Below, one piece after another: positions 1-64,000 of a stretch of 64,000 nucleotides of DNA. This DNA is from Bacteroides sp. (lineage in GTDB: Bacteria > Bacteroidota > Bacteroidia > Bacteroidales > GCA-2748055), in assembly GCA_011056635.1 (NCBI GenBank), contig DSEO01000153.1, positions 7,563 to 71,562 on the forward strand, in the 5' to 3' direction. Each line of letters begins with the position of its first letter. Positions within the stretch are counted from its first letter, which is position 1. The translations under genes and the position numbers were made by a program. The notes under the pieces are model-generated. The model did not search any database. It was not told where the DNA came from and saw only the letters and a list, made by a program, of their open reading frames with translations.

Positions 1-611
1 TGTCAGATTTTCCAACCCGGCCGTTCGGAACAGGCACGGTCAGGGAGATCATGGGTTTCATCGGGGAACCTGTGATCGCCCTGCTGATAGGAGTTCTCCT
101 CGCTTTCACGCTTCCCAGGAAGCTGGACAAAGAAATGCTGTCATCATCGGGATGGGTGGGGAAAGCGCTTCAGAATGCAGCCATTATCATCCTGATCACC
201 GGCGCCGGCGGAGCCTTCGGTATGGTGCTCAGGAATTCCGAGATAGCCACAGTGCTGGGAGAAACCCTTTCCGATGCAAGGATCGGGATCTTCCTCCCGT
301 TCCTGATTGCAGCGGGCATTAAAAGTGCACAGGGATCCTCCACCGTGGCGCTGATCACGGCAGCTTCGCTCATTGCCCCCATGATGGACCCGCTGGGATT
401 CAATACGGATACGGCCAGGGCCCTGGTGGTGCTGGCCATCGGTGCCGGATCGCTGGTGGTTTCCCATGCCAATGACAGTTTTTTCTGGATCTTTACGCAG
501 ATGACGGGAATGGCAGTGAAGACCGGGTACAGGATCCATACAGTGGGCACCCTGATCCTCGGGATTTCTGCAGCGCTGGTCATCTGGGTCCTGGGTTTAT
601 TCCTGCTGTAG
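1..611 (+). CDS. GntP-family (gluconate:H+ symporter-like) permease, C-terminal part; 5' end outside window
   Basis: The frame stays open from nt 3 to the TAG at 609-611. The translation is almost all hydrophobic helices with a GntP-type C-terminal pattern (ITGAGGAFG...AAGIKSAQGSSTVALITAASL...SHANDSFFW). Confidence 0.75.
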   Translation, partial: SDFPTRPFGTGTVREIMGFIGEPVIALLIGVLLAFTLPRKLDKEMLSSSGWVGKALQNAAIIILITGAGGAFGMVLRNSEIATVLGETLSDARIGIFLPFLIAAGIKSAQGSSTVALITAASLIAPMMDPLGFNTDTARALVVLAIGAGSLVVSHANDSFFWIFTQMTGMAVKTGYRIHTVGTLILGISAALVIWVLGLFLL

Positions 612-654
612 GCATATTGACTTATTGGTAAGAATCCATTAAATTTACTTAATC

Positions 655-1518
655 ATGGAAAAAATGAAGACCATCTGGGCGCTGATCAATGAACCGGGCA
701 ATGCCATGGAATTTATCAGGTATACGGTCCGGCTGGCAAAAGATATTCATGCAGGTGTGCAACTGCTGTATGTCCAGAATCCTGCCGCTTTTCCCCTGGG
801 TACACCCGATTCCATCGGGGATGAGGTGGTGGAGGTGCAGCAAAACCTGCTTGAGATCGCCGGGGCAGCAGAAAAGACCCTGGATAAGATGATCCGTGAA
901 ATAGAAGCAGAGATACCCCTGGATAATCCTGTGGAATTTCATTCCGAACTGGGGAATGCCGCTTCTGTGCTGGAAGATAAAGTTTCAAAGGGAGCGGCGG
1001 ACATGGTGATGCTTCAGGGGCAGTCGGACGAGTCCTTCTGGGCGCGAACCTCCACCAATATGGATATAATCCGTAATGTACACTGTCCCATCTGGGTTGT
1101 GGCACCCCATACGGAATACAGGCCGCTGAAACAGATCATTTATGCAACCGATTACCAGGAAGAGGATATCCCCACCCTCAAAAGGCTGGTTGCCCTGACC
1201 GCACCATTTTCCCCCGAAATCACCGCTCTGCACATCGTGGATGATAAAGATTTTAAAGACAAGGTACAGGAAACAGGATTCGATGAGATCATCCGGCAGA
1301 AAACCGGATCGGACAAGATCGTGATGAAGACGATTCAAGAGAAGAAAGACCTGGATATGCCCGACATCATCAACGATCTGGCTGCCAGAATCGATGCTGA
1401 CCTGGTAGTGGTGCTGAAAGAAAACAGGCATTTCCTGGAAAGGATTTTCAAGAGAAGCTTTACCAGGAAATTAATCAGGCAGGCAAAACTCTCCGTACTG
1501 GTCTTTCATGAAAAATAA
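655..1518 (+). CDS. Universal stress protein family, tandem USP domains
   Basis: 287 aa made of two ~140-aa halves. Each half ends in the USP pattern (ADMVMLQGQS...NVHCPIWVV and ADLVVVLKEN...AKLSVLVF). No signal peptide. Confidence 0.65.
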   Translation: MEKMKTIWALINEPGNAMEFIRYTVRLAKDIHAGVQLLYVQNPAAFPLGTPDSIGDEVVEVQQNLLEIAGAAEKTLDKMIREIEAEIPLDNPVEFHSELGNAASVLEDKVSKGAADMVMLQGQSDESFWARTSTNMDIIRNVHCPIWVVAPHTEYRPLKQIIYATDYQEEDIPTLKRLVALTAPFSPEITALHIVDDKDFKDKVQETGFDEIIRQKTGSDKIVMKTIQEKKDLDMPDIINDLAARIDADLVVVLKENRHFLERIFKRSFTRKLIRQAKLSVLVFHEK

Positions 1519-1538
1519 TACCAAACAAAAAAACCATT

Positions 1539-1844
1539 ATGAGCTTAAAAAAAACGTATTCGGAAAAAAAACCGTCATGCAGGGTGACCTTTAAAGTGTC
1601 CAAAGCAGACGCCGGCTATGCCAGCCGGGTGAATCTGGCAGGTGATTTCAATGACTGGGACAGGGAAAGCATTCCGATGAAAATGCTGAAGAATGGTGAT
1701 TTTTCTGTTTCCCTGGACCTGGAAAAGGGGAAGGAATACGAATTCAGATATCTTATTGACGGTTCCACCTGGATCAACGATAATGAAGCGGATACATACG
1801 TGCTGAATGAATTTCACAGTGAGAATTCAGTCGTGGCGGTTTAA
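1539..1844 (+). CDS. Stand-alone CBM48 / AMPK-beta-type glycogen-binding domain protein
   Basis: 101 aa with VTFKV...VNLAGDFNDWD...MKMLKNGDFSVSLDLEKGKEYEFRYLIDGSTWIND, the E-set/CBM48 signature. No signal peptide and no catalytic domain. Confidence 0.7.
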   Translation: MSLKKTYSEKKPSCRVTFKVSKADAGYASRVNLAGDFNDWDRESIPMKMLKNGDFSVSLDLEKGKEYEFRYLIDGSTWINDNEADTYVLNEFHSENSVVAV

Positions 1845-1990
1845 ATGATATGACACCAAAATACTGCGGCACTGCGAACAATGAACCTGTTTCTTCCGGG
1901 CTTGTTGTCCCTCACCCTGGCAGGCTGTAAATACCCAGAATAGGCTGAACACTATTTTACCGGAACGAAAGCCCGGCTGGCAGGGGAACT

Positions 1991-3781
1991 TTACGCTTGT
2001 TTCATTACCAGCGCGATAATCGTATGCCCTGCTTTGGGCAAAATCTCATCCTCTGAGGTAAAGGGTACCAGGTGTTTATTCTGGTTGATGAGGAATAGCG
2101 GGATCATCGATTGCCCTTGCCGGGCCCTGAAATCCTGAAAGCTGAATTCTCCGGTCAGCCGGGTGGACTTCACCACGGCCCCCTCGGAAAACTTCCGTGA
2201 GAGAGCGGTAAAGGTGATATCCTTGCCGAAAAGGAACCTGCCCCGCAGGTGCTGGGGGGAGAACTCCCGCTCATCCTCCTTGATATCCGGGCGAAGCTGA
2301 TACAGATTCTCGTTGTCAAAGATTTCTGAAAACCGCAGTACACCCATCGCATTCACCTCATCATTCGAGGTGAGGGCCAGCAATTTGCCGATCCCCTCCA
2401 GGTTCAGTCTGTCGATCGCCTTCTCCGAAATAATACTTTCCTGGAAAGCCTGAATCCCCATCATTTTGGCCTGATTGACATGATACCTGTTGGTATCCAC
2501 CACCACCACCCTGAAGTCCTTCTCCTGCAAGACAAGGGCAATCTCCAGGGCCCACTTATGAGCCCCTGCAATGATCACCCCCCTGGGATCAGACTGCGAA
2601 ACTTTCAATACCCTGGCAAGGGGGGGGGAAGCAAACCCGTAAATGATCACTGTGCCGATGATCACCATGAAAGTAATGGGTACCAGGTATTCTATCTGAG
2701 GGAGCCCTCTTTCTGCAAGCTTCAGGGCAAAAACCGAAGATACGGCTGCAGCCACGATCCCCCGCGGCGCCACCGCGGAAATGAAAAATCTTTCGCGAAG
2801 CGTTAATTTGGATTGAATTGTGGAGATGAAAACCGACAGCGGGCGACCGATGAATACCAGGATCAACAGGAAAACGATCCCTGAATAGCTCATCAGCTGC
2901 ATATCGCTTTTTGACAGGCGGGCGGACAGAAGAATAAACAATACGGGAATCATCAGTACAGTCAGGTTCTCTTTGAAATCCTTGATCTTCTTTACCGGGA
3001 CGAATTTCTGATTGGCCATCACGATTCCCATGACCGTGGCCGAGAAAAGTCCCGATTCTTCCTGAATTTGATTCGAGATCAGGAACACTGCCACCACAAA
3101 GCTCAGGGTGGCAAACTCCTGGAGCATGTCCGGTATCAGATATTTTTTGATGAGCCAGGTGAGCAGCAAGGCAAATGCTCCCCCGATGATGGTGCCGAGT
3201 ATGATGGTCCGCAGTACGCTTAATATCACCACGGTGGCTGCCTGCTGGATCCCGCTGACCAGGATCACCTCAAAAACCAGGATGGCGAGCAACGCACCGA
3301 TGGGATCGATCAGGATGCCTTCCCACTTGAGTATACTGCCGACGGCTTGCCTGGGTCTGATACTTCGCAGGATGGGACCGATCACAGTGGGACCGGTGAC
3401 CGTCAGCACAGCTCCCAGCAAAACCGCCACCTGCATGTTCAGGCCGAAAATGAAGTGGGATGCCAGCGCTACCACTGCCCAGGTAATGATCACCCCCACC
3501 GATATCAATAAAATGACAACTTTCCCGATCTTCCTGAATTCGTCGAGTTTCAGGGTGAGTCCCCCGTCAAAAAGTATAATGGCCACCGATATGGAAACAA
3601 AAGGGATCAGCACGTCACCCAGCATCTCGTCCGGATCCAGGTAACCCAGGACCGGTCCGGCCACAATGCCGAAAAGCAGCAACAACAAGATGGAAGGGAT
3701 CCGCAGCCGCCAGGAGATCCATTGTGCGGCGAATCCGAGCAGGACGATGATCCCGAGACTGATTAAGACCTGTTCCGACAT
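1991..3781 (-). CDS. Cation:proton antiporter (CPA1/NhaP-type) with C-terminal RCK/TrkA-like domain
   Basis: 596 aa. The N-terminal ~400 aa form about 11-12 hydrophobic helices typical of Na+/H+ exchangers. The C-terminal part is a soluble Rossmann-like segment (GVIIAGAHKWALEIALVLQEKDFRVVVVD). Confidence 0.8.
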   Translation of the reverse strand: MSEQVLISLGIIVLLGFAAQWISWRLRIPSILLLLLFGIVAGPVLGYLDPDEMLGDVLIPFVSISVAIILFDGGLTLKLDEFRKIGKVVILLISVGVIITWAVVALASHFIFGLNMQVAVLLGAVLTVTGPTVIGPILRSIRPRQAVGSILKWEGILIDPIGALLAILVFEVILVSGIQQAATVVILSVLRTIILGTIIGGAFALLLTWLIKKYLIPDMLQEFATLSFVVAVFLISNQIQEESGLFSATVMGIVMANQKFVPVKKIKDFKENLTVLMIPVLFILLSARLSKSDMQLMSYSGIVFLLILVFIGRPLSVFISTIQSKLTLRERFFISAVAPRGIVAAAVSSVFALKLAERGLPQIEYLVPITFMVIIGTVIIYGFASPPLARVLKVSQSDPRGVIIAGAHKWALEIALVLQEKDFRVVVVDTNRYHVNQAKMMGIQAFQESIISEKAIDRLNLEGIGKLLALTSNDEVNAMGVLRFSEIFDNENLYQLRPDIKEDEREFSPQHLRGRFLFGKDITFTALSRKFSEGAVVKSTRLTGEFSFQDFRARQGQSMIPLFLINQNKHLVPFTSEDEILPKAGHTIIALVMKQA

Positions 3782-3847
3782 GATCCAGTACTTACGTCCA
3801 TACCTTCCATTTTTTTCTTATTTTTATATACCTGAAAAGTAAGAATA

Positions 3848-4864
3848 ATGCAAAGAAATATCAAACCCGCCGCAGCGATCATGCTTCTCATGATCCTCTT
3901 CTCCCTGTCCGCTTTCTCCCGGTTTCCCGGAACTACCGAATGGATCCTGACAGACGGGAACCGTTTTGTGAATGAGTCCGGCGAAACAGTCATTTTCCGG
4001 GGCGTCAATATCCGCGATCCCCACAACCTGGAAAGCGAGGGGCACTGGACCAGGGCGCATTTCGAAGAAGCAAGCAGGTGGGGAGCGAATGTGATCAGGC
4101 TTCCGGTGCATCCTGGTGCCTGGCGGGCCAGGGGCGCCGAAGCTTATCTTCAACTGGTGGACCAGGCGGTCCGGTGGGCACGCGAGCTCGGGCTTTACCT
4201 GATCATTGACTGGCATTCCATCGGGAACCTGAAAGAAGAAAAATTCCAGCATAGCATGTACGTGACCACATTCGGGGAAACGAAGGAGTTCTGGGATATC
4301 GTTTCCGGTCGCTATGCCGGGGAACCGGTTGTCGCCATGTATGAGCTGTTCAATGAACCGACCGTATCGGGAGAGCGGTTCGGGGAGATGACCTGGGCAG
4401 AATGGAAGGCGATGAATGAGGAAATGATCCGCATCATCAGGGAGAACCATCCCCGGTCGGTCATCCTGGTTGCGGGATTCGACTGGGCCTATGACCTCAC
4501 CCCGGTAAAGGAGGATCCCATCGATAAGCAGGGCATTGCTTATGTGAGTCACCCTTACCCCCAGAAACGCAGCGCACCGTGGGAGGACAAATGGGAGCAT
4601 GACTGGGGTTTTGTGGCGGACACCCACCCGGTGATCCTGACGGAGATCGGTTTTGCCCTCCCGGAAGAAAAAGGAGTGCATATGCCGGTCCAGGGAGACG
4701 AAACCTACGGGAAAGCCCTGGTGGATTATGCCTCGGACAGGGGCATCTCCTGGGTGGTATGGTGCTTCGACCCCGAATGGTCCCCTTACATGTTCACCGA
4801 CTGGGATTATACCCCCACCCGGCAGGGCGCATTTTTCAAGAAAGTGATGACAGGCGTGGAATAG
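3848..4864 (+). CDS. Glycoside hydrolase family 5 (cellulase-type), secreted
   Basis: Has a signal peptide. GH5 landmarks are present: VIRLPV, IIDWH, acid/base ELFNEP and nucleophile region VILTEIGF. Starts at an ATG with an intact frame. Confidence 0.8.
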   Translation: MQRNIKPAAAIMLLMILFSLSAFSRFPGTTEWILTDGNRFVNESGETVIFRGVNIRDPHNLESEGHWTRAHFEEASRWGANVIRLPVHPGAWRARGAEAYLQLVDQAVRWARELGLYLIIDWHSIGNLKEEKFQHSMYVTTFGETKEFWDIVSGRYAGEPVVAMYELFNEPTVSGERFGEMTWAEWKAMNEEMIRIIRENHPRSVILVAGFDWAYDLTPVKEDPIDKQGIAYVSHPYPQKRSAPWEDKWEHDWGFVADTHPVILTEIGFALPEEKGVHMPVQGDETYGKALVDYASDRGISWVVWCFDPEWSPYMFTDWDYTPTRQGAFFKKVMTGVE

Positions 4865-4872
4865 CGCCGCAA

Positions 4873-5739
4873 TTAGAGCGACTTCCTCAGCTTTTCCAGT
4901 CCTTCCAGGTTTCGTTCCAGCACATCGCGGATGTCTTCCCCTTCCGTGTGGCCGATGATCCCCACGGGCCCCCTGTAACCGGATTCCCTGACGATCCGCA
5001 TCATCTCCAGCTCCCGGTCACCCGCTCCCAGTGTGATGATCTTGGGCCCCTCCGCGCTCATTCCGTTGATGTTCACGGCCGAAAGGTACGGCAGCATCAG
5101 CGGGAAGAGCTGTCCGAACCGGTCCATGTGGTGATGGCCGTGGTGGAAGTTATAGACCATCTTTAACTTTCCGGAACCGATCGCCCCGATGATCCGCAAC
5201 TGGTTGACCGGTTCTCCGAACCAGTCCCCGTGGTTATACAGCGACACAGTGCAACCGATTGCATCAGCCCTGCGGAGAACCTCTCCGACCAGATGGACGG
5301 CGGTCCGGATGTTATCCGCATCGGAACCATCGAAAACCCATGCAGGGAAACTTAGCCAGAGTTCTGTTTCCGTTCCCGTCCTTTCCAGGATCTTCAGCAC
5401 GGTTTCGTTTGCGCTGTTCAGCAGGGTATCTCCAGCGGGCTCCACCCAGAGCCAGACCGCCTGCAATCTGATCCCGTGTTCCTTCAGCGTCCGGATCTCC
5501 TCCTCGAATGAGGCCAGGTGCCTGTCCCGGTAGTCGTATGCCAGTCTGGAAATGCCCAGTTCGTTCAGCATTTGCGCCCGCTGCTCCGGGGTCCTTTCCC
5601 TGGCATCGAAAGGCACGATGCACCACGCCACCAGGTTCTCCCTGTCCAACAGATCCTTATCCAATGGTTTCCCGGCGGACCGGCAGCCGGATACAGCGAT
5701 CATCATCATTGCAGTCAGCAAAATCATGACTTGTTTCAT
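4873..5739 (-). CDS. Xylose-isomerase-like TIM-barrel protein (sugar phosphate isomerase/epimerase family), lipoprotein
   Basis: The likely start is MKQVMILLTAMMMIAVSGC (lipobox), at the cat at 5737-5739; the ORF track begins 12 codons further upstream. The body has the AP-endonuclease-2/XI-like TIM pattern (LAYDYR...LWLSFP...VSLYNHGDWF...NFHHGHHH). Confidence 0.65.
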   Translation of the reverse strand: MKQVMILLTAMMMIAVSGCRSAGKPLDKDLLDRENLVAWCIVPFDARERTPEQRAQMLNELGISRLAYDYRDRHLASFEEEIRTLKEHGIRLQAVWLWVEPAGDTLLNSANETVLKILERTGTETELWLSFPAWVFDGSDADNIRTAVHLVGEVLRRADAIGCTVSLYNHGDWFGEPVNQLRIIGAIGSGKLKMVYNFHHGHHHMDRFGQLFPLMLPYLSAVNINGMSAEGPKIITLGAGDRELEMMRIVRESGYRGPVGIIGHTEGEDIRDVLERNLEGLEKLRKSL

Positions 5740-5810
5740 GATTCTATCAGTCATCTTAAGAATAAATGGGTCCATGCTTTGCCGTGTTGGTTCCGTGGCA
5801 GCCGGTTGCG

Positions 5811-6944
5811 TTACCGGTCATCCGCATAATACCTTCCCAGCCGGCCGATGATGACCTTTCTCACCGCAAGGGGGTCAATGATCCCGGCATGCCTGTAGAT
5901 CACCTCCCCGCCCGGGGCCACCAGCATGGTATAGGGGAGGTTCCCCTGCCACTCCGGGTCGATGAGCTCGATAAGCCCGTACCGGTCATCCGACCTGTAC
6001 ATGTAATTGTCAAATGCGGCATATTTTTCTTCCAAAAATGAACGCACTTTGTCCGCAAGGGAAGGATCATCCGTGGTGACGGTGAGCACCTCGAAATCCC
6101 GCTGACCGTACATGCGCTGAAGCATGACCAGTTCCGGGAATTCAATGATGCAGGGTCCGCACCAGGTAGCCCAGACATTGATCAGCCGCAGCTTGTTACC
6201 TGGGTTTCTGACCAGATCCTTCAATTCCTCCTCCCCGATCAGTTTCAACTCCACGGGCTTTTCTTTCCACTGCGCATCCAGCCTTTTGCGCCACTCCGCC
6301 TTGGAAGCCCACTTCATGGAACATCCGAAGGCTTTGGTGGTTTCCACGGGCACCGGCTTTCCGGCCAGCAGGGCATCGATGGCGTTCCGCGCATCCTGGC
6401 TTGCCGGCGTTTCATAAGGGTTTTCCATGTCATCGATCCGTCCCCTGTAGCGGAGCAGCCTTTCCTCATCGAAAATGAACACATGGGGTGTGGCGGTGGG
6501 GCCGTATGCCAGTGCCACCGCCTGGTCATCTCCGTCATACAGGTAAGGAAAATTGAATTCCAGGTCGGATGCCCGGACCTTCATTTCTTCAAAGCTGTCC
6601 CCCAGGTCCGAATAGCCCAGTTCCTCCGGGCAAACCGCTTCCGGATGGTTGGAGGAAATTGCCGCCACCTGCACCTGATCCGGCGGGTAGTCGAGACTCA
6701 TCTGTTTGATCCTTTCCTCGTAGGCCTGGGCGGTGGGACAATGATTGGCTGTAAAAATGACAGCCAGGACTTTCGCCTCCCGGAAACTTTCCAGGGAGTA
6801 CGTTCTGCCGTCAACTCCCTGAAGCTCGAAGCCCGGAGCTTCTTCTCCTATTTCCAGGATCCGCGGATCCTGGGCATCACTGAAAGCAACGGCAACCAGG
6901 AGCCCCAGGGCTCCCACGATCGTTCTCTTATTGAAAAATGCCAT
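5811..6944 (-). CDS. Two-domain secreted redoxin (PRX-like1 domain with NHCP motif + TlpA-like thioredoxin domain with WCGPC)
   Basis: The signal peptide MAFFNKRTIVGALGLLVAVAFSDAQ sets the start at 6944. The first domain reads VIFTANHCPTAQAY and the second reads NVWATWCGPC. Confidence 0.7.
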   Translation of the reverse strand: MAFFNKRTIVGALGLLVAVAFSDAQDPRILEIGEEAPGFELQGVDGRTYSLESFREAKVLAVIFTANHCPTAQAYEERIKQMSLDYPPDQVQVAAISSNHPEAVCPEELGYSDLGDSFEEMKVRASDLEFNFPYLYDGDDQAVALAYGPTATPHVFIFDEERLLRYRGRIDDMENPYETPASQDARNAIDALLAGKPVPVETTKAFGCSMKWASKAEWRKRLDAQWKEKPVELKLIGEEELKDLVRNPGNKLRLINVWATWCGPCIIEFPELVMLQRMYGQRDFEVLTVTTDDPSLADKVRSFLEEKYAAFDNYMYRSDDRYGLIELIDPEWQGNLPYTMLVAPGGEVIYRHAGIIDPLAVRKVIIGRLGRYYADDR

Positions 6945-7014
6945 ATATTTCTTTTTTATATGTAAACCTGCCAACTGTCTGCTTCAGTATGAACGACCCG
7001 GCGCCTGAATCTGT

Positions 7015-7842
7015 TCATTCCACGGTCTGATCAAACGGGATTCCCAGCTTTTCATAGAGACTTCTGCGGCCCGCCTTATCCCCTTCCAGTACCTTTTGTG
7101 CATATTCGGCCACCTCCACGGCAACTTTGCGGGGGACCACGATCACCCCGTCCCCGTCAGCCACCACCACATCCCCGGGGCATACCAGCACACCCCCGAT
7201 GGATACGGGCCGGTTCACCGACTCCAGTTCATTCCTGCCGGGACGGATCCCCCTTCCCTTTTCACGGAGGTAGAGGGGGACTTTTTCCAGTGCCACTTCG
7301 TCGGTGTCACGGGATGAAGCATCGGTCACCACCCCCACGGCGCCGCGGTCCTTCCATCCCAGAATGTTGTTGGAACCAATGGAGCCGATGTCTTTCTCTT
7401 CCACATCGTCGATCACGATCACCACCCCCTGATGAATGAGCGGGACAAAAGCCTCCGAGGAATAATTCCCGTAAAAATCTCCCTCCCACTGACGGAAATC
7501 CGCACCCGGAACGGGACGGTCGGACCGCTGGGTGGGCACATAGCGGACCGTCAGGGCGATCCCGCGGAAGATGTGGGAAAGATCCTCATAATCCACCCAT
7601 GAGGGATGGATGGCCGGATCCACCAGGCCTGTGTTGGGAAGTCCGGCCATGTCCATTCCGTCAGATACATCGGCCACCCTCAGTCCTTCGTAAAGCTCCA
7701 GCAGTGCGAGGTCCTCCGCCTCGGTGTACCAGGTGCTTTCAATGAAATTGTACCCGAACATCATTTCCGAAACTTCCGCCTGCTGTGCCTGGCAATGGAG
7801 GCCTGCAGCCGCGACGATCATTGTGATAATTTTTGTCTTCAT
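7015..7842 (-). CDS. RraA-family protein (HMG/oxaloacetate aldolase-decarboxylase fold) with N-terminal signal peptide
   Basis: Starts MKTKIITMIVAAAGLHCQAQQ. The RraA core motifs are GSNNILGWKDRGAVGVVTDASSRDTDE and VCPGDVVVADGDGVIVVP. Confidence 0.65.
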   Translation of the reverse strand: MKTKIITMIVAAAGLHCQAQQAEVSEMMFGYNFIESTWYTEAEDLALLELYEGLRVADVSDGMDMAGLPNTGLVDPAIHPSWVDYEDLSHIFRGIALTVRYVPTQRSDRPVPGADFRQWEGDFYGNYSSEAFVPLIHQGVVIVIDDVEEKDIGSIGSNNILGWKDRGAVGVVTDASSRDTDEVALEKVPLYLREKGRGIRPGRNELESVNRPVSIGGVLVCPGDVVVADGDGVIVVPRKVAVEVAEYAQKVLEGDKAGRRSLYEKLGIPFDQTVE

Positions 7843-7864
7843 TGGTTGTGGATTAAATACATAA

Positions 7865-10800
7865 TTATAAGATGATCATTTTCTCCCTGCTGACCATGTC
7901 CCGGCCCATGATCACCAGCAGGTAGGTTCCCGCCGGTAATCCTGCCGTGTCAATAAGCACATTCCCGGTAAACTTTCTTTCCCGCACCAGTCTCCCGTCC
8001 AGGTCCAGCATCTTCAGATCGAAGGGCATGCCGGGATCGCACTCCACGTTCAGGATGTCTTTTCCCGGATTGGGATACACCCTGACCCCGGAGGGGTGCT
8101 GTCCGTGCCCGGTCCCGTTCTCCCCCGTGACGTTTATATTCCTGGAAAAAGAAACGGCCGGATTGTCCGAACTGAAGGCCGTCAGCCGGATCACACCTGC
8201 CTCCAGGGCCACCAGGTCCCCCGTGACGGGATCATACCGCACAGAACCGGTGTCCCCGGATACTTCAACAGAATACCGCCGGTCCTGTGCATTGGCCGGC
8301 GCCACCAGTACTGCTGTAGTGACGGTATCCCCCACGGTCATGGTGGTGATGTCCGGCGACAGGTAGATCCCCGAAACCTCAACGGTCCCACCGCTGAAAA
8401 AGGAAGGCGGCCTTTGGGCCGTCCGCATGAGGCTGTACGGGTGGTCCGCCATCATGTCGGCAGCATAGGGCGTGCGCCAATTCCCGAAGATCCCGTCCTG
8501 TGTGTGGTCAAAATTGGGCACGCAGTGCCCGTTGGCAACTCCTCCCCAGGACCAGGAGAGCCAGCCGATCTCATTCGTGCCGGTCACCTCCAGACCGGTC
8601 CCGTAATCCAGGATGGTGCAATCCGGGTATTTTGTGGGTGAGGGACCCTCCCCGATGATGACCGGGAGCCCCCCGTTCACCGATTCCGTGGCCACGCGGT
8701 TGTAGTTGTGGGTGTCCGGCCAGTAGGAATGGACCGAGAAAAGAATGTTGTGCAGGGGATCGTGCTCCAGGATCTCCTTCCAGGTGGCAAAGATCATGTC
8801 CACATCCTGTCCCCAGTTGCTGGCATCGATCACGAGGGGTACCGTGTAGCCCCATTCCCTCAGGGAATCGACAGCGTCCATGTACCCTGTTTTGAACTGT
8901 TCCCCGGTCACACTCCCGTCCCCCACCTCGTTCCCGATATTCAACAGGGTCCAGGTGCGGTTCCGCTGAATGCCCTCAAGGAGTGCCGGATGCTTCCAGA
9001 AGCTGACACAGGTCCCCAAATTGCTCCAGTCGCCGGTGGCAGAATGGCATTCGGGCATGGCGATCATTTTATGCGCGATGCACCTTTCCATCAGCTCCAC
9101 CAGTGTGCTTTCATTCCCCGCTTCCGCGGTCCATACAAGCCTTACACAGTTGGCCCCCGTCTTTGCGATCTCCGGCAGCAGGCGACTGCCGTCCGGGTCA
9201 TCCGACCACACGAACATCTCATTTACTCCGCGCAGTATGACCTTCTCCCCTTCCGAAGCATACAGGTATCTCCCTTCCACATACATGGTATCGCCCTTTG
9301 GTGGGGCCGGCGAGCCGTTGCACTGACCGGGATCCAGCGACGGGATGATCCCGATGCTGCCGCCCGCACATACGCCGCATGAATCGATGAATGCACCGCC
9401 GTTGACTTCACCGTGGCAATCCATGCCCGCGGTGACAAATTTGGAGAGCAGGCGGATGTACCGGACCTGGTACCCGCAGCTGTTCTCCGTGACCGACCAG
9501 GAATTAAGGGGCCAGCTGGTGTTGAAATCCTTGTAAGACTTCTGAGGGGGCTGGTCTTTGGGAGGGGATATGGATTCGGAAAAACACCTGGCATTGTTGG
9601 CCGAAGAGCCGCAACCCGAGGGACAGCAGCCATCCCAGTCATACTGCGGGTTCGGACCCCCCGTCAGGTAACCCGGCGGTGGCCCGTACAGCGAGGTTCC
9701 CACCCGGTCCCACAGGGTGCTCCCGTCCGTAAACCAGGAATGGTAGAATTCATTCACCCCGTGCTCCGCACCATGATCGTACATGTTGGAGAGGTAGACG
9801 AGATTCAGGGGATTCACCCCGTGGAGGTTATGCAGGTAAGCTTCGGCCGCTTCCACGGCCAGGGAGGTGATCCCCTGGTCCATGCCAAAGGTGACCAGGT
9901 TGTAGTTCATGCTGCCCTGGGAGGATTTCACCCCGTTGCTGCCCCAGGTATAGGTGGCCGTATGGGCCAGGTAGGGATCTTTCTTCCCGGTATAGGCCGC
10001 CAGGTTGTCCGCTCCGTTCACCACCGCATCCCTGTATACATCTTTGATATGGTCCTGCACCGAAGGTGTTCCCCCGGGCAATGTGGTGTAGTACAGCATC
10101 ACTTCCTGGTTCAGCGCTTCAAAGGGATAAGCAAAGTGCCACTGGAAGAGATGTGCCTGCTGGTAATGGTTATCAAAGAAATCCCTGAACCCGGGATCAC
10201 CGGTCTCCCCGAACAGATAACAGGCCGCTTCCATTTTTGCCATGAACCGCCCGTAATCATCCGTCTCCTGTCCCCCGGCTCCCAGTCCCCCTGAATTGTA
10301 AGCATCATCGTTGTTGTTGAACAGGGAATCGGGATAAAGCTGCGCCCAGTCCCATGCCCTCAGTGCACGGGCCAGAAGTGTGTCTGCATAATCCTGCTCT
10401 CCCAGGGTGCTGTACACCCCGGAAGCAATGGCAAATGCGGCGGCGGTGTTGAGTGCAGCCGAGGTGTTGGGCGGACCGTAATAACTGGGTCCGGTCGCCG
10501 AAGAGGGCGGGCTCCCGTGGGCTTCTCCCACGATGCTCAGCACACTCCCGTTTCCCTGCTGCATGCGAATCAGGTGGTCGATCCCCCACCTGGCTTCATC
10601 CAGGATGTCCGGGAACCCGTTGCCCGATTCGGGGATGTTGCAGTCATCCCCCCACGCATCGGGTTTTTCACAGTAAGCTTTCATCAGCTCCACAACGTAG
10701 CCGGCGGTCCAGCTGGTATACTTGTTGTAATCGCCCGCATCGTACCAGCCCCCGCTCAAATCCCTTTCCGTGTCGGGGTTGTCCTTGTCAAAAAAGGACC

Positions 10801-11320
10801 TGCAACCGGGATCCTGCATCGGTCCCAGGTGACTGGCCCCGTCGGCCCACGCCTCCCCTGCATATTGCGCATCTTTCGGGAATCCTGCCCGCTGGTAAAA
10901 GAAAGTGCGCATGGCCTGTTCCAGCACCTCGTTGTACACGTTATGAGCAATGAGAAATTCGTGGGAACGCACATTCCGCTCCTCATCCAGCACAAAATAG
11001 GTCCCGGGCTCCTCCACCGCCGTGAAATCAAAATGCCAGGCACGGTCTCCCGACGAAACATCGGTCTCTCCGTTCTTCCAGACGGTTCGCTCACCCCTGA
11101 ACACTTTTTCACCCGATATGGCGTGGACCACCGCGTAGTAAGTACCCGGAGCGAAGGACTCCTCCGCATCGAATCCAACCTGAGGATCCCTGATCACTGC
11201 CACTTTCCCGGAGGATGGCAGGTATCCGAACTGGTCCACGGTGATGTATTTGGATACATCCTGGGCGGGGATGCTGCTGGATAACAAAAAATAGCAGATA
11301 ATCAGAATTGTGTTTTTCAT
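7865..11320 (-). CDS. Multidomain secreted glycoside hydrolase: Ig-like N-domain + GH9 endoglucanase + GH5 (cellulase/mannanase-like) + Big_2 + T9SS C-terminal sorting domain
   Basis: GH9 signatures DLSGGWYDAGDYNKY and PPGYLTGGPN. A Cys-rich linker (CGVCAGG). A GH5-like block (VILRGVNE...LLNIGNEVGD...SVHSYW...VIIGEG). A Big_2-like segment. The terminal VRVYPNPGKDILNV...GTYLLVI sequence is a T9SS CTD. Confidence 0.8.
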   Translation of the reverse strand: MKNTILIICYFLLSSSIPAQDVSKYITVDQFGYLPSSGKVAVIRDPQVGFDAEESFAPGTYYAVVHAISGEKVFRGERTVWKNGETDVSSGDRAWHFDFTAVEEPGTYFVLDEERNVRSHEFLIAHNVYNEVLEQAMRTFFYQRAGFPKDAQYAGEAWADGASHLGPMQDPGCRSFFDKDNPDTERDLSGGWYDAGDYNKYTSWTAGYVVELMKAYCEKPDAWGDDCNIPESGNGFPDILDEARWGIDHLIRMQQGNGSVLSIVGEAHGSPPSSATGPSYYGPPNTSAALNTAAAFAIASGVYSTLGEQDYADTLLARALRAWDWAQLYPDSLFNNNDDAYNSGGLGAGGQETDDYGRFMAKMEAACYLFGETGDPGFRDFFDNHYQQAHLFQWHFAYPFEALNQEVMLYYTTLPGGTPSVQDHIKDVYRDAVVNGADNLAAYTGKKDPYLAHTATYTWGSNGVKSSQGSMNYNLVTFGMDQGITSLAVEAAEAYLHNLHGVNPLNLVYLSNMYDHGAEHGVNEFYHSWFTDGSTLWDRVGTSLYGPPPGYLTGGPNPQYDWDGCCPSGCGSSANNARCFSESISPPKDQPPQKSYKDFNTSWPLNSWSVTENSCGYQVRYIRLLSKFVTAGMDCHGEVNGGAFIDSCGVCAGGSIGIIPSLDPGQCNGSPAPPKGDTMYVEGRYLYASEGEKVILRGVNEMFVWSDDPDGSRLLPEIAKTGANCVRLVWTAEAGNESTLVELMERCIAHKMIAMPECHSATGDWSNLGTCVSFWKHPALLEGIQRNRTWTLLNIGNEVGDGSVTGEQFKTGYMDAVDSLREWGYTVPLVIDASNWGQDVDMIFATWKEILEHDPLHNILFSVHSYWPDTHNYNRVATESVNGGLPVIIGEGPSPTKYPDCTILDYGTGLEVTGTNEIGWLSWSWGGVANGHCVPNFDHTQDGIFGNWRTPYAADMMADHPYSLMRTAQRPPSFFSGGTVEVSGIYLSPDITTMTVGDTVTTAVLVAPANAQDRRYSVEVSGDTGSVRYDPVTGDLVALEAGVIRLTAFSSDNPAVSFSRNINVTGENGTGHGQHPSGVRVYPNPGKDILNVECDPGMPFDLKMLDLDGRLVRERKFTGNVLIDTAGLPAGTYLLVIMGRDMVSREKMIIL

Positions 11321-11326
11321 AGAAAA

Positions 11327-11438
11327 GTTAATGGAGTTAATAGAGTTAGTAGAGTTAATAGAGAGTCGTTAGTTAGTCGTTAGTCGTAAGAAGGGGGTTA
11401 AGTCCTAACTCCATTAACTCCCCTAACTCCCCTAACTC
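11327..11438. repeat. Inverted array of 9-nt-periodic hexamer repeats filling the oxidoreductase/GH9 intergenic space
   Basis: GAGTTA at 11334, 11343 and 11352. The complement TAACTC at 11406, 11415, 11424 and 11433. A 13-nt perfect inverted repeat GTTAATGGAGTTA (11327-11339) / TAACTCCATTAAC (11406-11418). A central TCGTTAG-type repeat run at 11366-11390. Confidence 0.85.
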
Positions 11439-11442
11439 TTCC

Positions 11443-12954
11443 CTACATTTCCCATCCCGGACGGTACTCCCTGTAAAGGAACCGGTTGGCTTCCGGGAGA
11501 TTGGTGATTTCCATCTTATCCCGGTCATACACGATCCTGCTCCCGGCCCTCAGTGCCACCGCGCCCAGCAGGATGGTCTCGGTGACCGCCTGCGCCCTGC
11601 CAAAATGTCCCGGTGAAGGTTCTCCGCTTCTGAATGCATCGATCCAGATGCGTTCATTGCGGGTTACCGTTGTCTCCGGCGGTTCGGCCGAGCCGGCGAA
11701 TTCCACCATTCTTTTTTCCGGAAGGATCCTGGGCCTGTCTCCGTGAAAACTCCCCAGGATCTTCCCCCGATCACCCACGAACATCATCCCTTCACGGGGA
11801 AGCTCCTCACCGGTTGCTTCCAGCTCAGGGGGCGTGACCGGTTTCATGCCGCCGTCATACCAGAAGAGCCTGAACGGGGGCAGTTGTTCCTGTTCCGGGA
11901 ATTCGTAGTTCACCATGCAGGAATGGGGGAAAGCCACATCATTTTGCACCCCCATGCTCACCCCGTCCTCGATCCTGCAGGTGGTCGTGCCGTATGCTGT
12001 GGCACTCAGGGGAGCCGTATGGATCCCGAATTCCAGGAAGAGTGGCCAGAGGCTGTAATGCCCCATGTCGGCGATGCTGCCCCCTCCGAAATCGTACCAG
12101 CCACGAAAAACGGCATGGGTATAGTTTGGATGGTAGGGACGGTCGGGGACAGGCCCCAGCCAGAGCGGCCAGTCGAATCCTTCCGGGACCGGTGGCGCTT
12201 CTTCCGGGTTGGAGTCCCATTGCGGCCAGACCGGGCGGTTGGACCAGTTGTGGATCTCTCTCAGCGTACCAATGGCGCCTTCCCTGATCCATGCAAGGGT
12301 GGTCATGAGGCCGCTCCGCTCACTCCAGGCCAGCAGGTGTGTGTTAACACCCGTCCTTTGTGCCGTGTCGATGGTCAGCCTGGCCTCATGCATCCGGTTG
12401 GCAATGGGCTTGTGGATCACCACATGTTTCCCCTTTTTCATGGCGGCGATGGAGACCGCTGCATGCAGGTGGTCCGGGGTCATCACTTTCACCGCATCGA
12501 TCTTTGTCTCTTTTTCAAGCAGCTCCCTGAAATCGCTGTAAGCCGCACACCCCCTATAGCGGCCTGATGAACGTTCTCTGGCATAATATTTTTCCACCAG
12601 TTCCTGCCCCAGGTCCCTCCCGCCGGGTATGCCGTCCAGCCCGGCTCCCCAGTCAGGATCCTTCAGTGCTTCACGAACCGTGTTCCGGATGCCATGGCGC
12701 GACCAGTCCACATAATCGGTGGTGAACCTGTTCGGGTCACAGACGGAAGTGACCTGCACGTCGGGGAATTGCAATAAATCAGCCAGTTCACGGATGCCCT
12801 GTGTTCCGCATCCGATATAGGCAACGTTCAGCCTGTCACTGGGAGCGGTCCGGCCCGGTCTGCCGAGCACATGGCCGGGCACCATGGTGAATGCCGCAGC
12901 GGCTGCTGAGGTGCCGACAAACTCCCTGCGTGTGATCTGCTTTTTGGGTTTCAT
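11443..12954 (-). CDS. Gfo/Idh/MocA-family oxidoreductase, twin-arginine (TAT) exported
   Basis: N-terminus MKPKKQITRREFVGTSAAAAAF (RR motif plus hydrophobic region). Rossmann start LNVAYIGCGTQG. 503 aa, the length typical of the periplasmic glycoside-dehydrogenase-like subgroup. Confidence 0.8.
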   Translation of the reverse strand: MKPKKQITRREFVGTSAAAAAFTMVPGHVLGRPGRTAPSDRLNVAYIGCGTQGIRELADLLQFPDVQVTSVCDPNRFTTDYVDWSRHGIRNTVREALKDPDWGAGLDGIPGGRDLGQELVEKYYARERSSGRYRGCAAYSDFRELLEKETKIDAVKVMTPDHLHAAVSIAAMKKGKHVVIHKPIANRMHEARLTIDTAQRTGVNTHLLAWSERSGLMTTLAWIREGAIGTLREIHNWSNRPVWPQWDSNPEEAPPVPEGFDWPLWLGPVPDRPYHPNYTHAVFRGWYDFGGGSIADMGHYSLWPLFLEFGIHTAPLSATAYGTTTCRIEDGVSMGVQNDVAFPHSCMVNYEFPEQEQLPPFRLFWYDGGMKPVTPPELEATGEELPREGMMFVGDRGKILGSFHGDRPRILPEKRMVEFAGSAEPPETTVTRNERIWIDAFRSGEPSPGHFGRAQAVTETILLGAVALRAGSRIVYDRDKMEITNLPEANRFLYREYRPGWEM

Positions 12955-13062
12955 TGCTCGAGGATTTTATGAGAGATTAAGATAGGAAATATATCATTTG
13001 CCGGGCCGGTCTGGTAGCTAAAACCTCAAAAATAAAACGGTGACCGATATGCTTTCTATGGC

Positions 13063-13078
13063 ATGCAACAGATTGCAT
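13063..13078. promoter_or_regulatory. Degenerate copy of the same palindrome (ATGCAACAGATTGCAT) upstream of the LTD gene
   Basis: 14 of 16 nt match 49734-49749, but the central CG is changed to AG. It lies ~210 nt upstream of ATG 13287. Confidence 0.3.
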
Positions 13079-13286
13079 AAGCGTGCAGCATGTGTTGCTG
13101 ATCACGCAAGATGCTCTTGCCCTGCTATTTAAGTAAAATATATCCGTGCGGGCAGGTTTATATTCATTAAAAATATGACGCCGCGTATCAATCTTGCAGG
13201 TATTTTCCTCTTCTGCATTGAAAAAAATTTATATCTTGGTATTCAGCATTCTTTTCACATTTTATAACCTATGTTTAACTAAACTT

Positions 13287-16200
13287 ATGATTATGAGGCT
13301 AAAACTACTACTTGTGACTTTGCTTGTATCCTCGGGCATGCTGATTGCCCAGGATACAATCAGAACGCTGATCATCTCGGAGGCAAGGTATGATCGTGCA
13401 GACATGGCATACCTTGAACTGACCAATGTGGGCTCCGAAGCTATCAACCTTGCTGAATTTGAGGTTTCCAGCATGGATCCCTGGACTACATTCCCCGATG
13501 ATCGCAGATGGCCCACAGAACCACCCCACATAGACGGAAGGCATGTGATGTTGCCAGACCGCGTGCTGGAACCCGGTGAATCTTTTGTGATCTCCGCATT
13601 CCATGACTGGGTTGAGGAGGAATATGCAAGGGACATAGCCAAGCTGGGCTGGTCCGAAAAAGAAGCGCACAGGACCAAACCCGAGCTCAAGAAGTTAACC
13701 GATCTTCCGGTTCACAGGCCTGAATCTCCCACGGGAGATCCTACTGATAGTGTCTCCACCTTTAGATCTTTGCTGGAAAGCTGGGGAGGCAGGGATGCGA
13801 TCTTTGTGAGGCATTATCCTCCGGGAGCAGACTCCTGCGTAATTGATCAGGTGGGCGGTCTCTTTACGGACGAGAACGGCTCAAACCCCGATGGTGGAAG
13901 GCATGATGTGGCCGGTGTTGCCCAGGCTACCAATGAATGCATCCTGGTGAGACGTTATGTTGTAGAAGAGGGAAACCTGACTTTTGTCAGGGGGAATGAC
14001 CTGTCAGAGTCAGAGTGGATCCCGATCCCTATCCTGAGAGAAGGAGGTGATAAGTATGAGCCGTGGAGGGCAGTTTTCTGGACCGTAGGGAACCATGGTG
14101 ATTTCAACCTGGATGAAACAACCCTCACTTCCTCCACCATTGACATCGACTGGACCAACCATGTACTGACTGTTCCCTGGGGCGTGAGGAACGATGATTC
14201 CATCATGTACCAATTTGACAGGGTTCCCGGCCTGGCATGGCACTACCAGTACAACACAGGTGAAACGGCAAGTGCAGACTCGGCTTACGCTTCCGTCCGA
14301 ACCGGGGATTCACTGACCATTTATGCATGCGGGAATGACATGGATATGATCAAATGGCACATCGAGGCAGCCCCCCCCACAGTTGATGCCAACTGGGTGA
14401 TCCCCATGAGAATAAGAAGCACCAATCCACCTTATGAATATGGGTTGAATACAGAGGTTTACGAAGTGAGCCATATGATGAAGGAAGGGATTTTGGATAC
14501 GATCAGCGAGATCCCTTTTGCCACACGTACAGACTCGCTTCTCAAATACCTGGAAAAGGCACCCAATGCCAGCTGGGAATTCGTATGGGTGGATGGTAAT
14601 GTCCGTACGGACCTGAAAGACGGGGACCTGCTGCGGGTTACCGCTGAGGATGGTTCGGTCAAGGACTATTATCTCAAGGTCTGGGAGTACCGCAACGATG
14701 ACAACGCTTACTTATCGGCCATCACCTGGCCCGATATTCCGGAAGATTACAGGGATTTCTATGACTGGACCGGCGACACCATCCCGTTCTTTGACAGGGG
14801 TGTTTTTTCCTATAAAGTAATGGTCCCTCTGGATGTGGAAGGGATCCCTGCACTCGTTGCCAAGAACGAAGATGACAATGCCTCCCATCAGGTAACACGT
14901 GCCACCAACCTTTTTGGCAGCAAGGAGGACCGTACGGTAACATTTACCTCAACGGCGGAGGACGACTCAACTGTATATAAGTACAGCGTTTTGCTGGATA
15001 AAGAAAAGGATCCGGCTAATGTACAGCCCTGGGCCGGTGAACCCTTTATCTCTCAGTATACCTGGAAAACAGAATTTAACCATTCTCTTCTGGAAATTGT
15101 GAACCCGGGTAACCAGGTGCTGGACCTGAGTGACTATATGTTCTTCAATGCTTATGAGAATGATCCTGTCAATGCCATTGCTGGATGGGATGATTGGGCG
15201 CAAAGGTATATTAAGTACATCCCGGGGTACAAATGGCAGAGCGAAGCGGAATGGGGTGTCCAGCGTCATATTGCAGTCCAGGATATCAACACAAACACCT
15301 TCATCCAGCCGGGAGATGTATTTGTGATGTCAGAGGTCAATCTTGATCAGGCAGGTTTCGAAAATTACGTATTCTATAATCAGATTGATATAGACTTCCG
15401 CCATCTTCCCTGGGGCGAGGCATACACCGGAAATACAATTCCATTCAGTTCCTGGAATGGTGCAAACCTCTATATGTGGAAGATCCTGAATGACTCTATC
15501 AAGCTTGGTTTGAAACCGGCCACCGATCCCGATGACTTTCTCCTGATTGAAACATGGGGAATGGGTGACGGAAGCGCCTTTGCCCCGGTTGGTGATCCAT
15601 CAGGACAGGTTAGCAGCTATACCCGGAAACCAGAGGTGTACCAGGGTAATCCAGAGTTTCAGGGCTCTTTCGGTGCTACCCCGGAAGAGAGTGAGTGGAT
15701 CCTGGTCAACGAGAACACCCTTCAGACGCGTGGTTACCCGTGGCCACAATGGAGAACACTTGTTCCGGAAGGAACAGGAAGCCACTTCATGAATGATGTG
15801 ACCATATACCGCTCCACAGTTGGCTCGCTGGTCTATAAAGTCAGCCTGGGATACAGTATGGAAGAGGATATCAGGGGAGTGATCACCGGTACCACTGTTG
15901 AAGAATTATTCGGGAATCTGATCCTTGCTGATCCCGGCCAGGCGCTTCAGGTGCTGTCATCTGTTGATGGAACGGCCATTGATTCCGCTGCAGCAGTTGT
16001 TAACGGTGATACACTGATGGTTACATCTGCGGATTCCACAAATGTTTCCAAGTACATACTGGAAGTGACAGATGATGGTCTCAGCGATGATGCCGTTCTT
16101 ACCTCCGCGACCTATACGATCACTGTGGACGGGGAGACCGGGACTGTTGGCGGATATGACTACGGGGTCAGTGTAAAGAGTGTGCTGGAAGGAGTGGATG

Positions 16201-17147
16201 TGCCGGCCGGTGCCACACTTACCGTAGTGGATGAAAATGATGCCTACGTACCGTTGCAACGTGTGAATTTCGATACCACCTACGTAGATGTTATGGTCAA
16301 TGATCATATATTCTTCGAGGTAATGGCCGAAGACGGCAAGACCAAGATTCTTTACCAGCTGACGCCAAACGCTTCTGAATCGGATGCGTTTGTCACGTCT
16401 GATGTGTATTTGGTAGACCAGGAAGCCGTGTTGATCAGCCTGGTACCGCAGGGCATCAGTGTCGAGTCATTCCTTGGTAACCTTGTCCCGGCTCCGGGTG
16501 CTACCTGGCAGCTGTATGACAAACTGGGTTATGAAAGGGATGAGGGAATTGTTGCCATGGACGACCGGTTGGTTGTCACAGCAGCCGACGGGGTAACCAC
16601 CAATACGTATTACCTGATCTTATTGAATGAATTGGCCAATTACCTTGCTTATGTGGTTTCTGATGTTTACGTCGTGTCCCAGGAGGAATTGACCATTTCA
16701 GGGGTAAGGGCGTCTCATTCAGTTGCCGACTTTATGAACAATGTGGAGCCTGCTGAAGGTGCCACCCTGGAAGTTCAGACCTCAACCGGAACAACCAAGA
16801 CGGATTCAGATATGATGGCCGAAGAGGACATACTGATAGTGACTGCCGGGAATGGTGTCAATACCGTGATATACGTCATCACGCTGGATTATACCGGTGT
16901 GGAAGACTATACCGGCGCAGGCATCAGTATTTATCCGAACCCGACGAGGGAAGCGCTCTATATAGCGGGGGCCGAAGTTGGAAGCAGGATTCGGGTATAC
17001 AATGCTGTGGGCATGGTCATATGTGATGTGGCTGTTCATAATAACATTGAAAAGATCTCGCTGGATGACCAGTCCAGAGGACTCTTCTTTGTTACTGTCA
17101 GTCAGAATAATGTCGTGATTGGCCGGTACAAGGTCGTCAAGAATTAA
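13287..17147 (+). CDS. Large non-catalytic secreted protein: two lamin-tail-like (LTD) domains, ~5 copies of an ~85-90-aa beta-rich repeat, T9SS C-terminal sorting domain
   Basis: Likely start MIMRLKLLLVTLLVSSGMLIAQ; the track starts at an upstream TTG at 13194. LTD-like patterns LIISEARYD..AYLELTNVGSEAINL and LLEIVNPGNQVLDLSDY. Repeats of the form Y.V....I.G......F...L....GA...V......(D/N)G......Y.I lie between ~15830 and 16900. The tail is ISIYPNPTREALYI...GLFFVTV. Confidence 0.6.
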   Translation: MIMRLKLLLVTLLVSSGMLIAQDTIRTLIISEARYDRADMAYLELTNVGSEAINLAEFEVSSMDPWTTFPDDRRWPTEPPHIDGRHVMLPDRVLEPGESFVISAFHDWVEEEYARDIAKLGWSEKEAHRTKPELKKLTDLPVHRPESPTGDPTDSVSTFRSLLESWGGRDAIFVRHYPPGADSCVIDQVGGLFTDENGSNPDGGRHDVAGVAQATNECILVRRYVVEEGNLTFVRGNDLSESEWIPIPILREGGDKYEPWRAVFWTVGNHGDFNLDETTLTSSTIDIDWTNHVLTVPWGVRNDDSIMYQFDRVPGLAWHYQYNTGETASADSAYASVRTGDSLTIYACGNDMDMIKWHIEAAPPTVDANWVIPMRIRSTNPPYEYGLNTEVYEVSHMMKEGILDTISEIPFATRTDSLLKYLEKAPNASWEFVWVDGNVRTDLKDGDLLRVTAEDGSVKDYYLKVWEYRNDDNAYLSAITWPDIPEDYRDFYDWTGDTIPFFDRGVFSYKVMVPLDVEGIPALVAKNEDDNASHQVTRATNLFGSKEDRTVTFTSTAEDDSTVYKYSVLLDKEKDPANVQPWAGEPFISQYTWKTEFNHSLLEIVNPGNQVLDLSDYMFFNAYENDPVNAIAGWDDWAQRYIKYIPGYKWQSEAEWGVQRHIAVQDINTNTFIQPGDVFVMSEVNLDQAGFENYVFYNQIDIDFRHLPWGEAYTGNTIPFSSWNGANLYMWKILNDSIKLGLKPATDPDDFLLIETWGMGDGSAFAPVGDPSGQVSSYTRKPEVYQGNPEFQGSFGATPEESEWILVNENTLQTRGYPWPQWRTLVPEGTGSHFMNDVTIYRSTVGSLVYKVSLGYSMEEDIRGVITGTTVEELFGNLILADPGQALQVLSSVDGTAIDSAAAVVNGDTLMVTSADSTNVSKYILEVTDDGLSDDAVLTSATYTITVDGETGTVGGYDYGVSVKSVLEGVDVPAGATLTVVDENDAYVPLQRVNFDTTYVDVMVNDHIFFEVMAEDGKTKILYQLTPNASESDAFVTSDVYLVDQEAVLISLVPQGISVESFLGNLVPAPGATWQLYDKLGYERDEGIVAMDDRLVVTAADGVTTNTYYLILLNELANYLAYVVSDVYVVSQEELTISGVRASHSVADFMNNVEPAEGATLEVQTSTGTTKTDSDMMAEEDILIVTAGNGVNTVIYVITLDYTGVEDYTGAGISIYPNPTREALYIAGAEVGSRIRVYNAVGMVICDVAVHNNIEKISLDDQSRGLFFVTVSQNNVVIGRYKVVKN

Positions 17148-17172
17148 TTCTGCTGACTGAACCCTTTTAATG

Positions 17173-17207
17173 AGGGGATGTTTCGCAAGGAGCATCCCCT
17201 TATTTTT
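17173..17207 (+). terminator. Intrinsic terminator after the LTD gene
   Basis: AGGGGATGTTTC-GCAA-GGAGCATCCCCT forms a 12-bp stem (two G-U pairs) with a GNRA loop, followed by TATTTTTCTTT. It lies 26 nt after the stop at 17147. Confidence 0.8.
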
Positions 17208-17224
17208 CTTTAAGCAATGAATTG

Positions 17225-19216
17225 ATGAAAGTACATATCCTGAAAGGATTGATCGTATTGGGGTGTTGTGCCACAGGATTCCTGAAGGTTACCGCACAAC
17301 TGAGTCCGCAGGATGCAGTTGCCCAGATGAAAAGGGGTATTAACCTGGGAAATACCCTCGAGCCTCCGTATGAGAACGCGTGGAACAATCCTCCTGCCGA
17401 AGAGATCTATTTTGATCTATATAAAGAAGCCGGTTTTGATGTGGTGCGAATCCCGGTTAAATGGGATACCCACACCGGTGAGAATTCCCCGTACAAGGTG
17501 GATGAAACATGGATGGACCGCGTGGAAGAAGTGGTGGACTGGGGGCTTTCCCGGGATCTTTTTGTGGTGATGAATGCCCACCATGAGGAGTGGATCAAAG
17601 AGGATTATGAGAATCCCGCCAAAAGGGACCGGTTCGACAGTATCTGGTCCCAGATCTCCACGAGATTCAGTAATAAGCCGGAGAAACTTATTTTTGAGAT
17701 CATCAATGAACCCTACGGCTTGACCAGGATCCAGAATGATGAGCTGCATGAACGGGTGCTCTCCATCATCAGGAAGACCAATCCTGTCCGGAACGTGATC
17801 ATCCAGGGTCACAACTGGGGTGGTTCGGAAGAGTTGATCCAAATGCGCATCCCGGAGGATAACCATCTGATCGGATCTTTTCATTCCTATGATCCCTGGC
17901 CTTTCGGACTTGAAGGAACGGGGAGCTTCGGATCAGACTACCAGCTGCAGGTACTGGACCAGAAATTTGCCGGGGTGAAAGCATGGTCCGGGGAACACTC
18001 CATCCCAATCTTCCTGGGAGAGTTTGGATGTAACAGATCTGCTGAATATAACTCCAGAATGAAACATTACAGGGCCTATGTAGACCTTTCGCTCTCCTAT
18101 GGATTTACTTTCTGTGCCTGGGACGATGGAGGATCCTTTCGCATCCTGCTGCGATCTTTACGGGCATGGGATGAGGTAAAGGATATCCTGATCCACAGCG
18201 GACCGGATGCGCCCACGATCACCATGCTTTCAGTAGTGCAGGACACCCTGATCAGCATTCAATGGCATACAGGCGCGTACATACATGACAGTACTTCCGT
18301 AGAAAGGAGATCCATGACAGGGACTTTCACTCCCATTGCCGTACTGCCTGCCGACAGCAGCATTTACCTGGATCACACCGCCCTGCAGGGACAATATAAC
18401 TACTATCGAATCATTTCCCATCTGCCGAATGGTGAAATGTGGCAGTCCCATCCTTTAAGGGTCTACTTAGCTGAATATCAGCCAAAAATAAGAGCTTATT
18501 TTCTGGGGGAACCGATCCATGTACCGGGTATTGTGGAAGCTGAGGATTTTGATAAAGGCGGAGAGGGACTGACCTACCACGATATGGATCCCCAGAACAT
18601 CGCAGGTGCTTACAGACCCGATGAGGGGGTGGATATATATGAGCGCAACGGAACTGGATATCATGTAGGGAATGCGCTTCCCGGAGAGTGGTGCGAATAC
18701 AGCCTCCAGGTGGAACAGGAGGGAATCTACACGCTGGATGTACAGGCCGCATCCATGGAAGGAGGGGGACAGCTTGCCATTCAGATCGGAGAAAATCCTC
18801 CGGATACCATCACCCTTCCGGCAACCTACAGCTGGCTTGAGACCGGTATCACTTCCCTGACCCTTTCCCTGAGTTCGGGAGAACAGATCATGAGAATTAC
18901 CGTGGTGGACCTTCCCCTTTTTAACCTCGACAAAATTGTATTTACGTTGAACACCATGGAGATACCAGCCTCATCAGAGCGGATTCAGGACCTGTGTGTG
19001 ATGCAGGACCCGTCAGGGGACCTGTTGGTCATGCATGCCCGCAGTTCCACATTCCGCCGGGTAGCATTGATCAGCATGTCTGGGTCCATTGTCGCCTCCT
19101 TCGCAAAGCCCGATGCAGTAGTCCGTATACCGTCGACTATGTTTTTCCCTGGCATTTACCTGGTCCGGGCCGAATGTGGTTCATTGATACACCATAAAAA
19201 AATAATGATCCACTAA
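17225..19216 (+). CDS. GH5 endoglucanase + CBM6/35-like module + T9SS C-terminal sorting domain
   Basis: GH5 motifs GINLGNTLE, VRIPVKW, acid/base FEIINEP and nucleophile FLGEFG. The CBM6-like segment reads VEAEDFDKGGEGLTYHD...GEWCEYSL. The C-terminal ~80 aa are CTD-like (FFPGIYLVRA). Confidence 0.8.
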   Translation: MKVHILKGLIVLGCCATGFLKVTAQLSPQDAVAQMKRGINLGNTLEPPYENAWNNPPAEEIYFDLYKEAGFDVVRIPVKWDTHTGENSPYKVDETWMDRVEEVVDWGLSRDLFVVMNAHHEEWIKEDYENPAKRDRFDSIWSQISTRFSNKPEKLIFEIINEPYGLTRIQNDELHERVLSIIRKTNPVRNVIIQGHNWGGSEELIQMRIPEDNHLIGSFHSYDPWPFGLEGTGSFGSDYQLQVLDQKFAGVKAWSGEHSIPIFLGEFGCNRSAEYNSRMKHYRAYVDLSLSYGFTFCAWDDGGSFRILLRSLRAWDEVKDILIHSGPDAPTITMLSVVQDTLISIQWHTGAYIHDSTSVERRSMTGTFTPIAVLPADSSIYLDHTALQGQYNYYRIISHLPNGEMWQSHPLRVYLAEYQPKIRAYFLGEPIHVPGIVEAEDFDKGGEGLTYHDMDPQNIAGAYRPDEGVDIYERNGTGYHVGNALPGEWCEYSLQVEQEGIYTLDVQAASMEGGGQLAIQIGENPPDTITLPATYSWLETGITSLTLSLSSGEQIMRITVVDLPLFNLDKIVFTLNTMEIPASSERIQDLCVMQDPSGDLLVMHARSSTFRRVALISMSGSIVASFAKPDAVVRIPSTMFFPGIYLVRAECGSLIHHKKIMIH

Positions 19217-19230
19217 CTCCATGGTGGTCT

Positions 19231-21102
19231 TTATTCCTCAAAATATTGGATGTACCAGTTATTCTCGTCCATCAGCAGGTCGTAGATTGCCTCTCTCTGT
19301 CCGGACGGGAATTTCGCCGATACCCTGCTGGCCAGGTAGGATGGGTCGTTTCTTCGTTCTGCCACGCGCATAAGGTCATAAAACCTTTCCCCCTCAAAAG
19401 CGAGTTCACGCACCCTTTCCTCCAAGATAAGATCTTCCAGATATTTTTGCTTAGCCGGGAAATTTCCTGAATAATCTTTATATCCTGTGATCGCGTTGGT
19501 AAAAGGATGGTGTAGATAGATGATATTACCTACATAGATACCATCGCGTGTGCTGCCTAATCCAACGCGACCCCTCACTCCCTGCTGGGGCCTGCTGGGC
19601 AAAACTGAATAATTGGAGCCGTCATTGACCAGGTTAACAGCTTCGGCTGTGCTGGTTCTGACAAGCCCACCCCTGAGTGCTGCCCAGTATGTGTAAACCT
19701 CTGCCAGGTAGAGGTGAATCCCGGCAGCCCGGTAAAGGATATAAAATGCATCCTGATCAAACAGCTCCCGGCCGATGGAATATTTAAATATGATCGTATC
19801 CATTCCCTCCATGATCACCCTTGAACTGTGTTCGTCCCCTTTGGCTCTCAGGGTAAACATATTCTCATAATCCTCTTCTGTGATCGGAATCCCGTTCCGT
19901 ACATAGAGATATGATGATCCAAAACCTCTATAGAAATCGGTCGGGGTGCCAGGAAATATCATCCTGGTTTTGCTGGGAAAGCTGAGGTCCTCGTCCATTA
20001 CCTGTCCGCGCCAAACGGATTCCCAGTTAAATACAGCTTTATAGCTGGGTTTCAGCATATACTGATGCGGGGTCCATGGTTCAAAGAATTGCTGAAATTG
20101 GTTTTGTTGAAAGTCTGCCTTGTTGAACCATATGGTATAGATATGTTCCCTGCTGTCCACCGAAGTAAAAATATTTCGCCAGCCCATAGAACTGAAGCTG
20201 TTGTCAAGCTGATACCTGTAATTCTCTGTGGTATTGTAAATAATCTGTTCAAAATGTTCCGCCGCCCTGACCAGGTCACCCTGGGTCAGGTACATGTGTC
20301 CGAGCAATGCATGCCTGGCCCATTCACTCCAGATGGTTACCTCCCACGAAATATCATTGTTTTCTACATAATGATTCACTCCCACTGCTTTCAGATGCTC
20401 CATCTCGTAGGTGAATCGATCAACGACCATCTCCAGGTCGTAATACTGTTTTTCCAGTTCAATGGGCTTATTCTCAATGGTATCGTTATAATAACCGTCC
20501 TTGGCAAAATCGATGTAGATGCTATCCGTATACGTACCCGATGAGTTCACATAATCTTTAATCTCATCATAGGTGGCCAGGGATTCATGAATGTAAGGCA
20601 CCTTTCCATAGATCCTTACCGCGTTAAAGTAGGTCCATGCCCTCATGCATACTGCCTCACCGTACAGCCTGTCATAGTTTGTAACCTGGCTCTCGGGATC
20701 AATTACCTCCGGATGCTCTCTTAAAATCACCCGGATAAAATTGTTACAGGCTGCAATGAGTTTAAACATATTGGTTGGATCAGCGTATTTGTTGGTCTTG
20801 GATACATTGAATTCATAAACCTCTATCATGTCCGTGCTGGCCCTGGGAGTTATGTTGACCAGATCCCCCCTCAGTTCACCAAGGATAAATAACTGTTCCA
20901 CGAGCTTTTGCTGCAGGCCGTACAGTCCCATCTCCACAGATCGATACTCATACCAGTCATCGTACAGCTGTTCCTCGGTAATATATAGTTCCTGCTCCGG
21001 ATTCAGGAACTTTTCACAGGAAGCAAACAGGAACAGGGAAATGATAGTTATCCCCAGACAAATGCTGTATTTCCTTCTCACTCTAAATCCATTTTTCACC
21101 AT
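19231..21102 (-). CDS. SusD/RagB-family outer-membrane lipoprotein
   Basis: Lipobox LFLFASC. TPR-like SusD body, including a C-terminal RVRELAFEGERFYDLMR motif. It immediately follows a SusC-like gene. Confidence 0.85.
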   Translation of the reverse strand: MVKNGFRVRRKYSICLGITIISLFLFASCEKFLNPEQELYITEEQLYDDWYEYRSVEMGLYGLQQKLVEQLFILGELRGDLVNITPRASTDMIEVYEFNVSKTNKYADPTNMFKLIAACNNFIRVILREHPEVIDPESQVTNYDRLYGEAVCMRAWTYFNAVRIYGKVPYIHESLATYDEIKDYVNSSGTYTDSIYIDFAKDGYYNDTIENKPIELEKQYYDLEMVVDRFTYEMEHLKAVGVNHYVENNDISWEVTIWSEWARHALLGHMYLTQGDLVRAAEHFEQIIYNTTENYRYQLDNSFSSMGWRNIFTSVDSREHIYTIWFNKADFQQNQFQQFFEPWTPHQYMLKPSYKAVFNWESVWRGQVMDEDLSFPSKTRMIFPGTPTDFYRGFGSSYLYVRNGIPITEEDYENMFTLRAKGDEHSSRVIMEGMDTIIFKYSIGRELFDQDAFYILYRAAGIHLYLAEVYTYWAALRGGLVRTSTAEAVNLVNDGSNYSVLPSRPQQGVRGRVGLGSTRDGIYVGNIIYLHHPFTNAITGYKDYSGNFPAKQKYLEDLILEERVRELAFEGERFYDLMRVAERRNDPSYLASRVSAKFPSGQREAIYDLLMDENNWYIQYFEE

Positions 21103-21110
21103 GATTATCC

Positions 21111-24100
21111 TTATAAACCAATTTTAATACCTGCAATGAACTGTCGTGGCTGCGGTGTTAACCCATAGTCTATCCCCAGAAAGAGTGGGGAGCTTGAATA
21201 TGCAAATTCCGGGTCATAACCCAGGTAACTTTTTTGCGTAAATATATTGCTGACCGAAATATAGAATTCTGCACTTTTAAACAGGAGGAATTGATCGGGA
21301 ACCCTGTAATAAAGCGAAATATTCTTCACCCTGAAATAGGATCCATCCTCGATCCATCTTGTAGAAAAATCGGCATTCCCCATGGGATCATTCCAGGAAG
21401 CCCTGGGTACATCTGTTTCCATGCCTTCATATTGCCACCTGTTCAACACATGAATGCTTTGATTGGACAGTCCCGACATTTCCTCATTTTTATATCGTAA
21501 ATAATTGAATATTTCATTTCCAAAGGTATAATACAAAGTAGTACTCAGCGTCCACCTTTTAAAGGACCAGACATTGGTCAGTCCCCCGAAATGATCGGGT
21601 TCAGGGGACCCGATCACCGTCTTGTCATATTCGTTGATAAAACCGTCGGGAGTCCCGTATGGTCCTGAGAGGTCCTCATACATCGCATCACCCGCGCCAT
21701 AGGGGATCCCCTTGTAATTTTTGAGATTTGCACCAGAGGCCTGTTCTGATGAAGAAAATACACCTTGATACACATAACCATAAAAACTGTTGGCCGGAAA
21801 ACCTTCCTGGATGATCTTCTGCCCGCCAGGTACATCGTATATGAGTTTATTTCCCTTGACCTCAGCTACTTCATTGCTCATCTTAGTGAAGTTGGCCTGA
21901 ATATCCCAGTGAAAAGAGGGATGATCGATGATACGCATAAAGGTACTCAGTTCAACTCCGTGGTTCAGGATCTGGCCCCCGTTCTCTATGATAAAATCAT
22001 ACCCGAAATAGGCATCTATGGGGGTGAATATGATCATGTTATCTGTTTTGGATGTAAAATAGTCCGCAGTAACCATGAACCGGTTACCCAGTAATGAAAC
22101 ATCGATACCCCCGTTAATTTGTCCAACGGTCTCGTAAGTAAGCTCATGATTGGTAAGGAGGGCGGGAAAAAGTCCGGTGGTCTGTCTGAACTTGACTACT
22201 TCATAATACTCTTTCGCACTGATTTCTCCAATATCATCATTCCCGGTTTTTCCTGCCGCGATCCTCAATTTCAGGTTTTCGATCCAGGGTAAATTTCTCA
22301 GGAATGGCTCATTGGACAACCTCCAGGCCAATCCGGCCGAATAAAACAGGCCGAACGGTTGGCCTCCGATCATGATCGTGCTGACCGCTTCATCTCCAAG
22401 CCTGGAAGAACCATCCAGGGACAGACTTGCCGATAGCAGGTATTTGTCCCTGAAGGAATAGGAAACGTTCTCATAAAAAGACACCCAGTTCCAGTTCCGG
22501 TTGTTGCCTCCAATTTCACGAAGGTTATTTTGTCCGTCCTGCAAGGCCCGGTATTCATCATTCTCATGTGCATTCTTGGTCAGGCCCCAGTCAAACTGAT
22601 ATTTGTTGGAGAGGATATTGACGCCTGTATTGGATGAGATGGAGTGGTCCGTCCCAAGCACCCTGCTGAAAAGCAGAGATGTATTGTTATACAGGGAATT
22701 CAGATCATTATTGGATGCCTTGGATACATTGAAAGCTTCCTGGTTATAATAGCGTTCCATACCCTTGTTCGGAAGAAACTGCAGCTCTTTCAGTACATCA
22801 TAATTGAGGCTGAATTTACTGATCACTCTCATGTACCTGTTAATGGTCCCTTCAATCCCAAGGGTTGCGATAAAATTATAATTGGTATTGCTTGCAGTGT
22901 AGTTTTCTATCACAGCCAGAGGATTACTGATCCCGATATCATCAACCTCGGATAGTTCAGAAATCTCTTTACCCTCTATATCATATTGGTAAGGATTAAG
23001 GAGCGGGGATTTGGCAAGGCTCGCCAGAATGGGACTGGTTTCAGCCCCCAGGGCTGATTCTTTCAATGAAGCGGAATTGTAGTTAAGTGATACACCCGCA
23101 TTCATTTTCAACCAGGTAAAAATATTCAGAAGACTGACAAACCGGAGGTTATATCCATTGAATCCGGTGTTCTGGATAATGCCGTCCCCACTCATGTATC
23201 CGAAGGAAAGTCCGTATCTTGCGATCTCATCCCCTCCTTTTACCTTCAGGTTCATACCATAGAATGAGGAATTTTGAAATATCAGCCTTTGCCAGTCCGT
23301 GTTATGCAGATAATCAATATAACGATCATCATCCTCTTCCAGGAAAAGACTGGGGTAATTTTCACGAATATCCTCCTCCCACATTCCCGAGGAAAAGAGT
23401 ATCTCATTCATCAGTGTTTTATGCTGACTTGCATTCATCTGCGGGATCAGGTTATCTGGAGACAGGGAATATCCTGCCCTGGCATTCACTTCAATACTGG
23501 TCTGGGTGACGCTGGGATCCAGCGTTTCTATGAAGATGATCCCGTTGGAGCCCTTGGAGCCGTATGCTGCACCGTATACGGGATCTTTAATAATGTTTAT
23601 ACTGGAGATGTCAAAAGGATTGACAGACAGCAGGGGATTATATTCAAACCCGCTTAAGTTGGATTCAAACAATCCCGGCGAGCTGAGCGGTATTCCGTCG
23701 ATGATGTACAGTGGCTGGTTGGTGGCGTAAATCGATCTGATCCCCCTCAGCTTGGTCACTGCCCCGCTTCCGATGTCACCAGACCGGTTAATCACTTCCA
23801 TCCCCGGAACCCGGCCCTGCATATACTGGTCAATGGTAACGGCGGAGGAATGCGGAAAATTATCGCTATTCAATTCAGTATGAGATGTGACAAGGTCCCT
23901 CCTTATTCGCATGAGAGAGAGAATGATCAGCGGATCATCGCCTGAGACCATTTCCTGATTGGAGAGAAATATGGTAATCTCCTTTCTGTTATTCAGATAA
24001 ATCCTTCTTTGTTTGTAATCCCCGGTGGGGGATATTAAAAGCCATGCCTTCCCTGAGGGGACAGTAAGGGTAAACTCTCCTGATACATCGGTAATGACCG

Positions 24101-24278
24101 GTGGCATGGTGGATCCGTCAATGGAAATGGAGACATTTTGTACAGGATCACCCCCGGAGGATTTGACAATCCCATGCAGATGAAGTGTATCCTGTCCATT
24201 CAGGCCGATCAGGGTTTGAATCAACAGGCACCCTGTAATCCACAGATATCTAGTGATTCTCATGCTGTTATTCATCAT
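21111..24278 (-). CDS. SusC-like TonB-dependent transporter
   Basis: Carboxypeptidase-regulatory-like N-domain (GIVKSSGGDPVQNVSISI...DVSGEFTL). Plug region (IIDGIPLS...GSKGSNGIIFIET). Beta-barrel ending in AGIKIGL. No STN domain. Confidence 0.9.
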   Translation of the reverse strand: MMNNSMRITRYLWITGCLLIQTLIGLNGQDTLHLHGIVKSSGGDPVQNVSISIDGSTMPPVITDVSGEFTLTVPSGKAWLLISPTGDYKQRRIYLNNRKEITIFLSNQEMVSGDDPLIILSLMRIRRDLVTSHTELNSDNFPHSSAVTIDQYMQGRVPGMEVINRSGDIGSGAVTKLRGIRSIYATNQPLYIIDGIPLSSPGLFESNLSGFEYNPLLSVNPFDISSINIIKDPVYGAAYGSKGSNGIIFIETLDPSVTQTSIEVNARAGYSLSPDNLIPQMNASQHKTLMNEILFSSGMWEEDIRENYPSLFLEEDDDRYIDYLHNTDWQRLIFQNSSFYGMNLKVKGGDEIARYGLSFGYMSGDGIIQNTGFNGYNLRFVSLLNIFTWLKMNAGVSLNYNSASLKESALGAETSPILASLAKSPLLNPYQYDIEGKEISELSEVDDIGISNPLAVIENYTASNTNYNFIATLGIEGTINRYMRVISKFSLNYDVLKELQFLPNKGMERYYNQEAFNVSKASNNDLNSLYNNTSLLFSRVLGTDHSISSNTGVNILSNKYQFDWGLTKNAHENDEYRALQDGQNNLREIGGNNRNWNWVSFYENVSYSFRDKYLLSASLSLDGSSRLGDEAVSTIMIGGQPFGLFYSAGLAWRLSNEPFLRNLPWIENLKLRIAAGKTGNDDIGEISAKEYYEVVKFRQTTGLFPALLTNHELTYETVGQINGGIDVSLLGNRFMVTADYFTSKTDNMIIFTPIDAYFGYDFIIENGGQILNHGVELSTFMRIIDHPSFHWDIQANFTKMSNEVAEVKGNKLIYDVPGGQKIIQEGFPANSFYGYVYQGVFSSSEQASGANLKNYKGIPYGAGDAMYEDLSGPYGTPDGFINEYDKTVIGSPEPDHFGGLTNVWSFKRWTLSTTLYYTFGNEIFNYLRYKNEEMSGLSNQSIHVLNRWQYEGMETDVPRASWNDPMGNADFSTRWIEDGSYFRVKNISLYYRVPDQFLLFKSAEFYISVSNIFTQKSYLGYDPEFAYSSSPLFLGIDYGLTPQPRQFIAGIKIGL

Positions 24279-25803
24279 AAGGAATAAAGTCTATATAATC
24301 AATGACCAGGCCATTGGAGGTTACCTGCCCCGGTCCCACGTAAACAAATTTCACTGTCAGGTCTCCGTATTCGTTCTTGTTGTCAACCCAGCAATCCCAT
24401 CGGTTAAAACTACCCTCCGGTCTGTATCTTATCCCTGTCACACTTCTCCAGAGCTCCCTGTTAATGACATAATCGAAGTAATCGATTTCAGCGACAAGTT
24501 CATTATTCACATACACCTCATAGATCCCTCCCACGTACATATGGGTTCTGACAACCATCAGGTATTTTCTTGGAAAGAGGGTTTTAATATTGAACTCCAG
24601 AGAGAAATTCCCATTGTATCCCTTTGTAAAGCTTACTCTCATCAGGGAATCATTGGAAGAAGTGGCTCCATACTCTTTCAGTGGTGCGAACGAAACGTCA
24701 CTTGTCACGGTAACCTCCTCTCTCCAGGCATATCTGTTTATTCCAATTTCCTGGAGCAGCCATTCCCCTTCCATCCTGTTAGCACCTTTAAATAATGTAT
24801 CAGGAACCACAAAATCCTCATAGTTATAAGCATATCCATTGCTGCAAAGGACTTTATCGGCAGGTGTATAATAAATGTACACGCTGTCTCCCAGGATATT
24901 CTTCATCTTCAGGGTATCAGGTAAGGGGGGTGGAATAAATACTTCCGGTTCAAGCATATTATCAAATACCCCGCGATCCAGCAAGTACGGTATAAGCACA
25001 TCATATTGCCAGGTTAACGGAATATCCGAATAATCCTGATACAGACTCCCGAGAGACTGTGCCATATCAGTCAGCGCTGCATTGTAATCATCCTCTCTGG
25101 GGAAAACGATTGTTGCCGTCTTGTTCCGGAATTCCTTGCTTACCGGGAAAAATTCATACTCAAACATATTGAAGATCTCAGCAACCGTATCGTATATGGT
25201 GTTGCCAAATTCATCAAAACCTATCGCCCGGCTCAGCTCTTTGTCAATGATGACAGAATCGTGACTATCGATATAGGCGGTCAATATGGGATTTTCTGAT
25301 GCAAAAAATTCGTAAAGATTGGGCCTGGGCACGGCTACCCGTTCCATTACATAATATTTGCCATTTTTGTAAAGCGGACTCTCCAGCGCAACAGGAATTC
25401 CGTCGAAGTAAATAGCTCCACCTGTATTTTCAAAAAGGGCATACTTTTCAGAAAGGGTCTGGACCATCTTTTTACCCGAAATGCTCCTGGACTGGATCAA
25501 GTGACGTGAAATTTGATAGCCTAAAATGAACGGTGACACTGATCCCGTATCCGTAAAATTAGTTATCGCCTGGTTATCCGGAATAAACAGCGTATAGGGG
25601 TCATCTTTCAGGAATAATGTATCATACCTGAACTCCTTCATGTATTGTACATAAAGTGATAGATCCGGATGCTGCTTTATCGCCTCCCAGATATTCATAT
25701 CTACCGTTTCAGATTGTTTCTGGTAATGCTCATTCCACCTATCTTCGCAGGAGTAAAGGAAGAAAAGGAGCATTCCCACAGCTGAATATTTGATCAAATT
25801 CAT
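24268..25803 (-). CDS. Fasciclin (FAS1) domain lipoprotein
   Basis: Lipobox LFFLYSC. FAS1 signature YTLFIPDNQAITNF. Confidence 0.65.
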   Translation of the reverse strand: MNLIKYSAVGMLLFFLYSCEDRWNEHYQKQSETVDMNIWEAIKQHPDLSLYVQYMKEFRYDTLFLKDDPYTLFIPDNQAITNFTDTGSVSPFILGYQISRHLIQSRSISGKKMVQTLSEKYALFENTGGAIYFDGIPVALESPLYKNGKYYVMERVAVPRPNLYEFFASENPILTAYIDSHDSVIIDKELSRAIGFDEFGNTIYDTVAEIFNMFEYEFFPVSKEFRNKTATIVFPREDDYNAALTDMAQSLGSLYQDYSDIPLTWQYDVLIPYLLDRGVFDNMLEPEVFIPPPLPDTLKMKNILGDSVYIYYTPADKVLCSNGYAYNYEDFVVPDTLFKGANRMEGEWLLQEIGINRYAWREEVTVTSDVSFAPLKEYGATSSNDSLMRVSFTKGYNGNFSLEFNIKTLFPRKYLMVVRTHMYVGGIYEVYVNNELVAEIDYFDYVINRELWRSVTGIRYRPEGSFNRWDCWVDNKNEYGDLTVKFVYVGPGQVTSNGLVIDYIDFIPYDE

Positions 25804-25809
25804 AGCCAG

Positions 25810-27384
25810 TTATTCCTTATATGGTTCAAATCTGATGAGATCCCAGCTGAATTTTCCCGGGATCAACGATTTTATCTGAATGGTATGTCCTTCATACTGA
25901 AGAAAATTTATGACTCCCAGATTCTTCATCGCAAAAGGATTATTTGCGGACCCGCCCGAAGATAAATCCACCAGTCCGCCCACATATTTACCATCCAGTA
26001 AAACTTCTACCACCGCATTATTCTGGTCCAATGACTCAGCGCGCAAAAACATCGAATACAAACCCTGCACAATTTTTGGGATCCTGTATGTAATGGTGAA
26101 GTCCCCATCCAAATATAGGTAATCTCCGCCCCAGGCAGGATGCTCCGGATCCCCCGTTTCAATAAAATAGAGATCTGTTCCGCCCCACGTAAAATTATTC
26201 AGTGCCGCTGTATCTTCAATCAGATATTCTCCAGGTTCTTCACGATATTCATTGAGAAGGGGTTCATCGTAGAATTCATAGGTCAGAATTGCACGGGAAG
26301 GTGGTTGCTGACGGAGAACCTGGTTAATAAAATGTATTGCTCCGCTCTGGGTCAAAACATTGGAATGATCATAGTAAAATCCTATGAAATCGATGATTGT
26401 GGTATCCACACCGTTGATAATGGTGTCGAAGTTTTCCTTCCCTTTATTAATCATTATGTCCAGGCCTGTTCCATTTATATTCAAAGGAATATCCGAAAAA
26501 GTCGAATAATTGGTGGCCAGGTCCACAAAATCGTCCATAAATATGCTCCCCTCCAGCATATGGTAGCTCACATACTGGTAGAGTGGGTTGCTGGGTACCT
26601 CATAATTATCATCTTCCGGACTGACAGCGGAGACCAATGCATTAAATGAACCGATCCCACTTCTCTGATATACAGAATCAGGCTCGGCCAGCAGGGTAAA
26701 TGGACGGGCATCCGTTACTTCCCTGAGATTTATATCCATTTGCTCGCTTAATCCCGTTGCATCTGCTGCAGATCTGAAAATAGAGAAACCGTCATTCGAC
26801 TCGAGCCAGTCATAGGTGGTTCTGGTGACAGGCACAAGCGCATTCCCGATCAGGTGAATATAACCGTTTGAGACTTCAATGTTCGTGTAAATAACAGGAG
26901 CCTGGTTGTTGATTTTATAATAGGAGGAATCAGGTTCAATTGCAAAACTGACCGTAAGGATATCACCAGAAAGTGTTCGCTCGGGAAATGCTCCAAAGGG
27001 AAAATCATCTGTATGTATGGCCATATTCACCACATGGTACCTGCTCAGTGCGCGCACATACTCTGAGTCGTTCAACAAACCATCCAGGGAATTGAACTGA
27101 TCGTTCCCCGCAATAAATTGATCGATTGCTTCATTGTCAGGCAAAAACAATGTGTACCCTATTCCATTGGGATTGTATGCACTGAGTGTCTTATCAATGC
27201 CCCCCTTTTCAAGAATGGCAAGAAAACTCGAGTATGCTGAATCGTTCTCTACAATGTAATCATAGATGGTCATATCGAGCATATCCTCGAAACCTGCATC
27301 AATAATATCATGATCACAGGAAAATAATCCGGCTGCCACTATCAGTAAAATACCTGCAATACCTGTGTATATTCTTTTCTTCAT
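25810..27384 (-). CDS. Fasciclin (FAS1) domain lipoprotein
   Basis: Lipobox AAGLFSC. FAS1 signature GYTLFLPDNEAIDQF, followed by HVV...G.I.L. Confidence 0.7.
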   Translation of the reverse strand: MKKRIYTGIAGILLIVAAGLFSCDHDIIDAGFEDMLDMTIYDYIVENDSAYSSFLAILEKGGIDKTLSAYNPNGIGYTLFLPDNEAIDQFIAGNDQFNSLDGLLNDSEYVRALSRYHVVNMAIHTDDFPFGAFPERTLSGDILTVSFAIEPDSSYYKINNQAPVIYTNIEVSNGYIHLIGNALVPVTRTTYDWLESNDGFSIFRSAADATGLSEQMDINLREVTDARPFTLLAEPDSVYQRSGIGSFNALVSAVSPEDDNYEVPSNPLYQYVSYHMLEGSIFMDDFVDLATNYSTFSDIPLNINGTGLDIMINKGKENFDTIINGVDTTIIDFIGFYYDHSNVLTQSGAIHFINQVLRQQPPSRAILTYEFYDEPLLNEYREEPGEYLIEDTAALNNFTWGGTDLYFIETGDPEHPAWGGDYLYLDGDFTITYRIPKIVQGLYSMFLRAESLDQNNAVVEVLLDGKYVGGLVDLSSGGSANNPFAMKNLGVINFLQYEGHTIQIKSLIPGKFSWDLIRFEPYKE

Positions 27385-27392
27385 CTTCTTGC

Positions 27393-28874
27393 CTAATTAT
27401 CATAATACGGGTTCTGGACCAAATTCTTGTTTCGTTCAATTTCCGATTCAGCGATGGGGAGATACCAGCCGAGCGGATTGGTGAGTTTGGCGGCCAGGAT
27501 CCGTTTCTGTGTTGCCGGAACATTGCTTACAATGATCTCGATAAGTATGGTTTTCCTGGCATAATTGTTTCGTCTTCCCATCCTCACCAGATCAAACCAT
27601 CGTTTCCCTTCAAAAGCAAGCTCGAGTGCCCGCTCCTGCATGATGGCATCCTCATATGCCGCTGCCGAAGCAGGCAGACTGAGCGGCGGAACATCGGCGC
27701 GGAAGCGGATCTCGTTGAGTATATCAAGGGCTTCCTGGAAACGGCCCAGCTGAGAGAGTGCTTCAGCTTTCATTAACATTACATCAGCGAGTCTGTATAC
27801 CACCCAGTTACAACTTCGCTGTTCCGAACCAGGCCGGGTAGTGTTGCCATCCGGGGCCCGGCCCACATATTTCCAGATGGTGAAATCATTTTCACCGTGT
27901 TTTCTGACAGAGGCATCCTCACCCCGGTACAATTCCCTGGTAAACTCCTTGGCAAATACTTCAATGGCTTTCTGGCTGGGATCGTATTGATGGCTGTTAT
28001 ATTCGGTGGTCCCATACATCCCGTTAGGTTGGTTCAGACTTTCATCAAACTGAAATTCGAAGATCGACTCGAGGGAGTTTCCGGGATAATAGATCTCAAA
28101 CCATTTTGCACTTGGCTGAAGTACAATATCCTCATTGCTTTCAATATTTGCCACATGTCTCAAAACAGCTTCATAATCAAACATCCAGAGCGCGATATCT
28201 GCCAGCAGTGCGTCTATTGCGGCCTTGGTCGCTCTTCCCTTGATTTCCTCCTGGGTCGGGTAACCATCTTTGGTGGCATATTTGCGATACGCTTCCAGAT
28301 CTTCAATCAGGTATCCCAGAATTTCTTCCTCCTCAGTCTTGGCTGGATAAAAATCGGCATTATCAGTTTCGGTAGGTTCAGTGATATAAGGAACATCTTT
28401 GAAGATACGCACCAGGTAGAAATAACTGAGACTCCTGAGAAAATAGGCTTCTGAAAGATACCTCTGAAGCAGATAATCTGAGAATGTATCATCTTTGTCC
28501 TGCACAATAGGCGCATTCTTTATCACTTCATTGCAATAATTGATAATTTCATAAAAACTTGACCAGTTACACATATAGTTATCAGAGTAAATATTGCCCT
28601 CGGCAATCCTTTGTTCCTGCCAGTCTTGACTGTAATCCCCGGTCACCATATCAGCCCGGATCTCCCCGTATTTAAATAGCATCTCATCCATCTCGGCGAA
28701 TGTTTCATAGGCTCCCATGATCACTGCATGAACATCTTCTTTTGTTTGCCAGAATTCTTCTCTGATCAATCCCTGCGGGGGGATAAGCTCCATCCACTGC
28801 TCACAGGAAAAAGGTACAGTCAGGATCAAACACACAAGGAAATATTTCATCGCCATTCTCATACCGTATGTCAT
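27393..28874 (-). CDS. SusD/RagB-family outer-membrane lipoprotein
   Basis: Lipobox TVPFSC. SusD motifs include ERALELAFEGKRWFDLVR. Directly downstream of a SusC-like gene. Confidence 0.85.
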   Translation of the reverse strand: MTYGMRMAMKYFLVCLILTVPFSCEQWMELIPPQGLIREEFWQTKEDVHAVIMGAYETFAEMDEMLFKYGEIRADMVTGDYSQDWQEQRIAEGNIYSDNYMCNWSSFYEIINYCNEVIKNAPIVQDKDDTFSDYLLQRYLSEAYFLRSLSYFYLVRIFKDVPYITEPTETDNADFYPAKTEEEEILGYLIEDLEAYRKYATKDGYPTQEEIKGRATKAAIDALLADIALWMFDYEAVLRHVANIESNEDIVLQPSAKWFEIYYPGNSLESIFEFQFDESLNQPNGMYGTTEYNSHQYDPSQKAIEVFAKEFTRELYRGEDASVRKHGENDFTIWKYVGRAPDGNTTRPGSEQRSCNWVVYRLADVMLMKAEALSQLGRFQEALDILNEIRFRADVPPLSLPASAAAYEDAIMQERALELAFEGKRWFDLVRMGRRNNYARKTILIEIIVSNVPATQKRILAAKLTNPLGWYLPIAESEIERNKNLVQNPYYDN

Positions 28875-28883
28875 TTCATCAGT

Positions 28884-31800
28884 TTAAAAACCCACTAAAA
28901 CACTGAGTGTCAACATTTTTGGAGGAGGAGTATTGGCCCGGTCCACACCGATCCAGAATGGATTACTGGCATCCTGTCCCACTTCAGGATCCTGACCGCT
29001 GTACCTGGTAAAGGTAAACAGTTTCCTGGCGCTGACTGCAAAGCTCATGGATCTTACCCTCAACCTCTCACACAGGTCCCTCCGCAACCTGTATCCCAGT
29101 TTCATATTGATCAACCTTAAATAATCACCCGGTTCAACGTAGCGGTCAGACCCCAGGTTATTGGCGGGATGGTTTAGGTAGGCTCTGGGCAACATGCCTT
29201 CCTCGTCCTGTCCCTGCACCCGCCAGCGGCTCAAAACTGCCTTACTCTGGTTGTTCCTGTCGAGCATCCCCTCGGTTTCGATGGCCACACCGTTGATGAT
29301 ATCGAATCCAAGCCGGTAATGGAATGCCACCGAGAAATCAAAGTCCTTGTAGTCAAACTGTGTCCCGAATCCGCCTGTTAGATCGGGGTTCGAATCACCA
29401 ATATATACCACATCGTTCAGATCAATGATCCCGTCCTTGTTAATATCCTCATAGATGGCATCACCACCTCTGAAGATATAGGTACCCTCATAGGTCATAG
29501 GGATAGGGACACCATTCTCATCTAAAATCAAATTCCCATTGGCATCCCTGGCCAGGGCATCTTTATCGGTAGGATAAACTCCCAGGTACCTGAATCCAAA
29601 AAAGGACCCGATAGGCTCGCCCTCGATGACACGCTGGGGGTACTCGCCATTGTTGATGGAAGTCGATCTTTCCGTATTGAAGTTGTCGGGAAGGTCCACA
29701 AATGAGTTCACATTCTGCGCAGTGTTGAAATTGACTGACCATTTGAAATTGTCCCGCTGCAGCACCTCGTAATCCAACATTAATTCCCATCCTTTGTTCT
29801 GCAGAGCACCTCCATTGAAGTACCTGAGCGTACCATACCCGGACGATGTGGGTATATTATAATTATCAAAAAGCAGATCCGAGGTGGTCTTCAGGTATAC
29901 ATCGGCTTCCACATAAAGGGAATAATCAAACAGATTCAATTCAATACCCACATCGTAGGATTCGATATTTTCCCATTGCAGATTATTGAGCTGTATCTGC
30001 CTGGGAATAATGGCCGGATTTTTTATATAGTTCCCGTCATTGGACGATTCATAGGTAGCAAAACGGGCGTAAGTATCTGAGGGTTGCCTCCCCGCCACTC
30101 CCCAGCTTGCCCTGAGCATGCTTTCACCGAGCACCTGAAACCTTTGCATGAAGGATTCACTCGAGAATCTCCACCCCAGTGATACCCCTTTGAATAATCC
30201 CCACCGGTTGTTGATCCCAAATGCAGAATGAGCGTCTGCCCGCAGTATGGTCTGGACCATGTAGCGATCCTTAAATTTATAGTTAATATTGGCCAGGGCT
30301 CCGAGAGAGCGCGTTTCGCCCGAGCCTGTTCCTATCCAGTTGATCTGTGCGTTGATTGACGGATCCTGGACATCTGTGCTGGGCACCTTATTGCTCTGAA
30401 TATTCATCCACTCGTAACTGGACTGATTCGTAATCCAGCTGATGGCTCCGGTAAGGACATGCTTCTCATCCTTAAAGGGGGAATTAAATGCCAACTGGCT
30501 TTCCGTTCTTATCTGCATGTCAAAATTATTCCCTTCATCTGCCTTGTTGACATTCCACGCCAACCAATCGGCGCCAAAAGCGTTGTAAGGGAGAAAGGCT
30601 GATTCCTTTCTCCCCTGGTACTGGACGGATATTGTTTCCCTCAGGGTAAGCCACTCAAGAAGATTATACCTCAAGCGAAAGGTGTTTTGTAACTGGTTGC
30701 TGACCTGATCGTTTCTCCCCAGGTTCGAAATAGCTACGGGATTGTAGTAAGTGCTCCCTGACCCCTGGTAACTGTTGATCGGAGTAAAATACTCCCCAGT
30801 GAGTTCTCCCTTGTTGTCATACTCCCATATACTCATATTGGGGGCTTTGATATAAGCCATGTTCCTTATATTTCTTCCGGCCAGTGATAGATTCCCCTCC
30901 GTATTATTCCTCGAATAACTGAACTGAATGCTAAATAGCAGTTTCCTTGAGAGATAATAGTCCAGATTTACTCTGGTCGAAAATCTTTTCGAACTTGTGT
31001 TGATGGTGGTCCCTCCTTCGTCTATATAACTGAATGAGGTGAAATACCTGGTTTTCTGCCCTCCTCCGGAAATTTTAAAATAATGGTCGTTCGTCATTGA
31101 ATTCTGAGTGATAGCTCCTAACCAATCTGTGTTCGCCGAATAGTTATAGAAATCGCTATAATCCCTGTCATATGCTATCTCGGGGGGTATTTCGAAAATA
31201 CCCCTGGCATTATGCCACTCCTCAAGCTGCAACATGATATATTCATCACCATTGAGCATGGGGATAGCCGGCGGCTGGAAATTCAGACTGTTCTTATACT
31301 GATAATCAAATTGAACTTTCCCCAGTTTCCCGGAATGAGTCTCGATCAATAGAACTCCGTCGGCTCCTCTTGATCCATATACAGCAGTGGATCCCGCATC
31401 CTTCAGTATTTCAATTGACTTAATATCCTGAACAGCAATATTTATCAGTTCACTGATGTCTTCGCTATCTGCTGAACTCAGGTCAAAATCCTGGGATACA
31501 CGAAATTGAGGAATACCGTCGACAACAATAAGAGGCTGGTTGTTCCCCATTGAGCTAAGCCCCCTGATCACCAGCTGAGAACCTGATCCCGGATCACCGG
31601 AGGCAGAGATGATGTCCAATCCACTCACTTTACCCTGAAGCGCATCGGCAGCAGAGAGAGCCCCTGCTTCCTGCATCTCTATCAGGTCCACCTTTACAGA
31701 GGATGAAGCTTTATCCCTTTCGTCAATGTTGGTCAGGTTGAAATTGGACTTGGCCACTGCGGTTACAGTTACTTCCTCCAGCTCCACATTGGAAGTTTCA

Positions 31801-32105
31801 AGCTCAATCATCAGGGGTCCCGAAACCCTGTGGTCTATTTCTTTGGTGTTATACCCAATGACACTGATCCTGATCACATTTTCAACATTCCTCATCTCCA
31901 GGATAAAATCGCCGTTCACATCGGAGATGGTCCCGTTGATAATGCGGTTTTCTTTATCAAATTCAATGATATTGGCGCCAATGACCGGTGTATTTTCATT
32001 CTTATCCATGACTCTTCCCCTGATGATTTTGCTTTGCTGAGAGAAAGCCGGGAACGCACATCCCAGCGCCAACAGTAAGATAAACGCTTTTTTCCCCATG
32101 TTCAT
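28884..32105 (-). CDS. SusC-like TonB-dependent transporter
   Basis: Probable start MNMGKKAFILLLALGCAFPAFSQQ; the ORF track starts 13 codons earlier and overlaps the upstream gene. CarbopepD_reg-like N-domain (IIRGRVMDKNENTPVIGANI), a plug (VVDGIP...GSRGADGVLLIET), and a barrel ending in LSVLVGF. Confidence 0.9.
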   Translation of the reverse strand: MNMGKKAFILLLALGCAFPAFSQQSKIIRGRVMDKNENTPVIGANIIEFDKENRIINGTISDVNGDFILEMRNVENVIRISVIGYNTKEIDHRVSGPLMIELETSNVELEEVTVTAVAKSNFNLTNIDERDKASSSVKVDLIEMQEAGALSAADALQGKVSGLDIISASGDPGSGSQLVIRGLSSMGNNQPLIVVDGIPQFRVSQDFDLSSADSEDISELINIAVQDIKSIEILKDAGSTAVYGSRGADGVLLIETHSGKLGKVQFDYQYKNSLNFQPPAIPMLNGDEYIMLQLEEWHNARGIFEIPPEIAYDRDYSDFYNYSANTDWLGAITQNSMTNDHYFKISGGGQKTRYFTSFSYIDEGGTTINTSSKRFSTRVNLDYYLSRKLLFSIQFSYSRNNTEGNLSLAGRNIRNMAYIKAPNMSIWEYDNKGELTGEYFTPINSYQGSGSTYYNPVAISNLGRNDQVSNQLQNTFRLRYNLLEWLTLRETISVQYQGRKESAFLPYNAFGADWLAWNVNKADEGNNFDMQIRTESQLAFNSPFKDEKHVLTGAISWITNQSSYEWMNIQSNKVPSTDVQDPSINAQINWIGTGSGETRSLGALANINYKFKDRYMVQTILRADAHSAFGINNRWGLFKGVSLGWRFSSESFMQRFQVLGESMLRASWGVAGRQPSDTYARFATYESSNDGNYIKNPAIIPRQIQLNNLQWENIESYDVGIELNLFDYSLYVEADVYLKTTSDLLFDNYNIPTSSGYGTLRYFNGGALQNKGWELMLDYEVLQRDNFKWSVNFNTAQNVNSFVDLPDNFNTERSTSINNGEYPQRVIEGEPIGSFFGFRYLGVYPTDKDALARDANGNLILDENGVPIPMTYEGTYIFRGGDAIYEDINKDGIIDLNDVVYIGDSNPDLTGGFGTQFDYKDFDFSVAFHYRLGFDIINGVAIETEGMLDRNNQSKAVLSRWRVQGQDEEGMLPRAYLNHPANNLGSDRYVEPGDYLRLINMKLGYRLRRDLCERLRVRSMSFAVSARKLFTFTRYSGQDPEVGQDASNPFWIGVDRANTPPPKMLTLSVLVGF

Positions 32106-32115
32106 GTATGAATGA

Positions 32116-34425
32116 TTATTTGGAATCAAGTTGTTCAATGTCAAGTACCCTGTCCGTTTGGTGAATCACGCTGTTAATAATGACAACCGGAAAGACTTCC
32201 GTCCCTTCGCCTAAATTACGCCCGGTCATCAGGTTGGTAGTTTCCGCTTCCTCAACATTTAAGAATGCGTTCCCCGCCCTGTCGGGGATCGTGATGATAT
32301 CTATTCCGGGATTGATATAGATGCTGGAGAATACCACAGAGAATTCTGTGGAAGATTCATCAATCCTTGTTGTCTTATAATATCCCGGGCTTGTACTCCC
32401 GTCGGTAAAAATAAGATTGCCCTGAACAAAATGAAGCATCAGCAGATTGCGCAGGTCTGCGATTGAAAGTGTATCGGCACGATAGGCAGTCATGACCGAA
32501 TCGTTTGGCACAAAAACCGTGTAATTTTCTGTTTCGGACAAGAACGTATAACGGTTCTGTGAATCAATTGTCAGACCTGCCTTCCTGAGTAAATTGTGAA
32601 ATACGGGATAATTACTTGAAATCTGGACGAAGAGATTTGAAGCAGAGAAACTTAACCAGTTCCTGATCCTGTAGGTGATCCCGTTATCTGCATCTGTGCT
32701 GATCTGCTCAGGAAATTCGGGTACAACACTCTCTCCCCGGTACCCTTCAGTGGTGGGTGCCGTTCCAGCAACTTCGCCAGTTAAATTATTCACAACCAAA
32801 TAGTTTCCCGCCAGATTCTGAATGAATTCTTTCCGGGCTATCCCGAAGGGAGTCCTTTTGCCGACATGATTCAGGATCAGCGTCCGTAATTCGTTGACAT
32901 TTAAATTATAACGTTGTGATGTTGCCGCATGGCCCTGGTACAGATGAAAACTCTCCGTGGAATAATCATACCAGAGCGAAGAGTCTTGCTGACAATCAAC
33001 GTCATTCTCGACAAACAGCATGTACTGTTCATTTTCTCTCTTAAGGGCAGGCAGCAACCCTGATTTTTCAATTGCATACATGGAATATGAATATCCCCTG
33101 AGAAGATATACAGGACCGGATACGCTACTGAAGGCTCTTGGTATCAGGGCTTTGCCAAGACCAATGAACGTGGCATTGCTTCCATATTGTTTGTCCAGTA
33201 TGTCATCCTGATCAATGTAGACCCTGTCATCCTCCCCGTTGATAAATCCTTCCGTAAAATCTGAGGGATAGATCGGATTCGTTGAAAGATGCGTGTTGGC
33301 AATGATTCGTTTGATATGCAGGGGAGCACTCTCCAGGTTACCCCATCGGCCCGTACCTGCAAGAAAATCGTTTATTAGCTGATTAAGTGCCTGATCAGCA
33401 GGAGCAGCAACTCCATGATGGTACCTGATGGATACATTTCCCGGTAAACCGAAAGTACCCCTGGGAGCAGTGGTTCTCTCGTTCAGGATGTCAAAGGCCA
33501 GATCAGGATAAGTAACATCAAACAGCGAATCCACAACATAACCTTCCCTGGCCCCGGGCTGATCGAACGTAGCCTCTTCATTATAACGAAATTCCGGAAA
33601 CCTGTTGAGAAGACCAAGGAATGCAGCATAAGATTGACCGTTTCGGTCCGACTCCAGGATCTCGTATGCATTATCCAGTGGGTCAACCACCCTGTCGATG
33701 TTGTAAACAAATCCATTTTCAGCGAAGATCTCATCTCCCACGATCCTGGCGCCTGCATAATATATATCCTTTGAACTCTCGAATGGACGATCAAAATAAA
33801 AAGTGTAGTCGTCTGAGTTGAGATCGTAAATTTCAAAGTAATCCCTGAAAAATACAGGAGCATACTTTCGGGAGTCAGTAAGGTGAACCCTGTACAAATT
33901 GGACTGAAGCGTATCAACAATCCGAATGGATTTATCCACTTCACTGTAACCTATACCGAGTTTCCGGTTCTTATTAAGAAGCAGAGTCTCCCTTTTATAC
34001 CCCCGTGGCTTGTCATTGTTAATGTCAAGGGTATCGATCCACCCCCAGACATCAAGTTGCTGAAGCTGGCTCTTACTCCATGGATTCTGGACAATATGGT
34101 ATTTTACAAGCCGCTGAAGTGCGTCATCGGGTAAATCCTCAGGGCTGTTATAAAGGGGATGCTGCTGGAACCAATTGCTAAATGCTTCATTGTTGGGTGC
34201 AAAAACTGTGTAACTGCCCGATCTGTTTATGATCGTATCATACCCGGATAACTCAACGCATCTAGTAAAGGTTGAAAGATCCGGCTGATCCAGCAATTGC
34301 GTGTAGACCTTGCCTGCAAGCCAATCCGGACGGCTGTACTTATCCTCACCTTTCCAATCGGGGTTACAACCTCTGAAGATCAAAAACCCCAGGCCCATTA
34401 ACATGATTATCCTTGCCTTAGTCAT
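32116..34425 (-). CDS. Multi-FAS1 (fasciclin) domain lipoprotein, first gene of the locus
   Basis: Lipobox FLIFRGC. At least two FAS1 signatures (GSYTVFAPNNEAFSNW and ENYTVFVPNDSVMTAY). 769 aa. Confidence 0.7.
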   Translation of the reverse strand: MTKARIIMLMGLGFLIFRGCNPDWKGEDKYSRPDWLAGKVYTQLLDQPDLSTFTRCVELSGYDTIINRSGSYTVFAPNNEAFSNWFQQHPLYNSPEDLPDDALQRLVKYHIVQNPWSKSQLQQLDVWGWIDTLDINNDKPRGYKRETLLLNKNRKLGIGYSEVDKSIRIVDTLQSNLYRVHLTDSRKYAPVFFRDYFEIYDLNSDDYTFYFDRPFESSKDIYYAGARIVGDEIFAENGFVYNIDRVVDPLDNAYEILESDRNGQSYAAFLGLLNRFPEFRYNEEATFDQPGAREGYVVDSLFDVTYPDLAFDILNERTTAPRGTFGLPGNVSIRYHHGVAAPADQALNQLINDFLAGTGRWGNLESAPLHIKRIIANTHLSTNPIYPSDFTEGFINGEDDRVYIDQDDILDKQYGSNATFIGLGKALIPRAFSSVSGPVYLLRGYSYSMYAIEKSGLLPALKRENEQYMLFVENDVDCQQDSSLWYDYSTESFHLYQGHAATSQRYNLNVNELRTLILNHVGKRTPFGIARKEFIQNLAGNYLVVNNLTGEVAGTAPTTEGYRGESVVPEFPEQISTDADNGITYRIRNWLSFSASNLFVQISSNYPVFHNLLRKAGLTIDSQNRYTFLSETENYTVFVPNDSVMTAYRADTLSIADLRNLLMLHFVQGNLIFTDGSTSPGYYKTTRIDESSTEFSVVFSSIYINPGIDIITIPDRAGNAFLNVEEAETTNLMTGRNLGEGTEVFPVVIINSVIHQTDRVLDIEQLDSK

Positions 34426-34696
34426 TACAGCGGTTATCTTAAACAGTTATTATATTTGTCAATCCACATTCTAAAATTCAAGTCGCTCACCAATCCATCA
34501 ACTTCCCCAAATGCATTCGATTGTCTATCTTTGATCTACGCATTTTTTAAAGCCTGGCCATTGGCTAAATTTAAAAAAAAAAATAATTATCTCTGCTATG
34601 ATGGTTGTTTGGTGTTTTTTTACAGCAATATTTGCTTTCCTTCTTCATCCTTATGTTTTCATTGGCTATTATTGTTCAATCAATTATGATAGACCA

Positions 34697-35875
34697 ATGC
34701 ATCAACCACACATGTTCCCGGTTGCATCGATTGTTGCTTTTTTTCTTTTTCTGAATGCGTGCCAATACGATACATCCCGTTCTCAGTTCTACCATCCAGC
34801 TGAGTTTGAATCTTGCGAATCGACCGGTTTTGTATGGTCTGAAGACTACTATGAGATAGTACCAAAACTAATAGGAATCATATCAAAAAAGGACAAAGTA
34901 ACCCTTTTTGTAGGCAATATAAAGAAGGATACGATCCACATCAGGAATGTTTTGGATAATTACGGTTCCCTGCCCCAAAACGTCCGGTTCGTAATCATGG
35001 ATATGCCGCTGGATAATATATGGATCAGAGATTACGGTCCTGCTTTCCTCGTCAATCGGTCAGGTGAGAAGAAGATGGTTCAATTCACATACTTTTGGAC
35101 CGATCCTGAATTTATTAAAAATTATTCCACCATTACAGGGATCCCTGTGATAGTGAGCGCGTTTCAAAGCACTGGTGGTTCCAGGGAAGTAAATGGGAAA
35201 GGAACAATGATATTGTGTGAAGCACATGAAATGGAGGTAAACCAAAACAGATCCAAAAATGAGATTGAACAGGAGATGTTCAGTAAACTTGGCCAAAAAA
35301 AGATCATCTGGTTAAAAAAGGGAATTCCACAGGATGATAATTTTCGTTCCGGTCCCATTTATGACCAGATTTATCCAAAAGGGGTAAACGGTCATGTGGA
35401 TGAATTCTGCCGGTTCGCTAATGCAAACACCATATTCATCAGTAGTGTTTCGGAAGTTGAAGCAAACCGTCACCCAATACTTGCAGAAGCAAAGCAGAGA
35501 ATGGATGAAAATCTGGAAATTCTGAATCATAGTACAGATCAGGATGGTAATAAATTTAAAGTGATCGAGGTGCCTTTTGCCCCGTTGATCATTTCTGACC
35601 GAAGGTCAGGGCCAGAGGGAAAACTCGTCACCCTGGTTACCAGTTACATGAATTTTATAATTACCGATTCACTGATCATATTGCCATCCTATGTTTCGGA
35701 TACCTCAGAAGACAAAGTTCTGATAAATAAAGAACAAAAAGTACTGGATATATTTAAACAGACCTTTCCGGAAAGGCAGATTATCAAAGTACGGGCTGAT
35801 ACGCTCAACTATTACAGCGGGGGATTCCATTGCATCAGCATCCATGAACCATCGGCCGGTTCGGCAATAAAATAA
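34697..35875 (+). CDS. Agmatine deiminase / Porphyromonas-type peptidylarginine deiminase family (PF04371-like) lipoprotein
   Basis: Likely start MHQPHMFPVASIVAFFLFLNAC (lipobox). Family motifs NIWIRDYGP, GKGTMILCE and the C-terminal catalytic-Cys context YYSGGFHCISIHEP. Confidence 0.7.
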   Translation: MHQPHMFPVASIVAFFLFLNACQYDTSRSQFYHPAEFESCESTGFVWSEDYYEIVPKLIGIISKKDKVTLFVGNIKKDTIHIRNVLDNYGSLPQNVRFVIMDMPLDNIWIRDYGPAFLVNRSGEKKMVQFTYFWTDPEFIKNYSTITGIPVIVSAFQSTGGSREVNGKGTMILCEAHEMEVNQNRSKNEIEQEMFSKLGQKKIIWLKKGIPQDDNFRSGPIYDQIYPKGVNGHVDEFCRFANANTIFISSVSEVEANRHPILAEAKQRMDENLEILNHSTDQDGNKFKVIEVPFAPLIISDRRSGPEGKLVTLVTSYMNFIITDSLIILPSYVSDTSEDKVLINKEQKVLDIFKQTFPERQIIKVRADTLNYYSGGFHCISIHEPSAGSAIK

Positions 35876-36013
35876 GTCTTTGTCCATCCAGACATTTGAA
35901 TAGATGAATTTCAACTATTGATTTTTATTATTAAATTGTGAGGCGATAACTGATCCTTGTGAAACGTGCGATAACTTTCCACAAAACGAAATCTAACTAA
36001 ATTCTTAGGTATT

Positions 36014-37498
36014 ATGAGCAAAGAAAACGGAAGCGGTATTTCCAGAAGAAGATTTCTCGGAACCACGGCCGCTGCAACTGCAGGATTCACCATCATCCCA
36101 AGTCACGTTGTCAGCGGACTGGGATACACTCCTCCCAGTGATAAGCTGAACATCGCCGGGGTCGGCGTCGGGGGAATGGGACGCAGCAATCTCAGGGCCA
36201 TCAGGGACCAGAACATTGTAGCCCTGTGTGACGTGGACTGGAAATACGCCAAAACCTGTTTTGATGATTACCCGAATGCAAAAAAGTACTGGGACTGGAG
36301 GAAGATGTATGACGAAATGGGTAAATCCATCGATGCCGTGGTGGTGGCTACGGCCGACCATACCCATGCACTCGTGGCATCCCACGGGATGACCATGGGC
36401 ATGCACATGTATGTGCAGAAGCCCCTCACCCACTCGGTTTACGAATCCAGGCTGCTGACCAGGCTGGCCGATAAATACCAGGTGGCCACTTCCATGGGCA
36501 ACCAGGGTTCTTCCGGGGAAGGGGTCAACCTGATCGTGGAATGGATCCTGAACGGTGAGATCGGCGAAGTGAGGAAGGTGGAAGCATTCACCGACCGTCC
36601 CATCTGGCCGCAGGGACTGAATGTGCCCAAGGAGAAAATGAAGGTGCCCAAAACCCTGGACTGGGACCTGTTTACCGGTCCCGCCGTCATGAACGACTAC
36701 CATGAGATTTATACCCCCTGGAACTGGCGCGGATGGTGGGATTACGGAACCGGGGCACTCGGCGACATGGCCTGTCATATTCTGCACCCCGTTTTCGTAG
36801 GGCTGCAGCTGAAGTATCCCACCAAAGTACAGGGAAGCTCCACGCTGCTGCTGACCAAATGCGCACCCAATGCACAGATGGTCAGACTGACTTACCCCGA
36901 ACGCAAGCCTGCTCCCAGGGTGAAGTTCCCCGAAGTGGAGGTCACATGGTATGACGGCGGACTGCAGCCTATGAAGCCCAAGTGGTGGCCCGAAGGAAGG
37001 GATATGAATGATGCCGGCGGCGGTGTGCTTTTCCACGGATCCAAAGACACCCTTATCTGCGGATGTTACGGGAAAGACCCGTGGCTGCTTTCAGGCAGGG
37101 TCCCCGATGCCCCGAAGGTAAGGCGCCGCGTGGAAACCAGTCATGAGATGGACTGGGTCAGGGCCTGCAAGGAGAGTCCCGAAAACCGGGTCCAGACGGC
37201 ATCTCCCTTCAGTGAAGCGGGACCTTTCAATGAAATGGTGGTGATGGGGGTCAACGCGGTCCGTCTCCAGGGCCTGAACAAGGAACTGGAATGGGACGGC
37301 GAGAAGATGGAGTTCACCAATATCTCCGGCAGTGAAGAATTGCGCGTCTGCGTGGAGGATGGATTCTACATTGAAGATGGTAATCCCACCTTCGATAAAA
37401 CCTGGACCGAGCCTTTTTCGGCCAAAGCATTCGCCGAGGAACTGGTCAGGCATACACCGAGAGAAGGCAACTGGGAACTTCCCGGCATGCCTGCCTGA
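36014..37498 (+). CDS. Gfo/Idh/MocA-family oxidoreductase, TAT exported
   Basis: N-terminus MSKENGSGISRRRFLGTTAAATAGF. Rossmann start LNIAGVGVGGMG. It appears to be a paralogue of 11443-12954 (similar length and N-terminal layout). Confidence 0.8.
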   Translation: MSKENGSGISRRRFLGTTAAATAGFTIIPSHVVSGLGYTPPSDKLNIAGVGVGGMGRSNLRAIRDQNIVALCDVDWKYAKTCFDDYPNAKKYWDWRKMYDEMGKSIDAVVVATADHTHALVASHGMTMGMHMYVQKPLTHSVYESRLLTRLADKYQVATSMGNQGSSGEGVNLIVEWILNGEIGEVRKVEAFTDRPIWPQGLNVPKEKMKVPKTLDWDLFTGPAVMNDYHEIYTPWNWRGWWDYGTGALGDMACHILHPVFVGLQLKYPTKVQGSSTLLLTKCAPNAQMVRLTYPERKPAPRVKFPEVEVTWYDGGLQPMKPKWWPEGRDMNDAGGGVLFHGSKDTLICGCYGKDPWLLSGRVPDAPKVRRRVETSHEMDWVRACKESPENRVQTASPFSEAGPFNEMVVMGVNAVRLQGLNKELEWDGEKMEFTNISGSEELRVCVEDGFYIEDGNPTFDKTWTEPFSAKAFAEELVRHTPREGNWELPGMPA

Positions 37499-37532
37499 TG
37501 GGACCGCAAAAAAAGTTGAACCTTAAATACGC

Positions 37533-38327
37533 ATGAAAATGAAGCAAAAGAATATTCTGATTTTTATCTCAGCACTGCTGATCGGCGGTCTTGCCGCCTG
37601 TACTTCTTCGGGAAAAAAGGACAGTGAAGCCGAATCGGCCGAAGAGGTGAAGGCAACTCCCAATACCCTGAGCGACCAGGAAAAGGAAGAGGGCTGGATG
37701 TTGCTTTTCGACGGGGAAACCACCGAAGGCTGGCGGGGTTATAACATGGAAGCATTTCCCGACACAGGCTGGGCCATCGAGAACGGGGCCATCAAGTGCT
37801 CTGAGTCGGGCATGGGGGAAGCCGGATTCGGAGGTGATATCATCTATGACAAAAAGTTTACCAATTTCCATCTGAAACTTGACTGGATGATCTCGGAGGG
37901 TGGCAACTCGGGCATTTTTTTCCTGGTGCAGGAGATCCCGGACAAAAATATCTGGTACACCGCCCCGGAGTACCAGATCCTGGACAACTGCAGCAACCAC
38001 ATTGACAATACGCTGGGTGTGAACGGTAACCGGAGGGCCGGCAGCCTGTATGACCTGATCCCGCCGGAGCCCCAGAATGCAAAATGTGCCGATGAGTGGA
38101 ACCAATCGGAGATCATCGTTTACGAAGGAACCGTCGTTTTCCGGATGAATGGTGAAAATACCATGGAGTTCCACCTCTGGACCGACGAGTGGAACAAGAT
38201 GATCGAAGAAAGTAAGTTCCCGGATTTCAACCCAGATTTTGCCCGTGTGGCCAAAACCGGCTACATCGGCCTCCAGGACCACGGGCATGCCGTGTGGTTC
38301 CAAAACATCAAGATCAAGGAGCTCTGA
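37533..38327 (+). CDS. DUF1080 (3-keto-disaccharide hydrolase-like, PF06439) lipoprotein
   Basis: Lipobox LIGGLAAC. Typical motifs LFDGETTEGWRGY, GNSGIFF and the C-terminal GYIGLQDHGHAVWFQNIKIKEL. Confidence 0.8.
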   Translation: MKMKQKNILIFISALLIGGLAACTSSGKKDSEAESAEEVKATPNTLSDQEKEEGWMLLFDGETTEGWRGYNMEAFPDTGWAIENGAIKCSESGMGEAGFGGDIIYDKKFTNFHLKLDWMISEGGNSGIFFLVQEIPDKNIWYTAPEYQILDNCSNHIDNTLGVNGNRRAGSLYDLIPPEPQNAKCADEWNQSEIIVYEGTVVFRMNGENTMEFHLWTDEWNKMIEESKFPDFNPDFARVAKTGYIGLQDHGHAVWFQNIKIKEL

Positions 38328-38358
38328 CAAGGGATTGCGGTTCGGGAAACCATAACTC

Positions 38359-38435
38359 CCGGAGGCATCTCCAACCGCTGCTGAAATTCTTTTCTGCGAA
38401 AATAATTGTAGGCAGCTTATCGGAGATGCCTCCGG
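38359..38435. other. 77-nt rod-like hairpin (14-bp perfect outer stem) in a 431-bp non-coding gap
   Basis: CCGGAGGCATCTCC (38359-38372) pairs with GGAGATGCCTCCGG (38422-38435). Inner pairings are GCTGC/GCAGC (38377-81 / 38412-16) and ATTCTTTTC/GAAAATAAT. Confidence 0.7.
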
Positions 38436-38691
38436 AAGCAATATCCTGACGCAGATGCGGGCATCGCTGCCTGAACTGGTGCGAAGCAGCAGGTTTCGCA
38501 GCGATACCGTATACTGCGGAAGGCACGGCCACCAGGACATGAACGGCTTTCAGGTCGGGACCATATAACTCCTTTCAGTCCGTGATATAGTGTCCCTTCC
38601 CCTGAAATCCGTTCCTGTAGAATCCATCCGCAATGAAAGGTACAGGCCCATCTGAGAGGGGTTTATCCTGTGCGGAACCGGGAATAAGCCG

Positions 38692-38746
38692 CCTGACGGG
38701 CCGGACCGAAGGGAGGTTCGTAGCGGCGGTTACCGGTTCCGTCAGG
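38692..38746 (-). terminator. Possible terminator hairpin 13 nt downstream of the nagB-like stop
   Basis: CCTGACGG (38692-99) / CCGTCAGG (38739-46), with inner CCGG/CCGG and ACCG/CGGT pairings. The U-tract on the minus-sense RNA is weak (CUUAUU). Confidence 0.4.
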
Positions 38747-38758
38747 AACAATACCAGC

Positions 38759-41080
38759 TCAGAGGACCACGCCTTCCATGGACTTCTCCAGTGCACGCGC
38801 GTGGGTAAGGAATTCTTCCAGGGTCATCTCTTTGTAGAAAAGCAGCCCGTGGGTGGTCCTGACGCGGGGACTTTCATGTTGGTAGAAATAGTTCTTGCCC
38901 AGGAGCAGCTGCATCATTTTCAGCTGTTCCACCCAGATCCTTTTGGTAAGATCGCTGAATTTCCCGTCATGCTGGTAACTGGGGAAGGAAGCATCCACCT
39001 GGCTCAGGTAACTGTTTGTGAAAGCATCGTCCATCACTCCCATGGCATTCAGTGATACCGGTACAATGCGGTTGGCCTCTGCCGGATGGAACCGGTACCA
39101 TACATTCCTGTAGCCCCAGATCCTCAGGCCTGAGAGATCTTTTTCCCTGCTCCACAGCTTCAGGGCCTCGGCAATGACCTGGAGGACTTTGTAATGGGTA
39201 TCCGGACCGCTGCCTTCCGGGTCAAAAGCCAGGCTGACAATGGTGGGACTGATCTCGCGCAGCTGTGCCAGAATGGGCTGCACATCCCTTTCACGGTTCG
39301 GCTGCTCCGTAAAAACATCTCCCGTATAGAAACCCAGACGCATGTGGTGCACATTGCGGGACTGGATCCCGAAGCAGGCCCATACCAGTTCTTCCTCGAA
39401 TTCACGCACCATGCCTTTCAGCTTCTGGATATCAGGCAGGTTGATCTCGCCGTCATAGCTTTTTTTCAGGATCATCAGGATGTTGTTGATCTCATCCCTC
39501 AGCTGGTCCGCATTCTTCACCCCGTACAGGCCGACAATATCGCGCACCAGCCTGTGGGCCAGGCCGCGCCTGAGCTCATAATCCTCCCCCGAGGCCACTT
39601 TGAGAAGGTAATGGTTTACATCTTTGTCCCGTTTATACTTGTACCCGGTTTCAAAAAAATCCGGGTACCGGGTCATCTGGATCAGTCCCACATCCAGAAA
39701 ATGCCTGGTATCTTCCAGGGCTTCGATGATGAATTTGTTGGTCACCGCCGTAAATCCCGAAGTGAGGATCGAGAAAAAATTCGCGTTGGTCTCATTCCGC
39801 ATGAGCCGGTGGATATGCGGAAGCAGCCCCAGCATGATGTCGTCATGGTGGGGCCCCGTGTGGTAAAGAACCTGGCTTGTTTCGGTAAACATACCCTTCT
39901 CGAACCTTTCAATAGCGGACCGGATCACGGAAGGAACCGTATGCTCATCCAGTCCGGGGATCATCCTGCAGTACCGGTCCTCTTTCAAATCGCTCATGGT
40001 CAGATGGTGGCCGTATTTGGCCAGCTTCACACACAGATCGATGACAGCCCGGTCTGTTTTTTCCTGGGACCATTCTCCCTGGCTGTAGTAAGCATCCACG
40101 GATGACTGAAGGGATGAAGCGGCACCGGTGGTCAGGTAAAACCTTGCATGATCCAGCTTTGAAAGCGCACTGGCAGGATACAGGTTGGAAGGATTTTTCT
40201 CCAGCGCATCCCTCACCATGGGCGCCTTGGCCTCACCTGCAGCAAAAATAATGGCCACGGCTTCCGGATTGCAGGTAATGGTCTCCAGCCCGATGGTGAT
40301 CACCAGCCTGTTCCTGGAAACCTCGATGCCCCCCAGATCGGAGGCAGCCACCGCCTGGGTCTCGAAATTGGTCTCCGTCAACCTGGTGGTTGAAAAATGA
40401 TCCGATCCCCGGACATTGAAGGCAATATGGCCATCGGGACCAATGCCGCCCAGAAAAAAACCGATCCCTCCAAGCTCCCTGATCTTTTTCTCGTAATCGA
40501 CACACCAGTTATCGATGGAAAAGATGGAAGCCTGTTGCACTTTCTCAAACTGGCTTTTGGGCTCCCTGTACCTGAGGGTGAGGTCCACCCGGTTATCGGG
40601 GAACACCTCGGTAAAGTGACGGCCTTCAGCCAGGGGGATCTCATCTGAATTGATCAACAGTGCCCTTCGGGGATCCAGCCCGAACCCCCTGATATAATAT
40701 TTCATCACGTAATTGCAGAAACTGTTGTGCTGGCGGGAACTGATGGGATAAAATTCATCGATCTGTACAAACCGGAGCTTTCCCAGGGAAGGCTTGCCCA
40801 TCCGGCCAATCCCGTATTTGCTCCTCAGATCCCTGATCTTTCGGCTATCCCAGTGCTCCATCAGATAGGATGTCCATTTGATGAAATATTCGGGTGTTTT
40901 TCCGGTGGGCAGACTGATGATCCCTTCGGGATGCTCCCTGACCCACTCAAGGAACCTCAGGGCGGTAAAAAGTCCCAGCAGCGGAAAATTCTCCACCACG
41001 ATGTAAGGAATGCGGGTGTGCATAGCCTGTGAACCGGAAGTTTTATAGAACGCTGATTCTACTTTTGATATGAATTGCAT
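38759..41080 (-). CDS. nagB: Glucosamine-6-phosphate deaminase-like domain fused to an LmbE/PIG-L-type deacetylase-like domain (long Bacteroidota NagB form)
   Basis: NagB motif GIGPDGHIAFN in the N-terminal third. LmbE-type motif GPHHDDIMLG in the middle. The start could be 41080 or the Met at 41023. Confidence 0.7.
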   Translation of the reverse strand: MQFISKVESAFYKTSGSQAMHTRIPYIVVENFPLLGLFTALRFLEWVREHPEGIISLPTGKTPEYFIKWTSYLMEHWDSRKIRDLRSKYGIGRMGKPSLGKLRFVQIDEFYPISSRQHNSFCNYVMKYYIRGFGLDPRRALLINSDEIPLAEGRHFTEVFPDNRVDLTLRYREPKSQFEKVQQASIFSIDNWCVDYEKKIRELGGIGFFLGGIGPDGHIAFNVRGSDHFSTTRLTETNFETQAVAASDLGGIEVSRNRLVITIGLETITCNPEAVAIIFAAGEAKAPMVRDALEKNPSNLYPASALSKLDHARFYLTTGAASSLQSSVDAYYSQGEWSQEKTDRAVIDLCVKLAKYGHHLTMSDLKEDRYCRMIPGLDEHTVPSVIRSAIERFEKGMFTETSQVLYHTGPHHDDIMLGLLPHIHRLMRNETNANFFSILTSGFTAVTNKFIIEALEDTRHFLDVGLIQMTRYPDFFETGYKYKRDKDVNHYLLKVASGEDYELRRGLAHRLVRDIVGLYGVKNADQLRDEINNILMILKKSYDGEINLPDIQKLKGMVREFEEELVWACFGIQSRNVHHMRLGFYTGDVFTEQPNRERDVQPILAQLREISPTIVSLAFDPEGSGPDTHYKVLQVIAEALKLWSREKDLSGLRIWGYRNVWYRFHPAEANRIVPVSLNAMGVMDDAFTNSYLSQVDASFPSYQHDGKFSDLTKRIWVEQLKMMQLLLGKNYFYQHESPRVRTTHGLLFYKEMTLEEFLTHARALEKSMEGVVL

Positions 41081-41104
41081 ACGGCGGGTTTGTATCTGAT
41101 CTGT

Positions 41105-41866
41105 TCACATATAAAGCTCATCCAATTCTGTCATGGCAAGTTCCACCATCAGATCGGCAAGCTTGGCGGTCACCTCCTCAAAACATTTCCGGCCCTTTTC
41201 CCCGGTAGCCTTTCGGGGATCTCCGACCCCTGTATCATTCGTAGTACTGCTCCACTTCCTCTCGGCCCATGCCCAGGACTCATTCAGTGCCCGGACCCTG
41301 AATTTTTTCGCGGCTCCGCTCCCAGCCTCGGAAAGAGGCCGTACCAGGTCGGGCCGGATATGGAGCATCAGGCTGGTTTCCATTTCATCGGCATGGTCTC
41401 CTTCATGCTCGAACCACTCCTGCTTGTTCACCGACCGGAACCAGTTGCAGGTGGAGATGAACATCTCCGGGAACAGTCTCCCCACTTCCCTGATCATCTG
41501 CCTGAAATCATTGCCCCCGTGTCCGTTCACCACCAGCAGTTTATCAATGCCGTGACCGGCCAGGCTTTCCGCCAGATCGCCCAGGATGGCCATCTGCGTG
41601 CTCGGGTAAAGGTTCAGGGTCATTGCGATATCGGTCTGACCGGTGTTCACCCCCACCGGTATGGTGGGAAGGACAACCACCTTTGCGCCCCGCTCCCAGG
41701 CCACTTTTGCAGATTCGTACACAATGGCCTCCGATTCATAATTATCGGTGCCATACGGAAGGTGATAATTATGCGCCTCGGTGGCCCCCCAGGGCAGGAC
41801 CGCAAGCCGGTAATGCTCATCTTTTACTGTTTGCCAGCTGGTTTCAGCAAGAATATAAGGCCTCAT
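41105..41866 (-). CDS. Creatininase-family amidohydrolase
   Basis: 253 aa with WGATEAHNYHLPYGTD and VVNGHGGN, the metal-ligand motifs of the creatininase fold. No signal peptide. Confidence 0.75.
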   Translation of the reverse strand: MRPYILAETSWQTVKDEHYRLAVLPWGATEAHNYHLPYGTDNYESEAIVYESAKVAWERGAKVVVLPTIPVGVNTGQTDIAMTLNLYPSTQMAILGDLAESLAGHGIDKLLVVNGHGGNDFRQMIREVGRLFPEMFISTCNWFRSVNKQEWFEHEGDHADEMETSLMLHIRPDLVRPLSEAGSGAAKKFRVRALNESWAWAERKWSSTTNDTGVGDPRKATGEKGRKCFEEVTAKLADLMVELAMTELDELYM

Positions 41867-41950
41867 TTTTCTCGTGGAGTATGATAATCCGGTGAATAAC
41901 GGGTAAAATTAAAAAAAAACGGCACAAATAATGGGAAGACCGCCGGAGAA

Positions 41951-43114
41951 TCAATCCTGACGGAGGATCCGGCAGCGGGCATGGTATCTGTCCAGGATCT
42001 CCAGGGTCTCCCCTACGGGCAGGGCATCCATGCTTCTTCCGGACCGGCCCTCCATCGGGCCGGCCATGAACAGGGAATTGTAAATCGCTTCTTCGGTGGC
42101 TTCCACCACGGCCAGGAAGAGGGGTGACATGCGGTCGTTGCGGAGCCGCGGTCCCGACTGCTCGGCCTCACCCGACTGGTGGGGGATCCGCAACGCAGGA
42201 TGGGTACTGAACGCTATGGCATAATCGCCGCTCCCGTTGGAGGAAAATCCTCCGACCCTCCCGAAGGCCAGGAACGAGCGATCGCCCAGTCTTTCCAGGT
42301 TCCGGGATGAGAGCGGCGCATCGGTGGCGATGACGATCATGCATGAGCCGTCCACCTGGTATGGCACCCGTCCGGCCATGTAGTGATTTCCAAGCTCCTC
42401 TCCCACCGGTGCACCGTTGATGGTCAGGATCCCCCCGAAATTGGTCTGCACCAGCACCCCCACCGTATACCCTCCCATTTCCCCGGGCAGCACCCTGGAC
42501 GCGGTCCCTATCCCCCCTTTGAATCCCATACAGATCGTGCCTGTCCCTGCGCCCACGCAACCTTCAGTCACCGGTCCGGATCCGGCCGATGCAATGGCTT
42601 CGCGCACATGGGAAATGCGCACATGTCCCCCGCGAATATCATGCAACCACCCGTCGTTGGTCTCTCCTGCCAAAGGGTTGACCGACCGGACCTCTTCATT
42701 TCCGGGCAATGCAAGCATATACTGCACGAGTCCCTCTGCTGCCGTGAACACATCCAGTGTATTGGTCAGTGCAACCGGGGTTTCCAGGTTGCCCAGTTCC
42801 TTCACCTGGGTGAATCCGACAGCTTTCCCGAAACCATTTCCCACACTTACAGCCGCCGGCACCTTCTCCTGGAACAGGTTGCCATCGTGTGGGATGATCA
42901 CAGTCACCCCCGTCCTGACCGAATCACCTTCGATCAATGTCCGGTGACCCACCCTGACTCCCGCCACATCCGTAATGGCATTCCACTGACCGGGGGTTAG
43001 GATCCCCGGCTCGATCCCCAGTTCCCTGGCTCGTTGCCGGTCCTGGGAGAAGCATGTCAGGCTGCCAACCAGAAGGACCGGCCAGAAAACGGCCAGGAAT
43101 GGATGCATGTACAT
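41951..43114 (-). CDS. P1/S58 (DmpA/BapA-type) aminopeptidase family, with signal peptide
   Basis: N-terminal hydrophobic leader (FLAVFWPVLLVGSLTCFSQ). Family motifs NAITDVAGVRVGH and GAGTGTICMGFKGGIGTAS. Confidence 0.75.
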   Translation of the reverse strand: MYMHPFLAVFWPVLLVGSLTCFSQDRQRARELGIEPGILTPGQWNAITDVAGVRVGHRTLIEGDSVRTGVTVIIPHDGNLFQEKVPAAVSVGNGFGKAVGFTQVKELGNLETPVALTNTLDVFTAAEGLVQYMLALPGNEEVRSVNPLAGETNDGWLHDIRGGHVRISHVREAIASAGSGPVTEGCVGAGTGTICMGFKGGIGTASRVLPGEMGGYTVGVLVQTNFGGILTINGAPVGEELGNHYMAGRVPYQVDGSCMIVIATDAPLSSRNLERLGDRSFLAFGRVGGFSSNGSGDYAIAFSTHPALRIPHQSGEAEQSGPRLRNDRMSPLFLAVVEATEEAIYNSLFMAGPMEGRSGRSMDALPVGETLEILDRYHARCRILRQD

Positions 43115-43118
43115 TTTT

Positions 43119-43877
43119 TCAGTTTTCAGGTTTCAGTTTTGAAGGATCGATACTGCGGATCAGTGCCCTGGCAAGGACCCTGGTCGGGTCGATAACCATC
43201 AGGCTTCCGGCTTCCTCCGCACTCACCGCCATGGGGATCTCGGTACATCCCAGAATCACCGCCTCCGCCCCATGCTTTTCGAGGTAAGCGATCCCGCTGA
43301 GAAGATTTTCCCTGGCCCTGGGGTGGACGGGATCCGGGCAGGATTTGATCCCGTATTCCGGATCGTATATGGCGGGATGGATCAATCTTTCCTGCAACTC
43401 AGGAGCAGGCAGAACGACCTGGTATCCCATATTCTCCAGTGCTTTCGCGTACACCCCGCTCCGATAGGTCCCGGTAGTGGAAAGCACACCGATGCTGGAA
43501 AGCCCGGGGTAAGTTTTTGCCAGGTAAACAATGGTTTCGTCGATCATATGAAGCAGCCTGATGCGGCTGGCGCTTGCCTGCAGCCTGTCAAGGATCACCC
43601 CGAAGATCTTTTCTGCATGTGCGGTGTTGCAGGGGATGCCCGCAACCGTTGCACCGGCCGCTTCCAACCGGATCAGTACCTCTGCAATGACCACACCGGG
43701 ATTTACCCCGGTCTTTCCCAGCAAATATGCGGTACGGTCCGGGATCCCGGAAGGCAGGGAGAAAAGCAGGGTGTCCAGATGCTCCTGGTCGTTTCCCGCC
43801 ACGGTATTGTCAAGCACTTTGCGCAACAGGTCAAGTCCGGCATAAGGCCCTGTGCCCCCCACAATCCCGATCATCAT
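43119..43877 (-). CDS. Aspartate/glutamate-type amino-acid racemase family
   Basis: IGIVGGTGPYAG at the N-terminus and both catalytic-Cys contexts (IPCNTAH and LGCTEIP). The start overlaps the lacI stop by 4 nt (ATGA). Confidence 0.8.
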   Translation of the reverse strand: MMIGIVGGTGPYAGLDLLRKVLDNTVAGNDQEHLDTLLFSLPSGIPDRTAYLLGKTGVNPGVVIAEVLIRLEAAGATVAGIPCNTAHAEKIFGVILDRLQASASRIRLLHMIDETIVYLAKTYPGLSSIGVLSTTGTYRSGVYAKALENMGYQVVLPAPELQERLIHPAIYDPEYGIKSCPDPVHPRARENLLSGIAYLEKHGAEAVILGCTEIPMAVSAEEAGSLMVIDPTRVLARALIRSIDPSKLKPEN

Positions 43878-44923
43878 CCAGCAACAGGTAAGGGTTTTTT
43901 CTTCATGGAGGATTCCCTGACGACCAGCTGATGATCCAGTACAATGGTTTTTGTCAGTACCGGATAGTCCTGGCCGAGTATTTCGATGAGCGTGGATGCG
44001 GCCACCTCCCCCATTTCCCTGCCGGGGTAGTGGATGGTTGTCAGCCCGGGTTCGATCACCCTGGAGAGATGCACATTGTTGAACCCGACCACGGCGATAT
44101 CCTCCGGGACCCGGATCCCGTGCTGTTTCAGTTCACATATCACGGAAACAGCCGAAGAATCATTGGCGGCAAATATCCCGTCCGGTGGAGAATCCATCTT
44201 CAGTATCTTTTCTACCGCAAACGTGCCGGTCTCCTCGTTCAGGATATCGATGAATGTCAGCTGTTTATCATCGGAGATCCCGTGTTCTGCTAGCGCTTTC
44301 CTGTAACCCGCGAACCGTTCCTTGTACACATTACAGACCAGGTTCCCCCCGATGAACATGATCCTGCGGCATCCCTGTTCGATGAGGTGTGATGTCGCAT
44401 CATATCCCGCTTTTTTGTTATCGATCACCACACTTGTGCATTTGTAATGAGAATCCACCTTGACCCGGTCAAACAGGACCACCGGGATCCCTTTCCCGAA
44501 AAACATGTCCAGGTGGTTCAGATCCCTGGTATCACAGGCCAGGGAGATCAGCAGTCCCTCCACCCGGCTGTTGTACATGGTGGATATGTTGACCTTTTCT
44601 TTTTCCACAGATTCATGCGACTGACTGATGATCAGGTTATAGCCCTTCTGATTCACTTTCTTTTCAATACCGGCCACGACCGAAGACTGGAAGCTGCTGT
44701 CAAGCCTGGGCAGGATCACTCCCAGCGTGTTGGACCTGTTCTTTCTCAGGTTCCGGGCAAAGGTATTCTGCTGATACCCCATGGCCCGGGCCTTATCGAT
44801 GATCTTCCTGGTGGTCTCTTTGCGGATGGCGGGATGATTTCTCAATCCCCTGCTCACCGTGGAAGCTGAAAGGTTCAGTGCCTTGGCAATATCATATATG
44901 GTAACCTCTTTTTTCTGGTTCAT
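43874..44923 (-). CDS. LacI-family transcriptional regulator
   Basis: N-terminal HTH VTIYDIAKALNLSASTVSRGLRNHP followed by a periplasmic-binding-protein-like sugar-binding core. 349 aa. Confidence 0.9.
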   Translation of the reverse strand: MNQKKEVTIYDIAKALNLSASTVSRGLRNHPAIRKETTRKIIDKARAMGYQQNTFARNLRKNRSNTLGVILPRLDSSFQSSVVAGIEKKVNQKGYNLIISQSHESVEKEKVNISTMYNSRVEGLLISLACDTRDLNHLDMFFGKGIPVVLFDRVKVDSHYKCTSVVIDNKKAGYDATSHLIEQGCRRIMFIGGNLVCNVYKERFAGYRKALAEHGISDDKQLTFIDILNEETGTFAVEKILKMDSPPDGIFAANDSSAVSVICELKQHGIRVPEDIAVVGFNNVHLSRVIEPGLTTIHYPGREMGEVAASTLIEILGQDYPVLTKTIVLDHQLVVRESSMKKKPLPVAG

Positions 44924-44984
44924 GGGATAAAATCCCGGTTAACCGGATTGTGGTATTAAATGTAAAAAAAATCCGCCATTTTCA

Positions 44985-45000
44985 TTGCAATCGGTTGCAA
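44985..45000. promoter_or_regulatory. LacI-family-type operator candidate TTGCAATCGGTTGCAA in the divergent lacI / UROD-like promoter region
   Basis: 16-nt near-palindrome (7 of 8 pairs) with a central CG. It lies 33 nt upstream of the GTG at 45033 and 62 nt upstream of the lacI start. Its reverse complement recurs at 49734-49749. Confidence 0.65.
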
Positions 45001-45032
45001 TTTTTCTACATTTATGATGAAAAAATTGACAA

Positions 45033-46064
45033 GTGACCGAAGCTCAATGGAATAAACTCCGGGATGTCATTGACGGAAAAGCATTTAATCCCATTCCCAC
45101 CGGATTCATCGTGGACAGTCCCTGGTTGCCCAACTGGTACGGAGTAAATATTCTCGATTATTTTACAAATGACGAAATCTGGCTGAATGCAAACCTGCAT
45201 GTGGCGGATACATTCCCCGGTGTCATGTTCCTTCCCGGTTTCTGGTCTGAATTCGGAATGTGTACGGAACCATCGGCATTCGGTTCAAAATGCGCCCTCC
45301 CGAAGAATGAGTTTCCCAACACACACAGGGTGATCCATTCCATGGAAGAAATACCGAAAATGAAAAAGCCGGATCCCAAGACGGACGGTTTTGCCCCCTT
45401 CATGCTCAACCGCCTGCTGCTTAACAGGCAAAAAATCGAGGACAGCGGTCACCGGATCTGCTTTTCGGTATCCAGGGGTCCGCTCAATATCGCCTCTTTC
45501 CTGATGGGGATGACCGAATTCATGACCGCGATGATCACGAATCCGGAAGAGGTCCATCAGCTCCTCGATCTGATCAATGAATACCTGCTCGAATGGCATG
45601 AACTGCAGGCAGCGTCCATCCCCACCATCGACGGAATCTTCGTCCTGGATGACATCATCGGCTTTATCGGGGAAGAAGAATTCAGGGAATTCGGTTTGCC
45701 CTATTTCAAAAAGCTTTTCAGCAGGGAGGCATCGGTGAAGTTCCTGCATAACGATGCCACCTGCAAGTCTTCCATCAAATACATGAACGAGATGGGCGTC
45801 AACCTTTTCAATATGGGTTTTGAATCAGATCTCAATGAATTGAAAACGCTCACGATGGACCGTGTCACCATGATGGGGAACATCCCTCCCAGGGATGTAC
45901 TGGCCAACGGCACCGGCGAAGAGATTGAAAAAGCGGTGAAGGCTCTGATCGGGGGACTGAAGCAGAAAAGCAGGGTCATCATGTCCTGCGGCGGAGGAAT
46001 GCCCCCGGATGTGACCTCGGAACAGATCCGGGCTTTCACGGACGCGGTCGCAAAGTACAGCTGA
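45033..46064 (+). CDS. Uroporphyrinogen-decarboxylase (URO-D/MtaA-like) family protein, cytoplasmic
   Basis: 343 aa with a GTG start; no in-frame ATG lies upstream. The overall URO-D-family pattern includes GPLNIASFLMG, DGIFVLDD..G.I..EEF.EFGLPYFKKL, FLHNDA and MMGNIPPRDVL. No signal peptide. Confidence 0.7.
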   Translation: MTEAQWNKLRDVIDGKAFNPIPTGFIVDSPWLPNWYGVNILDYFTNDEIWLNANLHVADTFPGVMFLPGFWSEFGMCTEPSAFGSKCALPKNEFPNTHRVIHSMEEIPKMKKPDPKTDGFAPFMLNRLLLNRQKIEDSGHRICFSVSRGPLNIASFLMGMTEFMTAMITNPEEVHQLLDLINEYLLEWHELQAASIPTIDGIFVLDDIIGFIGEEEFREFGLPYFKKLFSREASVKFLHNDATCKSSIKYMNEMGVNLFNMGFESDLNELKTLTMDRVTMMGNIPPRDVLANGTGEEIEKAVKALIGGLKQKSRVIMSCGGGMPPDVTSEQIRAFTDAVAKYS

Positions 46065-46090
46065 AACAGATGATATAATATATATATGGT

Positions 46091-47347
46091 ATGAAACGAA
46101 CACTAACAATCACACTGCTGCTGGTCGCCCTGCAAATATCAGCCCAGGAAATCGCAAGTTTGAATGTTTCTGCAGGTGACGTTGGCCGCCTGGATTGCCC
46201 GGTTTGCGTAAACCTGGACCAGATCAACCATAATGAGGACAGCGGCAGCCTGCTGCTCTTTGAGGTTGTCGGTAACAAGCAAGTTCCTGTTCCCTGTCAG
46301 CTGGAGACCGGACACTCCACCAGGCTGTGGTTTATACTTGCCGGCGAAACCGCCAAAGGGGAAAGCCGGCGGTTCGTTCTTCTCAGGCAGGAGGGGAACC
46401 CGGCATCCACTCCTGTCAGGTTGCATAAAAAGCATCAGAGCCTCAACCTGAGTTACCAGGATCATCCTGTACTGGATTACCAGTTCGAAACGATGTACCC
46501 GCCCGAGGGAGTTCCGGTCCTGTTCAAGCGTTCAGGCTTCATTCATCCCCTGTGGTCCCCCGACGGACAGGTCCTTTCGAGGATCCAGGCACCGGACCAC
46601 TATCACCATTACGGGATCTGGGGTCCCTGGACGAAAACCCATATCAACGGCCGGGAGGTGGACTTTTGGAACCTGATGAAAGGAGAAGGAACCGTCAGAT
46701 TCAGCGGTTTCCTCTCTGAAATAGAAGGACCTGTCTACAGCGGTTTTAAAGCCTTACAGGAGCATATTGATTTCGGCGGACGGGGAGAAGACCGGGTGGC
46801 CATGAACGAGGTGCTGGACGTCCGGGCCTGGAATGTGGGGAAAGGCGATGCATGGCTGATCGATTACACCACCACGCTGAATACCCCGCTCGATTCAGGG
46901 ATCATGCTGGATGCCTACCGGTATGGCGGCGGGATCGGATACCGGGCCACCGGGGACTGGCACAAGGATAACTGCACCGTCCTCACCTCCGAAGGCAAAG
47001 ACAGGTTGACTGCGGACGGCAGCAAAGCGAAGTGGTGCATTGTGGAAGGAGCGTCTGTCTCGGAAAAAGGCAGAAGCGGCATCCTGTTCATGGGGCACAC
47101 TTCCAACCGGGATTTCCCGGAACCCATGCGGGTATGGCCCGTGGACCAGAACCGGGGTCGGGGGGACATGTACTTCGAGTTCTGCCCCATCCGGCACAAG
47201 GACTGGAAACTGGATGAGGGCAGGGATTATACCCTGAAGTACCGCCTGCTGGTGTTCGACGGAAATGTTTCCGCGGAAGAGGCGGAGATGTACTGGCAGG
47301 GATTCGCCAATCCTCCCAGGGTTGAGATCCTGGGACCTGACAAATAA
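46091..47347 (+). CDS. PmoA-like / DUF6807 family protein, secreted (long form)
   Basis: Signal peptide MKRTLTITLLLVALQISAQE. Family core PDHYHHYGIWGPWTKTHINGREVDFWN. Confidence 0.65.
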   Translation: MKRTLTITLLLVALQISAQEIASLNVSAGDVGRLDCPVCVNLDQINHNEDSGSLLLFEVVGNKQVPVPCQLETGHSTRLWFILAGETAKGESRRFVLLRQEGNPASTPVRLHKKHQSLNLSYQDHPVLDYQFETMYPPEGVPVLFKRSGFIHPLWSPDGQVLSRIQAPDHYHHYGIWGPWTKTHINGREVDFWNLMKGEGTVRFSGFLSEIEGPVYSGFKALQEHIDFGGRGEDRVAMNEVLDVRAWNVGKGDAWLIDYTTTLNTPLDSGIMLDAYRYGGGIGYRATGDWHKDNCTVLTSEGKDRLTADGSKAKWCIVEGASVSEKGRSGILFMGHTSNRDFPEPMRVWPVDQNRGRGDMYFEFCPIRHKDWKLDEGRDYTLKYRLLVFDGNVSAEEAEMYWQGFANPPRVEILGPDK

Positions 47348-47359
47348 CACATTGCACAG

Positions 47360-48262
47360 ATGATGAATAGAAAGAGCGCATTGTATATCATCCCGGTGCT
47401 TTGCCTGATCGCAATACAGGGCCCGGCACAGAAGAAAGTAACAGCCGAAAAGCTGGGCGATAAGATCGAGATCAGGATCAACGGGGACCTGCTGACAAAT
47501 TACATCCTTTCCACATACGAGAAATATCCTTTCTTTTTCCCGGTGAACGGTCCCTCGAAGGCAAGTGTAACCTCCATGAGGAATGCCAATTACCCCCATC
47601 ACAGTTCCCTTTTCTTCGGGTGTGACCGGGTAAACGGGGGCAATTACTGGCAGGAGGGACTGGACGAGGGACAGATCATTCCCCTGAGGGCCGATATCCT
47701 GGAATCGGGAAGTGACAGGGTGGTCATTGAGAATGAAAATATCTGGAAACGGCCAGGGGCCATGGCACCCATCAGGGATGTGCGGACCATCAAGGTTACT
47801 GCTCCTTCCGATGCGATGTACCAGATCGACTTTGAGATCATCATGGAAATGTTGATGGATGTGACCATCGAAAAAACGAACCACTCGCTCCTGAGCGTAA
47901 GGATGGACCCTGACCTGGCCGTCACCAACGGGGGAACCATGGTGAATGCGGAAGGCGAGACCGGGGAGAAGGACACCTTCGGGAAACGCTCTCCGTGGAT
48001 GGACTATCACGGAGCCCGGATGGGTACCAAAGAAGGCATTGCCATTCTTCAGCACCCGTCCAATGAATGGTTCCCGGCACCCTGGTTCACCCGGGATTAC
48101 GGTTTTTTTTCTCCCACACCCATGTACTGGCCTGAAAACGGGAAGAATACGGTACTGCAAAAAGGCCGGCTGCTGAAACTGCGGTACAGGGTCCTGGTAC
48201 ATACCGGCGATCATCAGGAAGCCGGCATTGCGGCCCAGTTTGAAAAGTACAGCGGCGAATAG
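47360..48262 (+). CDS. PmoA-like / DUF6807 family protein, secreted (short form)
   Basis: Signal peptide MMNRKSALYIIPVLCLIAIQGPAQ. Family core YPHHSSLFFGCDRVNGGNYWQ. Confidence 0.65.
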   Translation: MMNRKSALYIIPVLCLIAIQGPAQKKVTAEKLGDKIEIRINGDLLTNYILSTYEKYPFFFPVNGPSKASVTSMRNANYPHHSSLFFGCDRVNGGNYWQEGLDEGQIIPLRADILESGSDRVVIENENIWKRPGAMAPIRDVRTIKVTAPSDAMYQIDFEIIMEMLMDVTIEKTNHSLLSVRMDPDLAVTNGGTMVNAEGETGEKDTFGKRSPWMDYHGARMGTKEGIAILQHPSNEWFPAPWFTRDYGFFSPTPMYWPENGKNTVLQKGRLLKLRYRVLVHTGDHQEAGIAAQFEKYSGE

Positions 48263-48310
48263 GCCGGATCATCATGAATGCATGTTCAATCCTATAAAAA
48301 CCATAAACCC

Positions 48311-49687
48311 ATGAAACGAAGAAATTTCTTAAAAACCACATCTGCGGCAGCAGCCAGTGCCATGGTAATACCCACCGTGGTACCCTCGTCGGTATTCGGT
48401 AAAAGCGCACCCAGCAACAAGATCCAGATCGGACAGATCGGGTGCGGCCGGATCGCCAGGGGCCATGACCTTCCAGGAACGATGCGATGGGATGTCTCCC
48501 GGGTGATTGCCGTAAGTGATGTGGACAAAAACCGCATGCTGGACGGCAAAAAGTTCGTGGAAAACTTTTATGCCAGGAAAGAGAACAGCGACAATGCCAT
48601 CGAGGTAAAAATGTATGATGATTACAAGGAGATGTTGCTGAACCCGGCAATCGATGCGGTGATCATCAGTACACCCGACCACTGGCATTCACAACCGGCC
48701 ATTGAAGCCTGCCTGGCAGGGAAGGACATTTACCTGCAGAAGCCTACTTCACTGACGATCACCGAGGGCCGGTTGCTGAGTGACATCGCCAGGAGACAGG
48801 GGACCATCCTGCAGCTGGGCACACAACAGCGCTCTTCCGAACAGTTCAGGATCGCCGCAGAACTGGTCAGGAACGGCAGGATCGGCAAACTGCATACGGT
48901 GAAAGTTGGTTTGCCGGGTGATCCGGCAGGTCCGGAAGCAGGTCCGGAGCCCATCCCTGACAACCTCAATTACGATATGTGGCTGGGTTCCACCCCTTAT
49001 GTGTATTATACGGAAATGGGCGTGCACCCGAAAGAGGGATACGACCGGCCGGGATGGTTGCGGAGGGAACAGTTCGGCGCCGGGATGATCACCGGCTGGG
49101 GCCAGCATCATTTCGATTCAGCCGCATGGGGAATGGACACGGAATTTACCGGTCCGGTATCCCTCGAGGCGGTCGCTGAATTCCCCAAATCCGGATTGTG
49201 GGATGTCCATGGTGATTTCATGGTGAAGGCCGAATACGAGAACGGCATCACCATGTATACCAGCGGCGGCTTCCCCAACGGGATCAGGTATGAAGGGTCG
49301 GACGGATGGATATTTGTATCCAGGGGAAATTACCAGGCCACGGCCAGTGATCCGGTATCCCAGGAGAGAAGCAGCAGGGCCTTGAATGCCAGCGATCCTG
49401 AGATCCTGAAATCGGTGATCGGGGAGGATGAGATCCATCTTTACAGGAGCGAGGAGCAGCATAAGAACTGGCTGGATTGCATCATCAGCAGGAAAGAGCC
49501 GATTTCCCCCGCAGAGATCGGTCACCGTACCTGCAGCGTCTGCCTGCTGAGCCATATCGCCATGAAACTGCCCAGGAAACTTTACTGGGACCCTGTGGTG
49601 GAGAGATTCCTCAATGATGAGGAGGCCAATGCCATGCTGAGCAGGCCGCAACGCGCACCATACGGTACAAACTACATCAGAATCTAA
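48311..49687 (+). CDS. Gfo/Idh/MocA-family oxidoreductase, TAT exported
   Basis: Probable start MKRRNFLKTTSAAAASAMV (ATG 48311; the track starts at 48278). Rossmann start IQIGQIGCGRIA. Also VIISTPDHWH. Confidence 0.8.
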   Translation: MKRRNFLKTTSAAAASAMVIPTVVPSSVFGKSAPSNKIQIGQIGCGRIARGHDLPGTMRWDVSRVIAVSDVDKNRMLDGKKFVENFYARKENSDNAIEVKMYDDYKEMLLNPAIDAVIISTPDHWHSQPAIEACLAGKDIYLQKPTSLTITEGRLLSDIARRQGTILQLGTQQRSSEQFRIAAELVRNGRIGKLHTVKVGLPGDPAGPEAGPEPIPDNLNYDMWLGSTPYVYYTEMGVHPKEGYDRPGWLRREQFGAGMITGWGQHHFDSAAWGMDTEFTGPVSLEAVAEFPKSGLWDVHGDFMVKAEYENGITMYTSGGFPNGIRYEGSDGWIFVSRGNYQATASDPVSQERSSRALNASDPEILKSVIGEDEIHLYRSEEQHKNWLDCIISRKEPISPAEIGHRTCSVCLLSHIAMKLPRKLYWDPVVERFLNDEEANAMLSRPQRAPYGTNYIRI

Positions 49688-49733
49688 ATTTATGAAGTTA
49701 TCTCTTGGCCAATTAAAAAGTTTTTGTAACTTG

Positions 49734-49749
49734 TTGCAACCGATTGCAT
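49734..49749. promoter_or_regulatory. LacI-family-type operator candidate TTGCAACCGATTGCAT upstream of SusC
   Basis: 15 of 16 nt are identical to the reverse complement of 44985-45000. It lies 54 nt upstream of the SusC ATG (49803). Confidence 0.65.
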
Positions 49750-49802
49750 AAGCAAATCAAATAAACCAACCCAATTTACCTAACTAATCTAAAACTAATT
49801 CT

Positions 49803-52739
49803 ATGAAAAAAAATCTTCTATTCTTTTTCTTCGGAATCACCTGCAGCCTATTCTGCATGCAATCATTTGCGCAGGTAAGGACTGTGACAGGTGTGGTCAC
49901 AGATGCTGCCACCGGAGAGCCCCTCATCGGGGTGAACATCGTGGTCGAAGGGACCACCATCGGAACGATCTCGGATTTGAGTGGAAACTATTCAATCTCT
50001 GTGCCGTCGGCCGAATCGATCCTTGATTTCTCTTTTGTGGGTTACACCACCCAGCAGGTTCCGGTGGGAAACCAGACTGAGATCAACGTGGCGCTTGAAC
50101 CCGGGGCCGTCGGCCTGGACGAGCTGGTGGTTATCGGATACGGTACCCAGCGCAGGGGAAGCATCACAGGGTCCGTTAGCTCGGTATCTTCCGACGACAT
50201 CCAGGAGCGGCCCGTTCTGAATGCGGGCCAGGCGCTCCAGGGAAGGGCTCCCGGCGTGGTTGCCCTGTCTAACGGGGGAAGCACACCCGGAACCGATGTG
50301 ACCATCCGGATCCGTGGCCGCAGATCGCTGACCGCCACCAACGAACCGCTGTACGTAGTGGACGGAATTCCGTGGCAGGGAAGCATTACAGGGCTCAACC
50401 CCAGGGATATCAAATCCATGGAGGTCCTGAAAGATGCTTCAGCCACCGCCATCTACGGATCCAGGGGCGCCAACGGGGTGATATTGATCACCACCTACCG
50501 GGGCGGGAACATGCCCACCACCGTATCCTATTCGGGACACTATGGCGTCTCCAGTGTGCTGGCTGTGCCCGATCTGATGAACGGTGAAGAGTACTACAGG
50601 CTGAAAGAGGTGGGAGGACGCGCTTTCACCCAGGCAGAACTGGATGCCTATGCAGCCGGAGTATCCACCGACTGGGTGGACCTGGTGCTGGGTAACGGCT
50701 ACCAGACCAACAACCAGCTGAGCATCCGGGGAGGCAATGAAAATACTGCCTATGCCATGTCGGCAAACTTTTTCAAAGAGGGCGGTGTGATCGAATTGCA
50801 GGACTACACCCGGAAAACCTTCCGCGTGAACCTGGACCACCAGGCCAACAAGTGGCTCAAAGTGGGGACATCCACCCAGGTGCTGAAAGGACTGCAGAAT
50901 GTAGGCCCCAACACCTACGGGGGCGCCTGCAACATTTCACCGCTGGCCGAACCCTATGATGCCGAAGGGAACCTGATCTTCCGTCCGGGTGCCGACCCGC
51001 TGCTCTGGAACCCGCTGGCCGATTACGAAGAGAACATCAGCCTCGATGAACGGGAATCTTTCAGGGTGTTCAGCAATATCTTCGCTGAGGCCGACATCCT
51101 GAAGAACCTGAGTTACAGGATGAACTTCGGACCCAGTCTCCGGGAGTACAGGAGGGGCGTTTTCCGGGGGAGCAATTCCAGCTCCCGCCAGGGAGGAACC
51201 CCACTGGTCCGCAAGGAACACCAGCGGATTTACGAGTACACATTCGAGAACATCCTGACCTACGACCTGGTAACGGACAATCACAACCTGAATTTCACCG
51301 GTCTTTACAGTATCCAGGAGTCCAATGCGGAAGAGACATTCATAGAAGTGGAGAACATCCCCTATGAAACACAGCAGTACCACAACCTGGGAACGGCCGA
51401 GACGGTGAACGATATGGGAAGTGACCTTTCCGAGTGGGGGATCATGTCTGTCATGGGCCGTGTGAACTACGAGCTGATGGGCAAGTATATGCTGACCCTG
51501 ACCGGCCGCTGGGACGGTTCGTCCAGGCTGGCAGAAGGCAACAAATGGGGATTCTTCCCCTCCGTGGCCGCCATGTGGCGGATCAGCAGCGAAAGTTTCA
51601 TGTCAGGACAGGACCTGTTCAACGACCTGCGCCTGAGGGCCAGTTACGGGATCACCGGTAATACGGGGATCGACCCCTACCAGACCCGGGGATCACTCAG
51701 CAGGAGTTTTTACAATTTCGGCGACAATGCGGGACTGGGCTTCAGGCCGGGAACCCTGGCCAACCCCGATCTGCGCTGGGAATCCTCTGCCACGACCAAC
51801 ATCGGACTGGATTTCGGGCTGATGCAGGGCCGCATCGTGGGTACCTTCGAGGTATACAACACCCATACATCCGACCTGCTGCTGGAAAGGCAGCTGCCCA
51901 TCACTTCCGGCTTTAACTCGGTGTTCGAGAATGTCGGTGAGACCCGCAACAGGGGCTGGGAACTGGGCCTGACCACCCGGAACATTGCCACCGGTGATTT
52001 CAGCTGGGAGACCAACCTGAACCTGTTCGGCAACAAGGAAGAGATCCTGGAGCTGTACGGAACGGGAGAGGATGATGTCGGCAACGAGTGGTTCATCGGT
52101 GAGCCGCTTACAGTCTGGTATGATTACGAGAAAATAGGGATCTGGCAGCTCGGTGAAGAAGATGCTGCTTCCGTCTATGCACAGTATCCGGGTGAGATCA
52201 AGATCAAGGACCAGGATGACAACGGTGTCCTGAACCAGGACGACAGGATCATCCTCGGCTCGGACATGCCCAGCCTGACCGTCAGTCTGGGATCCCGCCT
52301 GGAGTATAAGGGAGTCGACTTTTCTTTCATGCTGCTGGGTGTTTTCGGCCATACGGTGTACAACCGTTACCTCAGAGACAGGAGCACGCTGCAGGGAAGG
52401 TACAACAACCTGAATGTGGACTACTGGACCGAGACCAATCCCACCAATGAGCATCCCAAACCCGATGGTTCAAGGGAATACCCGCTTTACGAGACCACAA
52501 GGTGTTATTACCCGGGCGACTTCTTCAAGATCAAGAATGTGCAGCTGGGTTACAATATTCCGCGCACCGTGCTGTCCAATGTGGGTGTCAAGAAGCTGAG
52601 ACTCTATCTGAACCTGGATACATTCTTCATCTGGTCGCACCTGCAGAAGGGACTGGACCCGGAGAAATACGGAGGTGACATATCAGCCGATGTTCCATCG
52701 ACCCGCATGTATTCATTCGGGCTAATGGTTGATTTTTAA
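49803..52739 (+). CDS. SusC-like TonB-dependent transporter
   Basis: Signal peptide. CarbopepD_reg-like domain (VTGVVTDAATGEPLIGVNIVVEG). Plug (VVDGIPWQG...GSRGANGVILITT). Barrel ending in SFGLMVDF. Confidence 0.9.
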   Translation: MKKNLLFFFFGITCSLFCMQSFAQVRTVTGVVTDAATGEPLIGVNIVVEGTTIGTISDLSGNYSISVPSAESILDFSFVGYTTQQVPVGNQTEINVALEPGAVGLDELVVIGYGTQRRGSITGSVSSVSSDDIQERPVLNAGQALQGRAPGVVALSNGGSTPGTDVTIRIRGRRSLTATNEPLYVVDGIPWQGSITGLNPRDIKSMEVLKDASATAIYGSRGANGVILITTYRGGNMPTTVSYSGHYGVSSVLAVPDLMNGEEYYRLKEVGGRAFTQAELDAYAAGVSTDWVDLVLGNGYQTNNQLSIRGGNENTAYAMSANFFKEGGVIELQDYTRKTFRVNLDHQANKWLKVGTSTQVLKGLQNVGPNTYGGACNISPLAEPYDAEGNLIFRPGADPLLWNPLADYEENISLDERESFRVFSNIFAEADILKNLSYRMNFGPSLREYRRGVFRGSNSSSRQGGTPLVRKEHQRIYEYTFENILTYDLVTDNHNLNFTGLYSIQESNAEETFIEVENIPYETQQYHNLGTAETVNDMGSDLSEWGIMSVMGRVNYELMGKYMLTLTGRWDGSSRLAEGNKWGFFPSVAAMWRISSESFMSGQDLFNDLRLRASYGITGNTGIDPYQTRGSLSRSFYNFGDNAGLGFRPGTLANPDLRWESSATTNIGLDFGLMQGRIVGTFEVYNTHTSDLLLERQLPITSGFNSVFENVGETRNRGWELGLTTRNIATGDFSWETNLNLFGNKEEILELYGTGEDDVGNEWFIGEPLTVWYDYEKIGIWQLGEEDAASVYAQYPGEIKIKDQDDNGVLNQDDRIILGSDMPSLTVSLGSRLEYKGVDFSFMLLGVFGHTVYNRYLRDRSTLQGRYNNLNVDYWTETNPTNEHPKPDGSREYPLYETTRCYYPGDFFKIKNVQLGYNIPRTVLSNVGVKKLRLYLNLDTFFIWSHLQKGLDPEKYGGDISADVPSTRMYSFGLMVDF

Positions 52740-52759
52740 TTGATAACGGATGCTAAAAC

Positions 52760-54490
52760 ATGAGAAAAATGAAAAAAATTAAATATCTAATTTTAGTAGT
52801 TTCCGTCGCATTGGTGTCCGGTGTCTCCTGTGATGTCCTGGAAGAAGAGATCATTTCGGGAATCACCGTGGATACCCATTACAGCACACCGGATGGATTC
52901 GAAGATGCGGTGAATGCCGCTTATGAAAGGTTCCGGTATTTCTACGGCAATGAAGACGGAGGAGAGATCACGGTATTCGGAACCGATGAATACACCAACG
53001 GAGGACATGGCGGGGCCCAGTTCATCAACAAGTATATCGCGGGCCTTGACGGGTCATCCGGTACTTTCTGGAATCCCTGGCAACACTTCTACATCGGGAT
53101 CAACACCTGCAATGCGGTGATCGGCCGCGCCCCGGATGCAGATATTCCGGAAGCGGAAAAGGCCGTCATGGTGGGCGAGGTTAAATTCCTCAGGGCCCAG
53201 TATTACTTTCACCTGGTCCAGTTCTGGGGCCCGGTCCACCTGACCCTGGAAGAGACGATCGGGGTGGAGACCGAGGCCCGAAGGGACCCCGAAAGCGATA
53301 TCTATGATGCCATCATTGCGGACCTGGAGGATGCCATTGATGTGCTTCCCATGAAACAGGCTGAATGGGGCAGGATCACCAAACCGGCAGCACAGCACGC
53401 GCTTGCACATGTGTACCTGACCAGGGCCTACCAGCCTTTCGGAGAGGGAACGCAGGATTTCAGCCGGGCAGCCGACCTGGCCGTGGATGTGATCAATAAT
53501 TCGGACCGTGAACTGCTGGATGATTTCCAGCGGGTCTACAATTCGGATGACGGCAGCGGGGGACTGGTCCACAATGCCGAGAGTGAACAGAACAACGAGA
53601 TCATCTGGTCCATCCAGTTTTCCAGTGATATGATGCTGAACGGTGACGGGAACCAGTCCCATCTCCACTTCAGACCTTGGTACGAGACATTCAATGACGG
53701 ACTGGACCGGGCCCTGGGTCACGGCTACGGCCGTCCCTGGATCCGTTTCAGGCCGACCCCCTGGATGCTGGAAAATTTCAGGCCGCTGGATGTGGATTCC
53801 AGGTTCGAGAAATCTTTCCAGATCGTATGGCTGTACAACACGGAAAATAACATTCCGGAAGGTGCTTCGGTAGGAGACACCGCCATCTGGATCACGGACA
53901 AGACCGCGGCCGAGTTTGACACAGCCGCCGTCCGTGCACGCCTTCCCGGTGTCAACCTGTTCACCTGGAACCTGGAGGAAATTGACCGCGACTGGTGCCT
54001 CTGGAGAACCGATGTTTCTGTGAACGCGCCCCACATCAACATCTTCCCGTGCCCCTGGAAGATCGATGACAACCTGCGGCCTTCGCTGAATGAGCAGAGA
54101 GGTTCACGCGACTACATCGTTTACAGGCTGGGCGAAACCTACCTGATTGCCGCCGAGGCCATGCTGGGCAGGGATGGCAACGGGAGCGCTGCCATGCAGT
54201 ACATCAATGCCCTCAGGGAAAGAGCTGCCTATCCGGGCAAAGAAGCCCAGATGCATGTTGGTGCAGGAGACATTGACCTGGATTTCATCCTGGACGAGTG
54301 GTCCAGGGAGTGCTTCGGGGAACAGAGCAGATGGCTTGATCTCAAACGGACAGGGAAACTGCTGGAGCGCGTCCGGGCATACAATCCCGATGCGGCACCC
54401 AACATCAAGGATTTCCACGTGTTGCGTCCAATCCCTGAGAATCAGATTACCCGGACTACCAACGATTACGGACAGAATCCGGGATACTAG
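52760..54490 (+). CDS. SusD/RagB-family outer-membrane lipoprotein
   Basis: Lipobox ALVSGVSC. SusD features include ECFGEQSRWLDLKR near the C-terminus. Directly downstream of SusC. Confidence 0.85.
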   Translation: MRKMKKIKYLILVVSVALVSGVSCDVLEEEIISGITVDTHYSTPDGFEDAVNAAYERFRYFYGNEDGGEITVFGTDEYTNGGHGGAQFINKYIAGLDGSSGTFWNPWQHFYIGINTCNAVIGRAPDADIPEAEKAVMVGEVKFLRAQYYFHLVQFWGPVHLTLEETIGVETEARRDPESDIYDAIIADLEDAIDVLPMKQAEWGRITKPAAQHALAHVYLTRAYQPFGEGTQDFSRAADLAVDVINNSDRELLDDFQRVYNSDDGSGGLVHNAESEQNNEIIWSIQFSSDMMLNGDGNQSHLHFRPWYETFNDGLDRALGHGYGRPWIRFRPTPWMLENFRPLDVDSRFEKSFQIVWLYNTENNIPEGASVGDTAIWITDKTAAEFDTAAVRARLPGVNLFTWNLEEIDRDWCLWRTDVSVNAPHINIFPCPWKIDDNLRPSLNEQRGSRDYIVYRLGETYLIAAEAMLGRDGNGSAAMQYINALRERAAYPGKEAQMHVGAGDIDLDFILDEWSRECFGEQSRWLDLKRTGKLLERVRAYNPDAAPNIKDFHVLRPIPENQITRTTNDYGQNPGY

Positions 54491-54512
54491 TGAGGTTTTA
54501 GGTTAGAGCAAT

Positions 54513-54555
54513 GCTGCCTTCCGGGAATATGAGGTGCCCCGGAAGGCAGCTTTTT
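54513..54555. terminator. Bidirectional hairpin terminator between convergent SusD and ampG-like genes
   Basis: Perfect 13-bp stem GCTGCCTTCCGGG / CCCGGAAGGCAGC with a 12-nt loop, followed by TTTTT on the + strand. It lies 23 nt after the SusD stop and 4 nt after the ampG-like stop. Confidence 0.75.
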
Positions 54556-56360
54556 CATTTCTTCTCCCTCCGGCCGAAGGAGGGATCGATCCTCAAAAAG
54601 GGGACGATGATGAAACCGGGGATGGTGCAGAGAACGACCCAGATAAAGAAATGCCGGTAACCCAACATCTCCTGGAGCCATCCGCTGATCATTCCAGGCA
54701 GCATCATGCCCAGCGCCATGAATCCGGTGGTGATGGCAAAATGGGCGGTTTTGTGTCTCCCTTCCGATACATAGATCATGTAGAGCATGTAGGCCGTGAA
54801 ACCGAAACCGTATCCGAACTGTTCCACGGCCACGGAAGCCCCCACGATCCAGAGCGATGAAGGCATGGTGAATGAAAGGAAGACATAGACCAGGTTGGGC
54901 AGGTTCATGGCAATGACCATCCACCAGAGCCAGTACTTCAGTCCCTTCCTGGACGCCGCGATCCCCCCGATGATCCCCCCCAGCGTAAGGGCGATGATCC
55001 CGATGGTCCCGTAAACCAGGCCCAGGTCACCCGTGGTCAGCCCCAGTCCCCCGTCTTCATTCGAATCCAGCAGGAAAGGTGATGCAAGTTTCACGAGCTG
55101 CGATTCTCCCAGCCGGTAGACCAGCAGGAAGAGCAGGATCACGGCAATGTGTTTTTTTCTGAAAAATTCCGCGAAGGTGGTGATGAATTCCCTGAAAAAT
55201 CCAGTTTCACCGCTTTCACCGGGTTTGTCCTCCTCCGGCCTTGGCAGGATGAAGCGGTGATAGAGAAAAAAACCGGCAAAGATGAGGGCGATGATGGCAA
55301 ACACGATGGACCAGGCCAACCGGATGTTGCCGCTGAGGCCTGTAAAGGTGGCTTCGGTGGAACGATCCAGCTTCGGATCCAGCTGGAAGAGTGCAAATGC
55401 GGGAAGGTTCCAGTTCATTTCGGTGAATTCGAACCGGTAACTTTTCACCAGTCCGATGCTTTTATCTCCCCTTTCAAAACTGAAATTAAGCACGATGCGT
55501 TCCCCTTCTTCCGGTTTTTTGCCCGGGCGAAACCAGGCCAATCCCATATTCCCTGTCCTGCCCCCGATATCCGGCTGCAGGGAAGGCTCATCCGCCCCCG
55601 AATAAAACAGGTGTTGCCTGTTCCATGCCTCCACGCGGGCCACCAGTTGTTTAGCCGAATCGACCGGGATCAGGTCCGTTCCGATCTCCACCGCTCCCAC
55701 TGTGAAGAATGCGTTGACCGCCGTATCGGCTCCCGTAACGATCTTCCCCGGATCAAAGGAGGGGATCCCTGTCTGTCCGGATGCGGTGACCGTCACCTCC
55801 ACCGGGGGGAGACCGGTCCTCGCTTCAAAATGACCGGCCAGGATCACCAGCAATCCCTGTCCGGTGAGCATGGCAATGCGATAGAACGTGCTGCGGATGC
55901 CCACGAAAAAAGCCTGGTCATGCCTGGAAAGCCCCAGCATGTAGAACCCGTCCGCTGCAATATCATGGGTTGCCGAGCTGAATGCCACCAGCCAGAAAAA
56001 GGCCAGCGTATACTGGAAAAACCTGGAAGCGGGGATGGTCAGTGCCACACCTGCCAGTCCCGCCCCCACGCAGAGCTGCATGACCAGGATCCAGAACCGC
56101 TTGGTCTTCAGCAGATCCACCACGGGACTCCAGAGCGGTTTGATCACCCAGGGCAGATAGAGCCAGCTGGTGTACAATGCAATATCGGCATTGGAAATGC
56201 CCATTCGTTTGTAGAAGATCACAGACAGGGTCATCACAAGCACATACGGGATCCCCTCCGCAAAATAGAGGGAGGGCACCCACAGCCAGGATCGTGCCCT
56301 GCCGGTTCCGGGTTTCTGTGTTTCGGGGGGATTATTCATAACATTTCCGGATGGTTGCAT
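54555..56360 (-). CDS. ampG: AmpG-family muropeptide MFS permease with a ~170-aa insertion in the central region
   Basis: AmpG-type N-terminus (WLWVPSLYFAEGIPYVLVMTLSVIFYKRMGISNADIALYTSWLYLPWVIKPLWSPVVD). Hydrophobic helices flank a hydrophilic block at about aa 178-345. Confidence 0.75.
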   Translation of the reverse strand: MQPSGNVMNNPPETQKPGTGRARSWLWVPSLYFAEGIPYVLVMTLSVIFYKRMGISNADIALYTSWLYLPWVIKPLWSPVVDLLKTKRFWILVMQLCVGAGLAGVALTIPASRFFQYTLAFFWLVAFSSATHDIAADGFYMLGLSRHDQAFFVGIRSTFYRIAMLTGQGLLVILAGHFEARTGLPPVEVTVTASGQTGIPSFDPGKIVTGADTAVNAFFTVGAVEIGTDLIPVDSAKQLVARVEAWNRQHLFYSGADEPSLQPDIGGRTGNMGLAWFRPGKKPEEGERIVLNFSFERGDKSIGLVKSYRFEFTEMNWNLPAFALFQLDPKLDRSTEATFTGLSGNIRLAWSIVFAIIALIFAGFFLYHRFILPRPEEDKPGESGETGFFREFITTFAEFFRKKHIAVILLFLLVYRLGESQLVKLASPFLLDSNEDGGLGLTTGDLGLVYGTIGIIALTLGGIIGGIAASRKGLKYWLWWMVIAMNLPNLVYVFLSFTMPSSLWIVGASVAVEQFGYGFGFTAYMLYMIYVSEGRHKTAHFAITTGFMALGMMLPGMISGWLQEMLGYRHFFIWVVLCTIPGFIIVPFLRIDPSFGRREKK

Positions 56361-57771
56361 TCCTGTAATAATGCAGGAGGATCTGGTGGTAGGTATACCC
56401 CCTGTCTGCCATCACCGCCGCACCGATCTGGCACAGTCCCACCCCGTGCCCCCAGCCGGCCCCGTGCAAGATGAATTTTCCAGGCACTCCCTCCCTGAAT
56501 CCTTCCTTTTGCACCGTGAATGCCGCACTGTAAAGGTGTGACCGGCTCAGCCAACGCCTGATCTCCAGTTCCTTCCCGATGGTGATGGTCTGCTGGGTTC
56601 CCACGATCTTCAACCGGACCAGCCTGGCCGATGCACCACGTTCCACCGGCACAAGGTCCAGGATCTTCCCGAAATCCCGCCCCGATTTCTCCCGGACCAG
56701 CGCTGCAAGTTCCTCCTGGCTGTAAGACACCTGCCAGCGAAAAAAATCCTTCGAAGCCAGGTCATAATCGTTGAGCACCATTCCGAGCAATTCCCTGTCG
56801 GATGTATTGCAGAATGCTTCCGGCCTGCTGCGGATGTATGCAACCGCGTTCCTTTCGACACGCAGGTCCGGGATCGCTCCTCCCGCGGTCTCCGGTCTGT
56901 CCGGCACGGGCTGCAGGTATGGATGCGGCACCTCCTCCCAGCAATGCTCATACCGTTCGGTGATTCCACCGCAGCATTTGGAAAACCGGGCATCGCAGAT
57001 CTCATCCCCGTAAAACAGCACTTCCCCGGCAGTGCTTTGCACCGCCCCGGCCACTTCGGGATGGTGTGCACGGGTAATCCCCTGGTAGCGCTGACAATGG
57101 TCATCGGCACACACATCGAATGTATCATGATCCTCCCGGTCGTACCACCGGATCAGCTCCTCCCCGGTTTCACGCATACTTTGCTTCCGGGGCCCGTTCC
57201 CGTCCAGGGCATTCTTTCTTTCCATCTGGGCCAGCAGCCAGCTCCGGGAAATGACCGCATGGGCTTTCAGAAATTCGGGCGGACTGCCGGCATTCATTTC
57301 CGAAGAAATGACACTGGCCAGGTAGCTTTCCACGGGGATCTCGTTGATCACCTGGATAAGGCCATCCAGGATCTCCAGCACCAGGGTCCCCCGAAATCTC
57401 TGGTCCTCCCTCCGCTCCCAGTGGAATCCGATCCCGATCACCACATCGAAGAGCTCAAAATACGCGGAATCCGGCTCACGGGGCTCGAACAGGATGGTTC
57501 CGGAAGGGGCGGCGCCACCGGGAGAAGCAGCGCCACCAGCAGTGGCAACACCGGGGGAGGTGATCCCGGGGGAGGTGATCAGCCGCGTTTCCTGCATGAC
57601 CTCCACGCGGCCGTTCCGGATGCCTGCCTCGCCGCTTCCCGACCATGGTTCGCCGCTCCCCGGTGTCAGGTATTGCCCGTTCAGCTGAAAACGGATGCTT
57701 GCGGCCCTGAGGATCCCCACCCGGACGCGGGGTGACCTGTCTCCCGTTATATGTCCTTCACCCCTAATCAT
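56332..57771 (-). CDS. SpoIID/LytB-domain protein (no recognisable signal peptide)
   Basis: SpoIID motifs PPEFLKAHAVISRSWLLAQ and DVCADDHCQRYQG. The N-terminus MIRGEGHITGDRSPRVRVG is hydrophilic. The start overlaps the upstream stop by 4 nt (ATGA). Confidence 0.75.
   Translation of the reverse strand: MIRGEGHITGDRSPRVRVGILRAASIRFQLNGQYLTPGSGEPWSGSGEAGIRNGRVEVMQETRLITSPGITSPGVATAGGAASPGGAAPSGTILFEPREPDSAYFELFDVVIGIGFHWERREDQRFRGTLVLEILDGLIQVINEIPVESYLASVISSEMNAGSPPEFLKAHAVISRSWLLAQMERKNALDGNGPRKQSMRETGEELIRWYDREDHDTFDVCADDHCQRYQGITRAHHPEVAGAVQSTAGEVLFYGDEICDARFSKCCGGITERYEHCWEEVPHPYLQPVPDRPETAGGAIPDLRVERNAVAYIRSRPEAFCNTSDRELLGMVLNDYDLASKDFFRWQVSYSQEELAALVREKSGRDFGKILDLVPVERGASARLVRLKIVGTQQTITIGKELEIRRWLSRSHLYSAAFTVQKEGFREGVPGKFILHGAGWGHGVGLCQIGAAVMADRGYTYHQILLHYYRNATIRKCYE
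57551..57580. repeat. Perfect 15-nt tandem duplication inside the SpoIID-like CDS
   Basis: CCGGGGGAGGTGATC occurs twice in a row. It encodes ITSPG-ITSPG within a Gly/Ala/Ser/Pro-rich linker. Confidence 0.9.
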
Positions 57772-58730
57772 TTTTTATGGCTCCATGCGGATACAAGGTG
57801 GTCGAGCAATGCCCCGAAGCGGTCCTCACGCATGGAAACCTGTGCGAAGATGTCCCTGATGTCATCCCCGGAGATCTGATTGAAATCCTTCTCAAGGGGC
57901 GTGATCAGCAGGCCTCCCAGGTCCACTGCGGCCGGACTGAGCAATATGTTCTTTTCTCCCTTTTCGAAAAATTGGCGGGGACGGTGCCTGTCCCGCGGAA
58001 AGACAAAAATCTGCCACCGGTCGCTGTAATATGCCAGGATATTGAGCATGGATTCGCCTCCCTCCCGAAGCTGCTTTGTAAAATCATCAATGGGGATGAA
58101 TGCATCCTTGATCCGTTCCTTCACATCCGATTCCAGCAGGATCATGCGCCTCAAGCCGTCATCCATGGCCACGGCTGTAAATCCCGGGGATTCTGCCACC
58201 GGTTTGCCATATCTTTTTACCAGGACCGGCAATTCCTCCTCGATGGGAAGGATCCCCCTGCTGCCCGCCTGGAAATGCATGTGGTCCGGTGCGGATGCCC
58301 CGCAATCCGGTCCGTTGTAAAATACCACCAGTCCGGGCAGGGCCCTGCTCAACTCAAGCAGCCATGTGACTTCGGTTCCGATGACCTGCGGGGTATGCAC
58401 GGTCCTGGCGATGGTGAGATGTTCCCTGAAAATGGGGAAGGGATTGCAGAGGATCTCGTAGGCATTGCCGAATTTCAGGGACTTTTGCTGCGGGGGACGG
58501 TTTTCGGCGCAGAGGAAACACTTCCTGTGTTTCACGGATACGGGATCGACCTTTGCCGCAGAAGAGGTGATCCGCGCGGGATTGAATTGCACCCGCATGG
58601 TGAAATCCCCGAATTGAATGGTCCTCAGGCGCACGTCCTCCAGCTTTGCATGGTTATACCCGAGCAGCGGCCAGGCCCTCAATTGCGATTCATAAAATGC
58701 ATTGACTCTTTCCTGGTATTCCATCACCAT
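57768..58730 (-). CDS. DUF4922-like protein with GalT/GDP-L-galactose-phosphorylase-type HIT motif
   Basis: 320 aa containing APDHMHFQAG (the H-x-H-x-Q motif of the GalT branch of the HIT superfamily). No signal peptide. It overlaps both neighbouring genes. Confidence 0.55.
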   Translation of the reverse strand: MVMEYQERVNAFYESQLRAWPLLGYNHAKLEDVRLRTIQFGDFTMRVQFNPARITSSAAKVDPVSVKHRKCFLCAENRPPQQKSLKFGNAYEILCNPFPIFREHLTIARTVHTPQVIGTEVTWLLELSRALPGLVVFYNGPDCGASAPDHMHFQAGSRGILPIEEELPVLVKRYGKPVAESPGFTAVAMDDGLRRMILLESDVKERIKDAFIPIDDFTKQLREGGESMLNILAYYSDRWQIFVFPRDRHRPRQFFEKGEKNILLSPAAVDLGGLLITPLEKDFNQISGDDIRDIFAQVSMREDRFGALLDHLVSAWSHKK

Positions 58731-60199
58731 TGCGCGCCTTTCTGATTGATCCGGATCCTTGCGTTCAGCTCGATGGTACGCAGGCGGTCCTTGTACGCAT
58801 CGTGCCTGTTCCTCGCTTCCGCGCTGAGGGTAGCATCCGTGTTATCTTCCCACCGCCTGCACAGGTACATGGGCCGGTAGATCCTTCCGATGCGGTAGTA
58901 TCTGCTGATGGCCAGCGCCACCCCGTAATCCTCCCCGTAACTTACATTGGGGATGTTGATCTGTCGCAGCACCGGTGTGAAAAAAGCCCGCGGAGCACCC
59001 AGTCCGTTGATGCGGAGTGCATTGTTCCTGCCGTTTTCCGGCGTCCACTCCCTGTGGTCCACGATCCCCGGCGGGATCTCCTCCAGGTCGAAGCTGGTCA
59101 CCCTGTAAGACCCGATCACCATGGCACACCGCTCCTCATAAAACGTCCGGACGATCTGTTCCAGGACCGAATCATCGTTGTACAGGTCATCGCTGTCCAG
59201 CTGGACCGCGAACCTGCCGCATGCGGCATGATGCACCGCTTCATTCCAGCAGCCCCCGATCCCCAGGTCCTTTCTCCCGGGAATGAGATGGACCAGGTTC
59301 GCATATTTTTCCCCGGCCTTTCTGACGATCTCCGTGGTCCGGTCGGTGGAGTGATTGTCCACAACGATCAGGTTGTATGCAAAGCCGGCCTTCTGGCGCA
59401 TGACCGATCCGATGGCATCGCCAATGGTCCTTTCCCGGTTCAGAACGGGAATGATCACGGAAGCTTCCGCTTCAAAGCTGCCTTCATCGAGGGACACCTC
59501 CCGGAAACGGGGTGACAGGTATGCCCCGGCATCCTGCAGATGGAGGGTGACGGCCCGCTCCATTTCCTGCTGTATTTCCCTGCCGGCAGGATCCAGGTAA
59601 TCGAAGATACTTTTCCCCGGATCTGCGACATCCGGCCGGTCCACCGTGTACAGATATTCCGGGATGCGTACCACCGGGCAATGGCGACTGATCTTCAGGC
59701 GCAGCATGTAGAGCCCTGCATGCCTGAAAGACTCGGGTATCCCTTCGGCGGCTTTTCGCAGCGCCGGGCTGCTGAAGAACAGGATGGGGCCGAAATCAAA
59801 ATCATCCCGCAGACTTCCCTGCTGGTAATCGATCACCGGATGGGGCGAAAGTTTCCCACCGGACAGGTCCAGGTGATCCGCATACACGATCCCCGCATCC
59901 ATGTCCCCCGCCACCGACAGGAACCGCTCGATGGCGAACTGTCCCAGCCGGATGGCAACCTGCCTGGTCACCACCATCGCATGGTCTGCCCCGGATGCAT
60001 ACCGGCTGATGGTACGGATGGTTTCCGTACCGAACAGTCCGTCTGTCCGGACAAACGTGCATTTTTCAACGGAAGGTCCCGTCTCTTCCTGTCCCAGCAG
60101 GAAAATCCGGCGTACATGGGGATGGGCCGAGAGCTCCTGCAGGAAGTCCGTCCGGGCCTCCGGTCCCTGCGCGGGTATGAAACAGTGAATTGTGCTCAT
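58724..60199 (-). CDS. Family-2 glycosyltransferase with ~230-aa N-terminal extension
   Basis: GT2 core ASVIIPVLNRERTIGDAIGSVMRQ...NLIVVDNHSTDRT...QLDSDD in the C-terminal half. No signal peptide or TM segment is seen. Confidence 0.75.
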   Translation of the reverse strand: MSTIHCFIPAQGPEARTDFLQELSAHPHVRRIFLLGQEETGPSVEKCTFVRTDGLFGTETIRTISRYASGADHAMVVTRQVAIRLGQFAIERFLSVAGDMDAGIVYADHLDLSGGKLSPHPVIDYQQGSLRDDFDFGPILFFSSPALRKAAEGIPESFRHAGLYMLRLKISRHCPVVRIPEYLYTVDRPDVADPGKSIFDYLDPAGREIQQEMERAVTLHLQDAGAYLSPRFREVSLDEGSFEAEASVIIPVLNRERTIGDAIGSVMRQKAGFAYNLIVVDNHSTDRTTEIVRKAGEKYANLVHLIPGRKDLGIGGCWNEAVHHAACGRFAVQLDSDDLYNDDSVLEQIVRTFYEERCAMVIGSYRVTSFDLEEIPPGIVDHREWTPENGRNNALRINGLGAPRAFFTPVLRQINIPNVSYGEDYGVALAISRYYRIGRIYRPMYLCRRWEDNTDATLSAEARNRHDAYKDRLRTIELNARIRINQKGAQW

Positions 60200-60206
60200 C
60201 GATTTT

Positions 60207-63191
60207 TCAGTTCAGCAGGTACTCCAGGATCCTGGCCATGATCATATCCCGCTCCCCGGGATCGATAATGGTCTCGAACGGGAACCCGAAGGCCACCACG
60301 TTCCAGGCTCCTTTCCAGGCCACCGCGGCGCTCATGTTATTCTCCGCATACCTTGCCAGGGTAAAGGCAGTGGAATCGGCAGGCTCCAGTGCATCGGCGC
60401 CTTCCACCACATAGATATCAGGATGATATGCCGTGTTGAAACTGTACCGGGTCTGCACCTCCGAAAAACCGGGGTCCATAAAATAGAACTTTCCCAGCCG
60501 GGAGGCGTTGCCGGTCCTCCATTTGTATTTCAGCAGCACTGCCACCAGGGAATCCTGCCCGAGGGAATGGGGATCGGATGCAATATGGGCCCCTGAAATG
60601 AACATGTTCCCGCCCCCCTCAAGGTATTTCGAAATGACCGTGAGAAGCGTGCCGGGAAAGACCTGAAACCAACCGACGGTGTCATTTTTGGGCATATGGG
60701 TGGTCTTCTCCTCGCCGGCGATAAAATCCACCGCGTCATACACTCCCAGTTCCGCCTCACCATCTTCCACCGTTTCATCGCTGACCGATACGAAGGAGTA
60801 GCCGGCTGCCCTGACGGAAACCCCGTGCACGTAGCAGAAGTCAAAACTGTTCCCGGGATACACATCCTGTTCAAGATCCGCGTACGAAGCTCCGTGTCCG
60901 GGTGAATCATCATCCAGCCAGGGTGAGCGCTCGCTGAAATCGAACTGGGCACCCACCGTATGGAGATCTTCCTGAAAAGGAACACCCTGATCCACCATAT
61001 GCAGGAACCCCGAATGCGCCTCGTCGTCGAACCAGGCCGGACCGCCGGTCCTGTCAAATGCGCTGATAAGCAGGATGGTCCTGTCCGATCCGGTCCTTTT
61101 GCACACGGAAAGGACCTCTGAAGGAAAGCTTTCACCTCCCCTGTTCAGGGCGGTGACCCTGAAGGAGTAAATGGAATCGGGAGCGCACTGCGGCAATGAA
61201 AAGGTGGTTCCCTCCACGCTGATCCCCTGGTCCCACCCTTCCCCGTTGATCCTGGTGTACACCCGGTAGCTATCCGGATCCGCTGTGGGCTCAAGGGGAT
61301 CGGCCCGGGGCTTCCAGTGCAGGTTGATCCCTCCCTGCCCGCTGAATTCAGAGCGAAAGGAGCGGACCGGAAGCGGCTGCACCACGGTCTCGAAATCGTA
61401 CAGCTCAGCCAGGAACCGCAACATTCCCTTGTAGATCGCCCGGCATACATCAAACCTGAAAGCGGGTTCACTGCCGAAACGCATATCCATGAGGTTCTGG
61501 TGGGAAAGCAGCTCAAGCAGCATGGAGGGGACATTGGGCCGGTAAGCCTCGCTGTAATCCCGGTCCCACATAGCCCTCCTTACCCAGTCAGGGTCATATT
61601 TGGCCCGGATATCCTCCACGATCTGGGTCTGGATCAGATCGGTCATATCCCGGGAAGCCATTCTGGAGAGCCCGCCAGGAAAAAATCCCCGGTTCGACCG
61701 GGTGCTGTAGATCCCCAGGGTACCGATGACCGTATCGCTGCCGCTGATCCCCGCATCCGTATGAAAGGCAAAAGAAAGATCGATGGGGATGCCCAGTCCC
61801 GTTACACCCCTCCCCTTCGCAGGACCCGATAAATTGCCTGCCAGGTAATTGACCCACTCACCCCGGCTCTGGTAATCGTCTGTATAATCGTTCACGGGTG
61901 TATTGAGCCTCCACACCAGGCTGTCTGGAAAACCTGCATATTGCAGGTAATAACGGGCCGATTCCTGGTAACGGGGACGGTTGCTGGTGAGTCCGTTCCT
62001 GGAAATATTGCCCGTACCTCCGCCGAACCTCACCGCATCGGCGGAAATGCTTGCGTTGCGGCGACTGCTTTTATTGGTAAGTACCACCTGGCCTTTCCCG
62101 GCATGGATCCCCCCGGGGAACCGGAACCTCCCCAGGTATACCCAGGTTCCCCCGCCCATCTGCTGATTCACGGAGAATTCCGTCCTCCCCCCTGCGTGAT
62201 ACACCGTATAACGTACATCGTCCGCATTGGCGGGGGATGCATGGTAGGACACGTAGACCGCGTAATACCCCTCTGCCGGAATATCGGGGATCCAGGTCAC
62301 CATCCCGGTACCGTTCCGGTCCGAACCCATCTCCTGGTAACTCCCCAGTGTGAATGGATTTTCATCCACATAGGGGGGATGCCCGATACCGAAACCCGTT
62401 CCGGGGACGGACTGTATGGCATTTTCCGTACTGAAGCAGATACTGTTCCCTGTGCTCCCGTCATTGTCCACCACCACCTCGTTCACCTGCCAGTCACGTT
62501 CCCGCGGAAGGAATACATTCGCTCCCGCATTTTCAAGCATGGGGACCAGCAACTGGAGGTTAAAAGCCATGGGAAACAGGTCCTCCACAGTCTGGAAGAT
62601 CCTGGCACGCTGCCATTCCCAGCGGTGCAGCGAAGGTTCGTAATACCAGCCGTGGCTGTGCCACAGTGCGATGTTCGTATGGTAGAGGGATGCATCGGAG
62701 AGATAAGGCCTGGAAAGGTTTTGCACCAGCGGCGGGGATTTCCTTTTCAGTCGCCCCACCACGCGGTCCCTGTCCTTGTCTCTTCTGTCCGTCCTGTAAT
62801 AATTGGGTATGTACTCCCGGATGTTCCTCCTGCAGGACCAGATCTCCAGGTCATATGTATTGAAAGGAAACGGAAGGTCTTCTTTCAGGCCATCTTCAAA
62901 AAACTGGATGGTCCGCTCCCTGAGCGGGGCATAGGCCAGTCTCGCATCCAGGTGAACCCGGATGTTACTTTTTCTTGCGTCAATGAGCACGTTATCGATC
63001 CGGATCGAGTCCTTTTGCTGATAACCGGTCAATTCGACGAACAGCCGTCCGTTGAAATATTTCTGCACATTCCTTTCCAGCTGCTCCATGACCAGGGAAT
63101 CCCCGGATGCATATATCGCACGGGCACCGAGGAATGGGGAGAGCATAAAAGAAAACAGCAGGGTGAAAACCCATCTTCGGAAAATAAACAT
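60207..63191 (-). CDS. Secreted ~1000-aa protein with MurNAc-L-Ala-amidase-like (Amidase_3-type) and golvesin-C/Xly-like regions
   Basis: Signal peptide MFIFRRWVFTLLFSFMLSPFLGARA. The block YAVYVSYHASPANADDVRYTVYHAGG...GGTWVYLGRF resembles the golvesin-C-like module. FAFHTDAG and MLLELLSHQN resemble amidase_3 metal and Glu motifs. The family assignment is tentative. Confidence 0.45.
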   Translation of the reverse strand: MFIFRRWVFTLLFSFMLSPFLGARAIYASGDSLVMEQLERNVQKYFNGRLFVELTGYQQKDSIRIDNVLIDARKSNIRVHLDARLAYAPLRERTIQFFEDGLKEDLPFPFNTYDLEIWSCRRNIREYIPNYYRTDRRDKDRDRVVGRLKRKSPPLVQNLSRPYLSDASLYHTNIALWHSHGWYYEPSLHRWEWQRARIFQTVEDLFPMAFNLQLLVPMLENAGANVFLPRERDWQVNEVVVDNDGSTGNSICFSTENAIQSVPGTGFGIGHPPYVDENPFTLGSYQEMGSDRNGTGMVTWIPDIPAEGYYAVYVSYHASPANADDVRYTVYHAGGRTEFSVNQQMGGGTWVYLGRFRFPGGIHAGKGQVVLTNKSSRRNASISADAVRFGGGTGNISRNGLTSNRPRYQESARYYLQYAGFPDSLVWRLNTPVNDYTDDYQSRGEWVNYLAGNLSGPAKGRGVTGLGIPIDLSFAFHTDAGISGSDTVIGTLGIYSTRSNRGFFPGGLSRMASRDMTDLIQTQIVEDIRAKYDPDWVRRAMWDRDYSEAYRPNVPSMLLELLSHQNLMDMRFGSEPAFRFDVCRAIYKGMLRFLAELYDFETVVQPLPVRSFRSEFSGQGGINLHWKPRADPLEPTADPDSYRVYTRINGEGWDQGISVEGTTFSLPQCAPDSIYSFRVTALNRGGESFPSEVLSVCKRTGSDRTILLISAFDRTGGPAWFDDEAHSGFLHMVDQGVPFQEDLHTVGAQFDFSERSPWLDDDSPGHGASYADLEQDVYPGNSFDFCYVHGVSVRAAGYSFVSVSDETVEDGEAELGVYDAVDFIAGEEKTTHMPKNDTVGWFQVFPGTLLTVISKYLEGGGNMFISGAHIASDPHSLGQDSLVAVLLKYKWRTGNASRLGKFYFMDPGFSEVQTRYSFNTAYHPDIYVVEGADALEPADSTAFTLARYAENNMSAAVAWKGAWNVVAFGFPFETIIDPGERDMIMARILEYLLN

Positions 63192-63272
63192 ATCAGGATA
63201 TCAACTTTACTTTACAGCACTACCATTCACACAGCATAAAACTAACATATATTCGGGTACCCTGTAATTTTT

Positions 63273-64000
63273 TTACCGACAGGGGTAAAGATAATATTTC
63301 CGGGCCTTCTTCATGAAATCCTCCCTTTCCCTGCTGTCGCCCCGCCAGATCTCCAGCGCTTTTTCAATATCCCCTTCCATGATCGATTGCCTTACCCGGT
63401 CTGTTCCGCACACCCGGTCGAACGAACCGTACTGCGCTTCCCTGCCCAAAAATACATCGAAGGCTGGGGCAACTTTCACCGCATCCTGGAGGAAACGGAA
63501 CTGGATTTCGGTGAGTACAGCCTGCTGAAGGTCGGTCAGGTAGATCTGCACCCCCTGCAGCGCTTCTCCCTTTTTTGCCATATAATAGGGCTTCAGGTAA
63601 ATTGGACGAAAAATAACGCCTTCCAGGCCCCTGTGGTTCATGGTATCCGCCAGGGCTTCCGCATCCATTTGAGCGGTGACAAGTGTCTGAAAAGGAAGGG
63701 TATAACCGATCCCGACCATGTTTGGATCCAGTTCCCCCAGAATGCCTGTGGCCGCATTGTAAAACACGGTCCGCTCATCCGGAATGTGGGGAGAAGTGGG
63801 CACCCACAGCAGCCCGGTCCTGTCAAAGGTCATCTCCCTTTCCCACCCTTCCATGGGCACCACCTGCAGGCTGCACCGCCTGCCTCCCTCGAGCATCCCC
63901 TCCCCGTTCAGCATCAGCGCCAGCTCACCGCAGGTCATTCCGTACAGATAAGGGATGGCGTACCGGCTTACAAAGGAACGGAATCCCTCCTCCGCCAGGC
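63273..64000 (-). CDS. namZ: DUF1343 / NamZ-type exo-beta-N-acetylmuramidase family, C-terminal part; 5' end outside window
   Basis: The frame stays open to the window edge (upstream codons ...SRYAIPYLYG precede MTCGELALMLNGE). WVPTSPHIP and the C-terminal DUF1343 layout are present. Confidence 0.65.
   Translation of the reverse strand, partial: LAEEGFRSFVSRYAIPYLYGMTCGELALMLNGEGMLEGGRRCSLQVVPMEGWEREMTFDRTGLLWVPTSPHIPDERTVFYNAATGILGELDPNMVGIGYTLPFQTLVTAQMDAEALADTMNHRGLEGVIFRPIYLKPYYMAKKGEALQGVQIYLTDLQQAVLTEIQFRFLQDAVKVAPAFDVFLGREAQYGSFDRVCGTDRVRQSIMEGDIEKALEIWRGDSREREDFMKKARKYYLYPCR

Follow-up and report, generated by a model that had tools for sequence, protein, structure and literature searches.

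In the classical Sus-like utilisomes (the levan and dextran systems of Bacteroides thetaiotaomicron; solved SusC2D2 complexes that include SGBP and GH lipoproteins), SusC and SusD are combined with glycan-binding surface lipoproteins, a composition that the locus described here appears to share. However, these utilisomes have one SusCD pair, their surface glycan-binding proteins (SGBPs) consist of Ig-like or other beta-domains and not of FAS1 domains, and the complex includes a surface endo-enzyme lipoprotein. Two SusCD pairs are present in the chitin utilisation locus (ChiUL) of Flavobacterium johnsoniae, but there they are adjacent, with no SGBP genes between them. ChiUL targets chitin, lacks FAS1 proteins, has its own two-component regulator and is, so far as tested, not homologous as a block to our locus. 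A design of FAS1 domains plus a terminal module, comparable to the one reported below, is found in a Salinimicrobium terrae lipoprotein with three FAS1 domains and a terminal SGBP_B_XBD, named 'glycan-binding surface protein' at NCBI. Its terminal domain is of a different kind (PF18329, xyloglucan-binding-domain type), and its gene closely follows those for SusC and SusD, from which it is separated by a single gene of 356 aa. That locus is of the GH26/GH27 mannan type, has a single SusCD pair and lies outside any seven-gene block (heptad) of the type considered here.

The nearest studied counterpart belongs to a pectin system. The B. thetaiotaomicron PUL BT4145-83 responds to rhamnogalacturonan-I (RG-I), and the substrate of PUL77 is listed as the RG-I backbone. 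Among the 39 genes of this PUL (BT4145-BT4183) are those for a hybrid two-component regulator, for surface lyases and for numerous periplasmic GHs directed at pectin. Within it, BT_4163-BT_4169 are annotated as fasciclin, SusC, SusD, DUF5108, FAS1, TonB-dependent receptor and hypothetical protein; BT4167 has been described as an SGBP that binds RG-I, and both SusCD pairs as oligosaccharide importers.

Organization of the seven-gene locus

We analysed a stretch of 64 kb from a Bacteroides sp. genome (the window), in which seven intact minus-strand ORFs fill positions 19231-34425. Transcription order is FAS1 (769 aa), SusC, SusD, FAS1 (524 aa), FAS1 (511 aa), SusC and SusD, as the initial annotation had read it:

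34425..32116, minus strand: FAS769 (g1), four-FAS1 surface lipoprotein, 769 aa (Pfam, AF2, Foldseek, lipobox)
32144..28884, minus strand: SusC1 (g2), SusC/RagA-type TonB-dependent transporter (TIGR04056, Pfam, solved relatives)
28874..27393, minus strand: SusD1 (g3), SusD-like lipoprotein, 493 aa (Pfam, lipobox)
27384..25810, minus strand: FAS524 (g4), two FAS1 domains and a C-terminal beta-sandwich, 524 aa (Pfam, AF2, Foldseek)
25803..24268, minus strand: FAS511 (g5), FAS524 paralogue, 511 aa (Pfam, hhalign)
24278..21111, minus strand: SusC2 (g6), second SusC/RagA transporter, 1055 aa (TIGR04056, BLASTP)
21102..19231, minus strand: SusD2 (g7), divergent long SusD-like lipoprotein, 623 aa (Pfam, alignment to SusD1)
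34426..34597: divergent intergenic region of 172 nt upstream of FAS769, presumed promoter region of the operon

By annotation, BT_4163-BT_4169 has the same seven-gene architecture, with the hypothetical protein at the position of the divergent SusD and BT4167 (BT_4167) at that of FAS511. The novelty implied initially is thus not supported, a studied counterpart existing in PUL77. Unlike PUL77, the operon in the window contains neither regulator nor enzyme; the genes near it encode cellulases of the T9SS type (GH5 and GH9) and an LTD protein.

The tight spacing claimed at the outset was borne out by the ORF listing: adjoining genes are 6-10 nt apart or overlap by 11 nt. The SusC1 ORF comprises 1086 aa when counted from a TTG; its true start is likely M14 at 32105, so that 10 nt would separate it from FAS769. 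Only one sizeable non-coding gap, the 172-nt region, flanks the seven genes, and we infer that they are co-transcribed from it. Lipoboxes can be read directly in the translations of the two SusD and, as previously noted, all three FAS1 proteins (IFRG-C-NPDW, VPFS-C-EQW, GLFS-C-DHD, FLYS-C-EDRW and LFAS-C-EKF). Pfam and NCBIfam profile searches of the seven proteins found no GH, PL, CE, peptidase or regulator domain, in agreement with the initial description of an operon lacking both enzyme and regulator, and the ORFs of at least 200 aa scanned across the window yielded no regulator of the hybrid two-component, ECF or SusR type.

SusC/SusD pairs and FAS1 lipoproteins

Both SusC proteins match TIGR04056 over their full length (SusC1 685.6 bits, SusC2 593 bits; NCBIfam), and SusC2 shares 25% identity with SusC1 (BLASTP). 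Their Pfam domains are CarboxypepD_reg (N-terminal in SusC1) and Plug only; the STN domain is absent from both, as stated in the initial annotation. SusD1 has clear Pfam matches (SusD_RagB 129.6 bits, SusD-like_3 54.9 bits) and the lipobox VPFS-C. The matches of SusD2 are weak (33 and 26.5 bits, respectively), and its termini align to SusD1. SusD1 partners SusC1, and SusD2 partners SusC2.

Fasciclin (PF02469) passes its Pfam gathering cut-off of 22 bits in FAS769 (90.6 bits), FAS524 (85.6 bits) and FAS511 (23.9 bits). According to its AF2 model (pLDDT 82.6, pTM 0.79) and Foldseek, FAS769, which bears the lipobox IFRG-C, is predicted to be built solely of four tandem FAS1 domains. The Foldseek matches are exclusively FAS1 proteins. 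Periostin and TGFBIp align over ∼760 columns (E 1e-21), and the fold and tandem four-domain layout of TGFBIp, periostin and fasciclin I correspond to FAS769 over its whole length. However, these eukaryotic proteins share 12-15% identity with FAS769, have no lipid anchor, bind integrin or matrix and have no transporter partner. After the lipid Cys of FAS769, a (D/E)xYYxRPxxL motif is kept in orthologues from four classes.

In the AF2 model of FAS524 (pLDDT 78), a FAS1 pair matching TGFBIp, periostin and fasciclin I is followed by a predicted beta-sandwich (residues ∼365-524) that is CBM6/35-like by fold. Foldseek matched this domain to a xanthan-binding module (7ehg, E 8e-9) and also to CBM35 (2w1w), CBM6 (8j3x) and CBM36 (7ay3), a likeness in fold of a predicted model at 12-20% identity. 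Pfam recognises no C-terminal domain in FAS524 or FAS511; the equivalent domain of gut orthologues is DUF5108, which gives no score on FAS524. The families of FAS511 and FAS524 align from end to end (hhalign probability 96.8%, E 2e-10, 453 columns, 1-511 versus 1-524), suggesting that FAS511 is a divergent full-length paralogue with the same architecture, probably including the CBM-like C-terminus. At its lipid anchor, FAS511 has a conserved C-x-(D/E)-x-W-x-(D/E)-H motif. No catalytic fold hidden in the FAS1 proteins was found by domain searches, structure models or family alignment. The model makes FAS524 a candidate SGBP, and the earlier placement of the three FAS1 lipoproteins at the usual SGBP positions of a PUL gains support from the predicted CBM6/35-like domain of two of them. 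Any role of the FAS1 domains themselves in glycan binding is putative.

The explanation we favour, with a probability of roughly 0.78, is that the operon encodes the part of a polysaccharide utilisation system that captures and imports glycans at the outer membrane, with the enzymes acting in trans. This capture-and-import core would comprise two SusC TonB-dependent transporters that differ from each other, each paired with a SusD lid lipoprotein, and three FAS1 lipoproteins, namely one four-FAS1 array and two FAS1-FAS1 stalks tipped by a CBM6/35-like beta-sandwich. These three would be exposed at the surface and bind glycan, as SGBPs or accessory subunits of a utilisome. Oligosaccharides released by the enzymes would be held there until the two SusCD pairs take them over and import them with energy from TonB.

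An operon without an enzyme would also suit a ligand other than a carbohydrate, either peptides as for RagAB or a hydrophobic molecule as for FAS1 carotenoid-binding proteins, or FAS1 proteins that serve mainly as adhesins. For each SusC protein, RagA is one of the solved relatives, and FAS1 carotenoproteins (AstaP) and adhesion proteins are among the fold matches. We consider this improbable, since both SusC proteins match glycan importers (8aa4 and 5t3r, from the classical utilisomes) better than RagA, FAS524 and FAS511 have the putative CBM-like domain, and the counterpart in B. thetaiotaomicron serves pectin use. Moreover, CAZymes and/or glycan-sensing hybrid two-component regulators, rather than peptidases, are present in all heptad neighbourhoods examined.

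Neighbouring enzymes and related loci

Three neighbouring genes are relevant to a supply of enzymes in trans:

17222..19216, plus strand: secreted GH5 endoglucanase with CBM6 (Cellulase 187.6 bits, CBM_6 41.1 bits; Pfam)
13194..17147, plus strand: T9SS-secreted LTD protein, 1317 aa (LTD 32.4 bits, Por_Secre_tail 29.2 bits, TIGR04183)
7865..11320, minus strand: bifunctional GH9 and GH5 cellulase with a T9SS sorting domain (Glyco_hydro_9 168 bits, CelD_N, Cellulase 42.9 bits, Por_Secre_tail 32.9 bits; Pfam)

The GH5 gene is convergent with SusD2 at a 14-nt gap, and the closest solved chains of its product are C. thermocellum endoglucanase H, FnCel5A and Thermotoga Cel5A. By eye, its C-terminal ∼80 aa resemble a T9SS sorting domain, for which no HMM match was obtained. 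The LTD protein combines a lamin-tail domain with cadherin-like beta-sandwich repeats, the Cadherin-like match being weak. Under the capture-and-import explanation, depolymerisation would be carried out by secreted, largely T9SS-dependent enzymes such as the GH5-CBM6 and the possibly associated GH9-GH5 protein, perhaps aided by the LTD protein.

We retrieved 80 related loci, from 80 GTDB species, and not one of them departs from this gene order. Of these loci, 56 are complete and 24 are cut off by contig ends; the arrangement is far beyond chance. Within the flanks, of which ∼3 kb per side are visible in most loci, the commonest neighbour is the LTD-T9SS protein (30 loci), followed by a GH5-type cluster (15 loci; homologues of the window GH5 in 8 by tblastn), GH26-T9SS genes (12) and GH9-T9SS genes (7). 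These enzymes are absent from about half of the loci within the visible flanks, and a regulator lies directly upstream of the block in 11. The recurrence of T9SS-secreted GH5, GH9 and GH26 enzymes and of the LTD protein as usual neighbours suggests that enzymes are supplied in trans, and the earlier proposal of a ligand cut by enzymes encoded elsewhere fits these data.

A low-GC island (13.0-36.0 kb, 23 kb) takes in the operon along with the genes for the GH5 and the LTD protein, consistent with one transferred unit. Given the horizontally acquired look of this island and the window without a regulator, the operon might be a decaying or silent remnant, severed from its enzymes and regulator upon transfer into the present genome. 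This is very unlikely: all seven ORFs are intact, with lengths matching those of orthologues, the genes are tightly spaced, the island also brings the GH5 and LTD partners, and many related genomes keep the block intact although no regulator is found in the visible flanks.

Distant heptads and the probable substrate

Orthologues that correspond position by position are present in Sphingobacteriia, Cytophagia, Flavobacteriia and gut Bacteroidales. Distant relatives of the FAS1-FAS1-sandwich protein (∼25-30% identity) were encoded in the same heptad in seven of seven neighbourhoods read; hosts include Mucilaginibacter, Aestuariibaculum, Echinicola, Dysgonomonadaceae and gut or food Bacteroidales. 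For six distant heptads, BLASTP best matches were position-specific at all seven genes. SusC1 is the orthologue of the first SusC (630-752 bits, versus 233-286 bits for the second), and SusC2 that of the second (395-547 bits, versus 263-343 bits for the first); likewise, the best match was always g3 for SusD1 and always g7 for SusD2.

These heptads form part of otherwise ordinary PULs, which also encode hybrid two-component regulators, and lie beside genes for GH95, GH43, GH2, PL11, GH115, GH30, sulfatase or pectinesterase. Therefore, the absence of enzyme and regulator, correct for the operon, does not hold as a trait of the system; it is a local feature of the present genome. Sequence comparison suggests an ancient module, conserved gene for gene across Bacteroidota and re-used with differing enzyme sets. 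Gut-type heptads, in which g4 is a DUF5108 protein, are orthologous to the window genes position by position, and these intermediates, together with published annotation tables, indicate that the window block and BT_4163-BT_4169 are apparently the same module. Since the block is conserved across Bacteroidota, apparently including the RG-I locus, it is real and tidy yet no new kind of system.

This apparent match to the RG-I PUL core raises the alternative that the same machine takes up a pectic, RG-I-like substrate, with the cellulases nearby only by coincidence, as members of a general island for plant-wall degradation. A PL11 RG-I lyase adjoins the heptads of Mucilaginibacter and Echinicola, and a pectinesterase with DUF5123 adjoins one from gut or food Bacteroidales. 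However, the window genes share only 21-40% identity with the pectin-linked heptads, and no PL, GH28 or GH105 cluster is among the recurrent neighbours of the 80 clade loci, where GH5, GH9, GH26 and LTD-T9SS genes recur instead. Moreover, other heptads are accompanied by GH30, sulfatase or GH115, so specificity evidently shifts. We regard a pectic substrate as unlikely, though less so than a non-carbohydrate ligand. For the capture-and-import core, the gene neighbourhood points to a plant-wall glycan of the beta-1,4-glucan or beta-mannan type as the likely substrate.

Gene content and conservation of the block

Seven intact genes occupy the minus strand of the window at 19231-34425, with exactly the coordinates that the initial annotation had assigned to them (ORF table). 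They form a block, hereafter the heptad, whose positions g1 to g7 are in order of transcription:

g1, FAS769, FAS1 (fasciclin) lipoprotein
g2, SusC1, and g3, SusD1, first transporter pair
g4, FAS524, FAS1 lipoprotein
g5, FAS511, FAS1 lipoprotein
g6, SusC2, and g7, SusD2, second transporter pair

The gene junctions measure 6-10 nt when counted from the first ATG behind each signal peptide. The TTG start that the ORF finder proposes for SusC1, at 32144, gives a 29-nt overlap and the ATG start of SusC2 at 24278 an 11-nt overlap; the true start of SusC1 is likely M14, at 32105. In Pfam, the Fasciclin domain (PF02469, cut-off 22 bits) was found above its gathering threshold in FAS769 (90.6 bits), FAS524 (85.6) and FAS511 (23.9), and both SusC proteins contain CarboxypepD_reg and Plug domains and lack the STN domain. 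The SusC proteins also match the NCBIfam SusC/RagA model TIGR04056 over its full length (685.6 and 593 bits), and the two SusD proteins match SusD_RagB of Pfam with 129.6 and 33 bits (cut-off 23.1). The adjacent susC-like and susD-like genes by which a polysaccharide utilization locus (PUL) is recognized are thus present twice. A lipobox Cys followed by acidic residues can be read in the translations of all five non-barrel proteins. The genes of FAS524 and FAS511 come after SusD1 and that of FAS769 before SusC1, and all three FAS proteins correspond to the description of a surface glycan-binding protein (SGBP) as a lipoprotein encoded next to susD in a PUL.

We found no enzyme or regulator domain in the seven proteins with Pfam, NCBIfam or relaxed Pfam scans of fragments, and no regulator of the hybrid two-component, ECF or SusR type among the ORFs of at least 200 aa that were scanned in the 64-kb window. 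The gene order, spacing, lipoboxes and missing STN domains reported in the initial annotation are therefore confirmed by the ORF table, the domain searches and the translations, and its statement that the locus itself includes neither enzyme nor regulator is borne out by the scans of the seven proteins. Reading by eye of the 172-nt region upstream of FAS769 showed no clear motif.

Full-length homologues of FAS524 and of FAS769 at 55-77% identity, hundreds for each, are present in uncultured Bacteroidales. Using one genome per GTDB species, we found 153 species with a FAS524 relative and examined 80 of these loci by tblastn with the seven window proteins. The gene order was identical in all 80, with 56 complete blocks, 24 collinear ones cut by contig ends and none rearranged. 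The carriers include Prolixibacteraceae, Mariniphaga, Draconibacterium, Roseimarinus sediminis DSM 28824, 'Bacteroidales bacterium 6E' and many MAGs. At one locus (L064, CAVVIO010000033.1, ~3300-15900), SusD1, FAS524 and FAS511 are followed by an inverted FAS511, FAS524, SusD1 and SusC1 on the opposite strand; this palindromic half-copy probably arose in the assembly and not in the organism. A full-length FAS769 homologue (P0220, 56% identity) also occurs in a MAG labelled 'Methanothrix sp.', almost certainly because a contig of Bacteroidales contaminates the bin.

A profile search of 1.84 billion cluster representatives retrieved 4903 relatives of FAS524 (289 at E <= 1e-30), many of them full-length lipoproteins of 500-570 aa, and a second profile search was seeded with an alignment of eight distant members of the family. 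The neighbourhoods of seven distant relatives (~25-30% identity) were inspected, and all seven lie in the same heptad, with a FAS1 protein of ~680-830 aa at g1, a FAS1 protein of ~505-640 aa at g4 and a lipoprotein of ~450-600 aa at g5. These distant heptads belong to Mucilaginibacter mali, Aestuariibaculum suncheonense, Echinicola salinicaeni, one JGI contig, two gut or food Bacteroidales contigs and a Dysgonomonadaceae MAG.

BLASTP comparison of the window genes with six of these distant heptads revealed position-specific orthology for all seven. With SusC1, the first SusC of the distant heptads scores 630-752 bits and the second 233-286; with SusC2, the second scores 395-547 bits and the first 263-343. 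In the six loci, FAS769 matches position 1 best, SusD1 position 3, FAS524 position 4, FAS511 position 5 and SusD2 position 7. This indicates either an origin of the heptad before Bacteroidia, Sphingobacteriia, Cytophagia and Flavobacteriia separated or its transfer between these classes as one piece. The heptad is an ancient and common PUL module.

A recent tandem duplication was considered as the source of the two SusCD pairs and rejected, since SusC1 and SusC2 share only 25% identity (BLASTP) and resemble the SusC proteins at their own positions in other classes more closely than they resemble one another. SusD1 and SusD2 can be aligned at their ends only.

FAS1 lipoproteins and apparent counterparts

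The AlphaFold2 model of FAS769 (36-sequence alignment, pLDDT 82.6, pTM 0.79) resembles periostin and TGFBIp, which are four-FAS1 proteins, over ~760 columns (Foldseek E ~1e-21). All its Foldseek matches at E < 0.001 are FAS1-domain proteins except one mitoribosomal chain (E 5e-4), and no carbohydrate-binding domain was detected by Foldseek in the model. As modelled, FAS769 comprises four FAS1 domains in tandem behind a lipid anchor.

The FAS524 model (AlphaFold2, pLDDT 78) has two FAS1 domains (~35-355), which match TGFBIp, periostin and fasciclin I in Foldseek, and a C-terminal beta-sandwich (~365-524). The closest match of the sandwich is a xanthan-binding module (7ehg, E 8e-9); CBM35 (2w1w), CBM6 (8j3x) and CBM36 (7ay3) are matched as well, the four matches having Foldseek E values of 8e-9 to 1e-5 that express likeness at the level of fold only, and domain III of Cry toxins is also among the fold matches. 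FAS511 has almost no BLASTP similarity to FAS524. A profile-profile comparison nevertheless aligns the two families over their whole length (probability 96.8%, E 2e-10, 453 columns), which makes FAS511 an old paralogue of FAS524, and we infer from this alignment that FAS511 has the same architecture, sandwich included.

The possibility that catalytic domains are hidden in the FAS1 proteins had been raised in the initial annotation. Searches of Pfam, NCBIfam and PDB sequences revealed none: the relaxed Pfam scan of nine fragments of the FAS proteins and of the neighbouring LTD protein (E up to 5) yielded weak Fasciclin and Cadherin-like matches and nothing else, and the PDB sequence searches with the FAS proteins returned FAS1 proteins alone. 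On these results the possibility was rejected.

Two N-terminal motifs are kept across four Bacteroidota classes in the orthologues (L083-L090):

34300-34370, minus strand, FAS769: (D/E)xYYxRPxxL straight after the lipid-anchor Cys of position-1 proteins
25720-25750, minus strand, FAS511: CxDxWx(D/E)H at the lipid-anchor Cys of position-5 proteins

The stretch behind the lipid-modified Cys of a lipoprotein is normally a variable linker, and conservation at this place hints at docking onto the transporter. The motifs of g1 and g5 may thus be docking elements.

A probable counterpart of the heptad has already been studied. The supplementary annotation tables of a 2026 study of B. thetaiotaomicron (PMC13088901) describe PUL77 as 'rhamnogalacturonan-I backbone' and list BT_4164 as SusC/RagA, BT_4165 as RagB/SusD, BT_4166 as DUF5108 domain-containing, BT_4167 as FAS1 domain-containing (UniProt Q8A054), BT_4168 as TonB-dependent receptor and BT_4169 as a hypothetical protein. 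By annotation, the gene order of this CHARACTERISED counterpart (FAS1, SusC, SusD, FAS1/DUF5108, FAS1, SusC, SusD) is that of the window. On the basis of this annotation and of gut-type intermediates, BT_4163-BT_4169 appears to be the same heptad; the intermediates come from the six distant heptads compared by BLASTP, two of which are of gut type with DUF5108 at g4. Where present in distant g4 proteins, DUF5108 (PF17133) maps to the C-terminal sandwich, with 87 bits in the g4 protein of locus L088 and 18.5 bits in that of Mucilaginibacter. The C-terminal fragment of FAS524 from the window has no Pfam match to DUF5108 even at E up to 5; its domain has the same position and a beta-sandwich fold in the predicted model.

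The locus BT4145-83 was assigned to rhamnogalacturonan-I (RG-I) by Martens et al. (2011), and according to a review summarizing Luis et al. (2018), the SGBP BT4167 binds RG-I and oligosaccharides are imported via two complexes, BT4164/65 and BT4168/69. The same annotation tables (PMC13088901) list a fasciclin protein, BT_0274, in another B. thetaiotaomicron PUL, and a Salinimicrobium PUL of mannan type encodes a protein with three FAS1 domains and SGBP_B_XBD that is named 'glycan-binding surface protein' by NCBI. Together with the B. thetaiotaomicron counterpart, these proteins show that annotation and one experimental study already imply a binding role for FAS1 lipoproteins in PULs. The novelty implied by the initial annotation is therefore not sustained, the architecture having a studied example. 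Our full-text literature searches found no paper that discusses either the FAS1 nature of these proteins or the phylum-wide heptad; a review of FAS1 proteins covers bacterial members and not Bacteroidota PULs.

Neighbouring enzymes, probable substrate and proposed mechanism

Four neighbouring genes of the window are:

3848-4864, plus strand, further GH5 enzyme, 338 aa, opposite an overlapping unannotated ORF
7865-11320, minus strand, GH9+GH5 fusion, 1151 aa, with a T9SS sorting domain, 8 kb from the operon
13194-17147, plus strand, LTD protein, 1317 aa, T9SS-secreted
17222-19216, plus strand, GH5+CBM6 enzyme, on the strand opposite to the operon, 14 nt beyond the end of SusD2 and convergent with it

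The LTD and GH5+CBM6 genes both point toward the SusD2 end. The nearest solved relatives of GH5+CBM6 are C. thermocellum CelH, FnCel5A and Thermotoga Cel5A, which are broad-specificity endoglucanases. The T9SS sorting domain (Por_Secre_tail/TIGR04183) was identified in the GH9+GH5 and LTD proteins, and the C-terminus of GH5+CBM6 looks like a sorting domain by eye and has no HMM match. The LTD protein begins with a lamin-tail domain and further contains another LTD-like segment and repeats of cadherin type; no enzyme domain is recognizable in it, and its only PDB sequence match is to the sorting domain. The GH5 gene at 3848-4864 and the GH9+GH5 gene suggest a cellulolytic gene neighbourhood.

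Such neighbours recur. In the window clade, where ~3 kb is visible on each side of the block, flanking ORFs were clustered and representatives scanned against Pfam. The commonest neighbour is an LTD protein with a T9SS sorting domain (30 related loci), followed by a GH5-type cluster (15 loci, with homologues of the window GH5 found by tblastn in 8), GH26 enzymes with T9SS sorting domains (12 loci) and GH9 enzymes with T9SS sorting domains (7 loci); GH31 and apiosidase-like genes are sporadic. A hybrid two-component regulator lies directly upstream of the block and in the same direction in 11 related loci, and also directly upstream of the orthologous blocks of Echinicola, Aestuariibaculum and L085. 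The distant heptads lie in PULs of the ordinary kind, with enzyme sets of their own: GH95, GH43, GH2 and PL11 in Mucilaginibacter, PL11 and GH115 with the regulator in Echinicola, a sulfatase, GH30 and a GDSL esterase with the regulator in Aestuariibaculum, and GH95, a pectinesterase and DUF5123 in a Bacteroidales contig. Since CAZymes and regulators adjoin orthologous blocks, their absence describes the layout of this operon and genome, for which the initial annotation was right, and is not a property of the module, as the distant PULs demonstrate. Its proposal of a capture-and-import core served by enzymes encoded elsewhere, such as the adjacent T9SS cellulases, is well supported by the recurrent GH5, GH9 and GH26 neighbours.

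Judged solely from the neighbouring enzymes, the substrate in the window clade is most likely a plant-wall glycan of beta-1,4-glucan or mannan type. A pectic glycan like that assigned to B. thetaiotaomicron PUL77 is the less likely alternative; PUL77 is accompanied by enzymes for RG-I, whereas no PL, GH28 or GH105 gene was found in the window or among the recurrent neighbours of its clade.

The genes for two SusC transporters, two SusD lipoproteins and three FAS1 lipoproteins, of which FAS524 and FAS511 end in a CBM-like domain, are inherited together, and the following mechanism is proposed. The seven genes would be co-transcribed from the 172-nt region upstream of FAS769, and the lipoproteins would be exposed on the cell surface. 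The terminal sandwiches of FAS524 and FAS511 would hold glycan chains, their FAS1 domains serving as a stalk or extra contact surface, and FAS769 would be a further accessory or scaffold subunit. Cleavage would be performed outside the cell by secreted, mostly T9SS-dependent GH5, GH9 or GH26 enzymes, and each SusCD pair would import one subset of the oligosaccharides. The F. johnsoniae chitin locus, with two SusCD pairs and a T9SS-secreted key enzyme, is mirrored by this proposed cleavage in trans.

A bolder reading, to which we give roughly one chance in four, is that the heptad is one obligate machine, a 'double utilisome' of heteromeric build: SusC1D1 would pair with SusC2D2, and the three FAS1 lipoproteins would dock via the conserved motifs at their lipid anchors. 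The machine would have persisted unbroken from before the separation of the Bacteroidota classes, and exchange of the surrounding enzymes would have adapted it to different glycans. If so, FAS1 arrays would be a distinct and so far undescribed structural class of SGBP scaffold, and the heptad a general answer to why many PULs have tandem SusCD pairs.

For annotation, 'Fasciclin domain-containing' lipoproteins beside SusCD genes can be read as SGBP-type components, and the seven genes as a single module that recurs, not as two SusCD pairs without relation to each other. The tandem SusCD pairs of the block are strictly inherited together across the phylum, a clear-cut case and a good model for studying the purpose of two transporters in a PUL. 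One import core is combined with differing enzymes: pectin lyases accompany it in gut and soil taxa, and T9SS cellulases and mannanases do so in sediment Bacteroidales. These findings do not overturn current models; their remaining interest lies in two different SusCD pairs strictly co-inherited with three FAS1 proteins, which may be a single heteromeric machine, in FAS1 arrays as an undescribed SGBP scaffold and in the re-use of an import core with different enzymes.

Low-GC island and other genes of the window

The GC content of the operon is 45% versus 54% for the rest of the window. At 1-kb resolution, a low-GC block with sharp edges extends from ~13.0 to 36.0 kb (0.40-0.51 versus 0.54-0.58 outside) and contains, besides the heptad, the genes of the LTD-T9SS protein, of GH5+CBM6 and of an agmatine-deiminase-like protein. 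This looks like a ~23-kb unit gained or replaced by horizontal transfer, which supports a functional link of heptad, GH5 and LTD protein; their apparent arrival together suggests a mobile capture-and-import kit for plant-wall glycans. The window has no tRNA gene that could mark the ends of the island. Protein composition as the cause of the low GC was rejected, given the 55-56% of the other SusCD pair of the window and the lack of contrast in related genomes, where cassette and flanks differ by a median of ~1 point. Other features are:

11443-12954, minus strand, GFO/IDH/MocA paralogue
34598-35875, plus strand, PAD_porph/agmatine-deiminase-like gene, GC 0.40, divergent from FAS769
36014-38327, plus strand, glycoside 3-dehydrogenase of the BT_2158 family (NF058561, 869 bits), then 3-keto-disaccharide hydrolase
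48278-49687, plus strand, GFO/IDH/MocA paralogue with a sub-threshold TAT-signal match
49803-54490, third SusC/SusD pair, GC 0.55-0.56
60207-63191, minus strand, 994-aa protein with Golvesin C-terminal and fn3 domains

The deiminase-like gene looks like an insertion: the closest relatives (L002, L003, L005 and L007) lack it at the syntenic position and have the glycoside 3-dehydrogenase gene directly before FAS769. The dehydrogenase, whose TAT signal match is weak and sub-threshold, and the hydrolase form an oxidative glycoside-cleavage pair that is found upstream of the heptad in 6-7 relatives. The third SusC/SusD pair belongs to a cluster at 43874-54490 with a LacI-family regulator, a URO-D-like gene, two DUF6807 genes and a GFO/IDH/MocA oxidoreductase; this cluster resembles a further Sus-like locus, one whose set of oxidative enzymes is unusual. 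The Golvesin/fn3 protein, which has no relation to the heptad, is encoded beside GT2, DUF4922, SpoIID-like and NamZ-like genes.

Follow-up and report, generated by a model that had tools for sequence, protein, structure and literature searches.

Results

Organisation of the locus

The window, by which we mean the whole 64,000-nt stretch of Bacteroides sp. DNA that was analysed, contains in its ORF listing five minus-strand genes between positions 38759 and 44923. The genes and sites considered here are as follows.

36014-37498, plus strand: BT_2158-family glycoside 3-dehydrogenase, convergent neighbour (NF058561, 869 bits, cut-off 750)
37533-38327, plus strand: DUF1080 3-keto-disaccharide hydrolase, convergent neighbour (PF06439, 163.6 bits)
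38759-41080, minus strand: NagB-like plus PIG-L/LmbE-like two-domain protein, 773 aa
41105-41866, minus strand: creatininase-fold metal hydrolase, predicted cytoplasmic, 253 aa
41951-43114, minus strand: S58/DmpA-family (P1) aminopeptidase, predicted exported, 387 aa
43119-43877, minus strand: Asp/Glu-type racemase, PLP-independent, predicted cytoplasmic, 252 aa
43874-44923, minus strand: LacI/GalR-family repressor, 349 aa, first gene of the string
44985-45000: operator O1, TTGCAATCGGTTGCAA, a perfect LacI-type palindrome (0 mismatches) in the lacI/URO-D divergent intergenic region
45033-46064, plus strand: URO-D/MtaA-like protein, first gene of a divergent operon at 45033-49687 (Pfam, NCBIfam)
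46091-47347, plus strand: DUF6807 protein, predicted exported (Pfam, N-terminus)
47360-48262, plus strand: second DUF6807 protein, predicted exported (Pfam, N-terminus)
48278-49687, plus strand: Gfo/Idh/MocA oxidoreductase, predicted TAT-exported (Pfam, NCBIfam, N-terminus)
49734-49749: operator O2, TTGCAACCGATTGCAT, with an exact core TGCAACCGATTGCA, 54 nt upstream of SusC
49803-52739, plus strand: SusC-like TonB-dependent transporter (Pfam Plug, TonB_dep_Rec_b-barrel)
52760-54490, plus strand: SusD-like protein (Pfam SusD_RagB)
54555-56360, minus strand: AmpG-like MFS permease, in an ampG-type block at 54555-63191 (Pfam)
56332-57771, minus strand: SpoIID/LytB-like protein, same block (Pfam)
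57768-58730, minus strand: DUF4922 protein, same block (Pfam)
58724-60199, minus strand: GT2, same block (Pfam)
60207-63191, minus strand: Golvesin_C/fn3 protein, same block (Pfam)

From lacI to the 773-aa gene the junctions read -4 (a 4-nt ATGA overlap), 4, 84 and 24 nt, and both coordinates and junctions are exactly those on which a sequence-only reading of this DNA had based its description of a tightly packed string. A simple scan, not tuned to Bacteroidota, found no terminator-like sites in the junctions and a count not above that of shuffled sequence. The 84-nt gap between the S58 and creatininase genes and the junction between the creatininase and 773-aa genes may contain internal promoters; among relatives, the spacing ahead of the 773-aa gene ranges from 23 to 147 nt. 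As for the families proposed in that reading, LacI, racemase, S58 and creatininase pass curated Pfam thresholds, whereas the 773-aa protein falls below threshold in both of its domains.

A LacI-type repressor and its palindromic operators

The repressor matches the Pfam LacI helix-turn-helix at 35.1 bits (cut-off 27) and Peripla_BP_3 at 117.8 bits, with no NCBIfam equivalog at cut-off. A scan of the window found the exact palindrome TGCAAnCGnTTGCA, with 12 specified bases, at 44986 and 49735, for which simple arithmetic predicts about 0.004 exact matches per 64 kb. Next to O1, on either strand, stands a TACATTTA box that, read from the sequence, has one mismatch to the Bacteroidota -7 motif TAnnTTTG. 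Orthologues of the repressor (59-84% identity) occur in the related loci L087, L088, L158 and L168, and all four have this operator upstream. In L088 and L168 its position matches that of O1, and in L087 and L158 it precedes LacI; L168 also keeps the O2-equivalent site upstream of SusC, so that both operator positions are conserved there. The palindrome is missing from the six LacI-less relatives examined. Within the window, no operator precedes the creatininase or the 773-aa gene, weaker matches at 13064 and 5250 lie near cellulase-type genes, and operator-like sites lie near Gfo/GH9/GH5 genes.

The idea that the string is under LacI-type control is thus made plausible by a perfect palindrome in the promoter region and by the same palindrome upstream of LacI orthologues at four other loci, and one sugar-type repressor is probably common to the five genes. 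The URO-D/DUF6807/Gfo operon has O1 in common with lacI, an arrangement found again in L168 and L088. Since a single operator type stands both at lacI/URO-D and before SusC, the five genes, the URO-D, DUF6807 and Gfo genes and SusCD make up one candidate regulon.

Racemase and S58 peptidase form a portable cassette

The racemase belongs to PF01177 Asp_Glu_race (96.1 bits, cut-off 31) and exceeds the cut-off of TIGR00035 (138.4 over 93.1 bits); it stays below the cut-off of the CuyB equivalog (172.8 bits, cut-off 190). Its two catalytic cysteine motifs, recognised from the letters alone, are borne out by alignment to the Pyrococcus horikoshii Asp racemase 1jfl, in which the cysteines of both GIPCNTAH and LGCTEIP have counterparts. 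The peptidase matches PF03576 Peptidase_S58 over its full length (383.7 bits, cut-off 23.9), and its closest solved relatives, at 180-298 bits, are 2drh and 5tzb ('D-aminopeptidase'), DmpA (1b65) and BapA. Compared with 2drh it carries an extra hydrophobic N-terminal extension of 27 residues, a leader, and the G256|S257 pair at the DmpA self-cleavage position is invariant. It is probably an exported, self-processing aminopeptidase, of the D-aminopeptidase kind.

These two genes are a portable two-gene cassette. The racemase lies directly upstream of S58 at 17 of 31 loci whose S58 identity is 70% or higher and at none of 37 more distant ones; the pair stands by itself in L173 and L174, and some pairs sit in non-sugar contexts. 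Among the 21 close S58 loci whose upstream sequence is long enough, just 3 have LacI, racemase and S58 together, a trio that recurs in L088 and L158 at 61-83% LacI identity. Elsewhere S58 neighbours include class IV aminotransferase and D-serine-dehydratase-like genes, and an unpaired orthologue in L170 lies in a D-amino-acid/DAP island with DAP dehydrogenase, Ala racemase, beta-lactamase-fold (DD-peptidase-like) and class IV aminotransferase genes.

Creatininase-fold and 773-aa genes

The creatininase-fold protein is a clear member of PF02633 (204.6 bits, cut-off 31.3), and among solved structures it comes closest to 3lub, which is uncharacterised and labelled a 'putative creatinine amidohydrolase'. 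It missed the equivalog cut-offs for creatininase (67 against 235 bits), MftE (83 against 172) and IolN (32.6 against 245). Creatininase and 773-aa genes travel together only in a narrow clade: the 773-aa gene follows in L085, L103, L105, L169 and L171, and a G3DH-like trio (Gluconate_2-dh3, GMC, cytochrome c) in L087 and L168. In this clade the creatininase gene is often found beside a URO-D-like gene, which precedes it at no fewer than eight loci, and beside such a three-subunit GMC/cytochrome c sugar dehydrogenase; in L090, L107 and L111 the following genes fall into the trio's size clusters (about 203, 551 and 351 aa), a match by size only.

The 773-aa protein had been called a NagB+LmbE fusion. 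The resemblance to both families stands and membership does not, all curated thresholds being missed: the N-terminal NagB/6-phosphogluconolactonase-like domain reaches 21 of 27 bits in Pfam, 81.9 of 236.9 for TIGR00502 and 186 of 384 for PRK02122, and the C-terminal, divergent PIG-L/LmbE-like domain 15.9 of 28.2 bits (E 0.019). PIG-L is nevertheless the sole recurrent family among orthologues (25 of 30 matching). PTGKTPE, QIDEF, GPDGHIAFNVRG, PHHDD and PDTH are invariant in 12 close orthologues (alignment A1), as are PHHDD and the P, T and H of PDTH, with D nearly so, in 30 more diverse C-terminal domains (alignment A3). The ring-opening triad of NagB is His/Glu/Asp, and the GPDGHIAFNVRG motif has Val in place of the catalytic Glu.

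This family, with more than 6800 homologues, is widespread in Bacteroidota, and its usual partners are a ROK sugar kinase (adjoining at 38 of 79 loci), AmpG, SpoIID/LytB, NamZ and a D-lactate-dehydrogenase-like flavoprotein; clusters of MFS, NamZ, AmpG and SpoIID genes recur around it. Thirteen loci have the order DUF4922-SpoIID-AmpG-773-aa gene, and in L007, L008 and L010 the gene directly follows AmpG. In 80 other species-level genomes carrying the 773-aa gene, its neighbours never include the racemase, S58, creatininase or this LacI. The convergent BT_2158/DUF1080 pair lies outside the operon, and its synteny with the 773-aa gene is kept in L085, L087, L103, L105, L169, L171 and L172.

Conservation of the five-gene order

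A single conserved five-gene pathway is not what the relatives display. All five genes recur in the same order in just one other lineage, L168, at 66-88% protein identity, and there three sugar-dehydrogenase genes interrupt the string. In most close relatives the place of LacI-racemase is taken by an Asn-synthase-like and radical-SAM-like pair, and some close relatives are without S58. Nor is the DUF6807 operon a constant companion: L087 has the LacI, creatininase and 773-aa genes and no DUF6807 genes, in the intermediate order SpoIID-AmpG-LacI-...-773-aa gene. In the window, the ampG block lies 13.5 kb upstream of the 773-aa gene on the same strand, and the LacI regulon therefore seems to have entered between ampG, the gene for an importer of cell-wall fragments, and the gene that ordinarily comes next.

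Discussion

Our preferred reading, to which we give roughly even odds (about 0.5), is a LacI-repressed composite operon of separately inherited modules, inserted, in this lineage, between ampG and its normal follower. The regulon plausibly serves the use of a peptidoglycan-derived amino sugar and D-amino-acid peptides, a substrate that we infer. The link between amino sugar and D-amino acid drawn in the sequence-only reading finds support in gene context, in the company that the 773-aa gene keeps with AmpG, SpoIID, NamZ and ROK genes and in that of S58 with racemase, with class IV aminotransferase or D-serine dehydratase, and within the L170 island. SusCD would take in glycopeptide fragments derived from cell walls, or else a related amino-sugar glycoside. 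Once in the periplasm, peptides would lose N-terminal D- or L-Ala-type residues to the exported S58 Ntn-hydrolase, and the glycan would be processed by the TAT-exported oxidoreductase and DUF6807 proteins. The nearby AmpG-like permease is a candidate for the import step, after which the racemase may turn released D-Asp/D-Glu-type residues into the L-form and the creatininase-fold enzyme may hydrolyse an amide or oxidised-sugar intermediate. In the 773-aa protein, the LmbE-like domain would deacetylate and the NagB-like domain deaminate and isomerise an amino-sugar phosphate towards glycolysis, and a sugar ligand would relieve LacI repression. A patchwork of this kind suggests, short of proof, that bacterial cell walls are scavenged. 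Against this reading stand the possible internal promoters in two of the junctions, the NagB-like domain without its triad Glu, the sub-threshold scores of both 773-aa domains, the rarity of LacI-racemase-S58 among close S58 loci (3 of 21), and the Gfo/Idh/MocA enzyme and relatives' G3DH-like trio, which point to glycoside oxidation. These oxidation genes and the weaker operator matches at 13064 and 5250 suit a plant- or algal-glycoside substrate as well as they suit peptidoglycan.

A regulon for glycoside oxidation through 3-keto-sugars is a doubtful alternative. LacI would sense a glycoside, Gfo/Idh/MocA (GMC/cytochrome c in relatives) would oxidise it, the creatininase-fold protein would act on an oxidised-sugar intermediate and the 773-aa protein on an amino-sugar or sugar-phosphate product, with the racemase-S58 pair hitch-hiking as unrelated D-amino-acid peptide salvage. 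The dehydrogenase trio right after creatininase in L087 and L168, the size-only matches in L090, L107 and L111, the URO-D-like gene ahead of creatininase, the weak relationship of the regulon's predicted TAT-exported Gfo/Idh/MocA to BT_2158, the bona fide BT_2158/DUF1080 pair as conserved convergent neighbour and the operator-like sites near Gfo/GH9/GH5 genes all favour it. IolN, a creatininase-family member, hydrolyses diketo-inositol, and the weak IolN match would fit too, but it lies far under its cut-off; the persistence of LacI-racemase-S58 across 61-84% LacI divergence is left unexplained, and the strongest outside contexts of the 773-aa gene concern peptidoglycan and amino sugars.

It is unlikely that the five genes make up, together with the DUF6807 operon, one conserved pathway dedicated to a single substrate, be it a glycopeptide or an amino-acylated glycan. 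Tight packing, an operator common to the divergent polysaccharide utilisation locus, the whole set in L168 and the trio in L088 and L158 speak for it; however, the genes are separable nearly everywhere else, as seen in the 0 of 80 773-aa loci carrying the others, in racemase-S58 pairs alone in unrelated contexts, in relatives that swap LacI-racemase or are without S58, and in L087. At the other extreme, there may be no functional unit, only an insertion hot spot upstream of the 773-aa gene, with adjacency produced by cassette traffic and the 773-aa gene (perhaps also creatininase) using its own promoters. Highly variable interval content among close relatives, the spread of gaps before the 773-aa gene and the missing operators ahead of it and creatininase agree with such a hot spot, but promoters would have little space in a 24-nt junction or a 4-nt overlap, no junction terminators turned up in the simple scan and L168 keeps order and operator, which makes it very unlikely.

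Comparison with known systems

The peptidase shares its Gly|Ser site with the S58 (P1) DmpA/BapA/D-aminopeptidase group (Ochrobactrum anthropi DmpA, P. horikoshii 2drh) and differs in its predicted export signal and its pairing with an Asp/Glu-type racemase. In canonical amino-sugar catabolism, NagA is the GlcNAc-6-P deacetylase and NagB the GlcN-6-P deaminase, and LmbE-family deacetylases include MshB and the archaeal chitobiose deacetylase. The 773-aa protein has the NagB motifs PTGxTP, xDEx and DGHxAFN in one domain and an LmbE-type His-x-Asp-Asp ... His metal motif in the other, with a ROK sugar kinase as commonest neighbour. Unlike in NagA and NagB, both activities would share one chain, NagB Glu is replaced by Val, and the deacetylase would be built on the LmbE fold instead of the amidohydrolase fold of NagA.

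The lytB-ampG-ybbC operon of Tannerella forsythia has been shown experimentally to serve muropeptide uptake; Tanf_08345-08385 comprises a xanthan-lyase-like gene, two gtf genes, lytB, ampG, ybbC/NamZ and murTKQ, with Tanf_08345-08365 co-transcribed (PMC5388701). The window has a block in matching order (large secreted protein, GT2, DUF4922, SpoIID/LytB, AmpG), and elsewhere in the Bacteroidota the 773-aa gene comes right after ampG, with NamZ adjoining. Among the window ORFs scanned, MurT, MurK, MurQ and NamZ were not seen. In contrast to T. forsythia, the window has a 13.5-kb insertion with the LacI regulon downstream of ampG, followed by the 773-aa gene, and its predicted LacI-type regulator differs from the hybrid two-component GppX.

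BT_2158 and DUF1080 functions are known from the 3-keto-disaccharide pathway BT2156-BT2160 of Bacteroides thetaiotaomicron (PMC8121099). The convergent pair resembles it, and the regulon's Gfo/Idh/MocA enzyme is, like BT2158, TAT-exported by prediction; however, the pair lies on the opposite strand without a LacI operator, and the regulon's own oxidoreductase reaches only 122 bits against the BT_2158 family. Finally, SusC/SusD beside enzyme genes and a regulator, with an operator upstream of SusC, recall classical Bacteroidota polysaccharide utilisation loci, but a LacI-type regulator stands in place of SusR, HTCS or ECF, and the regulon core, which has no glycoside hydrolase, consists instead of oxidoreductases, DUF6807 proteins, a peptidase, a racemase and amidohydrolase-type proteins.

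A gene string of mixed family membership

Five minus-strand ORFs, tightly spaced, lie exactly where a sequence-only reading had placed an operon. The window belongs to the genome of an uncultured member of the Bacteroidota, a Bacteroides sp. MAG in NCBI naming.

Genes of the five-gene string, from the ORF listing
43874-44923 (-), LacI-type regulator
43119-43877 (-), Asp/Glu-type racemase
41951-43114 (-), S58 peptidase
41105-41866 (-), creatininase-family protein
38759-41080 (-), 773-aa protein with a NagB-like N-terminal and a PIG-L/LmbE-like C-terminal half ("fusion" in the gene orders below)

The racemase start overlaps the lacI stop in ATGA, and the subsequent gaps are 4, 84 and 24 nt. The families proposed in that reading held for the first four proteins, all of which exceed curated cut-offs, but not for the NagB and LmbE halves of the last, which fall below them. 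The LacI protein combines an N-terminal HTH (PF00356, 35.1 bits; cut-off 27) with a periplasmic-binding-protein-like effector domain (Pfam PF13377, 117.8 bits). The racemase matches PF01177 (96.1 bits; cut-off 31) and TIGR00035 (138.4 bits; cut-off 93.1), and both catalytic Cys align with the solved structure 1jfl; identity as the cysteate racemase CuyB (NF052483) was ruled out at 172.8 bits against an equivalog cut-off of 190. The S58 protein, which starts with a hydrophobic leader of 27 residues, covers profile positions 1-306 of 307 in PF03576 (383.7 bits) and has G256-S257, invariant in 13 sequences, at the DmpA self-cleavage position; this full-length match and the predicted Gly/Ser self-processing nucleophile are those of an S58/DmpA (P1) peptidase. 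The creatininase-fold protein clearly belongs to PF02633 (204.6 bits; cut-off 31.3) and stays below the cut-offs of TIGR04448 (67.1 against 235 bits), MftE TIGR03964 (82.9 against 172) and IolN NF041098 (32.6 against 245), and solved creatininases score only 23-26 bits with it.

As for the 773-aa protein, its description as a NagB+LmbE fusion captures what appears to be a resemblance of both halves rather than membership. The alignment of the N-terminal half with NagB is confined to its C-terminal portion and misses every cut-off (PF01182, 21 versus 27 bits; TIGR00502, 81.9 versus 236.9), and the protein reaches 186 of the 384 bits set for the "deaminase-like" PRK02122. In E. coli NagB, the catalytic Asp base and the Asp/His/Glu ring-opening triad are D72, D141, H143 and E148. 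The 773-aa protein keeps the NagB motifs PTGxTP, DE and DGH, with D108, D216 and H218 present and invariant, but its triad is broken by a Val in place of the ring-opening Glu (GHIAFNVRG versus GHIAFNEPG in 3hn6). The C-terminal half scores 15.9 bits with PIG-L (PF02585; cut-off 28.2), the only recurrent Pfam family among diverse orthologues (25/30, best E 8.5e-6). PHHDD is invariant in 30 orthologues, as are P, T and H of PDTH, its D being nearly so, and the two motifs appear to correspond to the H-x-D-D ... H zinc motif of LmbE. A C-terminal-domain profile built from 30 diverse orthologues gave noise only, and no LmbE match, among PDB sequences, and an AlphaFold2 model from a shallow, 12-sequence alignment had a low mean pLDDT of 55, with both catalytic-motif regions below 50. 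This two-domain protein is very widespread, with more than 6800 homologues; our literature search found no functional study of NagB+LmbE fusions, of DUF6807/PF14100 or of creatininase in Bacteroidota.

The putative operon is a mosaic of separable units

Comparison with loci from other genomes and contigs (L-numbers) showed the putative operon to be a mosaic in which four separable units are joined. The suggestion of one conserved five-gene pathway was not borne out: the only other locus with all five genes in the window's order is L168, at 66-88% identity and with a dehydrogenase trio inserted. Among 80 loci from a metagenome scan for S58 neighbourhoods, we separated S58 proteins of at least 70% identity from a more distant clade, and the window's partners occurred in the former.

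Neighbours of S58 (loci at identity of at least 70%; distant loci)
Racemase immediately upstream: 17/31; 0/37
Creatininase within 1.4 kb downstream: 9/17; 0/31
Window-type LacI upstream: 3/21; 0/29
773-aa gene within 8 kb: 5/13; 0/24

The racemase-S58 pair also stands alone in unrelated contexts (L173, L174). At another locus (L113, 3087-3842) the genes after the pair encode an exported aldo/keto-reductase-like protein and a canonical, stand-alone LmbE/PIG-L deacetylase carrying AHPDDAE, so that an LmbE-type enzyme is independently paired with this cassette. L088, the closest relative that is not identical, has a 243-aa sulfotransferase-family gene (3504-4235) between lacI and racemase, a further sign that this interval takes in genes.

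The creatininase gene and the 773-aa gene occur together only in a narrow clade (L085, L103, L105, L168, L169, L171, L172), in which the 773-aa protein shares at least 76% identity with the window copy; many contigs of coinciding length in two homologue searches agree with this. The commonest architecture of this clade is SusD-SusC divergent from Asn-synthase-like - radical-SAM-like - [S58] - [URO-D-like] - creatininase - [cellulase-like] - fusion, then convergent DUF1080 - BT_2158-like; in the window, L088, L158 and L168, LacI-racemase stands instead of the Asn-synthase-like and radical-SAM-like genes. These two encode a 442-aa PP-loop protein and a 305-318 aa partner with faint radical-SAM similarity, and they lie upstream of S58 or creatininase, divergent from SusC/SusD, in the majority of close relatives (L085, L169, L171, L172 and L103-L105). 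A 320-aa URO-D/MtaA-like gene usually precedes the creatininase gene; the window's own divergent URO-D gene was ruled out as its counterpart, the two being paralogues at 23% identity. Together, the Asn-synthase-like, radical-SAM-like, URO-D/MtaA-like and creatininase-fold genes form an uncharacterised conserved gene set. In L087 and L168, the genes after creatininase are a Gluconate_2-dh3/GMC/cytochrome c trio similar to glucoside 3-dehydrogenases, and in L090, L107 and L111 they belong to the same size clusters, matched by size rather than by Pfam.

The terminal gene and the ampG neighbourhood

In species-representative genomes, an alignment-driven scan found the 773-aa gene at 80 loci (51-72% identity), none of which had a racemase, S58, creatininase or window-type LacI gene within 10 kb. 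The gene most often neighbours a co-directional ROK sugar kinase gene (38/79 loci), and an MFS sugar transporter, the exo-muramidase NamZ, an AmpG-like permease and SpoIID also recur. Thirteen loci have ampG-type orders, including DUF4922-x-SpoIID-AmpG-fusion and, alternatively, DUF4922-SpoIID-x-AmpG-(FAD/Fe-S D-lactate-dehydrogenase-like)-fusion with NamZ alongside, and outside the window NamZ flanks the fusion in 10 loci. These SpoIID-AmpG-NamZ orders are of the type of the Tannerella forsythia lytB-ampG-ybbC operon, which is co-transcribed and mediates muropeptide uptake (PMC5388701). The window has such a block on the same strand as the string:

54555-63191 (-), ampG-type block: large Golvesin_C/fn3 protein, GT2, DUF4922, SpoIID, AmpG

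Its GT2, DUF4922, SpoIID and AmpG-like MFS genes (54555-60199, -) agree with the T. forsythia type (PMC5388701), and neither NamZ/YbbC nor MurTKQ was found among the window ORFs scanned, which were part of all its ORFs. Judged by these gene orders, the terminal 773-aa gene ancestrally belonged to the ampG muropeptide/amino-sugar neighbourhood, and on the simplest reading some 13.5 kb (41081-54554) would have been inserted in the window lineage between ampG and the gene usually found downstream of it. One locus (L087) is intermediate, with the order SpoIID-AmpG-LacI-URO-D-creatininase-(three-subunit GMC/cytochrome c dehydrogenase)-cellulase-like-fusion. In five others (L051, L058, L064, L066, L080), a gene for a 972-aa D-lactate/glycolate-oxidase-like protein, in which a FAD-linked oxidase is joined to 4Fe-4S and CCG domains, separates ampG from the 773-aa gene, and NamZ lies on the opposite side. 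Since D-lactate is the product of MurNAc-6-P etherase, a D-lactate-oxidase-like neighbour would fit a role of this neighbourhood in MurNAc catabolism.

A conserved predicted operator and a candidate regulon

The string has a conserved predicted LacI operator. The 109-nt lacI/URO-D intergenic region holds the putative site TTGCAATCGGTTGCAA (44985-45000), a perfect LacI-type palindrome with a central CG. On either side of it, on both strands, lie TACATTTA boxes one mismatch from TAnnTTTG, a motif with no exact copy in the relevant intergenic regions. A second candidate operator, with the 14-nt core exact, is found 54 nt upstream of SusC, and exact matches to the operator's 12 specified bases number 3 in 64 kb against about 0.004 expected. 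The same operator precedes LacI orthologues in L087, L088, L158 and L168, in the last at both equivalent positions, and it is absent from six related loci without LacI; in the window, none was found ahead of the creatininase or 773-aa gene. Given these sites, the five genes, the URO-D/DUF6807/Gfo genes and SusCD form one candidate LacI regulon. Counts from a sigma-70 promoter and intrinsic-terminator scan, a scan unsuited to Bacteroidota, showed no improvement over shuffled sequence.

The plus-strand genes that run divergently from lacI encode a URO-D/MtaA-like protein, two exported DUF6807 proteins, a TAT-exported Gfo/Idh/MocA oxidoreductase, SusC and SusD. A SusC/SusD pair beside enzymes and a regulator, with a candidate operator upstream of SusC, is the makeup of a Bacteroidota PUL; an obligatory adjacency of the five genes to the DUF6807 operon was not upheld. 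Convergent with the 773-aa gene are genes for a DUF1080 3-keto-disaccharide hydrolase and a BT_2158-family glycoside 3-dehydrogenase (869 bits; cut-off 750), which together make up the 3-keto-disaccharide pathway demonstrated by experiment in B. thetaiotaomicron (PMC8121099). An ORF overlapping the DUF1080 gene (37569-38540, -) has no family match and was treated as spurious.

Further operator copies lie away from the string. A third exact core (TGCAACCGATTGCA, 5250-5263) falls within the coding sequence of a xylose-isomerase-like TIM-barrel ORF (4873-5775, -), and a one-mismatch copy (13064-13077) occupies the divergent gap between two genes:

11443-12954 (-), 503-aa Gfo/Idh/MocA protein
13194-17147 (+), 1317-aa T9SS-secreted protein

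Because of these two copies, the regulon may extend to the Gfo - GH9/GH5 - RraA-like - AhpC/thioredoxin - TIM-barrel operon. The corresponding genes directly adjoin the cluster in L087 and L169. Near these candidate outlying sites, a T9SS-sorted 1151-aa GH9+GH5 enzyme (7865-11320, -) and a GH5+CBM6 enzyme (17222-19216, +) indicate a capacity for cellulose or beta-glucan degradation.

Between these genes and the BT_2158-like gene, three tandem SusC/SusD pairs interleaved with fasciclin-domain proteins span 19231-34425, where a G+C of 0.43-0.46, compared with 0.53-0.59 in the flanks, suggests horizontal acquisition. A similar block adjoins the BT_2158-like gene in L172 and L085. A Porphyromonas-type peptidyl-arginine deiminase/agmatine-deiminase-family gene (34598-35875, +) follows in the window's lowest-G+C stretch (0.40), and at the equivalent place it is present only in same-organism copies (L001, L002).

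Discussion

What might this composite do? An orthologue of the S58 protein at 70% identity, found on many contigs, lies within an island of D-amino-acid and cell-wall-peptide catabolism (L170, 1-21146) together with meso-DAP dehydrogenase, a class IV aminotransferase, an Amidohydro_3 D-aminoacylase-type amidohydrolase, alanine racemase, five beta-lactamase-fold genes, a PALP enzyme and M1/M20/S9 peptidases. The organism appears to be abundant, since its S58 protein turns up in 237 indexed blocks of the collection. This island, and the racemase, class IV aminotransferase and D-serine-dehydratase-like (DsdA-like) genes that neighbour further orthologues, support a role of the S58 clade in acting on D-amino-acid-containing peptides, very possibly cell-wall stem peptides, and are the contextual grounds for a putative D-aminopeptidase/D-Ala-amidase activity.

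We give about even odds (roughly 0.5) to a composite LacI regulon that takes up and breaks down cell-wall-derived glycopeptide material. The exported S58 enzyme would trim peptides in the periplasm, the racemase would act in the cytoplasm, and the 773-aa protein would deacetylate and deaminate the amino sugar. The proposed connection of the string with amino sugars as well as D-amino acids stays plausible, albeit without a single conserved pathway behind it. On the other hand, an oxidative glycoside pathway, in which an oxidised sugar would be the substrate of the creatininase-fold enzyme and racemase-S58 would be a passenger, accounts for the locus at least as well, as the oxidoreductases, DUF6807 proteins and URO-D-like genes, along with the dehydrogenase trio of the relatives, all fit it. 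Most of the doubt about the composite regulon concerns its substrate rather than its mosaic structure, which can be read directly from the locus comparisons.

A more ambitious proposal, which we consider unlikely, is that the 773-aa protein is the missing cytoplasmic amino-sugar enzyme of the Bacteroidota ampG pathway, using GlcNAc-6-P or even MurNAc-6-P via an altered NagB-type active site, and that insertion of the LacI regulon (SusCD, periplasmic oxidoreductase/DUF6807, exported D-aminopeptidase, racemase, creatininase-fold amidase) expanded this pathway into a "peptidoglycan utilisation locus", one that would allow this sediment lineage to grow on exogenous cell-wall necromass.

Sediments and guts hold a major pool of organic nitrogen and D-amino acids in the form of peptidoglycan and, to our knowledge, the genes for its catabolism in Bacteroidota are mostly unknown, except for the MurNAc genes of Tannerella. 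Our analysis provides three testable candidates: the 773-aa protein syntenic with ampG, NamZ and ROK kinase, the portable cassette of racemase and exported S58, and the predicted LacI operator that would mark out a small regulon. If the cell-wall link is true, functions could be assigned to several large uncharacterised families; if it is false, the locus still illustrates clearly how catabolic operons arise when modules are inserted into a conserved backbone. Overall, the locus is a variant that combines known kinds of system, namely a PUL, a LacI catabolic operon and peptidoglycan recycling genes, from building blocks that belong to recognised but largely uncharacterised families.

Follow-up and report, generated by a model that had tools for sequence, protein, structure and literature searches.

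A possible mosaic of three gene units, one of them an ampG-type salvage operon, in Bacteroides sp.

Overview

The right-hand 25 kb (38759-64000) of a 64,000-nucleotide DNA stretch from Bacteroides sp., the whole of which is called the window here, is read as a mosaic of three evolutionarily separable units and not as one dedicated locus, with a probability of about 0.5. The units are a cell-wall-fragment salvage operon (operon C), a repressor-controlled amino-sugar/peptide module (module A) and, between them, a portable sugar-oxidation cassette (cassette B). By analogy with a known operon, peptidoglycan is handled by operon C; module A plausibly has a role in its use, and the likely target of oxidation by cassette B is a different or broader glycoside. 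The preliminary description of this DNA had proposed a single cell-wall super-locus, which stands for operon C and is plausible for module A, but is not supported for cassette B, which is portable and has other contexts elsewhere. The data presented are the gene families, operators, terminator and synteny statistics of the 25 kb, and the substrates and reaction steps that we infer are all given conditionally.

Gene families were mostly as previously described, according to Pfam and NCBIfam: NamZ, the SpoIID-like protein, the AmpG-type permease, racemase, DmpA-like secreted peptidase, creatininase fold, LacI, DUF6807, TAT oxidoreductase and SusC/D were all recovered. The exceptions are an "amidase-like" protein, and GT2, DUF4922 and URO-D-like genes that had been left out.

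Operon C

Operon C (54555-64000, minus strand) is an ortholog of the Tannerella forsythia ampG operon and is conserved in many Bacteroidota. Its gene order from 5' to 3' is (GH2-GH97-DUF2254-)NamZ, 994-aa protein, GT2, DUF4922, SpoIID and AmpG. The NamZ exo-beta-N-acetylmuramidase family member (63273-64000; Pfam NamZ_N and NamZ_C) is cut by the window end and has a complete length of 420 aa when read past it. The secreted 994-aa protein (60207-63191) is the one that had been called amidase-like; this assignment was not supported, since Amidase_3 was matched only at E=0.068 and its sole domains are a Golvesin_C/xanthan-lyase C-terminal-like domain and fn3. It is followed by a 491-aa GT2 glycosyltransferase (58724-60199; Pfam Glycos_transf_2, E 2e-21, residues 247-387), whose N-terminal 240 aa have no family assignment, a cytoplasmic DUF4922 protein with a GDPGP1_C match and a HIT-like nucleotide-sugar phosphorylase fold (57768-58730; Pfam E 2e-59) and a SpoIID/LytB-domain protein (56332-57771; TIGR02669, 175 bits). 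The last gene encodes the AmpG-type MFS permease (54555-56360), matched by TIGR00901 (181 bits in two stretches, under the cut-off of 350); its hydropathy profile shows that about 155 hydrophilic residues are inserted into the central loop, and homologs of 51-82% identity are present in at least 80 species.

In T. forsythia, Tanf_08345-08370 (xanthan-lyase-like, gtf, gtf, lytB, ampG, ybbC/NamZ, then murTKQ) form one transcript, and the functional AmpG imports GlcNAc-(anh)MurNAc (PMC5388701, PMC7670621). Operon C resembles it in gene families and, nearly, in order (994-aa Golvesin_C protein, GT2, DUF4922, SpoIID/LytB, AmpG), with the 994-aa protein as counterpart of the Tanf_08345 "xanthan lyase" and with NamZ in the operon. 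The two differ in that NamZ is at the 5' end here but after AmpG there, and in that murTKQ is absent here, a convergent SusC/D cassette and a LacI module lying on that side. Among 52 AmpG loci whose upstream sequence extends over 8 kb or more, SpoIID was found upstream of AmpG in 32, GT2 in 27, DUF4922 in 26 and the 994-aa protein in 22. Because these upstream genes recur and their order matches the co-transcribed T. forsythia operon, operon C is regarded as the conserved ampG operon, and the peptidoglycan-turnover operon proposed earlier is thus a genuine salvage operon. Glycan would be trimmed by the secreted enzymes, and GlcNAc-MurNAc or GlcNAc-anhMurNAc disaccharides would be imported by the AmpG-type permease, as judged from the tested T. 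forsythia ortholog operon.

Module A

Module A (38759-44923, minus strand) starts with a LacI-family repressor having LacI HTH and Peripla_BP domains (43874-44923), which is 60% identical to the LacI of locus L169 and 57% to that of L015; the repressor of a different DUF6807 cassette, also a LacI, is more distant (only 40%). The next gene encodes a cytoplasmic Asp/Glu-type amino-acid racemase (43119-43877) with 138 bits for TIGR00035, above the cut-off of 93, and 173 bits for CuyB, under the cut-off of 190; a 60% ortholog occupies the equivalent position in L169. The secreted Peptidase_S58 protein (41951-43114; Pfam E 1e-114, N-terminal signal peptide) belongs to the DmpA-type D-aminopeptidase family, matches the PDB D-aminopeptidases 2drh, 5tzb and 1b65, and has orthologs of 71-73% identity in L090 and L169. 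For the cytoplasmic creatininase-fold metal hydrolase (41105-41866; Pfam Creatininase E 2e-60), the nearest PDB entry is 3lub, a putative enzyme without assigned function, and orthologs of 67-82% identity were found in L006, L010, L015, L085, L088, L090, L168 and L169.

The last gene (38759-41080) encodes a cytoplasmic 773-aa fusion of a NagB-like part (GlcN-6-P deaminase fold) with an LmbE/PIG-L-like deacetylase, and its homologs are 71-88% identical. In NCBIfam, PRK02122 gives 186 bits, under the cut-off of 384, and nagB E 4e-23; the GGIGPDGHIAFN motif is retained and Glu148 is changed to Val. Since the AF2 model (pLDDT 73) matches NagB (E 1e-10) and PIG-L/LmbE deacetylases (E 3e-4 to 7e-3) and the PHHDD motif is invariant, the earlier LmbE+NagB assignment holds at the level of fold. 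Downstream steps may be supplied by this module through the secreted D-aminopeptidase-type enzyme, the cytoplasmic creatininase-fold hydrolase and the racemase, and the deacetylase-deaminase fusion would send amino sugar to fructose-6-phosphate.

Gram-negative peptidoglycan recycling (AmpG-NagZ-AmpD-AnmK-MurQ-NagA-NagB, or the AmgK-MurU bypass) shares with this region an AmpG-type permease and a NagB-type deaminase, which often adjoin in relatives. It differs in that NagZ, AmpD, AnmK, MurQ, NagA, AmgK and MurU were not seen in the 70 kb examined, and the deaminase here is fused to an LmbE-like deacetylase and has no Glu148 equivalent. The preliminary description had noted the absence of MurQ, MurK, AmgK and MurU from the window, and the domain search agrees: SIS/MurQ, BadF-type kinase, APH and NTP_transferase domains were found neither in window ORFs of at least 180 aa nor in the 5.6 kb beyond the window.

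Cassette B

Cassette B (45033-54490, plus strand) begins with a cytoplasmic URO-D/MtaA-superfamily protein (45033-46064; Pfam URO-D E 5e-40), a 46% ortholog of which opens the equivalent cassette in L166; with the URO-D-like gene found in sister genomes it shares only 21% identity. Two DUF6807 proteins with signal peptides follow: one of 418 aa (46091-47347; Pfam E 7e-62), having orthologs of 43-63% identity in L165-L167, and one of 300 aa (47360-48262; Pfam E 2e-63), having homologs of 73-83% identity across Bacteroidota. A galactose-mutarotase-like beta-supersandwich is predicted for the latter by a medium-confidence AF2 model (pLDDT 73.9, pTM 0.78), whose top PDB matches, to galactose mutarotase (E 3e-5), are weak, with TM values of only 0.38-0.47. 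The TAT-exported GFO/IDH/MocA dehydrogenase (48278-49687; TAT signal and GFO domains) is nearest to glycoside 3-dehydrogenases, with top PDB matches 8tdf, 8tdh and DgpA. The cassette ends with a SusC-type TonB-dependent transporter (49803-52739; TIGR04056, 832 bits), having a 62% ortholog in L166, and a SusD-type lipoprotein (52760-54490; Pfam SusD_RagB), 53% identical to the L166 protein and 92% to that of L175.

A precedent for oxidative chemistry is the 3-keto-glycoside pathway of B. thetaiotaomicron BT2156-BT2160 (PMC8121099). Because of this precedent, of the nearest relatives of the GFO protein and of the predicted mutarotase-like fold, such chemistry is suggested for cassette B. A candidate glycan or glycoside would be imported by SusC/D and oxidised in the periplasm, most likely at C3, by the TAT-exported, NAD-dependent dehydrogenase, and the keto-sugar may then be processed by the two secreted DUF6807 proteins with their predicted mutarotase-like sugar-binding folds. 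The TAT-exported GFO/IDH/MocA protein is a feature shared with BT2156-BT2160; genes resembling the LacABC/ThuAB-type GMC/cytochrome c glycoside 3-dehydrogenases (GMC, small subunit and cytochrome c) stand in place of cassette B in sister genomes. In BT2156-BT2160 the partners are DUF1080 and an IolE-like TIM barrel, whereas cassette B has a pair of DUF6807 proteins and a URO-D-like one. A further difference is that the score for BT_2158_fam, the top NCBIfam match, is 122.6 bits, far under the equivalog cut-off of 750, and another is the coupling to SusC/D, a LacI repressor and amino-sugar/peptide enzymes. As in canonical Bacteroidota PULs (SusC/SusD, glycoside hydrolases and a SusR/HTCS/ECF regulator), SusC/SusD are co-regulated with periplasmic sugar-processing enzymes, but oxidoreductases are present here in place of a glycoside hydrolase or lyase, the regulator is of LacI type, and the cassette has no inner-membrane transporter.

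Cassette B is a portable PUL-like cassette. All six genes recur in L166, at 46-74% identity, under an AraC regulator, and the DUF6807/GFO core has other partners in L165, L167, L173 and L174. In these five other genomes, the cassette or its core lies among sulfatases, UxuA, BcGHD or TIM-barrel genes, and no recognised peptidoglycan genes were found nearby. L165 has an unconfirmed pair of APH and NTP_transferase genes about 4 kb from the core.

Regulatory signals

The LacI regulon of the preliminary description is real to judge from predicted operators: perfect 14-bp palindromic TGCAANCGNTTGCA sites lie at 44986 and 49735. The first candidate operator (TGCAATCGGTTGCA, 44986-44999), located in the 109 bp between the divergent LacI and URO-D genes, is a perfect palindrome as in canonical LacI-family operators; the motif recurs 61 nt before the LacI ortholog of L169 and, with one mismatch, upstream of the LacI of L015. 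The second (TGCAACCGATTGCA, 49735-49748), a perfect match between GFO and SusC, was also found in L001-L004 and L171. Three perfect matches exist in the 64 kb, and two are in these intergenic regions. Seven matches with up to two mismatches were counted against 2.3 expected, a number reached in none of 100 shuffles. A cellulase-rich part of the window also has operator-like sites, close to a TIM-barrel gene and to a third GFO gene. On the basis of operator enrichment, intergenic placement and the same operator at the L169 LacI, modules A and B are predicted to form one LacI regulon, with operators at the divergent LacI/URO-D promoter and before SusC.

SusD and AmpG are convergent with a gap of exactly 64 nt, as had been noted. 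The gap contains a hairpin (54513-54550) with a 13-bp perfect stem followed by U5 on the plus strand, a predicted terminator with a whole-fragment dG of -29.8 kcal/mol (z -4.7); in L175 the stem is identical and the loop different. This conserved hairpin is predicted to divide cassette B from operon C. Operator sites with up to two mismatches were found neither in operon C nor in the 5.6 kb upstream of NamZ, and for this reason, together with the strong conserved terminator, operon C appears to be outside the LacI regulon.

Co-localisation in relatives and alternative explanations

Co-localisation was compared at 80 species AmpG loci. NagB-fusion orthologs are within 10 kb downstream of AmpG in seven loci, in five of them directly adjoining it (starting 15-105 nt past AmpG, without a change of strand; L016, L017, L019, L020 and L024), and creatininase orthologs in three. 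One or both occur after AmpG at 8/80 loci in three different arrangements. The order in L015 is AmpG, LacI, URO-D', creatininase, GMC trio and NagB, L010 and L006 are similar, and L006 has the creatininase ortholog without a NagB fusion within the span covered. L169 and L008 belong to one genome, in which about 35 kb separate module A from AmpG and both have the same orientation. Most of this co-localisation comes from one clade (AmpG 63-74% identical), so that shared ancestry inflates the counts. Given the seven loci, five of them adjoining, the link between A and C is, at the level of gene order, real but generic. The SusC/D-GFO-DUF6807 cassette adjoins AmpG in none of the 80 loci, and its adjacency to operon C is kept only in the nearest relative, L175. 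In the mosaic reading, the amino-sugar end of module A would be common to peptidoglycan recycling, and therefore the module would recur downstream of AmpG; cassette B may have been recruited into the regulon of A in this lineage, its position beside operon C being an insertion into a variable slot.

An adjacency without functional meaning is a possible, somewhat less favoured explanation. The A+B regulon would then serve another glycan or glycoside, e.g., a plant/algal glycoside or a chitin-/chitosan-type amino-sugar polymer, the stretch 3' of AmpG would be a hot spot gathering variable loci, and the NagB fusion would be a housekeeping amino-sugar gene with an inherited position near AmpG. Close relatives indeed differ 3' of AmpG (unrelated convergent SusC/D loci in L005 and L009; other genes in L008, L012-L014, L018 and L021), the distance from AmpG to module A is variable (0, about 9.5 and about 35 kb), no gene context is conserved around creatininase homologs of 55-63% identity, the NagB fusion of L170 has a GH20 hexosaminidase on one side and a NagX-like gene on the other, without AmpG, and the operator-like sites in the cellulase-rich part point the same way. 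However, chance would place a single-copy gene within 10 kb of AmpG in only about 0.4% of genomes, the NagB fusion follows AmpG at 15-105 nt on its own strand in five genomes, L031, of another lineage and with another order, has a distant NagB-like gene directly upstream of AmpG, and NagB belongs to canonical peptidoglycan recycling.

It is improbable that all 25 kb form one peptidoglycan/necromass scavenging system, along the lines of the first description, with SusC/D importing muropeptides, NamZ, S58 and oxidoreductases trimming them in the periplasm, AmpG carrying them inward, the racemase, creatininase-fold enzyme and NagB fusion completing the pathway, and GFO/DUF6807/URO-D replacing MurQ. 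AmpG is the sole inner-membrane carrier in the 25 kb, so that B, A and C could cooperate; the absence of MurQ, MurK, AmgK and MurU domains from the 64 kb and the 5.6 kb beyond, and the adjacency kept in L175, are also in its favour. In sister genomes, a different periplasmic dehydrogenase set, the GMC trio, together with URO-D' and creatininase, directly fills the space from AmpG to the NagB fusion, all on one strand. In L051, L076 and L068, AmpG/NamZ have SusC/D pairs and URO-D-like genes, the latter of three unrelated subtypes, as neighbours. The pairs are co-directional in the ampG operons (with MurQ in L068; after NamZ and a URO-D-like gene in L051 and L076), and a peptidoglycan role for B-like gene sets is thus conceivable. 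These pairs are, however, only 23-26% identical to the pair of cassette B, and MurNAc, whose 3-OH carries an ether bond, cannot be a direct substrate of a 3-dehydrogenase. The lack of cassette B at all 80 AmpG loci, its five contexts without recognised peptidoglycan genes (apart from the unconfirmed pair in L165), the terminator and the operator-free operon C also argue against a single system and are consistent with the mosaic reading.

Left flank

At 0.4 kb to the left of the 25 kb, a second TAT-GFO dehydrogenase (36014-37498, plus strand; Pfam) and a DUF1080 "3-keto-disaccharide hydrolase" lipoprotein (37533-38327, plus strand; Pfam) were found, a combination that recalls BT2156-BT2160. This pair (36014-38327) is convergent with the NagB fusion and part of the same conserved neighbourhood; it also adjoins the fusion in L088 and L168, and in L169 only the GFO gene of the pair is present before the contig end.

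Gene content of the region

On the basis of an ORF listing and Pfam/NCBIfam scans, the segment 38759-64000 was divided into three transcription blocks. Block A (38759-44923, minus strand) is composed of genes for a LacI repressor with a LacI HTH and a sugar-binding domain (43874-44923), an Asp/Glu-type racemase (43119-43877; TIGR00035 above the cut-off, cysteate racemase CuyB just below its cut-off), a Peptidase_S58 protein with a signal peptide, whose nearest structures are D-aminopeptidases (41951-43114), a creatininase-fold hydrolase (41105-41866), and a 773-aa NagB-like protein (38759-41080). Block B (45033-54490, plus strand) encodes a URO-D/MtaA-superfamily protein (45033-46064), two DUF6807 proteins, both with signal peptides (46091-47347 and 47360-48262), a TAT-signal GFO/IDH/MocA dehydrogenase (TAT-GFO, 48278-49687), SusC (49803-52739; TIGR04056, 832 bits), and SusD (52760-54490; SusD_RagB). 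Block C (54555-64000, minus strand) contains NamZ with Pfam NamZ_N and NamZ_C (63273-64000, cut by the window end), a secreted 994-aa protein with Golvesin_C and fn3 domains (60207-63191), a 491-aa GT2 glycosyltransferase (58724-60199), a DUF4922/GDPGP1-like protein (57768-58730), SpoIID (56332-57771), and an AmpG-type MFS permease (54555-56360).

The preliminary description, in which these genes were proposed to form one cell-wall scavenging super-locus, named most families correctly and gave the same SusD-AmpG spacing of 64 nt, but GT2, DUF4922 and URO-D had been left out. The name "amidase-like" for the 994-aa protein is unsupported, since its sole basis is an Amidase_3 match at E=0.068; the single solid relative of this protein is a xanthan lyase C-terminal domain. 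The absence of MurQ, MurK, AmgK and MurU noted there agrees with the domain scans, because no domain of these four types was found in window ORFs of at least 180 aa or in the 5.6 kb beyond the right end, which is covered by locus L171, and a SIS-domain MurNAc-6-P etherase was likewise not found over this range. As a positive control for the MurQ search, the ampG operon of a Microbacter MAG (L068) carries MurQ at 381 bits.

The ampG operon

The source of the window is an uncultured, Bacteroidales-like organism. Window proteins were mapped onto 80 species-level genome loci around AmpG homologs (51-74% identity), and upstream counts were limited to those 52 loci in which AmpG is preceded by 8 kb of sequence or more. 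SpoIID was found upstream in 32, GT2 in 27, DUF4922 in 26 and the 994-aa protein in 22 of the 52 loci, and NamZ was found in 22 of the 80. The co-directional Golvesin_C protein, GT2, DUF4922, SpoIID/LytB and AmpG, plus NamZ, resemble in gene order Tanf_08345-08370 of T. forsythia (xanthan-lyase-like, gtf, gtf, lytB, ampG, ybbC/NamZ), which is one transcript by RT-PCR, has a functional AmpG and runs on into murTKQ (PMC5388701); growth of T. forsythia on GlcNAc-MurNAc and GlcNAc-anhMurNAc requires AmpG (PMC7670621). Because of the recurring upstream genes and the match with the T. forsythia order, block C is an ordinary member of an already known type of peptidoglycan-salvage operon. The close spacing of its genes, which overlap by 4-29 nt or are separated by 8 and 81 nt, suggests co-transcription.

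The complete NamZ, seen in L171, is 420 aa long and has both NamZ_N and NamZ_C. AmpG homologs carry AmpG annotation in source databases, and the permease of the window matches TIGR00901 at 181 bits in two stretches, under the curated cut-off of 350, because the match is split by a conserved hydrophilic insertion of ~155 aa (residues ~185-340) located between the two six-helix halves and kept in all ~590-610-aa homologs from Bacteroidota, Ignavibacteriota and Calditrichota MAGs. The GT2 protein is cytoplasmic and has a 240-aa N-terminal part without family assignment, and the DUF4922 protein has a GDP-L-galactose phosphorylase-like HIT fold. This nucleotide-sugar enzyme pair recurs inside the ampG operons of 26-27 of 52 loci, over a range that reaches from Tannerella to Prolixibacteraceae. 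Past the right end of the window (L171:1-6927), co-directional genes for GH2, GH97 and DUF2254 lie upstream of NamZ, and the end of DUF2254 and the beginning of NamZ have 4 nt in common, so that the operon may start well ahead of NamZ; in the closest relative (L175), DUF2254 and NamZ are called as a single 466-aa product.

The predicted LacI regulon and the terminator

The 109-bp intergenic region between LacI and URO-D contains TGCAATCGGTTGCA, a canonical LacI-family palindrome. Searching the window with TGCAANCGNTTGCA gave perfect sites at 44986, 49735 (between GFO and SusC) and 5250 and a one-mismatch site at 13064; when up to two mismatches were allowed, 7 sites were observed against 2.3 expected, and 7 was reached in none of 100 shuffles. 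With a LacI HTH and sugar-binding domain protein and predicted TGnAAnCGnTTnCA-type palindromic operators in the target promoters, blocks A and B are predicted to be one LacI-family regulon. Block C is placed outside it, and with up to two mismatches allowed, neither this block nor the 5.6 kb preceding NamZ contains an operator. The LacI of the window shares 60% identity with the one heading the same module in L169, where a perfect operator lies 61 nt upstream, and 57% with that of L015, where the operator has one mismatch, whereas its identity to the LacI of another DUF6807 cassette (L173), which is without the motif, is only 40%. This pattern of kinship and operators indicates that the repressor belongs to module A and that block B has been drawn into its regulon.

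In the interval between SusD and AmpG, a 13-bp perfect hairpin followed by U5 was spotted by eye and then confirmed by folding (dG -29.8 kcal/mol, z -4.7); a simple terminator scan had missed it because the loop is 12 nt. The stem is identical and the loop is different in L175, which is the pattern expected of a functional terminator.

Two operator-type sites are located far to the left, in a part of the window that is rich in cellulase genes. The perfect site TGCAACCGATTGCA (5250-5263) is within a minus-strand ORF (4873-5775) for a xylose-isomerase-like TIM-barrel protein, and the one-mismatch site (13064-13077) is 110 nt upstream of the third GFO/IDH/MocA gene (11443-12954, minus). Judging from these sites, the LacI regulon may extend 30-40 kb leftward.

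Module A in related genomes

When adjacency was checked in relatives, the A-C link was found to recur, but the B-C junction was common only to the nearest relative. In 7 of the 80 loci, an ortholog of the 773-aa NagB-like protein, hereafter the NagB fusion (65-82% identity), is encoded downstream of AmpG at a distance of up to 10 kb, and the fusion starts 15-105 nt past AmpG on the same strand in L016, L017, L019, L020 and L024. The order in L015 is AmpG, LacI, URO-D-like, creatininase, Gluconate_2-dh3, GMC oxidoreductase, multihaem cytochrome c, (PAD) and NagB fusion; L010 has a similar arrangement, as has L006 within the 10 kb available, which stops at the cytochrome c gene. In the genome to which L008 and L169 belong, LacI, racemase, S58, a different URO-D-like gene, creatininase and NagB fusion share the strand of AmpG and lie ~35 kb away from it, and L031 has a distant NagB-like gene directly upstream of AmpG. 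Module A is plausibly tied to the ampG operon via amino-sugar catabolism. Downstream of AmpG in L005 and L009 there are unrelated convergent SusC/D loci, and the content of other close relatives at this place is unrelated to that of the window.

The designation of the last gene of module A as an LmbE+NagB fusion has support at the level of the fold. Its match to TIGR00502 is 82 bits (cut-off 237), and in the NagB half the Asp and His of the catalytic Asp141-His143-Glu148 are kept in DGHIAFN, with Val at the Glu148 position. An AF2 model (pLDDT 73) matches the NagB fold at E 1e-10 and the PIG-L-type deacetylases LnmX, chitobiose deacetylase and MshB at E 3e-4 to 7e-3 (TM ~0.5); Pfam PIG-L is matched only at E 0.087. 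LmbE/PIG-L deacetylases have a Rossmann-like fold in which H-x-D-D and a His further downstream serve as metal ligands; in the fusion, PHHDD (411-414) and PDTH (626-629) are invariant among 30 homologs. In L170, the fusion is flanked by genes for a GH20 hexosaminidase and a NagX-like protein, a setting which points to a general amino-sugar enzyme. In a metagenome scan with the creatininase, only 3 of 80 loci (66-82% identity) share context with the window, and homologs at 55-63% identity have no recurrent neighbour (best family 9 of 52 loci), so that this gene is uninformative beyond close relatives. A PAD_porph gene (agmatine/peptidyl-arginine deiminase type, 34598-35875) is found in a low-GC stretch (0.40, compared with ~0.54 for the right-hand side), and its 61% ortholog adjoins the NagB fusion in L015 in a different order.

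Distribution of cassette B

Orthologs of the DUF6807 proteins, the window-type URO-D and the window SusC/D are absent from all 80 AmpG loci, and the B-C junction is shared with L175, in which SusD is 92% identical to that of the window and the neighbouring AmpG only 81%. All six cassette genes are present in a Mariniphaga MAG (L166) at 46-74% identity, with an AraC regulator instead. The DUF6807/GFO core is accompanied by LacI, MFS and URO-D in L165, by AraC, SDR and UxuA in L167, by LacI, SusC/D, BcGHD, URO-D, a second GFO and a TIM barrel in L173, and by sulfatases in L174. No recognised peptidoglycan genes were found in these five loci. The identity of the second DUF6807 protein (DUF6807b) across Bacteroidota families is 73-83% and stays near 80%, and the cassette is either unusually strongly constrained or recently transferred. 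URO-D-like genes fall into four subtypes with at most 25% identity between subtypes, and their recurrence is at the family level only; a single URO-D gene linking the window with sister genomes is ruled out by an identity of 21%.

An APH-family kinase gene and an NTP_transferase gene are adjacent in a Cytophagales MAG (L165:1-1943), ~4 kb from the DUF6807/GFO cassette. This domain pair is that expected of AmgK/MurU; NCBIfam gave no confirming match, and the candidate is unconfirmed.

Probable oxidation chemistry of the regulon

Block B has the adjacent SusC/SusD pair of a polysaccharide utilisation locus, and its hydrolase or lyase part is missing, as no GH or PL domain was found by Pfam within 38759-54490. 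The TAT-GFO carries a KRRNFLK motif with TAT_signal Pfam and TIGR01409 matches; its best family is that of the glycoside 3-dehydrogenase BT_2158 (NF058561; 122.6 bits, cut-off 750, model positions 1-259 of 487), its top PDB matches are 8tdf and 8tdh, and DgpA is also matched. The breakdown of disaccharides in B. thetaiotaomicron runs via 3-keto intermediates and employs, besides a TAT-exported GFO dehydrogenase, a TIM-barrel protein and a DUF1080 hydrolase, and the same study contrasts such enzymes with the cytochrome c-dependent LacABC and ThuAB, used elsewhere for the same step (PMC8121099). We infer that the trio of GMC oxidoreductase, small subunit and cytochrome c in L010, L015 and L085 is of the LacABC/ThuAB class. 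A GMC-type dehydrogenase of sister genomes occupies the genomic position held here by the GFO/DUF6807 set, and this swap at one position suggests non-orthologous displacement within one pathway.

A model of the DUF6807 protein (pLDDT 73.9) is nearest, by a weak match, to galactose mutarotase-type supersandwiches, and no functional data for DUF6807, PF14100 or "PmoA family protein" were found in the literature. Block B would import a glycan or glycoside, oxidise it in the periplasm and process the resulting keto-sugar, and block A would provide the peptide/D-amino-acid and amino-sugar steps. The genes at 36014-38327, for a second TAT-GFO of 494 aa and for a lipoprotein of the DUF1080 "3-keto-disaccharide hydrolase" type, are convergent with the NagB fusion, and no operator was found upstream of them; this pair adjoins the fusion in L088 and L168, and L169 shows only the GFO before the contig end.

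Relation of the cassette to peptidoglycan salvage

As to the super-locus, the preliminary description is confirmed in part, and its interpretation is supported in part. C is a salvage operon and A is plausibly tied to it. B, an oxidative cassette that is uncharacterised, is portable and was recruited into the regulon of A; the contact of B with C is recent and insulated by the terminator. A single functional unit would explain why blocks A and B are without an inner-membrane carrier, AmpG being the only one nearby. SusC/D pairs and URO-D-family proteins can indeed belong to peptidoglycan loci, since SusC and SusD end a one-strand ampG operon in L068 and the Draconibacterium loci L051 and L076 run SpoIID, AmpG, NamZ, URO-D-like, SusC and SusD. 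These genes, however, are not orthologous to those of the window (SusC 23-26% identity, URO-D without significant similarity). SusC/D near AmpG was rejected as evidence by itself, because SusC occurs within 10 kb in 12 of the 80 loci, a frequency that we estimate to be close to background in these genomes; cases were counted only when the genes are tightly packed and co-directional (L068, L051).

We consider it unlikely, though conceivable, that the LacI regulon and its GMC/cytochrome c counterpart in sister genomes together encode a so far undescribed branch in the catabolism of peptidoglycan amino sugars that is oxidative and independent of MurQ; on this reading, the recurrent exchange of dehydrogenase types between AmpG and the NagB fusion would be non-orthologous displacement inside one pathway. 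In such a branch, the periplasmic glycoside 3-dehydrogenase and its DUF6807 keto-sugar partners would attack GlcNAc-containing cell-wall disaccharides, and the URO-D-like and creatininase-fold enzymes and the LmbE-NagB fusion would finish the pathway in the cytoplasm after uptake by AmpG. As MurNAc carries an ether at its 3-OH, GlcNAc would be the only moiety open to attack by a 3-dehydrogenase.

The present case illustrates the limits of neighbourhood inference, as only some of the neighbours of a known, conserved peptidoglycan operon share an evolutionary tie with it. A concrete, predicted LacI regulon and the operator that marks it have been defined, and a widely conserved cassette (URO-D-like, two DUF6807, TAT-GFO and SusC/D) has been identified; the new element is this cassette and the dehydrogenase swap, not a super-locus. 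Should this swap, located between AmpG and the gene for an amino-sugar deaminase, be confirmed, it would suggest that amino-sugar glycosides are processed by oxidation, which is absent from current peptidoglycan-recycling schemes.

Other observations

In the Microbacter MAG (L068:5539-19671), the co-directional run of MurK-like, MurQ, GT2, DUF4922, AmpG, NamZ, NagX-like, SusC and SusD genes is a candidate for a genuine peptidoglycan utilisation locus that includes uptake across the outer membrane. In L051 (97-13386) and L076, the URO-D/MtaA-like gene between NamZ and SusC/SusD is of a third subtype, and a Metallophos/PQQ-propeller protein follows. The left half of the window includes a glycan-degradation region (3848-34425) with GH5, GH9+GH5 with a T9SS sorting domain, GH5+CBM6 and a 1317-aa LTD/T9SS protein; two SusC/SusD pairs are interleaved there with several fasciclin-domain proteins, and the SusC/fasciclin block is syntenic with L168.
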